From: Octopus sinensis
Lineage: Eukaryota
Reading direction: 5' to 3'
Assembly: GCF_006345805.1 (NCBI RefSeq)
Contig: NW_021831041.1
Span: 124,001-188,000 of the forward strand
Length of the DNA: 64,000 nt
Part shown: positions 1 through 64,000 of the stretch, piece after piece
Layout: the number at the start of each line of letters is the position of its first letter
Position numbering within the stretch: the first letter of the stretch is position 1
The notes under the pieces: model-generated
Databases searched by the model: none
Seen by the model: the letters and a program-made list of their open reading frames with translations, nothing else
Told to the model about the DNA's origin: nothing
Program-made: the position numbers and the translations under genes

Positions 1-1160
1 TCGCGACTATAGTGGAAAAATATCACTCAATCTTACCGGGTGGTATTATAACCAGGAAAGGGTCGCTTGAAGTCTTAGGATCTCCCATTTTCTCGGAAGG
101 AATCGAGAAAATACTGTCCGGAAAATTATCCACTTTTGAGCTCATGTCAAGCAGGCTATCCATCCTGGACGCTCACGAAGGGTTTTCTTGTTGAAAAACT
201 TCATATCACTCCCCAAGCTACAACACGTTCTCCGCTCTGCCCCCTGCTTTATAAACCCTGAACTTCTCAAAGAACTGGAAACAGGGCTGAAACACAGTGC
301 CGAAAATCTCTGCAACATTCGTTTTGACGAAGCCTCGTGGACCCAAGCCACGCTTCCAATACGATTCGGAGGCATTGGTCTCCGGTCCCCAGCAGATATT
401 GCATTACCCGCTTTCCTCTCTTCTCGATTGTCGTGTGACTCACTGGTGGTTGCTGTTCTCCCCCTTTCCACTGAACGCAACGCATCCTCCTGGTATCAGA
501 TGGCAATCGAAATTTGGTCGAACAAAGGCCTCAAGACACCTGCTAACTCATTCTCACAGAGATGTTGGGACGACCTGTATTCTATGTCAATTTACCACCA
601 CTTGGAAGAGGTCTCTGATCAATCTCGTCTTGCATGCCTTAGAAGCGCTTCACAAAAACAATCCGGAGCGTGGCTCAATGCATGTCCTATCCCTTCAGTC
701 GGAAACAAACTGGACGACGAGACATTGCGAATTGCAATCCCTTACGTCTTTGCATGAAGATCTGTCGCCAGCAACGCTGTAGTTGCGGGGCTTCCGTTGA
801 CGAATTCGGACGGCACGCTCTCTCATGCAGACGCAGTGCAGGCCGGTTTCCAAGACATCACGCAATGAACCTAATTGTCAAGAACGCTTTGCATGCAGCT
901 GGTTTCCCGGCACAGCTGGAGCCTCCTGGTCTCATCCGCACAGACGGAAAAAGACCTGATGGGATAACAATTTTCCCGTACACCAACGGGAAGTGCCTTG
1001 TTTGGGACTGCGCTTGCACCGACACCTACTCAGAGACAAACCTGATCGCCTCAGCCTCCTCTCCAGGATATGCTTCACAGAACTACGAAAAAATTAAAAT
1101 ATTCAGAGCTCAAGGACAGGTTCATAGTGCAACCGATTATTGTGGAAACATAAATATTTG
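1..1160 (+). mobile_element. CRE-clade non-LTR retrotransposon, 3' portion (RT thumb, CCHC, REL endonuclease), frameshifted and 3'-truncated
   Basis: Frameshifted ORFs give LPIRFGGIGLRS, CSCGASVDEFGRHALSCRRSAGRFPRH and RPDG...WDCACTDT, which are CRE/R2-superfamily motifs. Homology stops at ...IVET near 1150. Confidence 0.85.
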
Positions 1161-1186
1161 CAAGAAAGAAATTAAAGATAGCTATG

Positions 1187-4010
1187 TTAATTAAGGGCCT
1201 CACGAGACACCCGACCAGCCTCGCGAATGGCGAAGCCGTTCCCTCGGATCACAGCAATCGACAGACGTTCCAGGAGCCAAGAAAACTCTCTTGGATCGTG
1301 ACTAGTCCTTGAAATCCGTCGACCGAGCGAGCGAAGGAAGCGGAGTGTCTTGGGACCGAAGATCCCGGAGGACTCGACGGCAATTGGAGTAAAGAGCAGC
1401 GAGTTGGAGAGGTGGCCGTACTTGAGAATCTTTCGCTCCTCGGCCTGCCTCGAAGCGTGCCCAGGATTGGCGGCGGACAGAGCGAGATTTCCCAGCGAGA
1501 ACGTGTCCGAACAGGTAGAATCCCAAATAAGCGATTTCCCCTGCTCGTAGGGGAAGGTGGACATGCCGTCAGGGCGTTTGCCATCCCCTCTATCCAATCC
1601 AACAGGTTCAAGGATTGACGGGATGCCTGCTGAAGCGAGGGCTTTCTGTATGACTGAGTTGAGTTCACTGTGACGGGGGGCACGACCGGCACTCCGCCGG
1701 CAAGCGAGGGGATGCAAACCGTACTCGTCAACAGTTCCCCCACAACGGCATTTGTGCGTCTGGCAGATTTTCAGCCCGACACGGAGGGAGATTGCAATTC
1801 TTAGGCATTCCTTGTCCAACAGGTTCCCGATGGAAGGGAGAGCCTTTAACCAGACACCGCTGCCTTCACAGCGACCTGCACGGAGGCAAGCGACACGGTG
1901 TTGATTGGAGACAGGAAGCAGGCCTTCGAAGATTGCCTGACAAGAGATTTCGTCCCATTGACGCTGTACAGATTGAGAGTTGGGCAGCTTCGAACCAAAC
2001 CGACCCTCCCAACGACCACGGGCTGCAGAGTAAACTTCAGACAATTTCCGTTCGGGGAGGTTTCTAGGAACGATGTTTGAGAGAGTACGAGAAGCGTGAT
2101 GAGCGGATAGGAATGCCGGGAGGGCAAGATCGGAATAGGATCTCAAGCCAAGGCCGCCCCAGCGCACAGGCAGGGATGCCTGAGTCCAGCCTGGATCGTC
2201 GAAAGCCAGATTGCAAAGAGAGCTCGTACCGAGCCTGAGGATATTGTCAAGGTCGGAAAGAAGGTCCCCTCTTTGAAAGCAGGGTGCACATCTTAGGGTG
2301 TAAAGGATCTTAGGGACGGAAAAGTGGTTTCGGAGGAGGAAAAGAGCCACATGAGGCTCGATGACTTTAAGCTTGTCGATCATTTTGGATAAGTGGGAAA
2401 TTTTTCCAGCGAGTGAGCATTCGAGGGCAGAAGGCCCCATGGGGCACCGAGGATCGTAAGATTGATTTGTCCGTAATCCGGACGTCTGAGAGAATGCCTC
2501 GGCACGTGGAAATTGAAGCAGTGAAGTCACTCGGATTTAAGGCAATGTTCACGATTTCGGATTTATCGGCGTTTATGGATAGGCCGATGTCCGAGAGGGA
2601 AGGGAGGATAGAACGAAGGTCGTCAAAAACAGCATCGGGGGGACCGCAAATGGTTGCGTCATCCAGATACCATATGTTAACTGGGGATCGAACAGAGTGA
2701 GCGATACTGTTAACGCCCAAGCAAAAAGGACAGGACCCAGGGGATCTCCCTGTTGGACCCCGGTGACCGAAGAATAGGTATATCGTTGAACATAAGGATA
2801 CTTGAGCAAGCATAAGAGAGATGCACAAGGGGATAGGCGAAAGGGACTAATTCACGACAGCACTCCAGAAGGTGGTCCCGTCTGATGGAATTGAATGCGT
2901 TGGAAACGTCCATTTGACCATAATAAACTCCTCAAATGATTCAGTTAAGTCACGAATTGAGTGGACAGCAGCTTCGCAGCCGTTAGGAACGCCGACCCCG
3001 AGTTGGACAGGCAGAAACTTCGAGGACAAGCAGGGAACAATGGCTCGACACAGAAGTTTAGCGGAGAGCCTCCGGAAAATATTGCCCACGGCGATGGGCC
3101 TCACGCCGTTGTCCTTTTTCCCGAGGGCAGTAAGGTTGGCGGAAAAGAAAATATCACGAGCAAAATCGGGGAGGGAACCGGAGATGAAGCGGTTGCACAG
3201 GTTGGTGATTGAGCGTAGGAGTTTTCGACCAGCTTCGGCGGTAGTGGAAGACGTCAGGTCTTTCAGATGACCTGGTCTCAGATCATCTACACCACCACTG
3301 CTTCCAGGTGAAAAGTCCCTCAGGGCATTCAGTACAAGAGTTTCCGAGACAGCAAAAGGATTGAGAGCGAGGGTGTCAGGGGATGGCTGAGGCCTGAAGT
3401 CGTTTGGCTGAGGGGGATGTTTTTCCCTGAGGGAATTCAAAACAGCAGGGGTCGTGGGCAAAAGGGAACTTGTCGAGGCAACCAGCCTAACTGCACCACG
3501 AACGTCGCCGTCCAAGAGTTTACTATTAATCTTTCTGTTGAGGTAGTCGACGTCATTCGCGTGAGAGGACACATTATGGGATGGTGAACCAGAGGGAAAT
3601 TCGGAGCTAGCGAGGTGGTCCCGCAGCCAGCGGATGGAAAAAAAGTTCTTATCGTACAAGGCCAATTCTTGTTTGACGGTTGTAGCCAGCGAGATGGAGG
3701 AGGTTTTCACACGGGCTCTTAATGGGGCAAAACCAAGACCGAAAGAGGCGAAGCAAAACAGCTTAAGCCAATCGGAATGGCCATCAGATGCCAAAGCATT
3801 ATCGATTGCGGCGGACAAGGAGGAGGCTGCAAAGATACGCGCAGCTTTTGGGATTCTGGATGGGATTTTCCGGAGACGACGGAAGAGCTAGTAGGGGGCA
3901 TGTACTGAAATATTCTCAGGATTAAAGTCAGGGACTTTTTTTGTTTCTCGATTTATGTGAACCCCAAGAGGGTATTCTATATTGTGACGGCTATTCCCTC
4001 CTACATTTTA
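1187..4010 (-). mobile_element. CRE-clade non-LTR retrotransposon, near full length, degenerate
   Basis: N-terminal zinc-finger remnant LGVHINR (about 3960), then RIPKAAR, RPIAVGNIFRRL, DVSNAFN, GVQQGDPLGP, WYLDD, CRCG...H..AC and RPDG (REL domain). Stop at 1187; several frameshifts and stops. Confidence 0.9.
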
Positions 4011-4326
4011 TTAACTGTTTTATTTTTGTCGATACAGTTGATGGAATGAGTATTATTTAGTCATAAAAACATGGTTCTAATTCTTTACTATTTTTAATAT
4101 TTTCTGTATAAAAGTCTTCAGAATTTTCTTGCAGAGTGGTGAAAACAAACTGTAAAATTTATTTTGTTTTAAAAAGATCTCAGAATTCCCTTCGAAAACT
4201 ATTTAAAATATTATAACAAAAAATAGAATTTCTAAGAGAGAAATAGTTATTTCCTAAAGGAAACAAGTTAATTCGACTACTTTATTGGAAGACTAATAAA
4301 CATGAAAACAAGCAATAAATAAAAAG

Positions 4327-4888
4327 TCAGACCACCGGGATAGGACGTTCAGTGATTGTCAGTTTTTCCAGAGCAGCCTCGATTTGAACGTGATCAGAAG
4401 GCTCAGTTTTCTTCGGGACGGAATAAACGCGAACTAAACGATTGCTGATTTCTTCCTTAATCAGCCCTGAAACTTCAATCAGACATAACTGACCTTTTCT
4501 GTCCAACTCTCTGAGAACAGCGTTGGCAAGACTGACAGTAATCTTGTACTTTTCGCTCAGCATACTCGCAGTGATCATCTTCATTTTGGGGATTTCTTTT
4601 AGGAGTTTTTCGTAGGCGTCATTTGTGAACATGATTTTGCTGTCTAGTTTTTCCTTTTCTTTTTTTTTGTTCCATTTCTAGGGGTTGATTGGAAGGGATT
4701 ACTTTTTTTGTGGCCTTCGCGTTTTTTGAGGGGGGTTTGAGGGGAGCTTTAGTGGGGGCCTTGCCTTTCACGTTTTTTGCACCCTTCTGAACATTTCCAG
4801 GTTTGGCACCTTTTGCTGATTTGTCTGTTTTTTTAGTTTGTTTGTTCTGAATGAATGTAATATACAGCTATACAGTAGTAGGGGGCAT
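4327..4888 (-). CDS. RPS25: 40S ribosomal protein S25 (eS25), 3 introns (27, 25, 27 nt), with N- and C-terminal extensions
   Basis: ATG at 4888 (MPPTT), then KKKW-like KK|KWNKKK, AYEKLLKEIPKMKMITASMLSEKYKITVSLANAVLREL..K|GLIK. The frame is restored by three GT-AG micro-introns. Confidence 0.92.
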
Positions 4889-5339
4889 TGGACAATTCGG
4901 AAGTATATATTTATTTTATTTCCTAAAATATTAATTTAAAATTAATTAAATAATTAATTAATAAAAAAATAAAATTAATTTAAATTGTACTAATTTCTAT
5001 TTTTGATAGTTTTATGATGTTATTCTGTCTTTTAGGCCAACCATATGTGCTATAGATACCAATCGGACATTTTCGTACTTACAATTTATGACCGAAAATT
5101 AATGAAAATTATCAAGACTGAATTATCATTTAAAAAAATTAAAAAAGTAATGATTTACTAGGCGAGTAGGTACTGGTCTTTTAATAAGAAATTTTGACCG
5201 TATTCTAATTATTCTACTTTAGACAAAAATGCTGATCTAAATAACTGTTTGGTCTTTACTTTTCCTATTTTAAGATTATAAATACAACAGTTTGTCTCCG
5301 GACAGTAGGTAAGTGACCAAACGAACAGTTTGATTTGAA

Positions 5340-5560
5340 AATTTCTCATCTCTGTAAACTCTCTCAAATTCGCCAACTCTCGAATCTGCCATTTTTTAAA
5401 TAAAAATACAAATTTCTTAGGGAAATTCTCGAATCTGTCCATTTCTCGAATTCCCCACATTTACAAAAAATTAAATTTTTCATGTGTTCATAAAAAATAA
5501 TTTAAAAACCGATAAAAAACCCTCTCGAATCCGCCACATGTTGGTGGACAGGTTCTTTAA
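5340..5560. mobile_element. possible pogo/Tigger-type terminal remnant
   Basis: CTGTAAACTCTC followed by repeated CTCGAAT(C/T) motifs resembles pogo-family subterminal repeats. No partner end found. Confidence 0.3.
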
Positions 5561-5779
5561 CCACTGAATCTCCAGATTTGTAAAACCAATCTTAATGCCC
5601 AAACAAAGTGTGTTGTAAGTTTGGCAACAGGAATCTTCTTTCTATTTATAATAAAATGTTCAAATTTTAAATCAAATAACTCAGTCCATAGTTGTTAGCA
5701 TCAAGATTTACAATATATTGGCAATTTTAATACCTCTCAATAATTTATATTTTACACTAAGCTGAATTACAAATTATTA

Positions 5780-5985
5780 ACTACCCCTTTTGTCCCATTT
5801 ACCGGGCTGACGAGCACACAACTGCCCATCTATTCCGCTGTCCTGGTCTTCTTTCGCTCCGTATAAAATTTGCCATTCACTCTCCGGAGGTCCTATGTGA
5901 GCAACCTGGAAGAGCGCTGTTGTTTCTGCAAGCTGCAGGTCTCATAACTTAATGTGAGATCGGGTTATACAACAACAAATTATTA
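5780..5985 (+). mobile_element. 3' end of the I-group LINE family at 23381-26520, with (CAA)n tail
   Basis: Clear reverse-complement homology to 23380-23590 (GATCTCACATTA, CAGCTTGCAGAAACAACAGCGC). Ends GGGTTATACAACAACAAA. Confidence 0.85.
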
Positions 5986-6609
5986 ACACCAGACAAAACA
6001 AGATTGTTATTAATAAGACTATTAATTTCCTAATAATAGAAAAGTCTATACTGAGGAGGCACACCCACAACTATAGTTGAGGGACTCCTTTCACTTGGAA
6101 ACGTTTATTTCCTCATGCTGACATTTATTTCGAATTTTGTGAATAATAACAACGATTAATCGTAAGAAATATCATCAAAATATAGTTCTAGCTTTCTGGC
6201 TAAAAGTTTAAGTTTGGAATTAGTCGATTTCAGTTCGTTGATGCAGTCCAGGAGACTAGGAAATAAGTGGATGAAAAAACTCGTCGTATTCTTCTTTTTG
6301 TCGCATTTCATTTCTTATCTTTTGGTCGAGATTCTTCAACATTTCTGTTCATTAAAGTGATGAAATACTTGATTTTTTCGTTTTTTGTTCTCTTATGTCA
6401 TCAAAGAGTGATTTTATTTGGGATAAATGATGGATCTATCACATCAAATCATAAAGTTCACATCTTTCTCAATCAAACTATCCATGGTTTACCACAGCAA
6501 AAATAAATCTCATCACAAATATCTTTTTTAAATAATTAAATTAATTTATAAATAAATTAATTAGCACCAAACGACACAAAAAAATCGGAAATACTGCTTC
6601 CGATTTTTT

Positions 6610-6990
6610 TAAGTACTTGGGGAGTTCCACAAGGGGATTCGTTGTCTTATATTTTATTTATTTTGAGGCTGCACTGAGGGATTTCAGATCATCCATCAAA
6701 GGAAAATATTACGAGTTGATTTACGCGGATGATCTGGACTTTGTATTGGATGATTCTGAATTTCTCAAATACATAAACGAACATCTTCCTAACATTTTCC
6801 AAAAATGGTTCTTGATATTAAACACTGACAAAACGGAATGTACATCATTCAGCCATGCAGAGAGGATATCCGAAGAGATGTGGAGAAGATATAAAAAGGT
6901 CTGATCGCTCTTGGGGGATGAGGAAGATGTAGCCCGACTGAAAATCCTTGCATCTGGTGCTTTCAGAAGCCTATGCTATTCGGATTCATT
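6610..6990 (+). mobile_element. RTE-clade LINE fragment (RT)
   Basis: YADDLDF, KWFLILNTDKTE and SLLGDEEDV match the longer copy at 17430-20005. Confidence 0.8.
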
Positions 6991-7656
6991 AGTGGGAAAT
7001 TCTTAAGAATTTTCCGAGTTTTAACACCAATCACAAAATATTTCTCAATTTAAAAAGTTTGATTAAAATACAAAAACTATAAACAAACTGCAAACAGAAC
7101 ATCACCCCACTTTTCCTTTTTCAAACGAAATCTGTTTACCAAGAGACCTACTATTAAACGCAACAGAATCGGTAAAGAGCACTTTACTAGGATTTACAAA
7201 AAGAAGCGGACAGGCAATTCATACTTTCCTGTGATAAGTAATGGGATAACCCAGTGATAACTCATACATCAGGAATTCTTAATTAACAAAAATAATCCTT
7301 TGCCAATCCAGTTCCTTCCTGACATTCCGTCGGCAAGAAGCGCTGAATTCCACTTTCTCAGTGGTCTATAGAATCTCAGAAAAGAAAAAAGAAGGAAAGG
7401 AGATGTGTGGAATGCCACTTTTTGTTTACTTCAAAGGCTTAGTACTTAGGACCCCACATTATGAACCAAAGCGGCTACTTTGATTAGCAAAGATAAATGT
7501 CCCTCAAAATATTTTTTCATTTATTTTTGAACTATGTACTCTCTTAAAGATAGAAACCATTCATCGGCAATAGGCATTGCTTCCGTAATTTAAGTAATTT
7601 CTTAATTTAGAAATTTCTGAAATATATATTTAATATTTCTACATTCCACTCTAGAT

Positions 7657-8403
7657 ATGTCCTTGAGACACATTTTTATTGGTATAAACTCGACAGCAAT
7701 TCTGGTAATTGATCTGTCATCCATCTTTAGTGTATAGGAATATACTGCACATGCGTCGTGTCTATGATCACCCAACATTACTGGAGGCACTCTCCTTTCT
7801 CCTACTACTATTTTCCCACTTTATTGTTTCTATTCCTATATTCTCTATTTATGTTGTTCTCTGGCTTATGTGGATTCCTCTACATAGTCAGACCTAATAA
7901 CTTGCTCAAATTTACTGTAGAAACTTATATTTATGCGTAGTTTGGACTTGGTTTATTAGTTGTGTTTGTATTTACGACACTTTATCTGGCACTGCAGATG
8001 AGTGAAATGCAAGTTTGTATTCTTCCATAAACATAGAGTCGCTCAATTCTTATAAATTCATTTCAGGACAGTTCAGAATCATATTTTCAGGAGAGAAATA
8101 TAATTCAGGACTTTATACAATCTAAGGTTCTCCGAGATTGTCCAATTCTAGTTAAATTGCAGTAGTGAAATAACAAAGAACCGTTGTTGTCCTGCATTGC
8201 CTTGCAAGGAAGATGACAAGAGGGTGGGTCATTTCCGTAATGTGTAGGGGTGTGGCAAGTATATTAGCACACAAATGGACTCGTCATTCAAGGCTGCTAA
8301 CATCATTTCGATTATTTTGGCTTTTTCTACGGTGAGTAGAGTTTATAATTACTTATTTTAGTGCACAGAAATTATTCATATATTTTTAACTTTGAAACAT
8401 TAA
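7657..8403 (+). CDS. divergent tetraspanin, about 197 aa, 6 phase-0 introns (26, 24, 24, 25, 24, 30 nt)
   Basis: The spliced product has four hydrophobic segments (IFIGINSTAIL|CIGIY; LLFLFLYSLFMLFSGLCGFLY; FGLGLLVVFVFTTLYLAL; AANIISIILAFST|CTEIIHIFL). The large loop reads DFIQSK|LNCSS..RCC...C...|GC. The start codon is uncertain. Confidence 0.8.
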
Positions 8404-8559
8404 TGAAATTTGATTTTAATAACAAATTAATAAAATTGTAATTTTTAACGAAATTCGACAATATAACACTTCTGCATTCTCTGTTAGAACAATCTTTGCT
8501 GTAAGAAAATTACCTCTAAGACCGCGATTATTTAGTAGACGATTTATACAAGGCTCTTT

Positions 8560-8800
8560 TTAAACCTCTGGTACTTTGAAGCAAAATGATTAACAGCAAT
8601 ATTGTAAAAGGACGTATTTACCGGAAACAATCTATAAATGAAGTTCTGAGTAACAAGGGTTCGCAGCGGAAGAGTCGATCCTCTGGATAAACTGTATCCA
8701 TATTTGTACCGATGGAGCAAAATCAATGACTGGAAAATTTTCTGGAGCGGCTTCTCGTATTAAAGAAGTAGTTCTAAAATTTTCTAGCAGTGACTATATT
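8560..8800 (+). mobile_element. hAT (Buster/ZBED5-like) transposase fragment
   Basis: ICTDGAKSMTGKFSG motif at about 8700-8750. Confidence 0.7.
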
Positions 8801-8839
8801 ATTTAAAGGTGCCGATGATAATGTTAACATTTTTAGGGG

Positions 8840-9600
8840 TGTCGCACAAGAAAAAGTTTGGGTAAACCTGCTCTAAACAATTCTCAGAGGACACTTAATA
8901 AATGGTTCCTAATAATCAACACTTCTAAAATTGAATTTACTGAGATAAAACGCATGGACGCCAGATTTGATGAAACTTTAAGGAATGTCAAGAAACTTGG
9001 CTCTCTGCTCGGAGACAGGGAAGACATTAACCGCAGATAGTTGCTGCTCACCGCAGCTTTGAGCAGAATACGCATAACATGGCTCTAAACCAGGTCTATA
9101 AATCATCAAATCAGATCAAGGCTTTACGACGCTTTTGTGAAACGTGTTTTACTATATAATTCCTTGACATGGGCGATCTCAGATACTGAAGTGAAGACTA
9201 TAGACTCCTTTCACCTGTAAGGATCTGCACCTTCTACACGGACTTAACTGGCCATTTAAAATCAATAGCCAGTCACTTTAAAAACACTATAGCGCTACAC
9301 CACTGACTGCAGAAATTGTGGCAGGCCGCTTGAAATTGTTCGGGCATATCTTGAGAGTGGGGACAGCCACTCCCGGTAATTTCTCAATAGACGAATACTA
9401 AATGTATTATGGTAATAAATATCGTGGACGACAGAGATTTACCCTCCTAGGAGTTTTAGGAGGGGATTTTAACTTTGTTGGCAAGAGTTTACAGAACGGT
9501 GATGACCTGAATTCTCTACGGGCTCTCGCCCAAACAGAAGGGGCTGGGTTAGTATGGTTCAGAAGATTGTTTCGCTTGTCATACATGTGGGATTTATAAC
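8840..9600 (+). mobile_element. RTE-clade LINE 3' fragment
   Basis: KWFLIINTSKIE, KLGSLLGDREDI, IRLYDAFVK and RLKLFGHILRV. Confidence 0.8.
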
Positions 9601-10389
9601 TTTGTTTATGCTTCCACAGAATGTATAATAATATGTTTTAAATGTATTTTTATTGAAGAGTGTTCAAATATCAATTTATAAGTGTTTTTGATTGATTCTG
9701 GTGAATTTCTGAGAATTTATTTCTTGAATACTTTTCAGTTCTTAATGTGATAAACAATTATATTTTAATCTAATTGATATAGATAATTAAAGATATACAT
9801 TCAGGAGAGGTCCTCTTATGTTTTGGCTGCATTTTCGAGATTGCAATTACCGAATACGGAGATCAGTACAAAATTTACAGACTTGATTCAAGTGACATCT
9901 GAACTAAATTTTTATGGTTATTTAATATTTTTAATCATCAATATTTTTAAACAACTCAGTATTCTTTGTATTTTGTTGAATAGTATTCTAATAGTCAGAA
10001 AAACGGTATCTTGAAATCTATAGCTATAAATAATCCCTGCCTTATGGTTGGGTTTTAAAATAACAAAAATACAATTTGAGTGAATTAAAAACATTTCCCA
10101 ATTAAAATTAAAAAAACCAGTTACTTTCTGTTCGAAGCCTGCTTCAATACATCTGGTGTTATGGAAAAGGTTACCCATTCTGGCCAAGCGAGTCTCTTTG
10201 TCTATAATCAGAATTAATACCCTGACTATCTGCTAATAACCAAACTAGTCAACTAACCTCTTCATTTTGATTAATAAAATGTCGCGAGCCTAATGCCCAC
10301 CTGAGTGCTAGCCGCCACCAGTCAATGTTATTCAACAATGTTAATCAAATTAACATAATTTTTTAAATTTCAAAGTCAAGATTTCTACA

Positions 10390-10490
10390 TTTACATGCAA
10401 CGCACGCAAATCGAGATGATTTTTGAGCGAATATCCCTTGCGATTGTACGCATAACTCTTTCGTGATCGCAACAGCCCCGACGAACTAGA
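10390..10490 (+). mobile_element. possible CRE 3'-end remnant
   Basis: FERISLAIVR.NSFVIATA resembles the CRE C-termini at 1187 (LERLSIAVIRGN) and 49736 (QRIGLAIVRGN). Confidence 0.4.
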
Positions 10491-10885
10491 AACGCACGAA
10501 TAATATTCTTACATTCTCAATTGCCAGTAAAAAGAATAAATATTATTAGTCATAGCCACATATTCAGCTTCTCAAGTCTTTTTCGTGTATTTTCATCATC
10601 GATCGCTTACCTTGACCTACATAGGTGTAATCAATAAAAACTTCTTCGAGCTTTTAGGCCACTTCTTTGACACTTTTTTATGCATAAGATTTTTCGTAAA
10701 AGCATATTTAGAATAAACATCAGCAACAGATCTTTCACAAATAAGCGCGGGGAGGACACAAAATTTAAGTTAAAATGTGAAAAACAATATTTTTGACCTA
10801 TAACCAAAAAAATTGTAATCTAATAATAAAGGTAATTCACACTTTATTAAAATTAAAAAATGTAGTTTAAAAATAAAAAAAATTG

Positions 10886-12663
10886 ATGACCCAGTTAATG
10901 GAGCAAGTTCGCTGGTTTTACATAAAAAACGGTTCTTTCTTTAAATTTGGAAGCTATGATACAACTCGTCTTGAAAAAGAATACAGAAGTGGCAAGGAAT
11001 GGAAAGAAGTTACAGTTCGTCACGGAATTTTTGTGGTTAATTTACACGATCGGAGATGCTTTCCAATATACGATAGAGGCAAATACGATTTATTTACATT
11101 TGAAGAATCATGGTTTCAAGTTATCCGTGGAACTTGGTTTACCTATCCTAAATATGAGCCTATATCTGAATCGCTAGCTGAACAAATAGATTCCTATCAC
11201 AACGAGATGTCCGTCTCGACAAATAAAAGTATTTATTATCTCCCCAATCTTTAGAGCCACTAATGCTTGAAGAATATACAGTTAAGTGGAAATCAGAAAA
11301 TGAAATATTCCTTACAAAAAAATCGAAAACTTTATTATCATCAATATTTAATAACATTGGAATTTTTAGTTTATTTTGATAGAAATACATAATAGATACT
11401 TCATTTCAAATTGTACGAGGATATCGTAAAAATGCAAAAAAATTGAAAGAAGAAAAAGAAATTTCTCATCTTGTTTTTGTAGTTCCGGGGATTGCGCAGT
11501 CTTTGAACGAACGCAATTACATCGAAATATCTGAGAGGTTTATATTTTCATAGATTTATGTTTATAGCTTAAATAATGTAATACAACAGGAACTAAAAAA
11601 CCGTTATCCAAATAATAAAAACGCAGTAATTGAACTAATGCCAGTGAATTGGCGCACAGTCGAATTGGGAGAAAGTTTTTCTAATAAAATTTAATTTCCT
11701 TTTAGATATATTAGATGTTTTAATGCCATCTTCAAATATAAATGTCCGTAATTTTATTAACAACTCTGTTCTTGACATCCTATACTACACAAGTTCTTAT
11801 TTTAGAGCCAAAGTTGTCATTTTAATTTTTTGATATTCATAGATCATCGAGAAATTAACAACTGAATTATCACGATTGTATTCGCTTTTTGTCGAATACA
11901 GAAAAAACAAAAAAACAAATCTTCCAGATATATCAATTGTAGCTCATTCTCTAGGTATAATCAGTTGAAGTTTTTTTTAACTTTAGGCTCTCTGATCGTT
12001 TATGACCTCATTACGGAAGGGGATACCTGGATTTGTCCATCGATAAAAAATAATTTTTTCTTACCTTCAATTTTGGATCTCAAAATTAAAAACTTTTTTA
12101 TGCTTGGGTCGCCACTTTCCATGTTTTTGATGCTCCGAGGAAAATCGGTTCGTGATTCTTCAACACAAGAAGATATTCTACCCAAATATGGGATCCCCTA
12201 CCGTCTTTTTAACATTTTTTATCCAAGCGATTTCATCGTGAAATATTTTTAATTTAAAGTATTCATAGGCTTATCGGTTGGAACCTTTGTTTTGCCGAGC
12301 TTTCTGTAATATAAACCCTGTTATATTAAAAGAAGTGGTTACACAAAAAATAGTCATGAATATCATTCATCGAAATGTCATCAAACCTGATTGTATTTTT
12401 TACCGAGGTTGGAATGATCATCTGAACTCATATGAATTTGTTTCTCCATTCTATGATCATTTAAGAATTGAAGAAACCTCGCTTGTTCCGGAAGGTAATA
12501 AAATAAACTTCAAACTGTAGGACTCGAATTTCGTCTTGATTATGCTCTCAGTGAACAAAAATATAATTTTTCACGTTATTTGTTGTCACATGTGTATTAT
12601 TGGAATAGTGAAGAACTGGCTGCATTCATCCTAAAAGCTATAATTGATGGAATGGATATTTAG
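10886..12663 (+). CDS. DDHD1: DDHD1-type phosphatidic-acid-preferring phospholipase A1, 8-9 micro-introns (26-32 nt)
   Basis: VRWFY, VIRGTWF, IVRGY, HLVFVVPGIAQ, LMPVNWR, LDILYYTS, lipase motif IVAHSL|GS, FFMLGSPL, DFI|AYRLEPL, RLDYAL and SHVYYWNS. The frame is continuous after splicing. DDHD1 versus a paralogue is not fully resolved. Confidence 0.88.
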
Positions 12664-12775
12664 AAATTTAATTTATTCTTTGGATTTGGTTAATTTTAGC
12701 GGTATCGGAACAATTTATTCGTTTTTAAATGAATTTTAATCTTGTATTGGACAACAACTTAGAAATCCATAACTA

Positions 12776-14217
12776 CAGTCCCGTCCAAATGTTAGAGGCA
12801 CCCTATTTTTTCCCTAAAAAAGGCACTTATTTGTCATTTTTTGAAAAAAGTTTTTTGTTAATAACAAACTATTGAATAAAAAATCTTAACCTAAAATTTT
12901 TGAGCACATTTAGTTTATAATGTGTATTTACTAAGAAACTCAAAATAATACATCGTTCATATGTTAGAAGCACATTTCAATAACGAAAGACAAAATTATC
13001 CAAAAATTTAATATTTAGTCATTCCTCCATTATTTATGACTACCGAAGATATTCTTCTTGGAATTGACTCAAAAAACTTAATAACCACACCTGTATCAAT
13101 GTTTTCCCAGGCCTTCTTTGTTTCATTCCATAATTCTTGAATCGTTGATGCTCCACATTTTTTAACTTCTTTTTTTAAAATTGCCCATAGATTTTCAATT
13201 ATATTTAAGTCAGGAGATTGACTTGGCCATTTTTCCATGAGTTTTATGTTGTTTTCGGCCATAAACGCTCTAGTGGATTTTGATGTATGACATGTTGCTC
13301 CATCTTGTTGAAGAAAATAATTTTCTTCATAAAAATTTTCAAATCCTTCTTTTATAACGCGTTGATATTCGGCGGAGTCGACTGTTTTTCGGCAAAGGAC
13401 AATTGATCTTTGCCCATTGCTTTTAATTGCTCCCCATATCGTAATTGATAAAGGGAATTTCACAGTTTCAATTGAATATTCTTTCTTTAATTTTGATCCA
13501 GGGGGTCTTCTTATGTATTGCCTAGACATCTGATTTAACTGAATCCGGCATTCATCAGAAAATATCACTAAATTCCAGTCGTCTTGATTCCACAGAATTT
13601 TAGTAAGACACCATGTATATCTTTTATCAACCTGAGATGCAGTCAATTTTGGTTTTTTCACTGCAATGCGTCCGAATAAATTGTTGCGTCTCAAAATTCG
13701 TTTAATTGTCGAAAGACTCACTTTTCCGGAAAAGTTACAGCATATAAGAAGATCGTTGGCGGTCATTTTTGGGTGTAATTTTGACATTCTGATAAGATAG
13801 CGTTCATCATTTTTGGTTAATTTTTTGTTCCTTCCCTTTTTTGGCATATCGTTATATAAATATCCGTATAAAAATCGCTTTTTAATTTTTTGAATGGCAC
13901 AACGAGAGATTCCCAAATCTTTGGATATTTTCACCTGAGATTCGCCACATTTTAATTTTTCGATGAATTTTTTATTAGAATTAACAATAATAAATTATAG
14001 AATTATTGCTTTTTACATAAGTGCCTCTAACATATGAGCGACCAATTATTTTTTGTTTTCAAGTTTGAGAATACTATCGGTCGAATATTTATAAAAACTT
14101 TGGAAATGTTTAATTTCCTTTAAAAACTTAATTTATTCTTTAAAATCTTTCGAAAAATAATAAATAAGTGCCTTTTTAGGAAAAAAATAGGGTGCCTCTA
14201 ACATTTGGACGGGAGTG
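12776..14217 (-). mobile_element. Tc1-family DNA transposon (DD34E), TA target duplication, IR/DR-type ends
   Basis: TA|CAGTCCCGTCCAAATGTTAGAGGCACC ... GGTGCCTCTAACATTTGGACGGGAGTG|TA. ORF 13008-13934 carries FSDE, QQDGATCH and SPDLNIIEN. Confidence 0.95.
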
Positions 14218-14372
14218 TAATTATTAAAACTAAATTTCTTTTATGAAAAAATTCTCAAATACCACTAGTAAGCCATTTTTTAGCAGTTTGATTTTCTACC
14301 AAATGACAGTATATACAGTGCCTGACAAAAAAAATTGGATTTGTAATAAATCGACTTTTTTTAAATAAATTA

Positions 14373-15942
14373 TGTCACAGTCCGAATAAAATACACGCCG
14401 AATAATTACATTCTTTAATTTTACTGAAATTAAAAATTTACACAACAAAATGTTTAATTATTGCTAAAAATATGATTTCTAATATAAAATTCATTATTTG
14501 TTTACTAATGTGTATAAACAAAATGAACCACAATCAACTGATTCAGTTAACATACGTTTGAATATTGTTATTTCATTTTAGATTATCCTAATAAATTTTT
14601 CAGATACAATTTATCGTTAATTTTTTATAATAAATTATTTTTCTTCTAGATTTAAAACAATCAATTTTAGCTAATCAAATAAATTCCATGTAACCGGTCC
14701 AGTCCTCCTTTTCGATAACATAAAAATCATTTGTTTGTTTGACAAGAATATGCTTATTAACATCAATTTCACTTTACAGTAAATACTGCCGAATATTAGC
14801 GTCGTTTTTCTGTTTAAAATTAATTTGACGCTTAAGAATATAAAAGCACACTAGTTCCAACATTCTTCATATCTCCATTTTCTTTTTTAAATCATTTTAT
14901 CGCCAGAAATAAATAAGTTTTCTAATGCACTTTCTCGTGCCTCTGATAATCCAGTTGAATCATAGGCTAAAAGTTGCTCCATTCCCCCTTCATCAATCCT
15001 TCCAGGATTTTCAACACCCATGAATATAAAAAGGGATTTTTTTGTCGAAGAATGAATGCTGTTATTGTAATCATACACGATGTCCTTTATGCATTCGCGA
15101 TATCGTCCAAAACAATTTTGAGAAGAACTTGCCGACGATATCCAGCGTTTTATGCTTTGATTAAATCTACAAATCGATTTTAAATCATTAACCTTTCGAC
15201 TTGCCCTTGTACCCAAGGAGCACGAGGCCTCCCACGTACATGTTTTATACCATATTTCGTACATAGAGCATCCATTTGCGAATTGCAAAATTCCCTTCCA
15301 TTATCAGTGTGTAGAATAAGCGGAGGCCCGACATAATAAAAAATTCTTTGGAATAAATCTGCGATTTCTTCAGAAGATTTGGTCACCGACAGTTCAAGCA
15401 TTACATATTTGGAAAAAGAATCCACAATTACCAAAATCTATTTATTAACATTAAATTCATACCCAGCTAAAGCCATCATTCAACGCCGAATATCTTCTGA
15501 GGTCAATTAAATCCGCAATGTATCTGTCCCTACATCTCCTTGCAATGATTGGCGTAATCGGAGGCTTCGTAGACAATAATTTTTTCGACTAAGAATATTT
15601 ACTAAAAGGAGTTATTACCTGACAGAAAGCACAATTCGAAATCACCTTAGAGATTTCTTCTCTATTCAATCCATAATAGAGATTTCTTAATTTCGAAAAA
15701 AGCCGGTCTCTCCCAAAGTGGTTATAGTTATGTTCCGCCTAAATTTTATTTATTAAGTTGGACCTCAACGCACTTAAGCTTTAATTCGATTTCATCTTCA
15801 CAGAAAAAACGCAATTTAAGCCCATTTTTTCGAAAAATAATAATCAATTATGATTTTTTCATACTAATTTTTAGATTTCGCTTTTTTCGCCATTTGTGAC
15901 AAGTGTAGATTATTCGGCGTGTATTTTATTCGGACTGTCACA
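14373..15942 (-). mobile_element. Ginger2/TDD-type DNA transposon (integrase-like DDE), 34-bp TIR starting TGT, 5-bp TSD AATTA
   Basis: TIR TGT(C/G)ACAGTCCGAATAAAATACACGCCGAATAAT at both ends, flanked by AATTA on both sides. Internal fragments HFGRDRLF...CAFC, VDSFSKY, LHTDNGREF and QGQVER. No LTRs or RT. Confidence 0.88.
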
Positions 15943-17041
15943 AATTAAAAATTTAATTTTCTTACATCATTTTTGGCAAAATTAGAATTATTTTTTTAAT
16001 TTTAAAATTATTTTTGGCTTCTAGAATTTAATTTTAAAGCAGAATTTAAAATTTGCTGGACAAAAAAAATTGGATTTGGACAAAAAAAATTGGATTTTCG
16101 TATAAATGAAGCGTAATTCAAAAATCCATTTATCTGATTTTACAAAAGGAGTAATAATTGGATATTACTCTTCAGGAAAAACAATTGAAAAGATATCTAA
16201 AATACTGAAAATTCCCAGATCGACCGTGGGATTTGTGACAAGAAAATTTTCCAAAGGTCGTATACTAAATTCGTTTGGATTACATGCCGAGTTGCAAAAC
16301 ACAAACCTCTTTTAACATCAAAAAACATCAAATCCAGATGGTTAATTGCGAAAAAGTTTTTAGCCATATCTGACGAAGAATGGAAGAAAGTCATCTTCTC
16401 CGATGAGTCATGTTTTGAGGTCTATATCAGCAAAATAAGGATCTATAACAGCAAAAAACGGTACTGCATATGAAAAGTCCAATATCGTACCTACTGTTGA
16501 GTATGGTGGAGGAAAGTTAATGGTTTGGGGATGTTTCTCATATGAAGGCGTTGGTAATCTTGTTATTATAAATGGAAAAATGAACAGTGCTTATTATTTA
16601 AACATTTTGTCAAATTATCTGGAGCAATCAGCTCTAAAAATTGGGTTAAATTCATGTATTTTTCAACAAGATAATGCTTCATGCCACAGTTCTCGAGTAG
16701 TTAAAGAATTTATATGCGATAGAAAATATAAAATTCTTGATTGGCCGTCTCAATCACCTGACCTTAATCCAATTGAGCATGTTTGGGCAATGATGAAGAG
16801 AAAATTATTGCAAAAACCGCCGAAAAACTTGAAGGATTTGGAGACAAAATTAGTTGTGATATGGGAGTCAATACTGAAAAAATACCTAGAAAATTTAGTT
16901 ATGTCAATGAAAAAAAGAAGTTTGGAAATTTATGAAGCACGTGGAGGGATTTTAACTTATTAAATTTTAATTTGTTTCATTAAAATAAAAAAATCCAATT
17001 TTTTTTGTCCGACAAATTTTAGATTCTGCTTTAAAATTAAA

Positions 17042-17090
17042 TGTCACAGTCCGTTTATGAAACACCGTGTTTCTTTATCGGACTGTGACA
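17042..17090. mobile_element. 49-bp palindromic Ginger2-derived micro-MITE, 5-bp TSD TTAAA
   Basis: TGTCACAGTCCG...CGGACTGTGACA flanked by TTAAA on both sides. It is absent from the homologous position of the left Tc1 arm (about 16020-16040). Confidence 0.9.
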
Positions 17091-17267
17091 TTAAATTCTA
17101 AAAGCCAAAAATAATTTTAAAAATTAAAAAAATAATTCTAATTTTGCCAAGAATGATGTAAGAAAATTAAATTATAATTTATTTTAAAAAAGTCGATTTA
17201 TTACAAATCCAATTTTTTTGTCAGGCACTGTATGTCTTAAATTTGATATACAAAAAATAATACAGTA

Positions 17268-17345
17268 CAGTAAACTCTTGGTTCTTGACCATTTTTGGTT
17301 CTTGACCGAAATGTGACGGATTCGAGATGGTTTTTATCGAGTTTT
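17268..17345 (+). mobile_element. possible pogo-type terminal repeat remnant
   Basis: TA|CAGTAAACTC followed by a duplicated TTGGTTCTTGACC. No partner end found. Confidence 0.35.
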
Positions 17346-17429
17346 TAATTATTTTTGTATGAAGACATGAAAATTTTTTTATTTCGAAAAATCAGTGATT
17401 TTAGTCTTAAATCTGGATTGTTAAAACTA

Positions 17430-20005
17430 TCAAGCACATACTCTAACAATGCCTCTTCGTCCCTTGTCTTTGTTGCGGGAGATTTGAATGCAAAGGCTGG
17501 AAAGCGAAAGGGGCCCGAAGAATCCTCTATCGGAAGACACGGGCGCGAAAGGAGAAATGCAGCTGGAGCCTCTCTGGTGAATTTCTGTGAGGCAAATAGC
17601 CTCTTCCTGTGCAACACGGCCTTTACGCACTCAGCACGCCACAAGACGACCTGGCACGGACAAAGGAAAAACTCGGTCGGGGAGACCGTAAACATATATA
17701 ACCAAATCGACTACATTATTTGCCGCAAGTCCGATAAACACCTGCTAACCGATGCACGTTCCTACTAGGGGACAACAACCGACAGCGACCACAGGATGGT
17801 CACCGCAAAACTCTACGTAAAGAAGCATCTGACTGGGGAAAAATACACTGAAAACGCGAAGAAGGCAAGACAAAGGCCAAATATACACTTCCAGACAGAG
17901 AAATTGTGGCTGGAGCCCACTTGTAAAGACAATTATCACAAGTAAATTGAGACTCTTATGGAGAAAACCACACCAGAACTATCATTACGAACCCGGTGGG
18001 ACCAAACAAAGCGGGCAATTTCCAAGGCGGCCAGTATATGCCTTGGAGTCCGAAATCATTGTGCCCTAAAACTGGATCACCACCCGAACGTGCCAGATAT
18101 GGCAAAGCTTCGCAGAGAGGTATGGCTAAAAGCCGCAAACACGTCAGACGTGATTAAGAAAAAGGAGCTTAACATACAACAAAGGGAACTAAAGTGCAAA
18201 ATCCAAAAGATGAACCGAAAATACTCACTAGAAATCATTACATCCCTACTAAAAGATGTGGAATGCCTAAAAGACAATTCAAGGATGTATGCGGCCCTAC
18301 GACTACTGCGGACTACTAAGAAAGGACAAAACATCCTCCACATTAAAGACAAAGATGGAAAATTCGTGGGTAATCCGAAAGAAAAAGCAGAGCTGATCGC
18401 ACGACACTTCGAAACCTTGCTGAATAAAGAAAACACGGACTTTCCCTGTTTCCAGGGAGATGCAAAAGCGTTAAAAATCCCAATCACAGCGGAAGAGGTG
18501 AACTAGCGATAAATAAATTGAGGAACAACAAGAGTGCTGAGCCGGACAACATAAGCCCCGAGCTCCTAAAATATGGACCAAAAAAACTCAGCGACACAAT
18601 TGCAAAAACCCTAAATGAAATTTTCGAAACTAATACCGATCTGGGACTTGGAAATGGATTACTAATACCCATACAAAAACCGAACAAACCAAAAGGACCA
18701 GTTGAAAATCTCCTCCCGATAATACTCCTGAATTCGATACGCAAGGTGCTGGCAAACGTCGCACTAAGGCGGATAAAGGGTGTGGCGGATCAATACCTAT
18801 CACCGAGTCAAAGTGGGTTCCGAGATGGGAGGTCTACGGCAGACATTGTATGGAGCCACAGATGGCGCTGCACAACGCACCAAAGATTCAAGAGCACAAC
18901 GACCGTGCTGGGAATAGATCTCTCCAGAGCCTTCGACTCAATAAACAGACAGAAACTGATGAATGTGCTTGCGTAAATACTGGATGAATCATCGGTTAAG
19001 ATAATCAGACTACTACTTGCGAACACAAGACTATCTGTGAGGACAGAAGGAGCAACTTCCCGCAGTTTCAAAACAACGACTGGGACACCCCAGGGTGACT
19101 CCCTCTCCCCCCTACTATTCACCATCTACCTTGAATCTGCACTCAGCGACCTCCGTAAATGCTATACGGGAGACATAGAAGAGGCGTCCTATGCCGATGA
19201 TGTGGATTTCGTATCACGGGACGTGACCGCACTCCAACACCTACTAGAAAATGCACCTATGGAGCTTGGGAAATGGGTCCTCAGCGTAAATGTGAACAAA
19301 ACTAAGATTACGGAAATCAAAAGAGAAGATGATACTACCCATGAAAGATGGAGACACCTAATAAGCTTGGATCCCTACTGGGAGACGCTGAAGATGTACT
19401 AAGGAGGAAAACACTGGCGAATTCGGCAATGGCGACTGAAGAAAGGATGGCTAAGAGCCAAAGAACTTGGAGTTGGCATCAGATGCAGGCTCTACAACGC
19501 GTTTGTGAAACCGATCCTGCTGTAAACGCTGGGACATCGGATGTTCCTTCAACGATCTACTGAAACGGACTCATTCCATAGAAGGCACTAAGAAGCTTAC
19601 TCGGAATGGAGTGGCCGCGTCGAATATCAACCAATGGTATCTACAACAAGTGTATGTGCTCCTGCATCAGCGGGGATGTGGTAGATGCCCGGTGGAGGCT
19701 ATTCGGGCATGTACTAAGAATGAACCCGGACGCACCCGCTAACAAAGCGATGGAAGACTACTTCGACAGATGCGACATACCCTTCCGCGGACGGCCTAGA
19801 TCGACACTTCCAACTGCCTTAAACAAAGACCTAAATCGAGTGAGGAAAAACCTAAAGACGGGGGACGACCTGGACAAATTGAGATCACTCGCATACGACA
19901 GAGGAAAATGGAAAAAAACTAACCTTAAATATCGTTACATTGAGTGTTGCACATGCGGGGCTATAAACATTATGGCTTTCGTGAAAGTGCTATAATAATA
20001 AATAA
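17430..20005 (+). mobile_element. RTE-clade LINE, 5'-truncated (partial APE endonuclease plus RT), (TAA)n tail
   Basis: AGDLNAK, NQIDYII, QSGFR, GIDLSRAFDS, GTPQGDSLSP, YADD and WRLFGHVLRM. A few stops and frameshifts; ends TATAATAATAAATAAT. Confidence 0.92.
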
Positions 20006-21289
20006 TAGATGAAGTCAAGAAATTCATTCCGCCTTTTCATTTGCGATCGCTCTTAAATAAAATGGTTATTTCTTTTGCTATATGAACTAAGTTTGTGAAA
20101 CATCCGTCTGGATCTTCCTTTAAATGTTTAGGTTTCTTAATAAAAATTACGGTTACCTAAAATATAAAAAAGTGCAATCAACTTGAATATCATTAGATTA
20201 ATTGTAGCATTACTTGGTTTTATTTAGACATTTATTGATGACCAAAGGACCTAGGTAAACCAGTTAATTATAATACCCGTGATCCCCGATGCACTTCGCA
20301 AGTGACGAAGATTCTTTAGAAAGGTTTAAGCTTGTTCAGGGTGATTGAACTCGGATGACGATGTCCCTTGAGGTCAGTGTTCCAGAAGTCCTTTTTCGGT
20401 AGGCATTAGGTGCCCCCTGAGGCTAATCAGAATTCAAACAGCTCTTTCCGTTCAAAATGAATTGTGAACTAATCTTTAATGAAGAGTTTATTATTCATGA
20501 AGAGTTTATTATTCATGCTACTCGGTTGATGAAAGCTCTCAACACAGCAGTTATCAACATTAAGGACCTTGATTTTACTCTGAGACCATTTCTGTTTGAA
20601 TGTCTGGTCTTTTTCTGGTTTCCCGTCGATCAATCCTTCCAGAAAAGCTTGGACGGCATATAGGTTTTGGAAAGCCTTCGAGCTAAGGTCGGTCAAAGAC
20701 ATCGTGAGACATGAATTCATCTTATTTTAAAAGAATGAATAAAAAGATGGTAGTACATAGGTCAAAATATGATTTTGAAATATGGAATGAGGTATAATTA
20801 AATAATAACAGTTTAGGTTCGAATCTTAAAAGATTGTGGGACGAATACGTCATTGAAGCTACACAGATTTGAATCCCCATATGAAGAAAAGGGAAAAGTA
20901 AAAAAATATAATGTCTAATAACAGATTAATGGTTAGTTGTCTTTCCTAACATTTAGATCGAATTACGAAATGAAACAAAGATAGTTACTATGAATAGAGT
21001 TAAAAAATGTTAAGGTTTTTGAATATTTAGCAATTATCTTGAGTCAGTAATTAGTGTCAAACTATGTAGGTCACCCTGTCAACCATGTCAACTATGTAGG
21101 TCACCATGGTCGCCAGCGTGGTATGGTCGCCAGCGTAGTTCGCGACAAATTAGATCCAAAGATTTTCCTGTCCTTACATTTCGTTATACAGCCTGTCCAT
21201 GCATGTTACTCGATCTAAGTTCGTAATTATAAGTGATTATTTATAATTAATAAGTACACCACAAAAAACGTTAAAGTTATCTTACTTGT

Positions 21290-22330
21290 GCCACCCTTTC
21301 TTGGATGGGGTTTGTTAATTGCTTTCTGTTCCCACTGCTTTTTGATAGTTCCCTCAGGAGCTCAAAGTCATCTGCCGATGTCAGTTTTTTTCCAATCAAG
21401 GTTAAGGCTTGATGTGGAGTTGTTGAGCGTAATCTGTGGTCTTCTCATGAAGGTCGATGTTCCATCGCGAAATTAGAGGTAGTGTTCCTGTCCATTCTTA
21501 AGATGTGACCAAATAAGCCCCATCTGTTACTTCTTATTTCCTCTTCTAGGGGTGTATATTGTCTTTATTTTTAGGAACGGTTTTTCAAATGTGTTGGCCA
21601 ATTTATCGACAATTGGTGGTCTGTTGTCGTGAGATCTTTGTCATCTGTATAGATGACTTCTGTTATATTCCTGAGGATATTATCCCTGGTTTTTTCTAGA
21701 GCTACTTCCAGATATGCTATGAACAAAACCGCCATCTCCCTGAGGGTGCCATTGTTTGTACCAAATATTTCTGATTTCTGTTTTCCCAACTAAATCAATA
21801 GTTGAGTGGAAAAAGTAGATAACGAATTATTCGAAGTAGTGGTGTTAATATTTGATCATCTTGACTTTGCTGATTAAGTCAAATGCTTTAGATAGGACGA
21901 TTGCCATTATGTGGTACTCCTCTTTATATTTTTAACATGATACACACATCCATTTGTGCTTTCAAAGTGCATCTAAAGTTAATCTTCCAGAAACAAATCC
22001 ACTTTGGGTAGCTCCAATATATTCATGTGGGTCTTTCATTTTTTCCATAGCGATTAGAAATAAAATTTTGCGCAGTGATTTGAGTATTATGATTAGTTTT
22101 AAGCTGCCTAGCTTTCCTCTCTTTCCCCGTTTTATTTAGAACTAATTTTTTGATGTCAATTCTATAAAGCGTTGCTCAAAATTTTTGTTCAGAATATGAG
22201 TAATGAGTTTGTGAAACTCTTCAGGAGAATATTTTATGAGTTCTACATTAACTTTGTTTGTGCCTGGTGCTTTTGAGATGTTTAATCACAGCTTTTTTAA
22301 CTTTCAATATAGTTATTGGCAATCCGCCAG
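21290..22330 (-). mobile_element. RTE-clade LINE fragments
   Basis: LFIAYLEVAL, VIYTDD and WGLFGHILRMD remnants. Confidence 0.7.
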
Positions 22331-22467
22331 GCTACTGAACATAATGCTAACTAAATTATCGATCTTAATTGGACAATATTGCAGTTATTTCTGATGATAT
22401 ATAAGTAATTGTGCTAATAATTTTTCAAGTTTTTATACCAAAATTAGAGATAAAATGTCAAAAAAAA

Positions 22468-23166
22468 TCAAGATTTATCGGGGTGACTTTTCCTTTCATG
22501 AGCTTTGCGTCTAGTCTGGTCAGTAAAGCATTCTCCACACATAAATCGACAAGGAAAAGGCTTCTCTCCAGTATGAATCCGAAAATGCTTAACAAGATTA
22601 GATTTACTATTCGAATGATACGGACACGTCGAACAATAGTATAACGTTTCAGTTTTAGCTATTCCGATGTCTGACGAATTCAAATAAGCAAAATCATAAC
22701 CAGATATTTTAGATGGAGAATCAGACACAAATTCGTCGGTTTTTTTACTCTTCATAGGAGTTAGGCTTTTCGATTTCTTATTTTGAGAATTTTTTGGCTT
22801 TTTTGGTGTTAATTTCAGTTCTTAATAAATTAACATAAAAATCAAACTTTCAGTATTATTGATTTTATGAGTTAAGGATGAAGATTTATTAGTTTGGGAG
22901 TTGTTTATGAGGTTGGAGATCCAGGAAGGAGTCCACTAGGAGTCTGAAATAGAATACAACTGAGAAATCCGATGGATAATTCTCGGTCATAGATCCATAG
23001 ATTTCAAGTTCAGCAAGCTTATAGTCAATCCAGGTCATAAATATAGTCAATGACTCGGAACTAGTCATGTTGTTGACGATATTGAAAAAAGCTGACTTTG
23101 CGTGTTCAACAGACTTGAACATTTTCTTAAAATGCGGTATTTGGTTATTATTGTTTTAACATTCAT
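22468..23166 (-). CDS. C2H2 zinc-finger protein (two C-terminal fingers), 3 introns (35, 25, 27 nt)
   Basis: YYCSTCPYHSNSKSNLVKHFRIH-TGEKPFP-CRFMCGECFTDQTRRKAHERKSH. Upstream exons join in frame through GT-AG micro-introns; the first exon is tentative. Confidence 0.8.
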
Positions 23167-23380
23167 AAAACATTGAAAAAATAATTAAAATATTTAATAC
23201 ACACTGAAGGATTGAAAATTAAGCTTTTTGAAACTAGAAAAACTTTTTTATATCTACTAGATCTAGCTGAAACCATTCATTCAGAGAAGACCTTTTCGGG
23301 ACGGACCTCGAAAGTGGAACACTTCTGTTTTTGATGCATTTTCGGGATTTGGAACACTTCAAAAATTTTATTAGAAAATT

Positions 23381-26300
23381 TGTTGTTGTTGCATAACCCC
23401 GATCTCACATTAGATTATGAGACCAGCAGCTTGCAGAAACAACAGCGCCCTCCCAGGTTGCTCCCATAGGACCTCCGGGGAGTGAATGACAAATTTTTGC
23501 GGAGCGAAAGAAAACCACGATAGCGGAATAGATGGGCAGTTGTGTGTTCCTCAGCACACCAAATGGGACAAAAGGGGGAGATCGAGATGCCCATTTTATG
23601 TGTATAGTGGTTTAATGAGGAGTGATGGCCAAAACGGAAACGAACCAAGTTTGTGTGAGCCGAACGGTCGAGAAGCAATTCAGAAAAGTAAACGTCAGGA
23701 GGAGGTTTATCGAGCACAGAGTTAGGTGTCAGTTTAAGAATTGCTGACGTAGATATCGAATCGTAAATTCTCTTGATTGGATATGGACATTAGCAGGCCA
23801 TCAGTTTTAGCAAGGATCCGCGAATATAGATTCGGGTTACACTGAACGAGAATTAGCACATTTAGAACAGAACATGAATGATAGGGAATTCGAGATGCAA
23901 ATAAAAATTGCGCTCCTCTCATATTTAAATGATCTTCAATTGGCAAAAGGTTTGTTTCACAGTGAAGGTTATCAATTGGGTTGATTTCAGACACCCAGAT
24001 ATTGTGCGCATAGCCTTGTTTTGAAGTGCCATTGTCGAGCTTGTAGATAGGCAGGGCGCCAGCTTGGACTCGCATAACTTAATACGGGGCGTATGTATTT
24101 TTTGTAAACTCGTTTGAGGAGTGGCTTTTGGGGACCTGTAATGTGACCACTTATTGCTTTTAGTATGTTTTTGCGTCTGTTTGGCTTGTCAGAAATGCTA
24201 GAGACATGCTTGTTTAAGGACATAGTTGGATCCAAAGTAAGTCCAGGATAGTGGGGTTTTGTATAACAGAAGGTCAGAAACAAAAAGAGACAACTTGGGG
24301 TGAAGGTTTGATTGTCTTCGATCGGAAGAAAATAAGGTGACTGATGATTTCGAGGACAAAGTATCGAAGCAATGAATCAATTCTCAACGGAGTATAGTTG
24401 TTGAATAAGGCGGATATGTAGTCTGCGTGTTTAGAAGCAATAATAATGTCATCTACGTAAGATAATGTAAGTTGTTTGGGCCACTAGTCGGAAAGTCATG
24501 TAAATAAGTTGAACAGGGACGGAGACAACACAGAACCCTGCGGTACCCCATTTGGAAGATAGCGTTGTTTTGAACAGTGGTCCATAAAGGAGACGTATCC
24601 CATTCGACCTGATAAGAAATTTGCAAGCCAGGATTTCAAGTTTGAGTTTATGTCTGTCTTTAAAATTTTGTTGATGAGTCCACACCGAGGGACGCTGTCA
24701 AACGCCTTTTAGATATCGATTGAAACTAGTACTGTTCGTTTGGGAATCTTTTCTCATTTAAGCCATCCAGAACAAATTTCGAAAGTGTTGTTAAGTGAGT
24801 AGTTGTTGAGTGCAGTTGCTTAAAACCATGTTGAGTATGGGAAGTTGGCAAATGTTTAGATATTCGGAAAAGGATTAGTCTTTCAAGGATTTTAGCTAGC
24901 GTACACAGAAGAGAGATTGGGCGGTAGGAACTTGGAATGCCAGCCGGTTTGTTTGGTTTGATCGATGGAATGATACATGATTTCTTCCGGAGGGATGGTA
25001 TTTCGTTTTTCGTAACAAAATTGTTGAAAATAAAGACTATTGCTTTGATACCATTAGGGCCTAGTCTTTTCAGATGATGGATTGAAATGTTGTCAGAGCC
25101 AGTTGCATGGGAGTTTTCGGAGTTTTTAATGCATTGCGAGACTTCGTAAAGTCGGTATAGAATCTTCTGAGAGATTTGGCTACTTTCCGGTCGTTTTGTT
25201 AGATGTTTTGTGACTTAATAAAGTGTAATATTTCATTCGGCCTGCTGAACTGGATTGAGTGGCGTATCTGAACGGGGACGAGAAACAACAGACTCATGCG
25301 ATTTTTGGCTTTTTGAATATCAGTTCATTCATCCCTTTAAAGGTTGACCAAAGTTTGGAAGAATTGACTCTGTAATCAATAGAAGCAATAAATTGACTCC
25401 ACTTTGAGTCAATATGCCGATTTATGGAAGCAGCGATTTGTTTAGATTCCTCAGTTCTATAAAGGACACAGCAGATTGTCCATTTTCCCGTTTCAGTTTG
25501 TTACGGGTTTTTCTTTATAAGGGTGTTTACTTCGTGGCTGTAACTTTGTGAGAAATTTTTTTTTATAATTCCTTGAGAAATGAATTTTTTGAAGGTGGAA
25601 ATAATAAGTGCTTTTAGATAATTGACAGTCAAACGAAAGTTGATAATTTCGAAATCATTCAGTGATTTTTCTAGAGCGAGACGGTAGTCGTCCCAGTAAT
25701 TCGTATAACAACGGCGTTGAATGTCGATATTGGATTTTAGGGAATTCTCAATAATAATGGGCATTCTAATTTAGGCTGTAAATGACTTTCCGAGAAGTAA
25801 CTTTTTTGACGGTGTACTGGTGTGAGATGAGGGATTGTTGAGGATAACTAGACCATCAAATTGGTCGAATAGTAGAGATCCTCTTGAGTTGAGAGATTAA
25901 TTTTTTAGCCATATCGGGCTTTTTGCGTTCATATCACCACAAATAATAACATTTTTGAGGGACTGGAGGTTTTGAATAGAAGAGGTCCATCCATGAGGAC
26001 ATGACGAGTGAGGTGTGTACATATTGATGAGTCCTGGTTGATGATCCTGTAGAGACAGTTATAGCTGTCATTTCAATCACTGGATCGTTGTCAATTAGCA
26101 AGTAACTCTGGGAGGTACAGTTAGTGAACGGGATGGATTTTCTGATAAGAGTTATTAGACCATCCCCATTTACAGAGCCCGGTCTGTCCCGCCGGACGTA
26201 TGAATAACCAGGGAAATCTGGGAAGCGATTTTTGGTCGAGAGCTTCGTTTCTTGCACCAAAGCAATGTCCACGTCGTGATTCTCCAGGAAGGAACGAAGT

Positions 26301-26520
26301 TCAGCAGTCTTATGAGCAATCCCATTGATGTTGATCTGCAAGATATGGAGTAGGTTCTTCTTGGTAGGGAGAGGATTTGGTTTATGTTTCCGGAAAGGAA
26401 AAGGGCAAGTTTGATAAGCAACGGGGAATCGATCCGATCTGACAGGGAAGTAGTTATGGGTCTTTTTGTAGTATAGAACTATCATTTTCGATCGCGAGAA
26501 GGTGACCCACATCGACAAAC
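23381..26520 (-). mobile_element. I-group (I/Nimb/Jockey-like) LINE ORF2, degenerate, (CAA)n tail
   Basis: QININGI, VQETKL (APE domain), YRPISLL, IDI*KAFDS, GVPQG remnants and a C-terminal RFRFGH...CP...HT..HLF knuckle. Tail GGGGTTATGCAACAACAAC. Confidence 0.88.
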
Positions 26521-27500
26521 ATCAGTATGGAAGCTATTTAATTTTCCGTGGAATACCGGGAATGTCCCTGAAACAGGGAAAAGGATAATTCTTAACATGA
26601 TCCAGAAGAAGGGCGAGCCGATTTCGGATCCTGGAAATTACAGGCCAATTAGCCTCATATGCTCATTCTCAAAAATCATCGAAAAAATTATTTTTAATAG
26701 ACTATCAACTTATATTGAAGATAAACACAATCTTTTGTAACAGCAATGGGAATTTCGGCGTAAAAAGTGCACTGGAAATTGCTTTTCACTACTAAAGGAG
26801 GCTATTTATACTGCACAAAGGAAAAAAGAATATCTTATTGCCGCATGTCTAGATTATATTAAAAGCATTTGATAACGTCTGACATTCCGGGTTATTGAAA
26901 ACTTTGCACAATTTCAATATCGGAAAGACGGTCTTAGTTTGGATGAAGAGTTTCCTTTCGGGAAGAAAATTGTTCATAAGTGTCGGATACCAATTGTCAA
27001 AGAAAATTTCGCTTATGAGAGGAGTTCCACGGGGATCTGTCATCAGTCCACTTTTATTCAATTGTGTGATGTATGACATTCCTAAAGTGGATTATCCTAA
27101 AATGGAGATAATCATTTATTTTACTTATGGATCTCTCTATGAGCAAATCATGGAAAAGAACTCTTCGCCATATTGAAAAGATTTGGAAGATTGTATGAAG
27201 ATCTTTTGAAAAAAGTAAGATTGGTAAGAACAGAAGGAAATCTGATCTTTGTATTGACACTGGAATAATAAAATCCGAGAGAAATCTAAAATATTTCGGA
27301 ATAGTTGTGAATGCATTTGGATCTTTTGAGAATCATATAATCAGCAGCAAGAAAAAAAGCTACCATAATGCTGAAAGCTATCAAACGATTTCAATCGAAA
27401 GCAGAGAGCTTTATGTACGTGCATATAACCATTCCTGATCTATGGATTTCAGGGATTGCACAAACACATTAAACTTTTGGAGGAAAGACGGAGATTTGCA
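26520..27500 (+). mobile_element. Jockey-like LINE RT fragment related to 41415-45387
   Basis: NYRPISLICSFSKIIEKIIFNRL and RGVPRGSVISPLLFN. Confidence 0.8.
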
Positions 27501-27599
27501 ATTAAATTGGCGTATAATTTGGATTTAAATCCAAATTAACCACAAGTTTAGGGATCTGTGTGACTTATTGATAAATTATTGCATCACATAAGCAAATAA

Positions 27600-27990
27600 T
27601 GATGCATGGGGCAATTTTCCTTTTTTTGAAGGGACATATGGTGCCTCTCGTTCAGTCTGCCCCAATCAGTAAAACAAACTCGGTTTTTTCTTTTTGGCTT
27701 CACTTTGGTCTTTTCCTTTTCTTCTCTAATTGATTAATAACGAGTTTGTTATTTAGAAAATGAACTTTTCTGTTTGTTCATTTTTTCCTTTTACTTTCAC
27801 CTTTTATGTGCTTAAACTACGATAAAAAATTGAAATTGCTAAAGTTATTTCAAAAAAGGAGCATTCAATTCGAAAAATCGCTAGAATGTTTCACACAAGT
27901 ATTCGAACAATCTCTAGAATCAAAAGAAACATTGTTCCATTCACAAAAACGGGCAAATTTATTTAAATGCAGAGACTTCAGAGTCAGTAA
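27600..27990 (+). mobile_element. pogo/Tigger 5' remnant (HTH_psq-like)
   Basis: Frameshifted KIAKVIS...SIRKIARMFHTSIRTISRIK, with TGGGGCAATTTT motifs like those of the element at 40833. Confidence 0.45.
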
Positions 27991-28249
27991 ATAATTTAAA
28001 GCATAAACTTTTGGATTTAAAAGTGTTGGATGTATTTCAACCAGGATAGTGATTTTTATAACAAATCAAACAATCTGATTTTTACGAATAAAAACAATAA
28101 AAATCCTATTTATTTAAAAACTTGTAAATAAAGACAAGTTTGGATGCTTTTTCAATTCCAAGCCTATTTCGTACATTCGAATGTAGGAATCCAAAATTCG
28201 AAAAAATTCGTTCTAATCCACCTGTTGAAGCGGCTGCTCCAAGAATTTT

Positions 28250-29400
28250 TTGAAGAGTGAAGTTGTTTTAAAAGGTAACTAATAAGAAATCGACTCCACC
28301 AAGCTATAGGTGATACTTTACTCAATAAGTTTGGAGCAAACATGTATTGCTTAAATGGTTCAGCTCTTTCTCTGAAATTAATCAGAGTCGGAAATGCATA
28401 TTCTTAATGTTCAGTACAATACTCCAAAGCGAGGTCAATCTCTACAGTTGAAATAGCCGTACATTCATAGTCCATATAAGTCTGTTCAAGTTCCTTCCAA
28501 ATTTCTACAGCATGACTAATCTTCGTAAAATAATTTTGCATTTTGTCTAAAGCGACAGCAATTGGATTAATTGGCTGCAAATATTCTTCAACACGACGTT
28601 CTAGGCAAATGTTTTGGACTTTGGAACCAATATTTCTGTCAATATCGGATCCGTATTCTTCATAAATTCTCAAAATTATAAACCAATTATCAGATAAGAT
28701 TCAAAACAATCTGATAAAGTGTTCCAACGAACATCAATCGGAAGAACAAGTTTTTTTCTCCAGCAGATTTGTACCATGCAGCTGGGAGATGGAAATTTCG
28801 AAAGTATTTATTTATTTTTACAATGGATTCTTTAACGTCAGCTACTTCTACATATTTTGCGAGAAAGTTGAGATAATGTGCCTAGCAACCATGTGTAATA
28901 ATTTCACTGTCATCTTGCATTATTTAGGCATGTTGGCAGCATTGTCCGTCACAAGACCCACGATTTTAAATCCAAACCGTTGCTCGGCACTTTGCAGAAT
29001 CTAATGCAACAGATTGAAGATACTGTGCAATGTTTCTGTCTCCAGAGGTGTCCACAATGTCAATTAGATAGCTTTCTTCATCCGATCTTACAACCGAAAC
29101 ACAAATAACAGGTTTATTATGAATTTTACTCCACTCATCCAGCATCATAGACACTGTTTTGTCGAGTCTTTGTCGACAGTTCTCATGTTGTTGGTCGTAC
29201 ACTCGAATGGACCATCGATTTGATGACGAAAAAGTAAACGACAGCCAGGAAGAAGCACTTGGACAAAATAAACAAATTCGAGATGTTATACTGCAGCAAA
29301 AGGAGTGTTAGTGGAATATACGTATCTATCGAGTTGTATATCTATCAAATTTTTTTTCTGATAACGTCATCGTAGTAACGAAATTGATTAATGATTGGTC
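28250..29400 (-). mobile_element. degenerate hAT transposase (DUF659/ZBED1-like)
   Basis: RYVYSTNTPF, MLDEWSKIHNKPVI, LIDIVDTSG..IAQYL, TDNAANM-like remnant and LQPINPIAVALDKMQ. Confidence 0.7.
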
Positions 29401-29579
29401 CCTCATCCTCAGGGGCAATTCGCTGATTAAACCACTTTAAAGATTCGACGAATTTTCAGGGATATCAAAATTAGTGATTAAATCATTGATTAAAATCAAT
29501 GGTCATTTTTTTGAGAGTTTGATTCACTTCAACTTAAATATCGATAGCTTGTTTATATCTACAAGAGTGTGATCGAACG

Positions 29580-29830
29580 AGGACTTTTATATAGGTGTAA
29601 AAGTTAGATGTTCTCCGACAAGAAGCAACGGATTATTGACATTTTTGTGAAAACAAGAACATATGGTTTTAAGCTAGCCTTCAAGCGTAGAGTGGATACT
29701 CGGAAGCAAACTCGACCGAAACGATCTGCGCTTTTATTGATTAGAGAATAAAGACTTTTATCAATGATAGATAATTCGGGGTTTTTGGAAACGGTCAGCA
29801 ATGTAAAGAAGCTATGTTAAGTCGCACAAC
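29580..29830 (-). mobile_element. RTE 3' remnant
   Basis: Degenerate RLY...KPYVL segment. Confidence 0.45.
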
Positions 29831-30776
29831 AAGACAGTTTAATTAATGAAATAACTTGTTTTCATGCTCTCGGTTTCGCGTTAAAAAACATTCATTCATT
29901 TAATTAAGTACATGAATAAAAAACTAATTTAAATCAATATAAGGCACAGTTGAAATTTATAATTGGTACGTAAAAATAATATTTGTGATAATCAAAGTAT
30001 TTTATTTTTACGTTTACATGATCAAAAAATGTAAACCAGTTGCACATGCGTAACGCCTTGCTCAAGTCATACAATATCTGTGTTAAATTAAACTATAGAT
30101 TTGGAAAATTTCGTTCTTTAATATTTATTTTGTGTGACTCGTCTCCCCTATGAAAATCACAGAAAATTTTAGGGAAGCCACATAAAATTAGTTTTTGTTT
30201 ATTCTTTCTAAATCCTCGTTTAATGCGATAGGTAGGGTGGCTCTGGGCCTGCCACAAATGTTTCTTCGAGTCGGACAAAATAGCTTTCAATCACGATTCT
30301 CAACGGAATGAGACTGCCCAGTCTCAGTTTTTGGCCGAAAAATCTTCCAATTTACTCGATCAGATGGATATCGATATCTGGGGGTTTTCGAATAGCAACG
30401 TTTTAAAAATATATTTATGGAGAAAATCTATTAAAGAGCGTCGAAGTGGATTAAAAACTTGATCAAAACTGAATAAAACTCAGTAAACTTGTTAAGGCCA
30501 CAAAGAAACACACTCTTTTTATAACTATTACATTGGACTGATTGATATTGAGCCCAGAAAGTTTAAGCAATTGGTAGAAATATCCGATCAATTTTTATAA
30601 ACAGTCATATCCAGTTGAAACCGGCAAACAAAGATTTCATTTTCCTAGAAAGGAAGTCAGAGAGGCCTGGAGTCAGTTAGTAATAAAGCGGAGAAAATGT
30701 TCCTTAAGTTTTATAGTGATTTAAAACATAAGGCAAAATACTGTCTCAGAAGATCGGGGATTTTGTGGGTCATTAA

Positions 30777-32550
30777 TAGGGCAATTTTTTTTTAACCTAA
30801 AAACTTCGATTTTTTAACCTAAAAATTTTAACTTTTTAACCTAAAAATAACCAAATTTTAACCTATAAAACAAAAATTTTAACCTAACAAATTTTAACTT
30901 AAGAATCATTTATTATACAAAACATAATTCTCTATATTTTCAATATTAAAATTTCTGTTATCCCTCATAAAGTTTTTAATTTGAGAGAAGCATCGTTCTA
31001 TGGAAGAGGATGAAGGCTGACACTTTAAAAGCATACAATATTCTTCAGGAGAAATTGATGAATTTGTCATTCTTATAATTTGACATAAATCATTTTTTTG
31101 TAATCGTTCATTCAAATATTTTTCAATTATATCTGATTCGTCGTCAAATTTTAAATTCTTTAGCTCATTGTAAGCTAACTCTATTGAGGAGTGAGAACTT
31201 TCAAATTTGCACAATAATTCTGCTATTATTAAACTAGTTTTACCTGGAATTGTCGAATAATTTCTAACAATAGAACTTAAGCTTTTTACTAGAGATTCAT
31301 CTCTTAGGCTATTTTTTGCAGCCTGAACAATGATTCCATCATCAGGAATTGTTTTGAAAATGTTTATCACATGTATTAAATTTTTTGCATAATAAAATGC
31401 AGCAGTTAGCCAAGTACCCCATCTAGTTAAAACTACATGAGGTGGAATTCCAATTTCATTAAATAGTCGTTTTCTCTTGTTATTTTTTGTTATTGCCGCT
31501 TGAATTGATGCAATAAGAGAATCAATTTCAGGATAAATAGTCCTGATTTTCATTGAACAATTATGCATCAGATGAGCAACACAAGTTACGTGAAATAACC
31601 TTGGATATAAAAGCTTAAGAACTTTTCCAGCTATAATTATATGTTAAATTAAAACCTGCTAGCATATATTTAGCGGAATCTGTTATTAGGAGAAGGAAAT
31701 TTTGTCTTTCAATTAAAACGCATTTAATCGTATCGTCAACAATTTGAATAATTGTTTCTTTGGTAGAAGTTTTATCAATTTTTACGAAAGAAATCAAATA
31801 AGTTTTATCGGGATTTTTAAGTATCTCCATTAAAACTGCAACAAATTTTTGACTACGAATAGTGACCTCGTCACTTATGGCGAATACAAGTTGATTTCTA
31901 AAAAATTATATATTCATAAACCTAAACTTTTCTTGAAATAATACAATATATTCAGTTTTCAATTGTTTAACGCACATTCTTGCTTTGTATTGGGAAGGAA
32001 GAGGCAAAGAAGTATTCTTGAATAAATTCTTTAGAGGAGGCATAGTCAATTTATGCAAGGGTATATCGCATTGAATAAATGCTTTAGTGACTTGCATTGA
32101 CCAGTCATCATTGGGTAACTCGTCCAAACAAGGCTGATAGAAATTATTCTCTAAAAATTATATTAATTTGTAAAAACTTAATAAATTTGAGTGCTTCTTC
32201 AATTCTCGGTGAGAATTCACAAAATGCTTTTTCTCACACCTGACTGTGCATAAGCAAAGTTGACATTGCAACTCGCCATTCTCTCGTAATAAAAACTCCA
32301 GCGGATATTCAATAACAATTTTTTTTGCCTTAAAATACATTGTTTTTGCAGTTCTTGGCATACTAAACACCCACGCGCTATTTTAAATAAAGTTAAAATT
32401 TTTAACTTTATAAAAAATTTTTTTTTAACTTTTTAACTTTATTTTTTTCTTTAATAAGTAACTATTTCATTTAAAAAATACTTTATTTTTACTTTTAAGC
32501 CAAAATACACATTTTCATATATTTTAACTTTTTTAACTTAAATTGCCCTA
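30777..32550 (-). mobile_element. hAT element of the CGGBP1-related type, 11-bp TIR TAGGGCAATTT, perfect 8-bp TSD GTCATTAA
   Basis: GTCATTAA|TAGGGCAATTT ... AAATTGCCCTA|GTCATTAA. Frameshifted transposase with CQLC..H...H finger, IPLHKL, ITDSAKYM, TRWGTWL and SSSSIERCFS. Confidence 0.93.
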
Positions 32551-32699
32551 GTCATTAATTAAAAGAAAACAGGTATGGCCACTATTGCAGAATTCTTATC
32601 TCGCAAATACAATGAACATGTAAATGAATTGACAATATGAATACTTCTGAAAAAATTAAAAAAAGCCCTTGCATTCTATTTTGTTTCAATTGCTAAAAA

Positions 32700-33300
32700 A
32701 TACTAAAGTTGACGTTAATGGCGCTTGCGGATGGCTAATCTACTGAACAAATGCTTGCATTTGAATCTATGCCGCCAATATGAAATTAAAAAGTCAAAAA
32801 AATTAAAAACCCATTCAGTCCAATTTGTTACCAGCAATGAATTTGTGGAAATTCAAGTTGACACAAACTTTCCGACTGATAATGTTATCCCAAATAACAA
32901 GCCTGAAATATTTGTTCACGACAAATCGAGCAACACAATTACACTTATTGAGGTAGGGATCACTTCACAAAATTGTCTCAAGAATGTCGAAATGAAAAAG
33001 TTCCACAAATACGACTTGCTGGCAAATCAAATAGGGCCGATCCACCGGGCGAAGGTGAAGATCGTCCTTGTCGTTATAACCTGGAACGGAATAGTGTCAA
33101 AATTTTTCAAAAACCATCTGGCGGTGCTTGGCGTGGAGGACAGGGTGAAGGCATACATCCAGACACTAATGCTGCGGAAGACTTTAGAGGGCATGCAAGC
33201 CGAGACAAAGCACGGGTTATCGATACCTGTTGAAGAGGTAGCCCTGAATCTTGATTTCGTTTTGACATGGATCTTCTCATCCATTCTCTGAACATGAGGC
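32700..33300 (+). mobile_element. R4/Dong-like non-LTR retrotransposon 3' end (REL endonuclease)
   Basis: NKPEIFVHDK..ITLIEVGITS..VEMKKFHKYDLLA..VITWNG..AYIQ. Confidence 0.8.
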
Positions 33301-34049
33301 CTAAGAAATACAAACTTTTCATTACAGATAGACAAAACTACATTAACAAATAACGGTTCTCTCCTTATAGCATACTAGCTCGGCAGCTCGCTTCGCTCAC
33401 CGCGACCTAGCTCCTGCGGAGGGCCTGTTTCATCAAACAACTATAAGTTTATGTAGATGTATAAAACTACTGCTGGTTTAATGTAACCCTATTCTATCGC
33501 CTGTTGATAAACGATGTTTGTCGTCCGTCCTTCCTTGGCATATATGAATAAATTTTCTCTTCTGCCTACCCTCGAGCATCCCACATACAGCTGTCCATGT
33601 GAAAAGCACTCACTCTCTAAAAATAACCCAACTACCTTTAATGACTGTCCCTGGGCCTTGTTTATTGTCATTGCACACTTTTTTTTTCATTTTTTGTAGT
33701 TTATTTTTTTTATATTTAATTTTTTCATTTTTCCTTTGTAATTTCCTTTTTTCTTTTTTTGTTTTTTACTGGCGGAAATGGGGCAGGGGGAGATGCGGGG
33801 CAGGCGGAAATGCGGCAGGCAAGAAAGCGACACACAAAAAAGCGACACACAAAAAAGATTTAATTAATTACCTTATTAAGCTGACCGTTTTTCTTCAGCT
33901 TCGTTTTTCCTCCTTCGGTTATCTATTTAAAAAATTATTTTTGAATAATAAAAAAGTTTAGGAAAGAGGCATACCGAAAATAAATTCTATCTTTACGAAA
34001 AACTCAAGTAAATAGTTAATATTTTTACGCAAATTCTTCTGATTGCGCT

Positions 34050-34255
34050 GTCAATTGGTGGTAAATTGTGTTAATGGTTGTGCTAATGTGGTTTCAACTA
34101 TCAAAGTGTTGTTCAAAATCTGTTAATTGCACACTCTATTCAAGGTCGTGCGTCAATTGGTGGTAAATTGTGTTAATGATTGTGCTAATGTGGTTTCAAC
34201 TATCAAAGTGGTTTTTCAAAAATCTGTTAATTGCACACTCTATTCAAAGTCGTGC
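34050..34255. repeat. two-copy tandem duplication, period about 102 bp
   Basis: GTCAATTGGTGGTAAATTGTG starts at 34050 and again at 34152. Confidence 0.9.
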
Positions 34256-34459
34256 AATCTGTGATTGCACATTCTGTCAAAGTCAAATATGATAATAGCT
34301 TTAATTTTGATTCATGGTCGATAATGATATATGCATTTAATTTTAAAGAGAAAAACATAGGATGAATGAATTTCTTTATCGCGAATAATTGGGAGTTCAT
34401 CATTGTTAATATTCTCGCTGTCGTTTTCATCAAGGATATTCTTAATACGTGAGATTTTT

Positions 34460-35805
34460 GCCTTGAAGGTTTTAATGGACCTCATCATGATGTCGAGGAC
34501 ATTCGCGTTGTTCATTTTAATCAAAATGCAGAAAATTTTTTTTAATTTTTTGGGGGGGAAGGTTTTAAGGACTTCATCATGTAAGTCGAGGACATTGTAG
34601 TGTTGTTCATTTTAACCAAATGCAGAAAATTTTTTTAATTTTTTGGGGGGGAAGGTTTTAAGGACTTCATCATGAATGTCGAGGACATTCGCGTTGTTCA
34701 TTTTAATCAAAATGCAGAAAATAATTTTTGATTTTTGGGGGAAGGTTTTAAGGACTTCATCATGTAAGTCGAGAACATTGTAGTTGTTCATTTTAACCAA
34801 AATGCAGAAAATTTTTTTTTAATTTTTTTGGGGGGGAAGGTTTTAAGGACTTCATCATGTAAGTCGAGGACATTGTAGTTGTTCATTTTAACCAAAATGC
34901 AGAAAATTTTTTTTAATTTTTTTGGGGGGGAAGGTTTTAAGGACTTCATCATGTAAGTCGAGGACATTGTAGTTGTTCATTTTAACCAAAATGCAGAAAA
35001 TTTTTTTAATTTTTTTGGGGGGGAAGGTTTTAAGGACTTCATCATGTAAGTCGAGGACATTGTAGTTGTTCATTTTAACCAAAATGCAGAAAATTTTTTT
35101 TTAATTTTTTTGGGGGGGAAGGTTTTAAGGACTTCATCATGTAAGTCGAGGACATTGTAGTTGTTCATTTTAACCAAAATGCAGAAAATTTTTTTTAAAT
35201 TTTTTTGGGGGGGAAGGTTTTAAGGACTTCATCATGTAAGTCGAGGACATTGTAGTTGTTCATTTTAACCAAAATGCAGAAAATTTTTTTAATTTTTTGG
35301 GGGGGAAGGTTTTAAGGACTTCATCATGTAAGTCGAGGACATTGTAGTTGTTCATTTTAACCAAAATGCAGAAATTTTTTTTAATTTTTTTGGGGGGGAA
35401 GGTTTTAAGGACTTCATCATGTAAGTCGAGGACATTGTAGTGTTCATTTTAACCAAAATGCAGAAAATTTTTTTTAATTTTTTGGGGGAAGGTTTTAAGG
35501 ACTTCATCATGTAAGTCGAGGACATTGTAGTTGTTCATTTTAACCAAAATGCAGAAATTTTTTTTAATTTTTTGGGGGGGAAGGTTTTAAGGACTTCATC
35601 ATGTAAGTCGAGGACATTGTAGTTGTTCATTTTAACCAAAATGCAGAAAATTTTTTTTTAATTTTTTGGGGGGGAAGGTTTTAAGGACTTCATCATGTAA
35701 GTCGAGGACATTGTAGTTGTTCATTTTAACCAAAATGCAGAAATTTTTTTTAATTTGGTTGGGGGGAAGGTTTTAAGGACCTCATCATGTAAGTCGAGGA
35801 CATCG
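34460..35805. repeat. tandem array, about 14.5 units of about 91-95 bp
   Basis: AGGTTTTAAGGACTTCATCATGTAAGTCGAGGACATTGTAGTTGTTCATTTTAACCAAAATGCAGAAA(T)n AA(T)n(G)n is repeated. Core units differ mainly in homopolymer length. Confidence 0.97.
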
Positions 35806-35829
35806 TATTGCCAATTTGAAGTTGGTGTG

Positions 35830-35886
35830 CACACACAGACAGACAGACAGACACACAGACAGACAGACAGACAGACAGACACACAC
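35830..35886. repeat. (ACAG)n/(AC)n compound microsatellite
   Basis: Seen directly in the sequence. Confidence 0.97.
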
Positions 35887-35899
35887 CATACCACTGATA

Positions 35900-37040
35900 G
35901 CATGCTTCCATTAATTGAAACAGTTAAACATCTAAGATCTCCAACAAACTGAGGTATGTGCTCATCGTCATTTTCGAAGAAGGATTCAAAGTAGACAGCA
36001 ATTTTTTGGCCATCTCTTTTTATCAAAGTTTTCTTCTATAGTCATCGTGTAGAATTAATTCTTTAGGCCTGTCCGTTCTATTTAGTAATTAAATAGCTCT
36101 GAATATTTTTTGGCCATTGTTGAGCTGTTCAACCTCTTCGGCGTATTGTTCAAGTGTTCTTTGATGGAGTAGGCGTACTCTTCTCTTTATATCCCGTAGA
36201 GTGGAGTTCCTCTTATATTTTAGTTTTATTTGCATATCTGTTTAAATTGAGAAACAACAGCTTTATGGTCACTTTATAGAAGTGTGGATTTGAGATTACG
36301 TTCACAGGCTGTAAATAAGTACAGTCTTACTATTCTGTTTCTTTCTTTGTCCCATCCATGTTGTCATATGTCTTGCCGGATGTTTAAATGCCATCTTCCA
36401 CAAAAAGATCAAATCTACTGCAGAAGTCTATTAAAGCTGCGCCATTTGAGTTCTTTGTTTTTCTACTATAAGCTCCGATAAAATTTTTACAACGTGTTCC
36501 ATCTTTGCATTCCAGACCTGCAAAGAAAATGAGAGAAGTATGTATATCACCTGTACCCATTTGAGTAAAAATTTTCAACTTTATGAGGACATTTCATTGC
36601 TATACATATTCTTAGTGCATATGCGTTAGTGATCGTCAAAAGCGTTTTCCCCATCATTAGTTTTAAGACTAATATCTTGTCATTGATTCTCCAGGATTTG
36701 TTAATTGATTTACTGCAACTACATGTCTGTAGTGTCTACATTCCGGTTTTAGTGGAATAATCTTATATAATTCAGAAATCTCATCGAGATCCTTTTTGAG
36801 CTTAGTTTCTTGAAAGTAAGCTACTAAAACTGCATAATAGATTAGATCCTCAGTCAATTTTGTTCTAAGAGAAAATTCATCTGACATTGAACGTCATAAA
36901 TACGAACTATCCCGGATGTGTATTAGACATTAGAAAGACGCCACCACCTCAACCGATTATTACTAAGACCAGATGGGGACTCTTCGGCCACTACTACAGA
37001 TATATTTCTTTTTTCCGCTAATGAAATCATTGAAACATAC
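35900..37040 (-). mobile_element. RTE-clade LINE 5' part (APE endonuclease), degenerate
   Basis: TFNVR, VAYFQETK, GAALIDFC and KIAVYFESFF, homologous to the 17430 copy. Confidence 0.7.
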
Positions 37041-37095
37041 TTTTCGAGGCAGTCCACAAACGACATTGCCACTCATCATAAATAATGACCTAAAT

Positions 37096-38120
37096 CAGGC
37101 ATTCTCAACCTTTTTTTGTTCATCGCCCCCTTAGATATTTTATCGCCCCCTTGTCCCCATACAATTTAAAAATTTTTGGGCATTGTCCCTTAATTGGTTG
37201 TTTTTTGTATATAACTCAAAAATCAAAATATAAAATAATAAATCAAATGTAAAAAATTGAATTTTTATTAAAAATTATTAGTGAGACTCGATATTGATGT
37301 TTACTCGCTAAGTATTCTATGTCAGGTTTAAATTAAATAATAATAATAATAAATCCCATTAAAACAGCTTTACTATCTACAATGACGCTTTCATCAATTT
37401 GTAATGAAAACTTACTTCGCTTTAGTCTTTCAATAAGGATTTCCTTTACATTGTCACCCATTTCATCAATTCTTCGACGAATCACCTGAACGCGTTATTT
37501 AATGGTTAAGACGGTGATTTTGTTTGGCTTAAATAATAATAATAATCGAATCATTGCTAAGAGGTAGACTTTTAATAATTTTAGAAGCATCTTGATGCAT
37601 TACATCCAATATTATTACTTCCAGTGATGGAATTATTGCATTTTCTGCGATAGTATGAGAACTGGAAGTTTTGCAATAATTTCAGCAATTTTATAAGAAG
37701 CGATGTGCGCATCCACAACTATATATAAATAAATGTTAAATAACCATCATGTACTGGCTTTGTGAATAACGATTTGATCGTTTTCTTATTTTCAAAATTG
37801 TATTTTAAATTTTGAAAATATTCAATCGGCTTTGACATTTTATCCGGGTGCTTGCGTTTTAGATGATCCTGTAATCGTGATGGCTTCATCGCCTCATTTG
37901 AGAAAGAACATTGACAACTAAGACAATAAGGCTGTTTTGTATCTTCAGTACTTTGAATAAACCCATATTTTAAATATTCGTTTTGATAATGACGACTTTT
38001 CTTATTTGAGCGAGAAGACATCTTAGATACCAAACAAGAATGTAAAAGCAGCGTGCTATTTTAAAATCGGCCCCCTGTACAAAATTTTCGCCCCCCTAGG
38101 GGGGCGATTCGCCCCCGGTT
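37096..38120 (-). mobile_element. internally deleted Buster-type hAT
   Basis: Left end CAGGCATTCTCAACC after ACCTAAAT (central TA). BED finger YLKYGF..PYCLSC..NEAMKPSRLQDHL..KH, plus ASYKIA and PLSN..RRI. The right terminus is truncated after CCCCCGGTT. Confidence 0.85.
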
Positions 38121-38192
38121 AAACTTAAAATAATTGTCAATCATATTTCATAGTAAACATAACAACAAAATTTTTCAGTAATAAAATTAAAA

Positions 38193-38869
38193 TCAGCCGA
38201 CCATTTCCCGTTTTCTTCCCCTTAAACGAACCTGTTCATATTTTGCAGCTCCAGCAGGACACAAAATAGAATAATTATGAACAAGAGCAGCAAACAAGTC
38301 AGTTGTATCACCATGTGTGGAACAAAGTGATCTCTCGAGGACATAAATATCGACTCCCATGTCTTCCGATGAATGAACGTTCACCTGAGCCAATCCAAAG
38401 TCTATCAAATGAATTGATCGTTGGTCTTTGGGGTCGATCAGGATGTTGGAAGTTGTAAGATCCCCGTGAATGACAAATTTGGCGTGTAATGTGCCCAAAA
38501 TAGTGCCAAGTGATTCAAATATTTGTTTCATTCCATCATTGGTCTTGTTTTCGACCATAAATTGTCTGAGAGTTATAGATTGTGATATATATTCCATGTA
38601 TATTAGTCCACGGGATATGTCGACTAGGTAGATAGAGGGAGTTTTTATTCCGATTTCTTTGCAGCGAAATATCGCTTTTATTTCGGCTTTTATGCGATGT
38701 TGTGTTAACGATTTGTCCAGGTCAGGATTCCGGTATTTTCGTGGAAATCTTTCTTTTATTATGCAGGGGAATGTGAAAAACTGAGATATGTACAATTTAC
38801 TTTCTGCTCCTTGTTTCCATATCTAATTTATTAGTATCCCACGTGAATAACTTTGTATGTCAAATCCAT
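38193..38869 (-). CDS. TP53RK: EKC/KEOPS complex kinase TP53RK/Bud32, one 29-nt intron
   Basis: MDLTYK|IWKQGAES, KERFPRKYR, HGDLTTSN, LIDFGL, EDMGVDIYVLER and VRLRGRKREMVG. Confidence 0.95.
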
Positions 38870-38929
38870 TTAAAATTAATTAACATTTTATTATATATTT
38901 TATGAAAAAAACTACAAATATTAATAAGT

Positions 38930-40450
38930 TTATTTGGTTAAATGGAGACCAGAAGAAACATTTATTGCATCCCACGGAAAAAGCGGAGAAATACCCCTGA
39001 AACCGCTTTGATTCAATTTTATGCCTGTTTAGACCCATTCTTATGTGACACGGAATTCCGTAACCAGCCAGACACAAAACGACATGGACTGAAATCAGAA
39101 AGGATTCAAATGGAAATTACATAAAAATATTCAATCAAATAGACTACATTCTCTGCAAAGCTGCCCATAAACATTTATTTTGGATTCGGGATCATATGGG
39201 TGATTAAAGACAAATAGTGACCAAAACAAGGCATACAACCAACTAAAAAAACTGACTAACATGAAAGTTTCAATCTTGAACTATTCAAAGATAAAAAAAT
39301 TTAAAACAGAAGTACTCAAACAAACCACAAGAAAAACTCAACGATATTGACATGACGAAGTCTGCAAATACACTATAAAATGATGTGACCAGTTTAATGA
39401 AGTAGACAGTTCTAAATGTAATTGAATTCATTCAAAAACAACGCAAATTTCACAATAACGAGATATTTCCACTTTCAGAAAAGCATAAAGACTTGAAGTT
39501 AAGAATACAAAACAATTCTAAAAACATAAGAAAACTTTGAAAATTACGCACTTAGATATAACTAAATAGAAAGAAAATACACAAATCGCTAATTTATAAA
39601 GAAATCGAAAAGCAACTCCAAAAAATATAAAGCAAAAAAATGAGACAAAAATGTTTGTAGCCATGAGACTGTTAATCAAAAAAGAGAGCATACATGATCA
39701 CAGTCTTGGACATCATGAGAGCTGCCGTCATTGGCAACAAAGGCAAAGTAGAGGCTATTTCTGCTTAACTGGGAGAGTGAATAAGATACAAACTTTACCA
39801 ACATACCGTAGGAGCACAGAGTTTGCAAATAAACACTTGTGAAGTATTGGAGGAAATCAAAAAACTAAAAAAAGGCAAGTCTGGAAGACCAGATAATACC
39901 CACCTGAACTAGTAAAGTACGTGCCAATGAAGGTTGCTGAAATCATTGCAAATATCCTGAAGAAAATATTTGAGCAGAATACTTTATTAGATTTCGGGAA
40001 AGAATGGTTAATTACATTGCAGAAACACGAAAAACAGAAAAATTCCTACTTAGCTTAAACCTATTATTCTACTAACGACACTCCTGAAAACATTGTCGTT
40101 GGTTGCATCGTAGAGGATAAAAATTAAGGTGAAAAATTTTCTGTCACCGAAGCAAAATGTGTTCAGAACTGTCAAGTCCACTGCTGATGTTATCTTGACA
40201 CACAGATGCCTCTGCCTGATGTCCAAAATACAAATGCGCTAAGATACTTTAAATTTATATGTCCAAAACACTCTACTAAGTTCATGGAATTAAACTTGTG
40301 GAAATACTCATGACTTTTTTAATCAGAACAATATCAAAAGTCTTCAAGACACTCAATTAATAACTGAACTTGATAAAATTGTGTAAAACTATTTCTACAC
40401 ATTACAGGCCATACGACAGTGCGACTTGCTTTCCCCCAGTTTGGTTTATT
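38930..40450 (+). mobile_element. RTE-clade LINE, heavily degenerate
   Basis: CDTEF...TWT, NQIDY, KKGKS.RPDN.PPELVKY and KSTADVI remnants. Confidence 0.7.
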
Positions 40451-40832
40451 TCTAACTAGAGACACCATTTAGAGATTTTAGGCCTCTTTTCGACAATTGA
40501 ATCATTACCAAATATATTTTCCAAATGACTTTTAATAGTCAATCATAATAAAATGGAATATAAAAACCCGGAGAATATATCAATGGACAGTTTCGCTAAA
40601 AATAACTTTAATGATGACATATAAAGAATCATTATTAGTAAACTCGATGGTCTCCAATGCGGAAATTCATTTCTCACTTCAGGTATTCTGGACGATTTTA
40701 GGCCTTTGTTTGTACTTTTGATTTATCAACTGCATAGGGATAAGGAACATTCCTACTATCCAACTCAGTATCCCTTAATTTGTGCCTGAAGGAGACAATC
40801 ATATTTTCTAGTTTCCTTTTTATAAGAAAGTA

Positions 40833-43800
40833 CAGTACGACCCCGCCCCAATAAAACCCCGGCCTTGGGGCACCCTCTGTATTTGGGGCGATTTTTTTAA
40901 TAAAAATTATTTTGAATGATTTCTCAGTTTTTGTATATTTTTTGACCAATAAGAAGCTTAAATTTGAAATACGAAACCCCGCTTATTGGGGCACTTTTTC
41001 AATCGATAATATTAAAATTTATTATTTCATTTTTATTCTTTATTTAATTAATTTTTAAATATTTTTAAGCATGCCAGCGAAGCTTAGTCGGAACTTGAAG
41101 CAAAAGATTTCCGAATCATTAATGAAAGGAGATATTTCTGAAAGAAAAATTTGTCGATTATATAATATTGGGAAAGGAACTGTCTCAAGAATAAAAAAAG
41201 AAATTGGAAAAGGATTTTCAAAAGCAGAAACGTGCTCTGATGAACACTCGTTTAAGAACTTTTGAATCAGATCTTTCTATCGAATTGATCGATTAGTCTT
41301 TGAAGTTTTTAAATTTGGAGAAGATGGGATTTCAGTTTCAGGATTTCTCCTGAAAACTGTTGCAAAAAAATTGCATCGAATTTTAACTTCGATAATTTTA
41401 AAGCATCGAATGGACGAACGAACGAACAGATTTTATTGACTTAGCAACCGAAAGAGAAGAGTTATATAAAAGGTTTTATTAAAATCGAGACACCGAAAGC
41501 CTCCTCCTTGCTTTCCTTTCACTTCTCATGCCCTTTGCAATGAGCAGAGGACTTGCCGAATGTTTTGAGTTTGTTTGTCTAGCTCTCTGGGGAGATCCTG
41601 ATCAAGCCGTAGCTTATACGCCAGTTTAATCGCAAAGCGCCTTGTTTTCTCCATTTGGTGATTATGCGATTTCTCTCGTCTGTAGGGTACCAACCTTCAT
41701 GTCCAACTGGTTCTACAGTCGCCTTATATGAAGAAAAGGTGTCTGGGAGAGATGGAAGCGTATAAGGCTTCTCAGGATCCCGGAACATTTCCTTCTTTTA
41801 GATTCCACGAACTTAAGGAACGATCCGTCAGCCCCGATCGTTACCCCAAGGTAGCGTAGGTCGTCAGAAATTCTTAGTCCCATTGTCTCCAGAAGTGGTT
41901 CTCTTCCTTTCCGAGTTTTAGAAATCCACGTGATGGTGGACTTGTCTCGTGCTAAGAGAGGGCTTTCTCCATTGCCCAAGCCAAGACCAACCCTCGCTAC
42001 ATATTCCCTCAGCCTTTTCCAAGAGAGGTCCTTGGATCGCGACAGATCCGTAACCAATATGTCGTCCGCATAGATAATTAGTAGACTCTCCGGATTTTCT
42101 GGTTTCGGGATGTCGGCAACGTATAAGTTGAAAAGTAGAGGGCTCAGGACCGACCCTTGAGGCACTCCCCTCCTTAGATTGATTGTATCCGAGGTCCGGT
42201 TACCACATCTGATAAAAGACTTTCGCATGTGTAGGAAATTCTCTAGCCATTTAACAGTCCTTTGCCCCGGATGGATACTGATGATCCTTTCCAGGAGGCC
42301 TAGGTGCCAAACGCTGTCGAACGCCTTTGAGATGTCCAGACAAACAGCTGTCATCCCCATCTTGTGTGTAAGGGCCCTCGAGATTTGCGTTTCCAGTTGG
42401 GCAAAGCAGTTTCCACAGGACTTCCCACGTCGGAAACCCCATTGTTCTTTAGCCAGGTAACCTGACTCCTCCACGAGAATAGATAATCTGTTAAAGATTA
42501 TACGTTCCATGATTCTTGATATGGAGCAGATGAGACTTATGGGTCGGAAATTTTCTGCACGGTCTTTAGGTTTCCCTGCCTTTGGAATCATTCGTACCAC
42601 GGTTTTCTTCCATGCATTCGGGACGTATCCAGTCTCCCAACTGGCATTGAAAAGTATCGTTATTATCTTGACTAGGCTTATCGGGGCCTCTTTGAAGACT
42701 CGGACGGGTATGTAATCAAAACCCGGTGCGTTGTCCTTGCATCTTTTAATTGCTAGTAGGGTTTCATCCAGAGTGATTGCGTGACAAAGTCGACCAGGGG
42801 ACATTTTCGCAGAGGCTATTGCCCTCTTTTTATCGTCCATTATATCTGTCGGGACAAAACAGCTCGGGTCGACATCTTGAATTTTCGCCAGTTGTTGACG
42901 TAAAGCGTCAGGTACATCGTCTCGGTTGATGGCATAGCCATTTTCTGTGGTTAAATTGATTTCATCTCCTTTGCATTCCGTTTCCTTTAGGCGATTATAT
43001 GCCTTCCAGAAACTTGGGTGTCTTCGATTAAGCTTAGAGCATTCCAATCTCCAAGCTGAGTCAATGTTTTCTTTAGACCTTTTGTCGATCCTCTTTTTAA
43101 GAGAGGAAATCATTACTCGTAGGCGTGTGCAGTCTGTTGGGTCAAAACATCTGCGTAGCCTCTTCTGGTATCTTGCCTTTTCTTTCAGGAGACTCACTAC
43201 TGTGTCGTCGAGTTCATGAGTCCCTCCACCAGAGTGTTTAATGAACTTCTCCAAAGAAGTGTTGATAAGATTCCTAACGAGCTGGTCCAGACTTTCAATT
43301 TGTTTTGTCGTGTGAACTGCTACCCGATGTATGAGTGACTCTAGCGAGGTTGTCAGGAATAGGGACACAAGGGGCCAATTCGTTTGATTGGTATTGTATC
43401 CAATAAATACTTCAGCTTGCAGAACTGAGCCTGCACGCAACACCATTGTTTGAGGAAGGTGATCGCTTCCGATATCAATTTCAATGCGTGGGCGGTCACA
43501 GAGGGGAGCTAAGCAGTCCGCCACGAGAAACACACCAAGTCGATCTTCTCCGTAACATGAGAAGTGATTCGTTTCGTCAGAGGACCAGACCTCAAAACCG
43601 TGTCTCGCCGATAAGGTATGAAGTAACCGTCCGTCACTGTTTGTTGATACGCATCCATATAGCGAGTTCTTTGCGTTTAGGTCTCCGACTAGAATCGACT
43701 TTCCATTTGCCTTGAAGAAACCTCCAACTAGGTCTGGGTAACTCTTGAGGTCCTTTGAGTACATCCCCCCAATAGTGATCCATCCCAGAGATGTATGGGG

Positions 43801-46614
43801 CTCGAGAGACAGCATTTCGCATCGACTTTCTTCTATTCTCCTGTGGTTTCTTGTTTGAAGGTTTTCTTTATAGTAGATGCACGATCCGGTTCCCGCATTT
43901 GCAAACGGTTTCCAGGCAATACTCAATGACTTGTATCCTTTGATGCTGAAGGATTGGCCTTCCTTCAGTTTCGATTCATTGATAACAAGTATATCCATGT
44001 CTACGGAGCCAATCATGTGGAGTAGCTCCGTAGCCCGTCTCCAAAGAGATCGGGCGTTGACGAGCGTTATAACGCTCATATCTTTCCGTCTGGATACTGG
44101 CGGCAGACCTCTCCCTTTAAGAGCGCCACCAGGAGGAGTAAACCCTCTCCCTTCTTTTTTGTCAGCGGCTTTTTGTCCGTAATCATTAATTTGATGTCCG
44201 ACTCCAGCTTCTCAGCGTATGACAGTCCCTCCATTTGCCACGGCATAATAGAAGGGTTCTGCTTCCCTTTTCGATGGGACTGTATCTCTTTTGGGTTTAC
44301 CGCTTTCAGTCTGTAGTGGTTTTCCTTCTTGTTTAGGAATATTGGTAGCCAGTGCGTCTGGTTTTGAAGGCTCGACGACCACACTCAGTGCTTCTGATTT
44401 CGGATGGGGTATTAATCCGACTCCAATAAATTGAGTTTCCTCGCGGAGGTTCTCAGTTTCTTCATCTGTTTGGGTTCCTACGTCGAAAGTGTCCTTCTTT
44501 TGTCGACCGTCTTCCACTCTGACGGATGTGGTTTGCTTTTAGGACTGGGTTTTGTTGTTTCTTCTTTCATATGGCAACTGCTGCTGATATTGTCTTTGGA
44601 ATAGACAATTTTTTGTGTCCTAAGCCGGAAGATCTCTTCCTTTGGTGATTTTTGGTCTCGTTTGGACATACTTAGTATGACCTTTAAGGCTTCCTTCGCT
44701 TTAGGGCAACCTCGAAAGCTTGCCAATGCTCTGTCGATCCGCAATTAATACAGATTTTGGAGATTTGCCCTTGTTTTGAGCACGAAGCTCGATCATGATC
44801 TTCTCCACAGAGTAAGCACCTTCTTTTTTCTTTGCAGTTTTGGGACAAGTGCCCAAAATTCTGACAGGATAGCACTGTGGTGCCGGTTTACGGAACCACT
44901 CACAAGATACACGGTGAAAAGCATTGTGATGGCCATTCTGACCAGAGATGCTGCCTCACCACGGTTCGGGATTACTACCTTCGCCATTGGCAATGGGGCG
45001 ACCATTTTTTGAAAACATTCTACTTTGAATCCGGGCGACAGTATAGACTGAAGATAGTCTTCGAGTTCTGGAGTGCCAACCCAATACGGTAGGTTCCTTA
45101 GGACGACCTCTGATGGGCCGAGGGATGCTTCCTTGATGGTGTGACCTTCTACTCCAAAGGGTTTTGTATCTCGGAAATCTTCAGTAAAACTTTTCGCCTC
45201 TTTCTCCGACGGAAAAGTGAGGACAAAGTCCCCGTTGCGGCGACGATAAACTTTCGATTGTTTTACGCTTTCACGTGAACATAAAATATTTGCGATGATG
45301 ATGGCCCCCAAAGACTGGTTGTTTATAGTTAAAATTAGAGTTTTTGACATATTTTGTATCCAAATTGACAATGGACCTGATTTGCATCATCGAATGGATG
45401 GTTGGATCGTTTTAAAAAACGTCACGAATTACTATTTAAAGTAATTTCCGGAGAAAAGAACTTGTGCGACAAAGATAAGATCGAAGATTTTTTAATGACT
45501 ACGACAATTTATTTGATAAATTCGAGAAAAAATATATTTTCAACTGTGACAAACATCCCTTTTTGTCAAAAAGAATTCATGTAAATCATTTGTATCTTCG
45601 AATGATGACTGTTTCGGTAAAACAAAAAGTAAAGAACGAGTTCCGGTTCTTTTATGCTGCAGCCTTGAAGGTGAGAAATTAAAGCCCCTTGTTATCGGGA
45701 ATTCAAATCCCCAAGATGCTTAAAAAATAAAAACTGAAGATTATGGAGTATGTTGTATTAGATTATTTTTAGGTTTTGTACACTGCATCAAAAAATGCTT
45801 GGATGACGATTGATAGTTTCGATAAATGGTTACAGAAGATAAACTTCAAAATGGCTCAAAAAACAAAAATTTTGATTCTATGGATAATGAACCGTGCCAC
45901 AAATTACAAAGAATATTCAAACTTATCATTTCTTAAATTTCCTAAAATACAACCACTTCTTCAACCTTTAGATATGGGGATCATAAATTCGTTTAAAGCC
46001 TATTATAGCAACGTTCTTTATGAAATGATATGTACTGATGATCTTAAAAAATACTATTCGACTTTATTGAAAATTAATATGAGGCAAATAATCGCATATG
46101 TGGGAGAAGCATGGAGTCGAGTAACAACAACAATTGTCAATTGTTGGATGAAAATAAACGAACAGAGAACATGTTTTCCTGAAATTAATTCAAAAAAGAA
46201 TCTGAATTAATTGATAAGCATGTTTTAGCTTTAATGGATCTTGAAATAAACGGAATTGAGGATAATGATACTTTGTATAATGGAAATGATGAAATTGAAG
46301 GGTCCGACTTAAAAGATTCAATGAGAATAATTAATGATCTTGAAACTTCCTTATTCAACACTTGCCCTGAAGGACTCAAAGAATACTATGAATTCAAGAT
46401 AAAAATGTCGAAGATTCTAAGAAATTATAATACTGGATTCAAAATAACTGATTATTTTTCATAGAATAAATTAATTCCTCTTTTTTAATACGAAAAAATA
46501 TTTTATTATTAAAAAATACAGATATTTGCTTTTAAAATGTAAAATTATATACCCTCTATCTTAGGGGCACCCTCTATATTTGGGGCACTTTTCTATTGGG
46601 GCGGGGTCGTACTG
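40833..46614 (+). mobile_element. pogo/Tigger element (TA TSD) interrupted by a full-length LINE
   Basis: TA|CAGTACGACCCCGCCCCAATA ... TATTGGGGCGGGGTCGTACTG|TA. HTH at 41071, FKASNG|WLDRFKKRH split by the LINE, and DDE_1 motifs KPLVIG, AWMT and LQPLDMGII. Confidence 0.93.
41415..45387 (-). mobile_element. full-length Jockey/I-like LINE (ORF1 with three Cys-His knuckles; ORF2 APE plus RT), (TTCG)3 tail, 11-bp TSD CATCGAATGGA
   Basis: TSD at 41404-41414 and 45388-45398. ORF1 starts at 45350 and is frameshifted. ORF2 44079-41713 (788 aa) has GDLNAK, SDHLP, FRPISL, LDISKAFD, GVPQGSVLSP and YADD. AATAAA precedes the tail. Confidence 0.95.
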
Positions 46615-46689
46615 TATAATTAACTTAAATGGATGTTTCAATTTCTCAAACACCATGTTTAATAAAATTAATTATGTAAATTCTATCTT

Positions 46690-47144
46690 AAATTATTTAA
46701 GAATCCAGATCGTCAGTGATTTCTCTTCTTCGCTTGGAAAAAGAGTTTGCAAACAAAATTCTCATCATTTTCCATTCTGCGTCAAGTAATTGTTCACTGA
46801 GTGTCCTCACGACATGCCAGCTCCGCAAGTTGATTGGCGGCAGAGGCGTACTCCTCGTTGTTCCTTCATCCCATGTCTGTGTTCAATACATACTCTCTAG
46901 AGTCCTCTCTCAGCACAACCGACTGGATGTATGTCCTCGTTCCTTCTTCAATGGATAATTTGTCCATATGACTTTTAAAGAACTTTGAGACAACTCCATC
47001 CCATGTCAAGACAATTGGAATAATCTTCACTTTGCTCATAGAGAACCGACATTTCTTTGCAAGCAGGTCATATTTGTGAAATTTCTCCACTTCAACTTGC
47101 TTTAAACGGTTTGCGAGGGATATTTCAAACATTAAAGCATTCAT
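46690..47144 (-). mobile_element. second R4/Dong-like 3' fragment
   Basis: KQVEVEKFHKYDLLA..KVKIIPIVLTWDGVVSKFFK..TYIQ, homologous to 32700-33300. Confidence 0.8.
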
Positions 47145-47314
47145 AAAAAATAATGAAGGTCAAACGTAGCAGATTTTCAGTTTTTTTTCTTTATTAGAAA
47201 CTGTGATTTTAGCAGAGGTAAATATTTTTTTACTATCAATTTTCAAAAAATATTCATTTTCTAATACTATTGACGCAACGAATAGTTTATAATATTGTTA
47301 GTAAATTACGTTTA

Positions 47315-47561
47315 ATGCTAACATTAACACTGTTTCTATTTCTGCAAAACTCGATGTCACTAATAGTTCACAAGACAGAAAATATGGCACATACTGACCC
47401 AGTCCAGACTGATGAGGACGACCTTTCAGACTGGAGTTATCTAGGACTTCGTATGGATCTGGTAGTATAATTTTCCTTTATGTTTAGCTGAGGATGCTGT
47501 TCGAGGTTTATTACGGGTAAGAGTGCTTTAAATTTTTAATAGAATTTGGGGCTTTTTTTAA
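47315..47561 (+). CDS. candidate 64-aa small protein with signal-peptide-like N-terminus, two 26-nt introns
   Basis: MLTLTLFLFLQNSMSLIVHKTENMAHTDPVQTDEDDLSDWSYLGLRMDL|LRMLFEVYYG|IWGFF. GT-AG introns at 47462-47487 and 47517-47542. No homology recognised. Confidence 0.5.
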
Positions 47562-47885
47562 TTTTTACTAATATAACTATCATCAAAAACTAATCTATCC
47601 ATTTGTATTAATTTTATATTCTCTAAGACTATTAGTCTGTAAATCTACACCCTAACTGTGTGTCGGGAATCTACTAACTATAATTCTTGTTGCTAAAAAT
47701 CGTTTTTGTGATCTCCTTCATGCAAGCAGTGTTGGAAAAACAGTTCAAAAAATCAACAAACTATCAGAACCATTAACTGTTTGTCGTCTTTCTCCATTTC
47801 CTTTTCAACCAAACAAGGAATAAAAATTACTCCATTTTATTAAGCTTATTTATTTACAAATTATTCGAAAAAATGTCATAAAATG

Positions 47886-49329
47886 TTACAAACGGGAATG
47901 TTTATCCCTTCGTTTCTTACAGTCCGGACATTTTGCCATTTTTTTACATTTCTTGGAAGAATGACGGTGCTTTTTACACCGAAAATGAGCCTCCTCTGCC
48001 TGTCCATTCCCAACCTCCTCAGACTTGTCCAAGTCCCGGAATATAAACTCCCCTCGCCTACAACACTCATACCCAGCCCAACTCATGTCGATGGTGCCTC
48101 TGATTCAATGCAAACTCATCTGAGAGGGCCAACATTTCCTTTTCCCGAGAAGCAAGGTCAAGTACATGGTTAGGCTCAGCCGTCCTGCCCCTCGACTCCC
48201 TCCACGCCCCCAACAACTTGCTTACTGACTGAGAAAAGTCGACGTGTATTCTCCGGTCATCAATTAGGACATTATCCATTTTAAAATAGGCATCCTCACA
48301 GGAGGAGACCTGCCTGTTTTACCCCTCAAATCATACATTCTCAAACTCCACAAAAGCATACTGCAATGACTTACCAGTCCCTTTCTCACGGATTATTTCA
48401 CACCTCACAAAAATTGAATAAAACAACTTTAGAATATTCCCGAAGCGTGAAAATATCACCTCCAAGTCTTCATCGCTGGTCAATGGGTTAAGCTTGCATA
48501 CAAACAAAATATTCTCAGCTGGTTTGACCTCAGGGGCTGGCAGATCTCCAACCTATGACTGAGTGAGTGGAATAACCATTGTGAGAATATTGGCATTCAT
48601 TTCCCCATCCCTGTCCTCATTTATCCTCTCTACCTCCTCCTTAGATATACAAGTATCCAATTCCTCGTCATATTTTATCCTCCCAGTCTCCACCTCAGCA
48701 GCCTCATTAGTCGTAGGAGAATTAGGCGGAAAAATCAGTCCAGGCGGCTCATCGAAGGGATCCTCTTCTACCCACGTATGCAGAATCCTCACATCCCTAT
48801 AAGGGGTTCCATCATCCCCAGTCATCGTGTCGTTCAGTTTGCTGAGGACATCGAAAGTCTCCTCACAGACTGACCCAAAAACAGTGTGCTTTCCGTCCAA
48901 TGAGTCCAGACTGTTGGCCAAGGTGATAAAAAACTGAGAGCCGTGCAGTTTCTGGCCGTTATTGACCATGGAGAGAAGACCTTGTCTTTTGTGGGTTATT
49001 TTGGGGGTTTGTTCGGCCTCAAAGTACTTTCCGTCATCTCCGTAGAGATATCTAGGGTAGTCTTTAGTCCTTACTTGAAGACTGATTCTCCTCCGTTTCC
49101 TGTGGCTGTGGGATCCCCAGTTTGAGCTATGAAATTTCGCTGTGGGGTTATTTTGAATGTTTACTTTTATGAAGTGAAATAGACAAAAGTTGTAATATTT
49201 CATTTTGCATAATTTTAGGAATTTAGACAACCTTATTTGAATAATTAATTTATAAATACAGCGAGGACGTTCGTCTGTGAACAGCAGTACTTTCAAATTA
49301 CCCACAGAAGTGTTTATTGTGACAGACAT
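47886..49329 (-). CDS. PPIL4: cyclophilin-RRM protein PPIL4, 7 micro-introns (28, 25, 23, 24, 24, 27, 25 nt); apparent 1-nt deletion in exon 2
   Basis: [56 protein letters not shown] and [19 protein letters not shown]. The last intron and C-terminus are tentative. Confidence 0.93.
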
Positions 49330-49539
49330 TGTATAACTTATTTAATGCACCACAAGAACAATGTGAGTTAAAAAATTTATTTAAATATTCTTTTAATTTT
49401 TCACATAATGTATATCTAGAAGAATCTCAGCCGTAGAGATCGAGTTGAATTTGTAAGACCATCCTTCACTCCTCGACTAGTGGGCGATAAATGTCTCTAA
49501 CAGATAAAGCTAAAGAGGCAGTTTGGTAAAATTCGAAAA

Positions 49540-49680
49540 TTTATTTTAGGAACATTGCGATCGTTATTTGAGTACTATTTGGACGAATTCACGTGGCGGA
49601 CCTCATTAGTTGATAAAGAGAAGATATTCCAAGAATTTCTGCTCCTAATAGTCAACAAATACGATTTTTCAGCTTAATTC
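49540..49680 (+). mobile_element. ISXO2/Merlin-like transposase C-terminal fragment
   Basis: YYLDEFTWR...IFQEFLLLI motif. Ends not resolved. Confidence 0.5.
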
Positions 49681-49688
49681 TTATTCTT

Positions 49689-49935
49689 TTTTTTTTTTTT
49701 AAACGTATTTAACTAACAATTAACACCGAAAATAGTTAAGTTCCAGCGGCGATGACGCAGTGTGCGTTGCCCCGAACAATGGCCAGGCCGATGCGCTGGC
49801 GGAACCAGAGGCTCTCTCTCGAGTCCTTGAGCCTTCTCCCGATGGACTGCCCGACCTCTTTGAGGAACGAGTCAGTCTCCTTTCCTGCAACTCCAGCGGT
49901 CTCCAGAGCGATTGCCGTAACGCGGTAGCGGTCGG
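49689..49935 (-). mobile_element. 5'-truncated CRE copy with poly(A) tail and 11-bp TSD TTCTTATTCTT
   Basis: TAIALET.GV.G...QRIGLAIVRGN, T-run at 49687-49700, TSD at 49678-49688 and 49936-49946. Confidence 0.88.
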
Positions 49936-50479
49936 TTCTTATTCTTAAAAAATATGACAATCCCATTAAAATCAAATTAAAAAATAATGAAAAAATAATT
50001 TAAGTTTATTGTTTATACGTCGAGATTTATACATTGACTAAAATTGTAGCTTACCGAAAGCTAAATTATTTTTTTATCGAATCTTTAGTGTAGTATCTCA
50101 ACTCATTTCTAAAAGTCAAAACCGCTGAGAGAGGAGATCTACGGCTTCGTCTTACAAACATATAGTCAAATTTAGAAGAACTTGTTTCTAAATTCATAAA
50201 ACATCATTGTTCTCATTGATTGTTGTTATAAATAAATTTTTTTTTCTTTTTGTTTCCATGTACTTCTTCATGGTGGGCAATATTGCTAAAAAGTTTGTTA
50301 AATTGTGCGACAAGAAAAAATTTGGGAAACACTGCCCTAAGAAGTCTGTCGGTTTTTCCGTGTGTCGCAATATAAGGGGAATGGGGTTGAATAAATAAGT
50401 AAATGAATAAAATTAAAATTTGATTTTAAGATTTTTTGACCATAAAAATTTCAAACATCCTAAACGTGCATGGAATAAA

Positions 50480-50947
50480 TAGAAAATCAAGAAAGTCTTG
50501 TCCTTCTGCAAAAAAATGAAACCACCACAAATTATCTAACAGTTGATAAAAAACAAAATTCAATATTATTTAAAAAAACCGGAAGATTTTTATTATCCCC
50601 TCAATGTCCATATTTAATAAATATTTGTATATATTTGATGAAAATGAAACAAAAGTTATATCAAGAATAAACGTTTTGAAAATAATTAATGGTCTAAATA
50701 AACTTACTTGAAAATGGTTTCAGATAGCTTGATCCCTCCACTATGTGATATTTGGACTTATTCAGGCAAAAGTAACTTTATTCGCAAACTCCCTTGACTT
50801 TGATGATTTCAAGCATCCAATGGGTGGCTTGAAGTCACACTACTTCATTAAAGCCTACTCCATTTGGTGTGAAAAAAACAGAAGTTGATTCAGCTGTTGT
50901 TGACCATTGGATTACACAAGTTTCTTCTATTGTGGAAGAGTATGAGT
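50480..50947 (+). CDS. uncharacterised micro-intron gene candidate
   Basis: Open segments (..LLSPQCPYLINI|FISRINVLKIIN|DSLIPPLCDIWTYSGK ... PTPFGVKKTEVDSAVVDHWITQVSSIVEEYE*) can be joined by 29- and 32-nt introns. The start and one junction are unresolved. Confidence 0.35.
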
Positions 50948-50992
50948 GATTCTTACAACAATAGAAACTCCCAATATATCAATAAAAAATGA

Positions 50993-51861
50993 TTATTTAT
51001 CAAAAAACATTAAAATGGCATCCTCAATATTACCACAAATAGCTCCAAGTCGTTCCATATCCCAATCAAGCAGAGCAGACGAACCAACAAGTTGAAAATC
51101 ACATATTTTATGTTCATTAAATATGACAATAACCACCCCCTCAGCATTTCTCTCATCCTCAGCAGAAGGGTCACTCAAAAACTTGCCTTCGTACAACGAA
51201 AATGTCCAAACCATTGGAAATGACCCACGTGTGACACATTTAATGTAAGGTTGACACACTAAACCATTCAAATTAATCCATCTGTAAAATACAGTTTTTT
51301 AAAGAGGCTAAAAAAGCAAGAAAAGCAGCACTGAGCACATTTCCGTTATCACTGATAACCAGAATGGAACATTCGAGAGAATATGCAGTCTACAAACTCA
51401 AAAAACACAAAGACAAGCCTTCCCAGTCTCCAAACAGAGGTCCTTCGGGTCAAGAATATCAAGACTATTCAAATATTAAACACTAAAACTGAGATAGAAG
51501 GGAATTTAGTTTATCTTGGAGGATTTTATCCCTGACCAAATTGGGGGACAGCGGAGAGGTGACGGACAAGGCTAGAAAGTGAGTTTATTGGCATACATAT
51601 GTGGCCTGAATCAGGAGAGGATATTTCTGGCTTCCCTACAGTCTTTGAGATGTGGGAACTCTCAAAAAACCATTTTCAATCCAGAAATGACCTTTGTTTC
51701 GCCTATAGAGACAGAGCTTGAGCCATCGGTTGTTTCTGAAAAGTCGCCTGATGAAATGTAAATTGGTCGGTGTTGGTCAAAGTCACGACCATCTGGTCGA
51801 ATATTGCTTTCCTGCGAAATTAAGGACCTTGGCTAACAAAATAGTCGGAATAGTGCCACAT
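50993..51861 (-). CDS. EXOSC8: RNA exosome core subunit RRP43, 6 introns (26, 28, 25, 25, 29 GC-AG, 34 nt)
   Basis: ESNIRPDGRDF, DGSSSVSIGETKVISGLK, DLCLETGK|TAYSLECSILVISDNGN..A..ASLKN and LSDPSAEDE; RNase PH fold. RRP43 is preferred over RRP42/45 on motif similarity. Confidence 0.82.
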
Positions 51862-52073
51862 GAATCAACGTGGTTATTAATATTTATTTAAAATAATTTT
51901 ACAAAAATTAATATTTTGTAATTTAATTAATAAATTATAAAATTAATAACCATTTTATTGTGTGATTAAAAATACTAAATTATCTGTCTAGTCTTTGTAA
52001 GCTGTCAGAAAATGCCGAAGTCTTTGAAATTAAATTAAAAATGATTAAATTTATTAATAATTTAGTGACAAAT

Positions 52074-52308
52074 CTAATATATTTTAGAGAGTAGGTGGAG
52101 AAGGAGAACAAAAACGATGACAAAGACGGCAAAAAACATAACATGAGGTGGTCCACTAGAATAGATTAAATAAACCAACATTTGAAATAATGTTGAATCC
52201 GAAGATTGTAGTTGCCACATTGCCTGGCTTGATGCTCCCTTTCTTGAGGCAGTAGGTCTAGAATTTGATCTATTTGTGAGGATAAAATAGTTACCGTGAG
52301 GTCCCCAT
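52074..52308 (-). CDS. SEC61B: Sec61 translocon beta subunit, 61 aa, 2 introns (25, 24 nt)
   Basis: MGTSR|SNSRPTASRKGASSQAMWQLQSSDSTLFQ|IGPPHVMFFAVFVIVFVLLLHLLSKIY parallels the Sec61-beta pattern MW.F..DS..L.VGP..V...LH..K. Confidence 0.85.
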
Positions 52309-52650
52309 TATAAGAACAACAAGAAAATATAAAGTTAAAAATACGTGTACATTTATTGAAATTATAAATAATCATTAAAAAATAACTTAAATAATTTATT
52401 TAAAAAATTCAAATATTTTTATTTTTACTCTGAGACTTCCATTTTTGATCTCCTTGAGTCAAAATTAGTAAAATGTACTTTTCGGATAATTATGTTTTGT
52501 GCTGATTAGACCAATTGAACAGCAGATCGATTTGCTGTAACTGAAATTACAAACTAAATTCGCGTGTAATCAACAATCGTTAATATGACATTACGCATAT
52601 CGTAGCAACAAATTTAAATACTTTATTGAGGTTAACCCGTCCTTAGCCTG

Positions 52651-55458
52651 ATGTGGAGTCCTTTCAACCAGCCCATTTCTGCAAAGGATCTGCAGAAGGT
52701 GCTCAATAATTACATTCATGTCGACCGTCCGCCAACCAACAAAGTTGATTTATCACGTTTATTGTGATTTATTACTCAAATAGCTGCACCAAATACTCCT
52801 AAAAATCCATTTCTTAAGTCATGTGACATTCGTTCTGTGAAAATTCCCAGCGTCTATGCACAGGATGAAAGTAGAGAGGAATACAAACAGAGGACATCCG
52901 CCTCGTCTCTGAGAGAATATTCCAAAACCCCGACCACACGACTTTACAAATCAGTCTCTCTGAACGTCGTCGGTTTTTAAAACTAAATATTTTTTAAGAT
53001 TCGTTTGATTTGAAAAATTCGACCAAAAATATTCAAAAAAACACCAAAAGTTGGATTCCGATAATTTTTAGAAAACTTGAAAAAAGATTTTAACGGACAT
53101 TCGTTTTGTCTTCTCAACCAAAAAAGGGAATTCCAACTCAGGTCGTCCTTATTTTCGATTCCCTCCGCCTCCCGGAAAAAGATGTCTTTGGAACTTCCAG
53201 AAAAAATCAAAAATGTCGATTTTCTCTCCAAACCGAACGGCGTGATCATCGAAACTAACAATTTTGTAAAACAGAGACCCAGCAGCTCGTGTGCCCTCAA
53301 TAAAGTAGACGTCGTTTGCGAAAACAACGTTTCACTTGCAGAGAAATTGCCTCAAAGTCCAAAAATATTTAAGGAAAGTCACCAAAAAGTCGATTTTGAA
53401 ACAACTGAAACCACAAAAAATATCCAACAGAAATCTCCAGAAATTGAACAAGTCGAAAACGACTCAAATTGTGAAACAGAAGAAATTTTAAACGAACAAA
53501 TTTTCGAATCTGTTCACCACAGTGACCGCGACTCTGTCTCAAGTTTACAAACTTTTTTATTTGTAAGCGGAGACCAGTTTCACTCCATTTTGTGTGGATA
53601 AACTTCACAGAAATACAAATGTAAATATTTCTGCTGATTTACCAGTCTTCCGTGGTTTATCCCAAACCACAGGTCCGCCTCAACACTCCCGAAAAAGTGA
53701 GTTCGTTGACGGACAGTCTCTTTTTGAATGTCCCTCCAACAATAAACTTTGTTTCGTGTGGTTTTCGCGGTAAGTGAGTCAGTTTATTCAAAGTTCCGCG
53801 TTTGCCGCCACACCTTCAAAAGATGCTGAAATGGAAGTTGGATTCGTTGACTCCAAATGTTGTTAAATCTGTCATTTTGCGCTCAAATTTTCACTTTTCT
53901 AAAAGTTTTTGTGTTTCTGGAGTTTTCAGACTGCAAAGAGTGGATTGGCTATTTTGGAAAGCAGTTGAAGCCGTCGGAGTATCGGTCATTAGAAAAATAT
54001 CAAAAAGTTTTATTTTTAATTTATCAAGTCGAATCATTTTCCCGGGGCTTTTTTTCTCGGAAGAAAAGACCACTTGGCAAGAAATTTGAAAAAAATGATG
54101 TCAAATTTCGAGGAAAATGAATTTGATTTTTTCCCCAAAACATATTCCCTGCCCAAAGACTACGAAATTCTTTTACTCGACAAAAAAATAAACTCAAAAT
54201 GGATTCTGAAACCTGTAAACTAAAATTCACTAACCCAGCCCGCGTCGGCACGTGGCATCGGAATCAGAGTGGTGCAGGGAATCCAAACTTTATCCAAAAG
54301 CAGTTCGGTCATGGTACAAAGGTTTAATCAAAAAAATATTTCAGATACATTTCGAACCCGTTTCTAATAAATGGACGTAAACAAGACCTAAGAATATACG
54401 TCTATGTCTCCTCTTTCAACCCACTTCGGATTTATGTGCACAAATCAGGACTCGTTCGATTCGCATCGGAAAAGTCATTTTGTTTAATGATTTAAGATAT
54501 TCTCAAAACGACATAAAAAATCGTTATATTCACCTCACAAACTATTCCGTGAACAAAACAAATTCAAATTACCGACCATCGAAGGGAAACAACGGAGAAA
54601 CTTCATTTGACATGAATGCGGACAAGTGGAGTCTCACTCAATTTTGGACTTACATCTCAAACTACATTGACCCAGAACTGATAAAACGTAAAATATACGA
54701 CATTGTAGTCAAAACCGTCATCAGGTTTGAATACTGTCATTACTGCAGTGCGGAAAGCTCAATCAACACCGCAATCCGCAGTTCGGGGGTTTCGAGGTAT
54801 TCGATTCACGAGCTCTACGGATTTGACATTCTCCTCGATTCCCAATTGAAGCCTTGGCTGCTTGAAGTCAACGTTTCCCCGAGGTTGGTTGAGATAATAA
54901 ACACAGTCTCCACACGTCCTCTCGACTGGACGTGGAATTGAAGGATCCACTTATCCGGGACATGTTCAACGTTGCAGGGTGGATGATCCCCACTTCTACT
55001 TCCAAGTCCTCGAAAGAGTAAGTGGGGTTTCCTTACTTTAGAACAACTCCATGGAACTTTGACGAAAGACTGTTTTGTGCAAATTTGTCGAGTATTGAGC
55101 GAAACAAACACACCGAATACATCAAACTGTGGAAAGAGACCAAAGTATCTCTGATTTTAATTATGCAGAAAACAAATGGAATTTTATCTAGTTTGACTCC
55201 TGATGATGTCAGAATTCTGATCCAAGGGGAAGATGAACTTAATCGCGTGGGTGATTTTGAACGTATTTTTCCTGTCAAAAATTCGATGAAATATTTGAGG
55301 TTTTTTGAACAGTCGCCAGGGTACTATAATTTGTTGTCGAACGCATGGGAGGAGTATTTGGTGGATAATTTTAGAGTTAAAAGTAATGATTTACATTTGT
55401 TGTAGAATTATCGGTTTTGAATAAGTTTTGTGCAGATAAATATCATCTTCGAAAATGA
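52651..55458 (+). CDS. TTLL4: tubulin glutamylase TTLL4, 16 introns of 22-27 nt
   Basis: SLFLNVPPTI, LKWK...TPNVVK, NHFPG..GRKD, WILKP|PASARGIGI, DLRIYV, GLVRFAS, HLTNYSVNK, ELYGFDILLD and LEVNVSPS. The frame is continuous after splicing; the start codon is tentative. Confidence 0.92.
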
Positions 55459-56140
55459 TAATAAAAATGAATTAAACTTATTAAGAATTGATTGTGATAA
55501 AAATAATATTATTTATTTAAATAAATAGACTTTAAATCTAATCTCCTACTAGCTGAACATGTCATTTTTACTTGCAGTTATGCTTGACCATATTTCACTC
55601 AGGCTGAAATGAGACTAGTACGGGGCTAGCCGTGGGTAGTGGTGGTCTCGGCTTTACGGAATGACGTTAAACCAATAATTTATAATCTTACCGAGCGAAA
55701 ATTTGTTATTTATTTTAATTATTGATTATAACACGCACCCCATCTATTGGGATTAATTATATAGCATGTTATAATCGAGAAAATACGGTAATTGATACTT
55801 TTCTAAAGTCAAAATCGATTTTTAAACAGCCACCTCTTCAAGACGCTATAATTAACACTCGAGATTTCAAGATAAACTTTTCTCCTTTAAATACAAGTTA
55901 AGGAGGAATCAAACCCCGTTAGTTACACAAGTACTAACAATATATCGATAGTACTTTCTAAAAACATATCGATTTAAAGTTAAGTATAATCCTGGCAATA
56001 CTAATCAACCGGCATTGTATAAATATTAGCTTTATAAGCTCATAATTAGCTTATTCAGAATATGTAGCAGCGATTGCGTCAGTGCACGAAACAGCGCATT
56101 GAAAGTAGAATTAATTGAAATTATATCGGTTTATTTACAT

Positions 56141-56929
56141 ATGATTAGGATTAACTCCGAAACTGTAATCCTGTCGGGAGTTTTGGAGAACTGTGAACCG
56201 TTTTATATAAAGGATATGGACTTGACGTCATGTGATGACAACATGGCCCAAGAAAAAGCCTCAAACGGCAATATTAGAAAAAGAAGTTCGTCTAGTGACG
56301 ACATTTTTGGCCTAAATGAAAGAAATTACAATTACATGTGCAAAAAACTGTACAAATCTAAACATTTCCAAATCAAAGCAAGTTCAGCCGACTTTGATGT
56401 ACCCAAAAAACCAGTAAAGCCGAAAAAAAGAGTCAGTTTTGACTCTCCGATTTTTGTAAAGCTTTACTACAATACAACGGACTATCCGTTCTCCCAGTCC
56501 AGCCACACTCAGATTCCAAAAAACAATCCAATCACATATTCTCAGCTGAAATTATGTTTTCCGTTACCAATGTCGAATTTCCTGCTTTTTAAACAACTTC
56601 TTGACAAAAATAAAGTCTGTCTTGAAGAGATTGTGACTGCAAACAAAACAGTCGAAGGGATTGTGAAGGTCTGCAACCTTGTTTATGAGAAACACGTGGC
56701 AGTCCGTGTGACATTCAACAACTGGAAAGACTATAAAGATATTAAATGCTACTATACAAGATCAGGCACGATTCGACAGTCGAGCAAATACGACAATTTC
56801 CAGTTTACTTTGGGGATTCCTGCATATACGACAACTGAATTTTGTATTTTTGCTCGAATGGGTGGTTCGACTTATTGGGACAACAATCAATCAAAAAATT
56901 ATCGTATTTTGCCTATAAATCAGCACTAA
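56141..56929 (+). CDS. glycogen-targeting PP1 regulatory subunit (PPP1R3 family, CBM21), intronless
   Basis: RVxF motif KKRVSF, then VCLE, G.VKVCNL.YEK.V.VR.TFNNW, EFCI and YWDNNQSKNY. The specific paralogue was not assigned. Confidence 0.9.
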   Translation: MIRINSETVILSGVLENCEPFYIKDMDLTSCDDNMAQEKASNGNIRKRSSSSDDIFGLNERNYNYMCKKLYKSKHFQIKASSADFDVPKKPVKPKKRVSFDSPIFVKLYYNTTDYPFSQSSHTQIPKNNPITYSQLKLCFPLPMSNFLLFKQLLDKNKVCLEEIVTANKTVEGIVKVCNLVYEKHVAVRVTFNNWKDYKDIKCYYTRSGTIRQSSKYDNFQFTLGIPAYTTTEFCIFARMGGSTYWDNNQSKNYRILPINQH

Positions 56930-57887
56930 CTATTTTTCAAAATATGTTGAATCGTTAAATTTATCTTGCTTTTGTTATTTTACTGTTATCAAGTTGCTAA
57001 GTAAATCCTGACATGTTCTCAAGATAGTGATACGTTTTGGTTAGGTGTCTTATTGGGCACAACAGCAATTTACTGAATAATACAGAAATTATTTATATCA
57101 TTAAATGGATTAAAATATTTGATTTGTCGATATTCCACCATTTGTTTAACAAGAATTAGAATTATTAGATGGTGCAATCAAATATCAACCACTATTGGAC
57201 TAAATTGACGAAACATTCACAAATTCTTTCATAAACATGCATTATATATATCCTCTATTTATTTGCCGAACAAAATAGAGCAAAAAAAAGAGGAGGTAAT
57301 AAAAGGGGGTTTGCCATTTTTTGTTTTCGACGGATTTATTTGTCAAAATAAGGAAAATAAGTCTTTATTTGAAAACATTTTTAGGAACAACAGTTAGATA
57401 ATCTAATAATGTTTTTTCTTTTTCTACTTTCCTTGTTTAGTATGTTTTCAAAACAGTTTTTTTCAGTAAAAAAGAAGAGTGGCAAATCATATAGGTTTGA
57501 CGTACATATATAACCCTTAAGTATACTTTAATATCAAACACAAATGAGTGCTGAAAGCTCCAATTGAGGGTCATTTGGACGACTTTCAAAAGGAAACAGA
57601 CAGTATTAAAGTGCATATATTGGTTGGTTTAAATGATTTTTGATTGAAATAATCAATAAAGTTGAATTGGTATAATTTTTTAAAAATTTTGAATTTTTTG
57701 GCATGACGTTGATAGAGAAAACATTTAATGACCTCATTTTCAATTTACAGTGCGTCAATAATAATTAATCAAACTTACATGTATTGAATTTTTTTGAGTT
57801 ATTAAAAGTTCATATAAACATTAACTATTATATTTAGAACATAAATTTTAATTTATTTAAATATTTGTAATAAATTATTTAAACATT

Positions 57888-58587
57888 ATGTTGCTCACTA
57901 TTTCTCGACGTTGGCTTGGATCAAAAGCAATTCAAAAAATCAAAAGTAATCAAAATTGACAAAATTAAAAAATTAGATTTAAAACCGATCAATCCTCTGG
58001 AAACAACCGACTACTTTAAAGTCGCCGAACGAGTAAAAACATCAGATATAGTCAAAAATCGAGTCCATTTAGGCCACGATAGTCGCATGAGAAACAAAGC
58101 CAACGAATGGTTTATATTTGGCGAGTGTTGTGGCCTGGATATAATCGACGCCAACATTACACGCTCATTCTTGATTGACTCACTAAACATTGTGTCCCAC
58201 ATTGCCAGTCTCGGTGGAATTATCCTCTTCTTTTGCGAAAATCGGTCAGCAGTCCATTTGGTCGAAGAAATGGCCAAAAAATGTGGGGAATTCGCCCACT
58301 GTCGAGATTGGCAAGAAAACACGTTTTCAGACCCAAAAAACACGTTTAGCTCAGAATATGTTCGACTTCCGGATTTGTGTGTGTTCTTGGCTTTGTCTGA
58401 GCCCATTCCTCACAAGGCGATCAGAGAATGTGCACGTTGTATGATCCCCACGGTGGGAGTAGTCGACACGGACACGGATGCCTCCTATCTTACTTATTCC
58501 ATCCCAGGGAATGACGACTCTGTTGAGTCAGTTCAGTATTTTTGTGATTTGTTTGGTGATTGTATTGCACATGCAAAGGGAAAATGA
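57888..58587 (+). CDS. MRPS2: mitochondrial ribosomal protein S2 (uS2m), one 31-nt intron
   Basis: Presequence-like MLLTISRRWLGS, then VHLGH, LDIID, GGIILF, RLPDL and IPTVGVVDTD...TYSIPGNDDS. Confidence 0.92.
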
Positions 58588-59099
58588 TTATAAATTTTTT
58601 TTGATCTATATTTGTTTAATAAATTATCATAAACTGATTTTTGAAAGATTTAGGATGGAAAGATTCTTGGAATAAATGGGACTCTAAAAAGGGCTAATCT
58701 GAAAATTATGCCTATGTGAGAAGACATGTGAATATTACTGTATACCAACTAAAAGGAGAATATGAACATAAATATGGGAAATCTCCCTGCAGTTATTTGG
58801 AATGTATGTATAAATATTTGTATTCACAAATCCAATGTTTTGGACAATAAAAAAGGCTGAAATTATTGCGTAACATTTTGTATATATTAATTTCAGTTAT
58901 AAGTTGTTAATTATATTAATGAATCGAAGGGCTGATGCTTTACTGGGCGATCGAGAAAGAGTTCTAGCGTACTATCGCGAGGGATATCCGCTCAAAGAAC
59001 CACTTCGATTTGCGAACGTCGCCTGTAAGTGTTGATATCCGAGAACAAAGCTACATTTTGTATAACTTTTGAATAAAAATGATACTTCAAACGTGGAAA

Positions 59100-60120
59100 C
59101 ATTTGACAAATCACAAAAAAATCTGAATCTATCAATCACTACTAAGAAAACTAACTTGGCAATCAAAAAATTAAACAACAGCGCGACTGTTTTTACAAAG
59201 ATTTTCAATATGGTATTTGACACCTTCTCAACTTGGTGATAGAATTTTAATTTTTTTGCATAAACTAGAAAAGAACAAGAGATTGCTAAAAAATCCAAGA
59301 CCAGTGATATTATTGCGAATATTGAGATAGATACTATTTCTGATAACCCTTAGTCGGGTATCTTTTGATTTTTATGATTTCTTGTCACCTGGACAGAATA
59401 AATTCAGAGGATCAATGCCGATGGAAATTATATATGAAGATGACATAGACGTGGTGTCAGAAAAGGATCTTGAACTTGTTTTTGAAAAAATTTCAAACGA
59501 ATATAAGAATTGGTTCTTGCACGTTAATAAAGAAAAAACTGAACAAATAAAAATCACAAAGGAACTAGAATGTATTGATAAAAACTGAAGGAAAATGGAA
59601 AATTGGGATTTTTAATTGGCGATAGTGAGGACATAATGTACAGAAGAGTCCTGACCATTGCAATGTATAAGAAAATGCAAAATATGGAGCCAACCGAAAC
59701 TAATCAAAAAAACCTACAAGTGAGACTATGCAACTCATATATAAAGCCGGTACTCATGTACTATTCAGATACATAAAGATTTAGAGTTAGAAGTCAAAAA
59801 ATGGACATATTTTATCGAAATCTATTCCGCATTTTACTAGGCCTAGATTGGCCAATAAAGATTTCAAAACAATCGTCTTTATGACACAATCGGTTCCAAT
59901 AAGCACCGAAATGATCGAATCAAAATGGAGGCTATTTGGACATGTATATAAAATGGACAATTATTTTAATAATAAAAAAAATTGTTCAGACATAGAATTA
60001 TCCTCCCTGTTGCATCAAACAAAAATTTTAATGAAATTTGAAAAAAAACTTAAATTTGCGGACGACCTAAAAGAACTACGAGCAGACATTTGGTGAATAG
60101 AATTAGAAACGTGTGGCACA
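59100..60120 (+). mobile_element. RTE-clade LINE fragment
   Basis: IIYEDD, WFLHVNKEKTE, KLGFLIGDSED and WRLFGHV. Confidence 0.8.
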
Positions 60121-60341
60121 AACGGAACTTTAGTTAATTTACATTCTATATTTCTGTAAACGTACGTTTAATAATTATTCGCAGGTTGATTTTTTTGCCA
60201 CTTTTTAGGAATTCATTGTGATAGTCTACAGTCAAAGGTGGCCTTTGAATTTTTAATTCCTCTGTTTTGGAATGAAAACTAAATATAAAATTTTATTTTT
60301 TTACTTATAATTATTTTAAAAATAAATTTAATTATGATATA

Positions 60342-61860
60342 ATGTGTGAATCTGGCTCCTTGGTATCCTATGAGTATATTTGCAATAAAATTGACGAAAT
60401 TTGCTTAAAAACAAATCCTAGTCTCGAAAATGACCAACTTGAAGTAAAAAAAAGTTAACAAATAATTTAGAATTTGTTGGACGACATTTACAAAATGAGG
60501 GACCACTATTTAATCACCAACGGAATTGACTCTGCCCCCAAAAAACAGTCGGACATAGCCACCGTCCAGACAAAATTCCAAAAAATATTATCAAAATTGG
60601 GTAGAAATATTAAAAATTCACATTTTAAAGAAAATAACCCACAAATTGACTATTTATGGGGCCGGTCGTACAATCTGACTCCCGAATATAACTCAAACGC
60701 AGAAAAATATTTAATCCGTTCCGTAAAAATGTTGTCTCTGAGAATCGAAGCCTGGAACGAGTTGGGAGAGTGCTACTGGCGTAAGGGGGACATTGAAAGT
60801 GCCATCAATTGCTTTACCAGTGCCAATCAACGAGGAAATAACAAACGGGCCTTTCGCTCACTTTCCGTGCTTCACCGCCAAGGAAAGTCCCTTTCTCCAA
60901 AAGACGTAGAAAAGGGACTTGAAATGGCCAAGGAAGCCCTCAAATTGGACTTTGAGGACCCACTCTCTTGGGGTACCCCATTTTCTTATAAATAATAGAA
61001 ATTGTCGGCAATGCTTATTTTGCCATGTTTTTTGTGGCGGGAAAACAAATTTCTTACCTAAAATCGGCACTGTCAGCCTATAAAAGAGCGGGAAAGGATG
61101 AAATTGGGGCCTTCAGTTCGAGTCTTCATTACAACCAGGGAATTGTAGACTTTTTGTGTCATTATGAGCAGTTAAACCTTTTTGAGGAGAACTACCAGTG
61201 TGCCTTGTCCTCACTCCGTCGTGTGTGCCAACTAGAACCTGAATGGACTGAGCCCGCCAAATTTATTACAAATATTATCGACTTTTTAAAAAAAATTGAC
61301 AATCTTACAAAAAACAAAGTTAAAGTTATTAATTAATGTCGAAGGGACATTTAAGTCGAAACCGACTCAAGTCAATGACGGGGAACATCTCTGACCAATG
61401 TCCTTATGATATGAAACTAAAAAACGTGATTTTAAAGTGGTTAACCTGCAGGTTCTTGTCACGGAATTGACGGAAGGTGTAAACGACCAATTATTTGTGT
61501 CAGGAAAAGTGGTTTATTCGCTGTCCCAAGTGGAGTCCCTTCCATTGTTGGTTTGTTGGTCGACTTTAGTGCTTTTGGAATGTGTGACAAGTCGGGGACA
61601 TGTGTCTGTGTGACTGTCTACAATATGTTGGCAGGACAGGGGGTCAAGATTGGGGACCTTGTTTCAATTCCTGAACCGTTTTTTACATTGCATGACTTTT
61701 TTGAGGCAGAACAAGTGAGAAATGATTTATTTATTTGTAGAGGTTTTCCTTTGGGTCTATTCGGGTCAGTTCTCCGGCAATTTTGGCTGTGAATGGGCGA
61801 AGATTTTCTAAGGAAAAGTGCCAGTTGTTATCGACCGAGTCCATGGTCATTCCTGACTGA
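60342..61860 (+). CDS. TTC5: tetratricopeptide repeat protein 5 (TTC5/Strap), about 8 introns (23-30 nt)
   Basis: DIYKMRDHY, GRSYNLTPEY..AEKYL..SVK, EAWNELGECYW, SW|.IVGNAYF..FF, LHYNQG, L.PEW, GKVVYS, VTVYN, V.IGD.V.IPEP and SIRV..P..L.VNG. Confidence 0.92.
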
Positions 61861-61999
61861 GTTTCTCTAATAAAATGTTTTTGTTATTCACTTTATGTTC
61901 GTATAAACAGTCTTATTCTACAACTCTTTCAGCTGGAAAGTCTACTCCTTTTATAGAATTCAACTTAGATATATTCTAAGAATATTTTGGCCAAAACAC

Positions 62000-62200
62000 A
62001 TTTCAAACAAATATTTCCACTCTCACTAAATGCACACTCGAAGTAATAGATAGGACTTATTTGGTCACATCTTAAAAATGGACTCCAGCTAATCTAGCAA
62101 TGGAACATTACTAAGCTCTTCCGGGATTGACCCAACCCTTATACATCAAAGCCTAACTTGGATTTAGAAAGGATTAACATCAGCAGACGATCTTGAGCTC
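62000..62200 (+). mobile_element. RTE 3' remnant
   Basis: GLFGHILKMD..PAN.AME, homologous to the reverse complement of 21400-21530. Confidence 0.7.
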
Positions 62201-62289
62201 CTAGCGCGAAAAGCGCGAGAAGTAGTATCTTGGTGTGCTTGAGAGTTTGGTGTACTTTAACATTTTATTTGGCTTACGTAACCCATATA

Positions 62290-63510
62290 TAGAATATTAA
62301 ATGTCAATGAATATTAAGCTTTAAATATTCAATTTTTAATTTTCTGTTACTTGAAATGAACGCAAGTTCTTCCTCTTTTAATAATAACTCGTTTCCGGTT
62401 ATTTTGTACTCAACAAATGAATTCCTCGCCAAATCATAGAGTTGAACTGATATTGATGGAAAATTATTCTTCCAACTTATAAATAATGACCCCAAATGAT
62501 CAATAATTAGTGGAATAATTTCTTTATACTTCCTTCTTGTACATAAGGAAACATGTTTTCCATTTGTGATATGTTTTTTCCATATTTTAATTTTTTCATA
62601 AAAGCACCAAGTTTGTTCGTACAACTCGACAGAATTTCATTTCTTTGTTGCATGCTGCTATTGAGAACATTGAGTTCAAGTCCGGATTCTTATTTTTCGA
62701 AACAGAAACAAAGTCTTAAACATGCCCCGTCATTGCTGGAGCACTATTGGTTCAGATACCCACACATTCATTCCAATCTAGCTCTATATGCCCGAAATAT
62801 GAATTTATAAGATTGAAAATGTCATATCCCTTTGTTGCTTTGAGCAAATCTTTGCAGCAAAATAATCTTCAAAAATAGATTCATCGTCATATAGCGAACG
62901 AAAACAAGAAATTACATTCTTTTTTCTAAATCTTCTAAAGAATCTTGAAGCGCAAGAAAATCAGATTTTTTTGGTTTTGATGTCCTCAGAATTTCTCCAA
63001 AAATTATCTTCAATACTTCTTTGCACGCAGAGAAAACAACAATTTTCGCAGGATTTTGTGATTTTTATTTTTTTGGCAGCGATTTCAACCGCAGCCTAGC
63101 TAGCATGCAGTGCTTTTTCGGTTATTTTAAATCTTTTGGAAAAATTAGATGCTTAAAATTTATTCTTGTCCAATTTCTTTATAAAATATTTTTTTATACA
63201 AAGTTAAGGATGCTTTGAAAAGAGATGACGTTTAAGTTTCGTTGGAGCCATTGGACTAGTAAGTTTTTCACTGCAAACAACACAAAGTGGTATAGGGCAA
63301 TCCAACTCGCAATATAACATTGCGCTACGATCTAACTTTAAGATATGCTTTGTCGCAAGACTCGATTTAGACACGGGCAAATTAAAATTTACAAGCTAAT
63401 TAAAAAAATAAAACAAATCCGTTTTATATATAATAAAAACAGATAATGAAAATTATTCACAATATTTTAAACTTTGTGAAACCTAAGAGGAACCCCGGTC
63501 GAGAAAAACT
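62290..63510 (-). mobile_element. degenerate Buster-type hAT
   Basis: PLCVVCSEKL..PMAPTKLKRHL, LVFVRY and WNECVGI.T..APAMTG. A TIR-like CCCCGGTCGAGAA lies near 63495. Confidence 0.7.
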
Positions 63511-64000
63511 CTCCTAAGTTAACCAAAAATGTATCTAAGTTTTATTAAAATAAAATTCAATTCCCAACTGTTTTTATATCTATCATTAATACTTGCTTTG
63601 TACTTTCTTATTGAAGAAATTAGAGATTTGTACTTTTTTATTTAAGAAATTAGATCCTCAATATCGGCCATTTGTTCCTTCTCTATTACAGTTAATCTAG
63701 CTGCAAAATCCATTTTGTCCACATGGCTTGGTTTTTATATTCTTGTTCACTTTTTTCTGAATCTTCTAAGGAATTTTGATTTTAATAAATGTTTCATTTT
63801 CCATGTATTCAATGTTTAAAAAAGCTTCAACTTTGAAAGAATCGGAAATCTTCAACTTCAACTTTGAAAGACTTTCGTTATCGAAGTTCCATGCCACTTT
63901 TGTATAAAAATAGTATCCATTAAATTCATTTTTTAAAAATTATAGACCGAAATATTTTGAGTTTCAAATAATTCCGTCAAATAAATTAACTTTCGTCAAG

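Follow-up and report, generated by a model that had tools for sequence, protein, structure and literature searches.

The shortest introns described in animals are those of dicyemids and, convergently, of myxobolid myxozoans, and how they are recognised is still an open question (PMC13644364). Dicyemid introns have a median length of 27 bp, with two thirds of them below 30 bp (PMC6543705). In Dicyema, a comparison of genomic and cDNA sequences gave introns of 26.2 ± 1.9 nt at conserved positions and demonstrated that such segments are spliced out (PMC2222250). The splice motifs of these short introns have been described as reduced to GTa and AG, accompanied by weak A residues (PMC13644364). Dicyemid micro-introns were treated by Aruga 2007 (PMC2222250), Zverkov 2019 (PMC6543705), Lu 2019 (PMC6736024) and Hadjez 2026 (PMC13644364), as well as by Ogino 2010 as cited in PMC6543705. 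Short, uniform and position-conserved dicyemid introns have thus been in print since 2007, and the type of finding that we report here is already known.

The introns described here lie in a 64-kb stretch of DNA (hereafter the window), which is identical to VCDQ01006889.1:124001-188000 of the Octopus sinensis assembly (GCA_006345805.1). They share with those of Dicyema a length of about 25–27 nt that varies within narrow limits, ancestral positions that have been conserved, motifs reduced to GTa and AG, weak A candidates and the host, Octopus sinensis, and they differ in nothing essential; what the window adds is a contig filed as octopus and the length classes of neighbouring genes. Myxobolid introns likewise have a median of 22–27 bp, GTa/AG motifs, a weak run of A residues and conserved positions in a parasitic animal; in addition, short introns cluster there with short neighbours, and a conventional U2 snRNA and U2AF have been reported for myxozoans (PMC13644364). 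However, myxobolids are cnidarians with fish and annelid hosts and relatively few transposons, whereas the window derives from an octopus sample, shows lophotrochozoan affinity and is rich in transposons.

The ciliates Paramecium and Stentor reassign stop codons, and in Paramecium introns that have a length divisible by three and no stop are described as depleted. The window, on the other hand, follows the standard code, and 14 of 31 intron lengths are divisible by three, five of these 14 being free of stops, so that no depletion is visible. Ciliates resemble it in that their GT..AG introns are about 25 nt long and thus near a physical minimum (20–35 bp in Paramecium, as cited in PMC2222250, and 15–16 bp in Stentor, as cited in PMC13644364), although the lengths found here are less uniform than those of Stentor. 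The spliceosomal introns of another kind of genome, the reduced nucleomorph of Bigelowiella natans, have likewise been shortened to an extreme and uniform degree (18–21 bp, as cited in PMC2222250), but within a much tighter range of 4 nt, whereas the window represents the nuclear genome of an animal and holds many transposons. Finally, introns are shortened as well in the orthonectid Intoshia linei, a simplified parasite among the spiralians, but their median is 57 bp and most exceed 30 bp (PMC6543705), whereas 32 of the 38 introns of the window are shorter than 30 nt.

Micro-introns in five genes of the window

Introns were recovered by homologue-guided spliced alignment combined with ORF restoration. 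The spliced alignments of TTLL4 were run against sea-urchin, Capitella and coral orthologues, those of DDHD1 with a profile of 10 orthologues and with Lingula P0126, and those of PPIL4 with a profile of eight orthologues and with Owenia P0198. The alignment of TTC5 was guided by the aligned human sequence, while its alternative 26-nt intron came from a de novo model. We obtained 38 GT..AG introns of 22–38 nt in TTLL4, DDHD1, PPIL4, TTC5 and RPS25 (Table 1). Their median length is 25 nt, 37 of them measure 22–32 nt, and the lower bound is sharp, none of the 38 being shorter than 22 nt.

Table 1 Genes and micro-introns of the window (window coordinates; intron lengths in nt in brackets).
Feature	Position	Strand	Remarks
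TTLL4	52651..55348	+	15 micro-introns (22-27 nt); best database matches animal TTLL4, 45-48% identity
TTLL4 introns 1-5	52757-52783 (27), 52973-52998 (26), 53050-53071 (22), 53543-53567 (25), 53621-53645 (25)	+	N-terminal; ORF restoration and codon/PWM model
TTLL4 introns 6-10	53770-53793 (24), 53905-53929 (25), 54007-54028 (22), 54215-54238 (24), 54322-54344 (23)	+	core
TTLL4 introns 11-15	54474-54496 (23), 54725-54748 (24), 54884-54906 (23), 55018-55041 (24), 55145-55168 (24)	+	core
DDHD1-type phospholipase	10904..12660	+	8 micro-introns (26-32 nt)
DDHD1 introns 1-4	11229-11254 (26), 11369-11395 (27), 11538-11567 (30), 11675-11705 (31)	+	11229-11254: alternative solution exists
DDHD1 introns 5-8	11813-11842 (30), 11955-11986 (32), 12238-12268 (31), 12495-12520 (26)	+	12495-12520: ORF restoration only
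PPIL4	48058..49329	-	7 micro-introns: six of 23-27 nt and a seventh, 28 nt, read by hand
PPIL4 introns	49232-49259 (28), 49140-49164 (25), 49052-49074 (23), 48553-48576 (24)	-	
PPIL4 introns	48404-48427 (24), 48310-48336 (27), 48058-48082 (25)	-	48404-48427: GAG acceptor; 48058-48082: ORF only
TTC5	60444..61693	+	6 micro-introns (23-27 nt; one 38 or alternatively 26)
TTC5 introns	60444-60470 (27), 60973-60998 (26), 61145-61171 (27)	+	60444-60470: ORF only; 61145-61171: in frame, without stop
TTC5 introns	61319-61344 (26), 61400-61437 (38) or alternatively 61426-61451 (26), 61547-61569 (23)	+	
RPS25	4327..4888	-	3 micro-introns
RPS25 introns	4847-4873 (27), 4678-4702 (25), 4467-4493 (27)	-	4467-4493: in frame, without stop
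C2H2 zinc-finger gene	22471..23155	-	Pfam zf-C2H2 and zf-H2C2_2 on ORF 22471-22821; candidate introns of 22 and 27 nt from de novo chain
TP53RK/Bud32 kinase	38196..38822	-	main exon without introns; NCBI: 176-aa Pkinase product
Exosome RNase-PH subunit (RRP43/RRP42-like)	51017..51817	-	partly modelled; one 28-nt candidate intron
PPP1R3-like gene (CBM21 glycogen-binding domain)	56030..56926	+	single long ORF; Pfam PF03370 CBM_21, 9.3e-26
Mitochondrial ribosomal protein uS2m (MRPS2)	57883..58584	+	Pfam Ribosomal_S2, 4e-31

The original prediction had announced about 64 introns in 12 genes, all of 22–35 nt, with 16 of 22–27 nt in TTLL4. Its core, that tiny and uniform introns interrupt the genes of the window, is borne out. 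The totals were only partly reproduced: 38–39 introns in five genes were mapped, to which one candidate in the exosome subunit gene can be added.

Homology backs 31 of the introns, while the other seven are backed by ORF restoration or the codon/PWM model alone. Naive ORF-chaining overfits badly whatever the sequence, and introns outside conserved regions are therefore provisional. Boundaries are ambiguous in two introns of TTC5 (38 or 26 nt; 26 or 20 nt) and in one of TTLL4 (24 or 36 nt). None of the spliced models contains a stop under the standard code (translation table 1), and removing the segments restores both the frame and the collinearity with the TTLL4, DDHD1, PPIL4 and TTC5 homologues across the junctions. 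A PDB search with TTC5 retrieved human TTC5 (6t59_TT, 1.2e-52), in which alignment the in-frame intron is seen as a 9-aa insertion. The spliced RPS25 model of 160 aa matched Pfam PF03297 Ribosomal_S25 (3.2e-26), its residues 43–130 running along profile positions 12–99 with zero insertions. Splicing out the 28-nt intron of PPIL4 yields the conserved CCLNFLKLCK, with GT..AG ends, only if one T is dropped from the exon run AAATTCC (49218–49224); at least one 1-nt indel is probably present in the assembly, in exon 2 of this gene.

Neither MRPS2 nor TP53RK has introns in its conserved part, as seen in alignments to their PDB homologues: residues 37–234 of MRPS2 align with 54–252 of the bovine protein (3jd5_B, 4e-44) with gaps of only 1–2 residues, and residues 3–188 of TP53RK with 40–229 of the human one (7sza_A, 2.5e-41) with gaps of only 1–4 residues. 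The de novo chain of the exosome gene (51544–51817) matched RRP42/RRP43 chains of the PDB with E-values of 8e-11 to 3e-8.

Intron boundaries were also examined in TTLL4 and DDHD1 with homology as the only guide, leaving the boundaries, and lengths of 15–60 nt, free. The resulting gaps measured 22–25 nt in TTLL4 (plus two spurious ones of 15 and 17 nt) and 28–33 nt in DDHD1. Imposing GT..AG retained 98% of the free-boundary score in TTLL4 (840 vs 852) and 96% in DDHD1 (315 vs 328), whereas 770 and 283, respectively, was the best that any of 15 control dinucleotide pairs attained, and an intron-free alignment scored 327 and 139. TA..TA boundaries gave 689 and 242; since these scores lie below those of GT..AG and the standard code leaves the spliced ORFs free of stops, ciliate-type internal eliminated sequences were rejected. 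Altogether, 38 of 38 introns begin with GT and finish with AG, and at the level of sequence comparison the micro-introns at the coordinates of Table 1 are confirmed as genuine, far beyond chance.

Conservation of intron positions

Position and phase are common to 18–19 of the 24 testable introns and to introns of annelid, brachiopod or coral orthologues, the latter being 49–3341 nt long. Each of the ten core introns of TTLL4 is matched by an intron of Capitella or coral, with exact position and phase for seven in Capitella and eight in coral. Five introns of DDHD1 lie at exactly the position, and in the phase, of Lingula introns that are 242–892 nt long, and one more lies within 1 aa. Four introns of PPIL4 match Owenia introns of 419–541 nt exactly, and the 28-nt intron, at Owenia position 23 in phase 1, raises the number of shared positions to five. 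Binomial p-values for the coincidence with Capitella, Lingula, Owenia and Desmophyllum were 2e-14, 2e-9 and 2e-10. Because position and phase are shared with longer introns of other phyla, the segments appear to be ancestral spliceosomal introns that have shrunk.

We consider it highly probable that they are ancestral U2-type GT-AG introns reduced to near the physical minimum in a dicyemid genome that was co-assembled with Octopus sinensis. Such introns would have been inherited from the animal ancestor and shortened by deletion-biased shrinkage to 22–32 nt, and the DNA that carries them would be that of a parasite assembled together with its host.

Splice signals and intron recognition

Conserved splice signals are few: GT[A/T] at the donor, YAG at the acceptor and a T-rich interior. 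Acceptors are TAG in 18 introns, CAG in 12, AAG in seven and GAG in one, the four triplets named in the original prediction. Position +3 is occupied by A in 16 and by T in 18 of the 38 introns, and outside the GT and AG dinucleotides the information content is at most 0.54 bit everywhere. The interior is T-rich (43% T, 25% G+C), and the last exon triplet before the intron is A-rich. Pyrimidines are enriched solely at −3, −5 and −6 (p 0.004–0.01), and A is weakly enriched at −9/−10 (p 0.03–0.07, uncorrected). The branch motifs TRAY, YTRAY and CTRAY showed no enrichment over shuffles in the 38 introns (p ≥ 0.06), in agreement with the earlier impression that a consistent branch point or polypyrimidine tract is missing. 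Mean intron length is 24.1 nt in TTLL4 and 29.1 nt in DDHD1 (p = 3e-4).

A conventional spliceosome, acting by intron definition, would excise the shrunken introns, with a weakly enriched A 9–10 nt upstream of AG probably serving as branch point and the next AG being used. Their narrow range would then reflect a floor, set by the room taken up on one RNA by the 5' splice site, the branch site and the 3' splice site. Because the range differs between genes, intron length does not seem to be a measured one, and the gene-specific length classes argue for a minimum-size limit over a fixed ruler.

The reduced, length-measuring spliceosome of the original prediction, taken as one that dispenses with classical branch-point and polypyrimidine recognition and counts off a fixed length starting at the 5' splice site, would agree with the undetectable canonical signals and with the sharp bound at 22 nt. 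It would also suit the position of the acceptor, which is the first AG at least 19–22 nt from GT in 34–35 of 38 introns, with 20 of the 24 internal AGs within 18 nt of the donor, although this rule is close to the chance expectation for short, AG-poor, T-rich sequences of about 25 nt. Furthermore, the longer the intron, the farther from AG the weak A residues have been found, a pattern that points to anchoring at the 5' end (PMC13644364). We nevertheless regard this mechanism as rather improbable, since the lengths vary between TTLL4 and DDHD1, the pyrimidines at −3, −5 and −6 suggest residual recognition of the 3' splice site, and the convergent myxozoans keep the branch-binding region of U2 snRNA as well as U2AF1/2 (PMC13644364). 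Equally doubtful is a mechanism in which the 3' choice would be anchored to the 5' splice site (a branch A at a roughly fixed distance from GT, the first AG beyond about 19–22 nt, and little or no U2AF/SF1-type recognition) and length classes would be specific to genes or regions, for example through expression-linked deletion pressure.

Source of the contig

Dicyema japonicum has been collected from the host Octopus sinensis; 49% of its genome is repeats, the GC content is 36.7% and introns average 38 bp. In GC content (36.1%) and in repeat load the window, with its many transposons, resembles this genome. The proteins of the window show an identity of only 30–49% to any animal protein, and lophotrochozoans (nemerteans, molluscs, one brachiopod and one annelid) supply the best named matches of DDHD1 and PPIL4; for DDHD1, nemerteans, molluscs and Lingula stand on top, and the first named cnidarian follows at about rank 55. 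The 64-kb window contains no rRNA, and transcripts or proteins of the source organism itself were not found in protein collections. Given the octopus-assembly contig, the host of D. japonicum, the low identity, the lophotrochozoan matches and the similar GC content and repeat load, a dicyemid source, as originally predicted, is strongly though indirectly supported, and the 300-kb contig filed as octopus DNA is almost certainly dicyemid DNA.

It is very improbable that the contig comes from another micro-intron organism, be it a myxobolid myxozoan, a ciliate, a microsporidian or another octopus parasite. The short introns and equally reduced motifs of myxobolids would fit, as would the absence of a direct taxonomic marker from the window and of the organism's own proteins from databases, but myxobolids alternate between annelids and fish (PMC13644364). 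With an octopus sample, cnidarians ranking below the lophotrochozoan matches of DDHD1 and PPIL4, and a window that is rich in transposons, like D. japonicum, whereas a relatively low transposon content has been described for myxozoans, a myxobolid (cnidarian) origin was rejected. Some ciliates reassign TAA and TAG, and the standard genetic code of the window speaks against these.

Dicyemids are reported to eliminate DNA and to form circular DNA. That the segments are assembly indels, pseudogene debris or DNA removed from somatic DNA is nevertheless next to impossible, in spite of the probable indel in PPIL4 and of the 'circular' contigs described in PMC6543705, since all 38 have GT..AG ends, with TA..TA and 14 other pairs scoring lower, 18–19 of 24 coincide with spliceosomal introns of other phyla, and the genomic/cDNA comparison in Dicyema shows splicing (PMC2222250).

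In the public annotation, the NCBI 'octopus' PPIL4 model (RefSeq XP_029654447.1) is translated straight through the micro-introns. Within ±10 kb of PPIL4 (window 38331–59329), the annotation comprises two genes only, and there is no annotated product in this interval for TTLL4, for the exosome subunit, for MRPS2 or for the CBM21 gene. In the literature searched, we found no report of dicyemid DNA in this octopus assembly.

Implications

The biology of dicyemid introns gains clean, position-conserved examples from the window, which also hints at a common length floor with gene-specific spread. The practical point, an almost certain parasite contig in the octopus GenBank assembly, may outweigh the biological one. 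Such contigs could mislead cephalopod comparative genomics, and they could also supply free dicyemid genome sequence.

Micro-introns in five conserved genes

Introns were delineated by a purpose-written protein-to-genome spliced aligner, with homologues from database searches serving as guides. With sea-urchin, Capitella (annelid) and coral guides and a permitted intron length of 15-100 nt, the TTL core of TTLL4 was found to contain ten interrupting GT..AG segments, each 22-25 nt long. Spliced alignment gave introns of 26-32 nt in DDHD1 (ten-sequence profile and the brachiopod Lingula), of 23-27 nt in PPIL4 (eight-sequence profile and the annelid Owenia) and of 23-27 nt, with a single 38-nt exception, in TTC5 (human sequence aligned in PDB 6t59). 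RPS25 carries three, of 27, 25 and 27 nt, and the product of its spliced model aligns to Pfam Ribosomal_S25 (3e-26) with no insertion. None of the spliced models contains a stop codon.

The resulting catalogue holds 38 GT..AG introns (TTLL4 15, DDHD1 8, PPIL4 6, TTC5 6, RPS25 3) of 22-38 nt with a median of 25 nt, all except one lying within 22-32 nt (37 of 38). Homology stands behind 31 of them, and the other seven come from ORF restoration or the codon/PWM model alone. Manual reading added a seventh intron to PPIL4, of 28 nt. Alternative boundaries exist in TTC5 (38 or 26 nt, and 26 or 20 nt) and in TTLL4 (24 or 36 nt). The original prediction had counted about 64 introns in 12 genes; these totals were not reproduced beyond the five genes catalogued, including by a de novo codon/PWM finder, which returned no further high-scoring host genes in the window apart from an exosome subunit. 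Over their conserved parts, MRPS2 and TP53RK have no intron-sized insertion relative to their PDB homologues, only small gaps of 1-4 residues, so intron density differs from gene to gene.

Chaining of ORFs by eye was tested with a dynamic programme that joins ORFs via any GT..AG segment of 15-60 nt. This naive longest-ORF chaining gave long spliced ORFs from nearly any sequence, transposons and antisense strands included. ORF restoration alone is therefore no evidence for introns, and the procedure was kept for first drafts only.

Splice boundaries and ancestral positions

When boundaries were left free and placed by homology alone, the gaps that the aligner opened measured 22-25 nt in TTLL4 (score 852), apart from two spurious ones of 15 and 17 nt, and 28-33 nt in DDHD1 (score 328). 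Imposing GT..AG gave scores of 840 and 315, respectively, while the best of 15 control dinucleotide pairs, among them pairs two to four times commoner, the reverse-complement CT..AC and TA..TA, reached 770 and 283. With introns forbidden, the scores dropped to 327 and 139.

For four orthologues, we then read the exon structure from the genomic locus of each and compared intron positions in guide coordinates. Seven of the nine TTLL4 introns compared with Capitella match in exact codon and phase, one more being a single codon off, and eight of ten do so with the coral Desmophyllum, the other two lying within 1-3 codons; each TTLL4 core intron has a counterpart in one or both of these species. 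Five DDHD1 introns are exact against Lingula, with one a codon off, and four PPIL4 introns are exact against Owenia. The first PPIL4 intron, the one read by hand (49232-49259, minus strand, 28 nt, GT..AG), corresponds to the first Owenia intron at position 23, phase 1. The coincidences have binomial probabilities of 2e-14, 2e-9 and 2e-10. The counterparts in other species measure 49-3341 nt, and the match in position and phase with these longer introns indicates that the micro-introns are miniaturised versions of old spliceosomal introns, not a new type of insertion.

Intron anatomy

Downstream of the GT, position +3 is A in 16 and T in 18 of the 38 introns, and every other 5' position carries at most 0.4 bit. 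The final three exon bases are A-rich (A in 24, 26 and 18 of 38). All four predicted acceptors were found, TAG 18 times, CAG 12, AAG seven and GAG once. Intron interiors are 43% T and 25% G+C, compared with 28% T and 39% G+C in coding sequence. No consistent branch point emerged, as had been predicted: TRAY, YTRAY, CTRAY, TAAY and CTAAC were not significantly enriched over shuffled interiors, ACTAA reached nominal enrichment (p = 0.02 before any correction for the 10 motifs), and A was weakly enriched at -9 (p 0.07) and -10 (p 0.03), both uncorrected. Pyrimidine enrichment is restricted to positions -3, -5 and -6 (p 0.004-0.01).

Intron phases 0, 1 and 2 occur 12, 10 and 9 times, and there is no depletion of lengths that are multiples of three (14 of 31). 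Five of these 14 introns contain no in-frame stop (54725-54748, 55145-55168, 61145-61171, 48404-48427 and 4467-4493), so their retention would add 8-9 residues and no premature stop.

Lengths depend on the gene. TTLL4 introns span 22-27 nt (mean 24.1, n=15), compared with 26-32 nt (mean 29.1, n=8) in DDHD1 (Mann-Whitney p = 3e-4), and length varies across the five genes (Kruskal-Wallis p = 7e-4). This resembles a myxozoan pattern in which short introns cluster with short neighbours (Hadjez et al. 2026, PMC13644364).

Mechanism and comparison with known micro-introns

The introns would be removed by conventional GT-AG splicing through intron definition, acting on introns at their minimum size. 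The original prediction had proposed a reduced spliceosome that measures length. Most internal AGs lie within 18 nt of the donor, and the rules "first AG at least 19-22 nt downstream" and "nearest GT" predict 34-35 of the 38 sites; a rough estimate puts at about 80% the share of such short T-rich introns that would by chance have no competing AG there, and we therefore rejected these rules as evidence for a ruler. A steric lower limit with deletion-biased shrinkage fits the 22-nt floor and gene-dependent upper spread better than measured length does. A reduced spliceosome may be involved, but the myxozoan parallel keeps both U2AF and the branch-binding region of U2 snRNA (PMC13644364). The window's only information on spliceosome content is its intact PPIL4 gene.

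Short Dicyema introns at evolutionarily conserved positions, averaging 26.2 +/- 1.9 nt, were described from genomic and cDNA comparison (Aruga 2007, PMC2222250), and Ogino et al. (2010), as cited by Zverkov et al. (2019, PMC6543705), widened the survey to 40 genes. Zverkov and colleagues reported a median dicyemid intron of 27 bp, with two thirds below 30 bp. Hadjez and colleagues compared D. japonicum with myxobolid myxozoans, in which the same trait is convergent, described reduced GTa and AG motifs with weak A residues, and stated that the recognition of such introns is still unknown (PMC13644364). All features in the window fall within the published dicyemid description; the micro-introns are thus already known, as the original prediction conceded.

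Other content of the window

The window is eukaryotic sequence with 36.1% G+C overall, its AT-rich background, at about 30-36%, being punctuated by G+C-richer islands. At Rfam gathering thresholds, no structured RNA, rRNA and snRNA included, was detected anywhere in it.

Genes, mobile elements and repeats in the window
Feature	Position	Strand	Basis or remark
RPS25	4327-4888	-	Pfam Ribosomal_S25
DDHD1-type phospholipase	10904-12660	+	homologue matches
C2H2 zinc-finger gene	about 22.5-23.2 kb	-	
TP53RK/Bud32	38196-38822	-	PDB homologue alignment
PPIL4	48058-49329	-	
Exosome RNase-PH subunit (RRP43/RRP42-like)	51017-51817	-	at least one candidate 28-nt intron; partly modelled; no NCBI annotation
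TTLL4	52651-55348	+	
CBM21 (PPP1R3-like) gene	56030-56926	+	
Mitochondrial uS2m (MRPS2)	57883-58584	+	PDB homologue alignment
TTC5	60444-61693	+	PDB 6t59 alignment
Transposon-bearing interval	1-4200		
ORF in first G+C island	1190-2536	-	no Pfam match
ORF in first G+C island	2850-3887	-	no Pfam match
Tc1/mariner-type DDE_3 transposase	13011-13994	-	
Integrase core fragment	15183-15437	-	
Tc1/mariner-type DDE_3 transposase	16439-16960	+	
Transposon-bearing interval	17300-20000		
Reverse-transcriptase fragment	18977-19399	+	
Transposon-bearing interval	41716-45400		
Retrotransposon ORF, 832 aa	41716-44211	-	endonuclease and reverse transcriptase
Pogo-like DDE_1	45773-46207	+	
92-bp satellite	34465-35807		14.5 copies, 93% identity
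(ACAG)n microsatellite	35831-35885		follows the satellite
ORF of repeat-like pair	32719-33288	+	no Pfam match
ORF of repeat-like pair	46869-47159	-	no Pfam match

The transposon load is heavy, and several transposons lie inside islands of 42-51% G+C, the host background being about 33%. One of the two DDE_3 transposases is a stop-free ORF of 328 aa. On its minus strand, the satellite translates into an open, repeated peptide (NYNVLDLHDEVLKTFPPKK...). The paired ORFs are related through the motif KFHKYDLLA...K(V/I)KI(V/I)..V(I/L)TW(N/D)G(I/V)VSKFFK and probably form part of an unclassified repeat family.

Source organism

The contig is, judging by its sequence, very unlikely to be octopus DNA, because its proteins are divergent (TTLL4 45-48%, DDHD1 about 30% and PPIL4 46-49% identity to the top proteins in the database, those of molluscs among them) and its genes carry 22-32-nt introns. 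That it is dicyemid DNA, as originally proposed, co-assembled with that of the host Octopus sinensis, is well supported, though indirectly, by the host link, by G+C content, repeats and intron size, and by lophotrochozoan-type matches. Dicyema japonicum was taken from Octopus sinensis by authors who were unable to separate parasite and host cells fully. At 36.7% GC, the D. japonicum genome is 48.9% repeats, with LINE elements abundant among them, and its introns average 38 bp (Lu et al. 2019, PMC6736024). The best named matches are nemerteans, molluscs and a brachiopod for DDHD1, and a mussel and an annelid for PPIL4. The source organism's own spliced proteins are absent from the protein collections searched, where TTLL4 reached at most 48% identity and the RPS25 model had no match at E <= 1e-5; an exact look-up of a 788-aa retrotransposon ORF returned no entry. 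We found no published report of this contamination in the literature searched.

The PPIL4 locus and its database model

Against a representative protein library, the unspliced PPIL4 ORF matched a 305-aa protein, P0196 (XP_029654447.1), at 99% identity. The gene for this protein, which RefSeq labels PPIL4 of Octopus sinensis, lies on contig VCDQ01006889.1 (300,011 bp) in assembly GCA_006345805.1, and its locus is identical at every base to window positions 45331-52329; this places the window at bases 124001-188000 of the contig, in a deposit filed as genomic DNA of Octopus sinensis. The conserved CCLNFLKLCK is regained across the 28-nt PPIL4 intron only if AAATTCC (49218-49224) reads AAATTTCC, which probably reflects a 1-nt homopolymer assembly error, or else a real frameshift.

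The NCBI PPIL4 model (48553-49329, minus strand) reads through introns of 25 and 23 nt, which jointly keep the frame, and thereby includes 38 wrong residues in place of the 22 of the spliced reading. Within 10 kb on either side of PPIL4 (38331-59329), NCBI annotates just two genes, PPIL4 and a 176-aa kinase, and TTLL4, the exosome subunit, the CBM21 gene and MRPS2 have no annotated product. The practical cost of the contamination is visible in this gene model.
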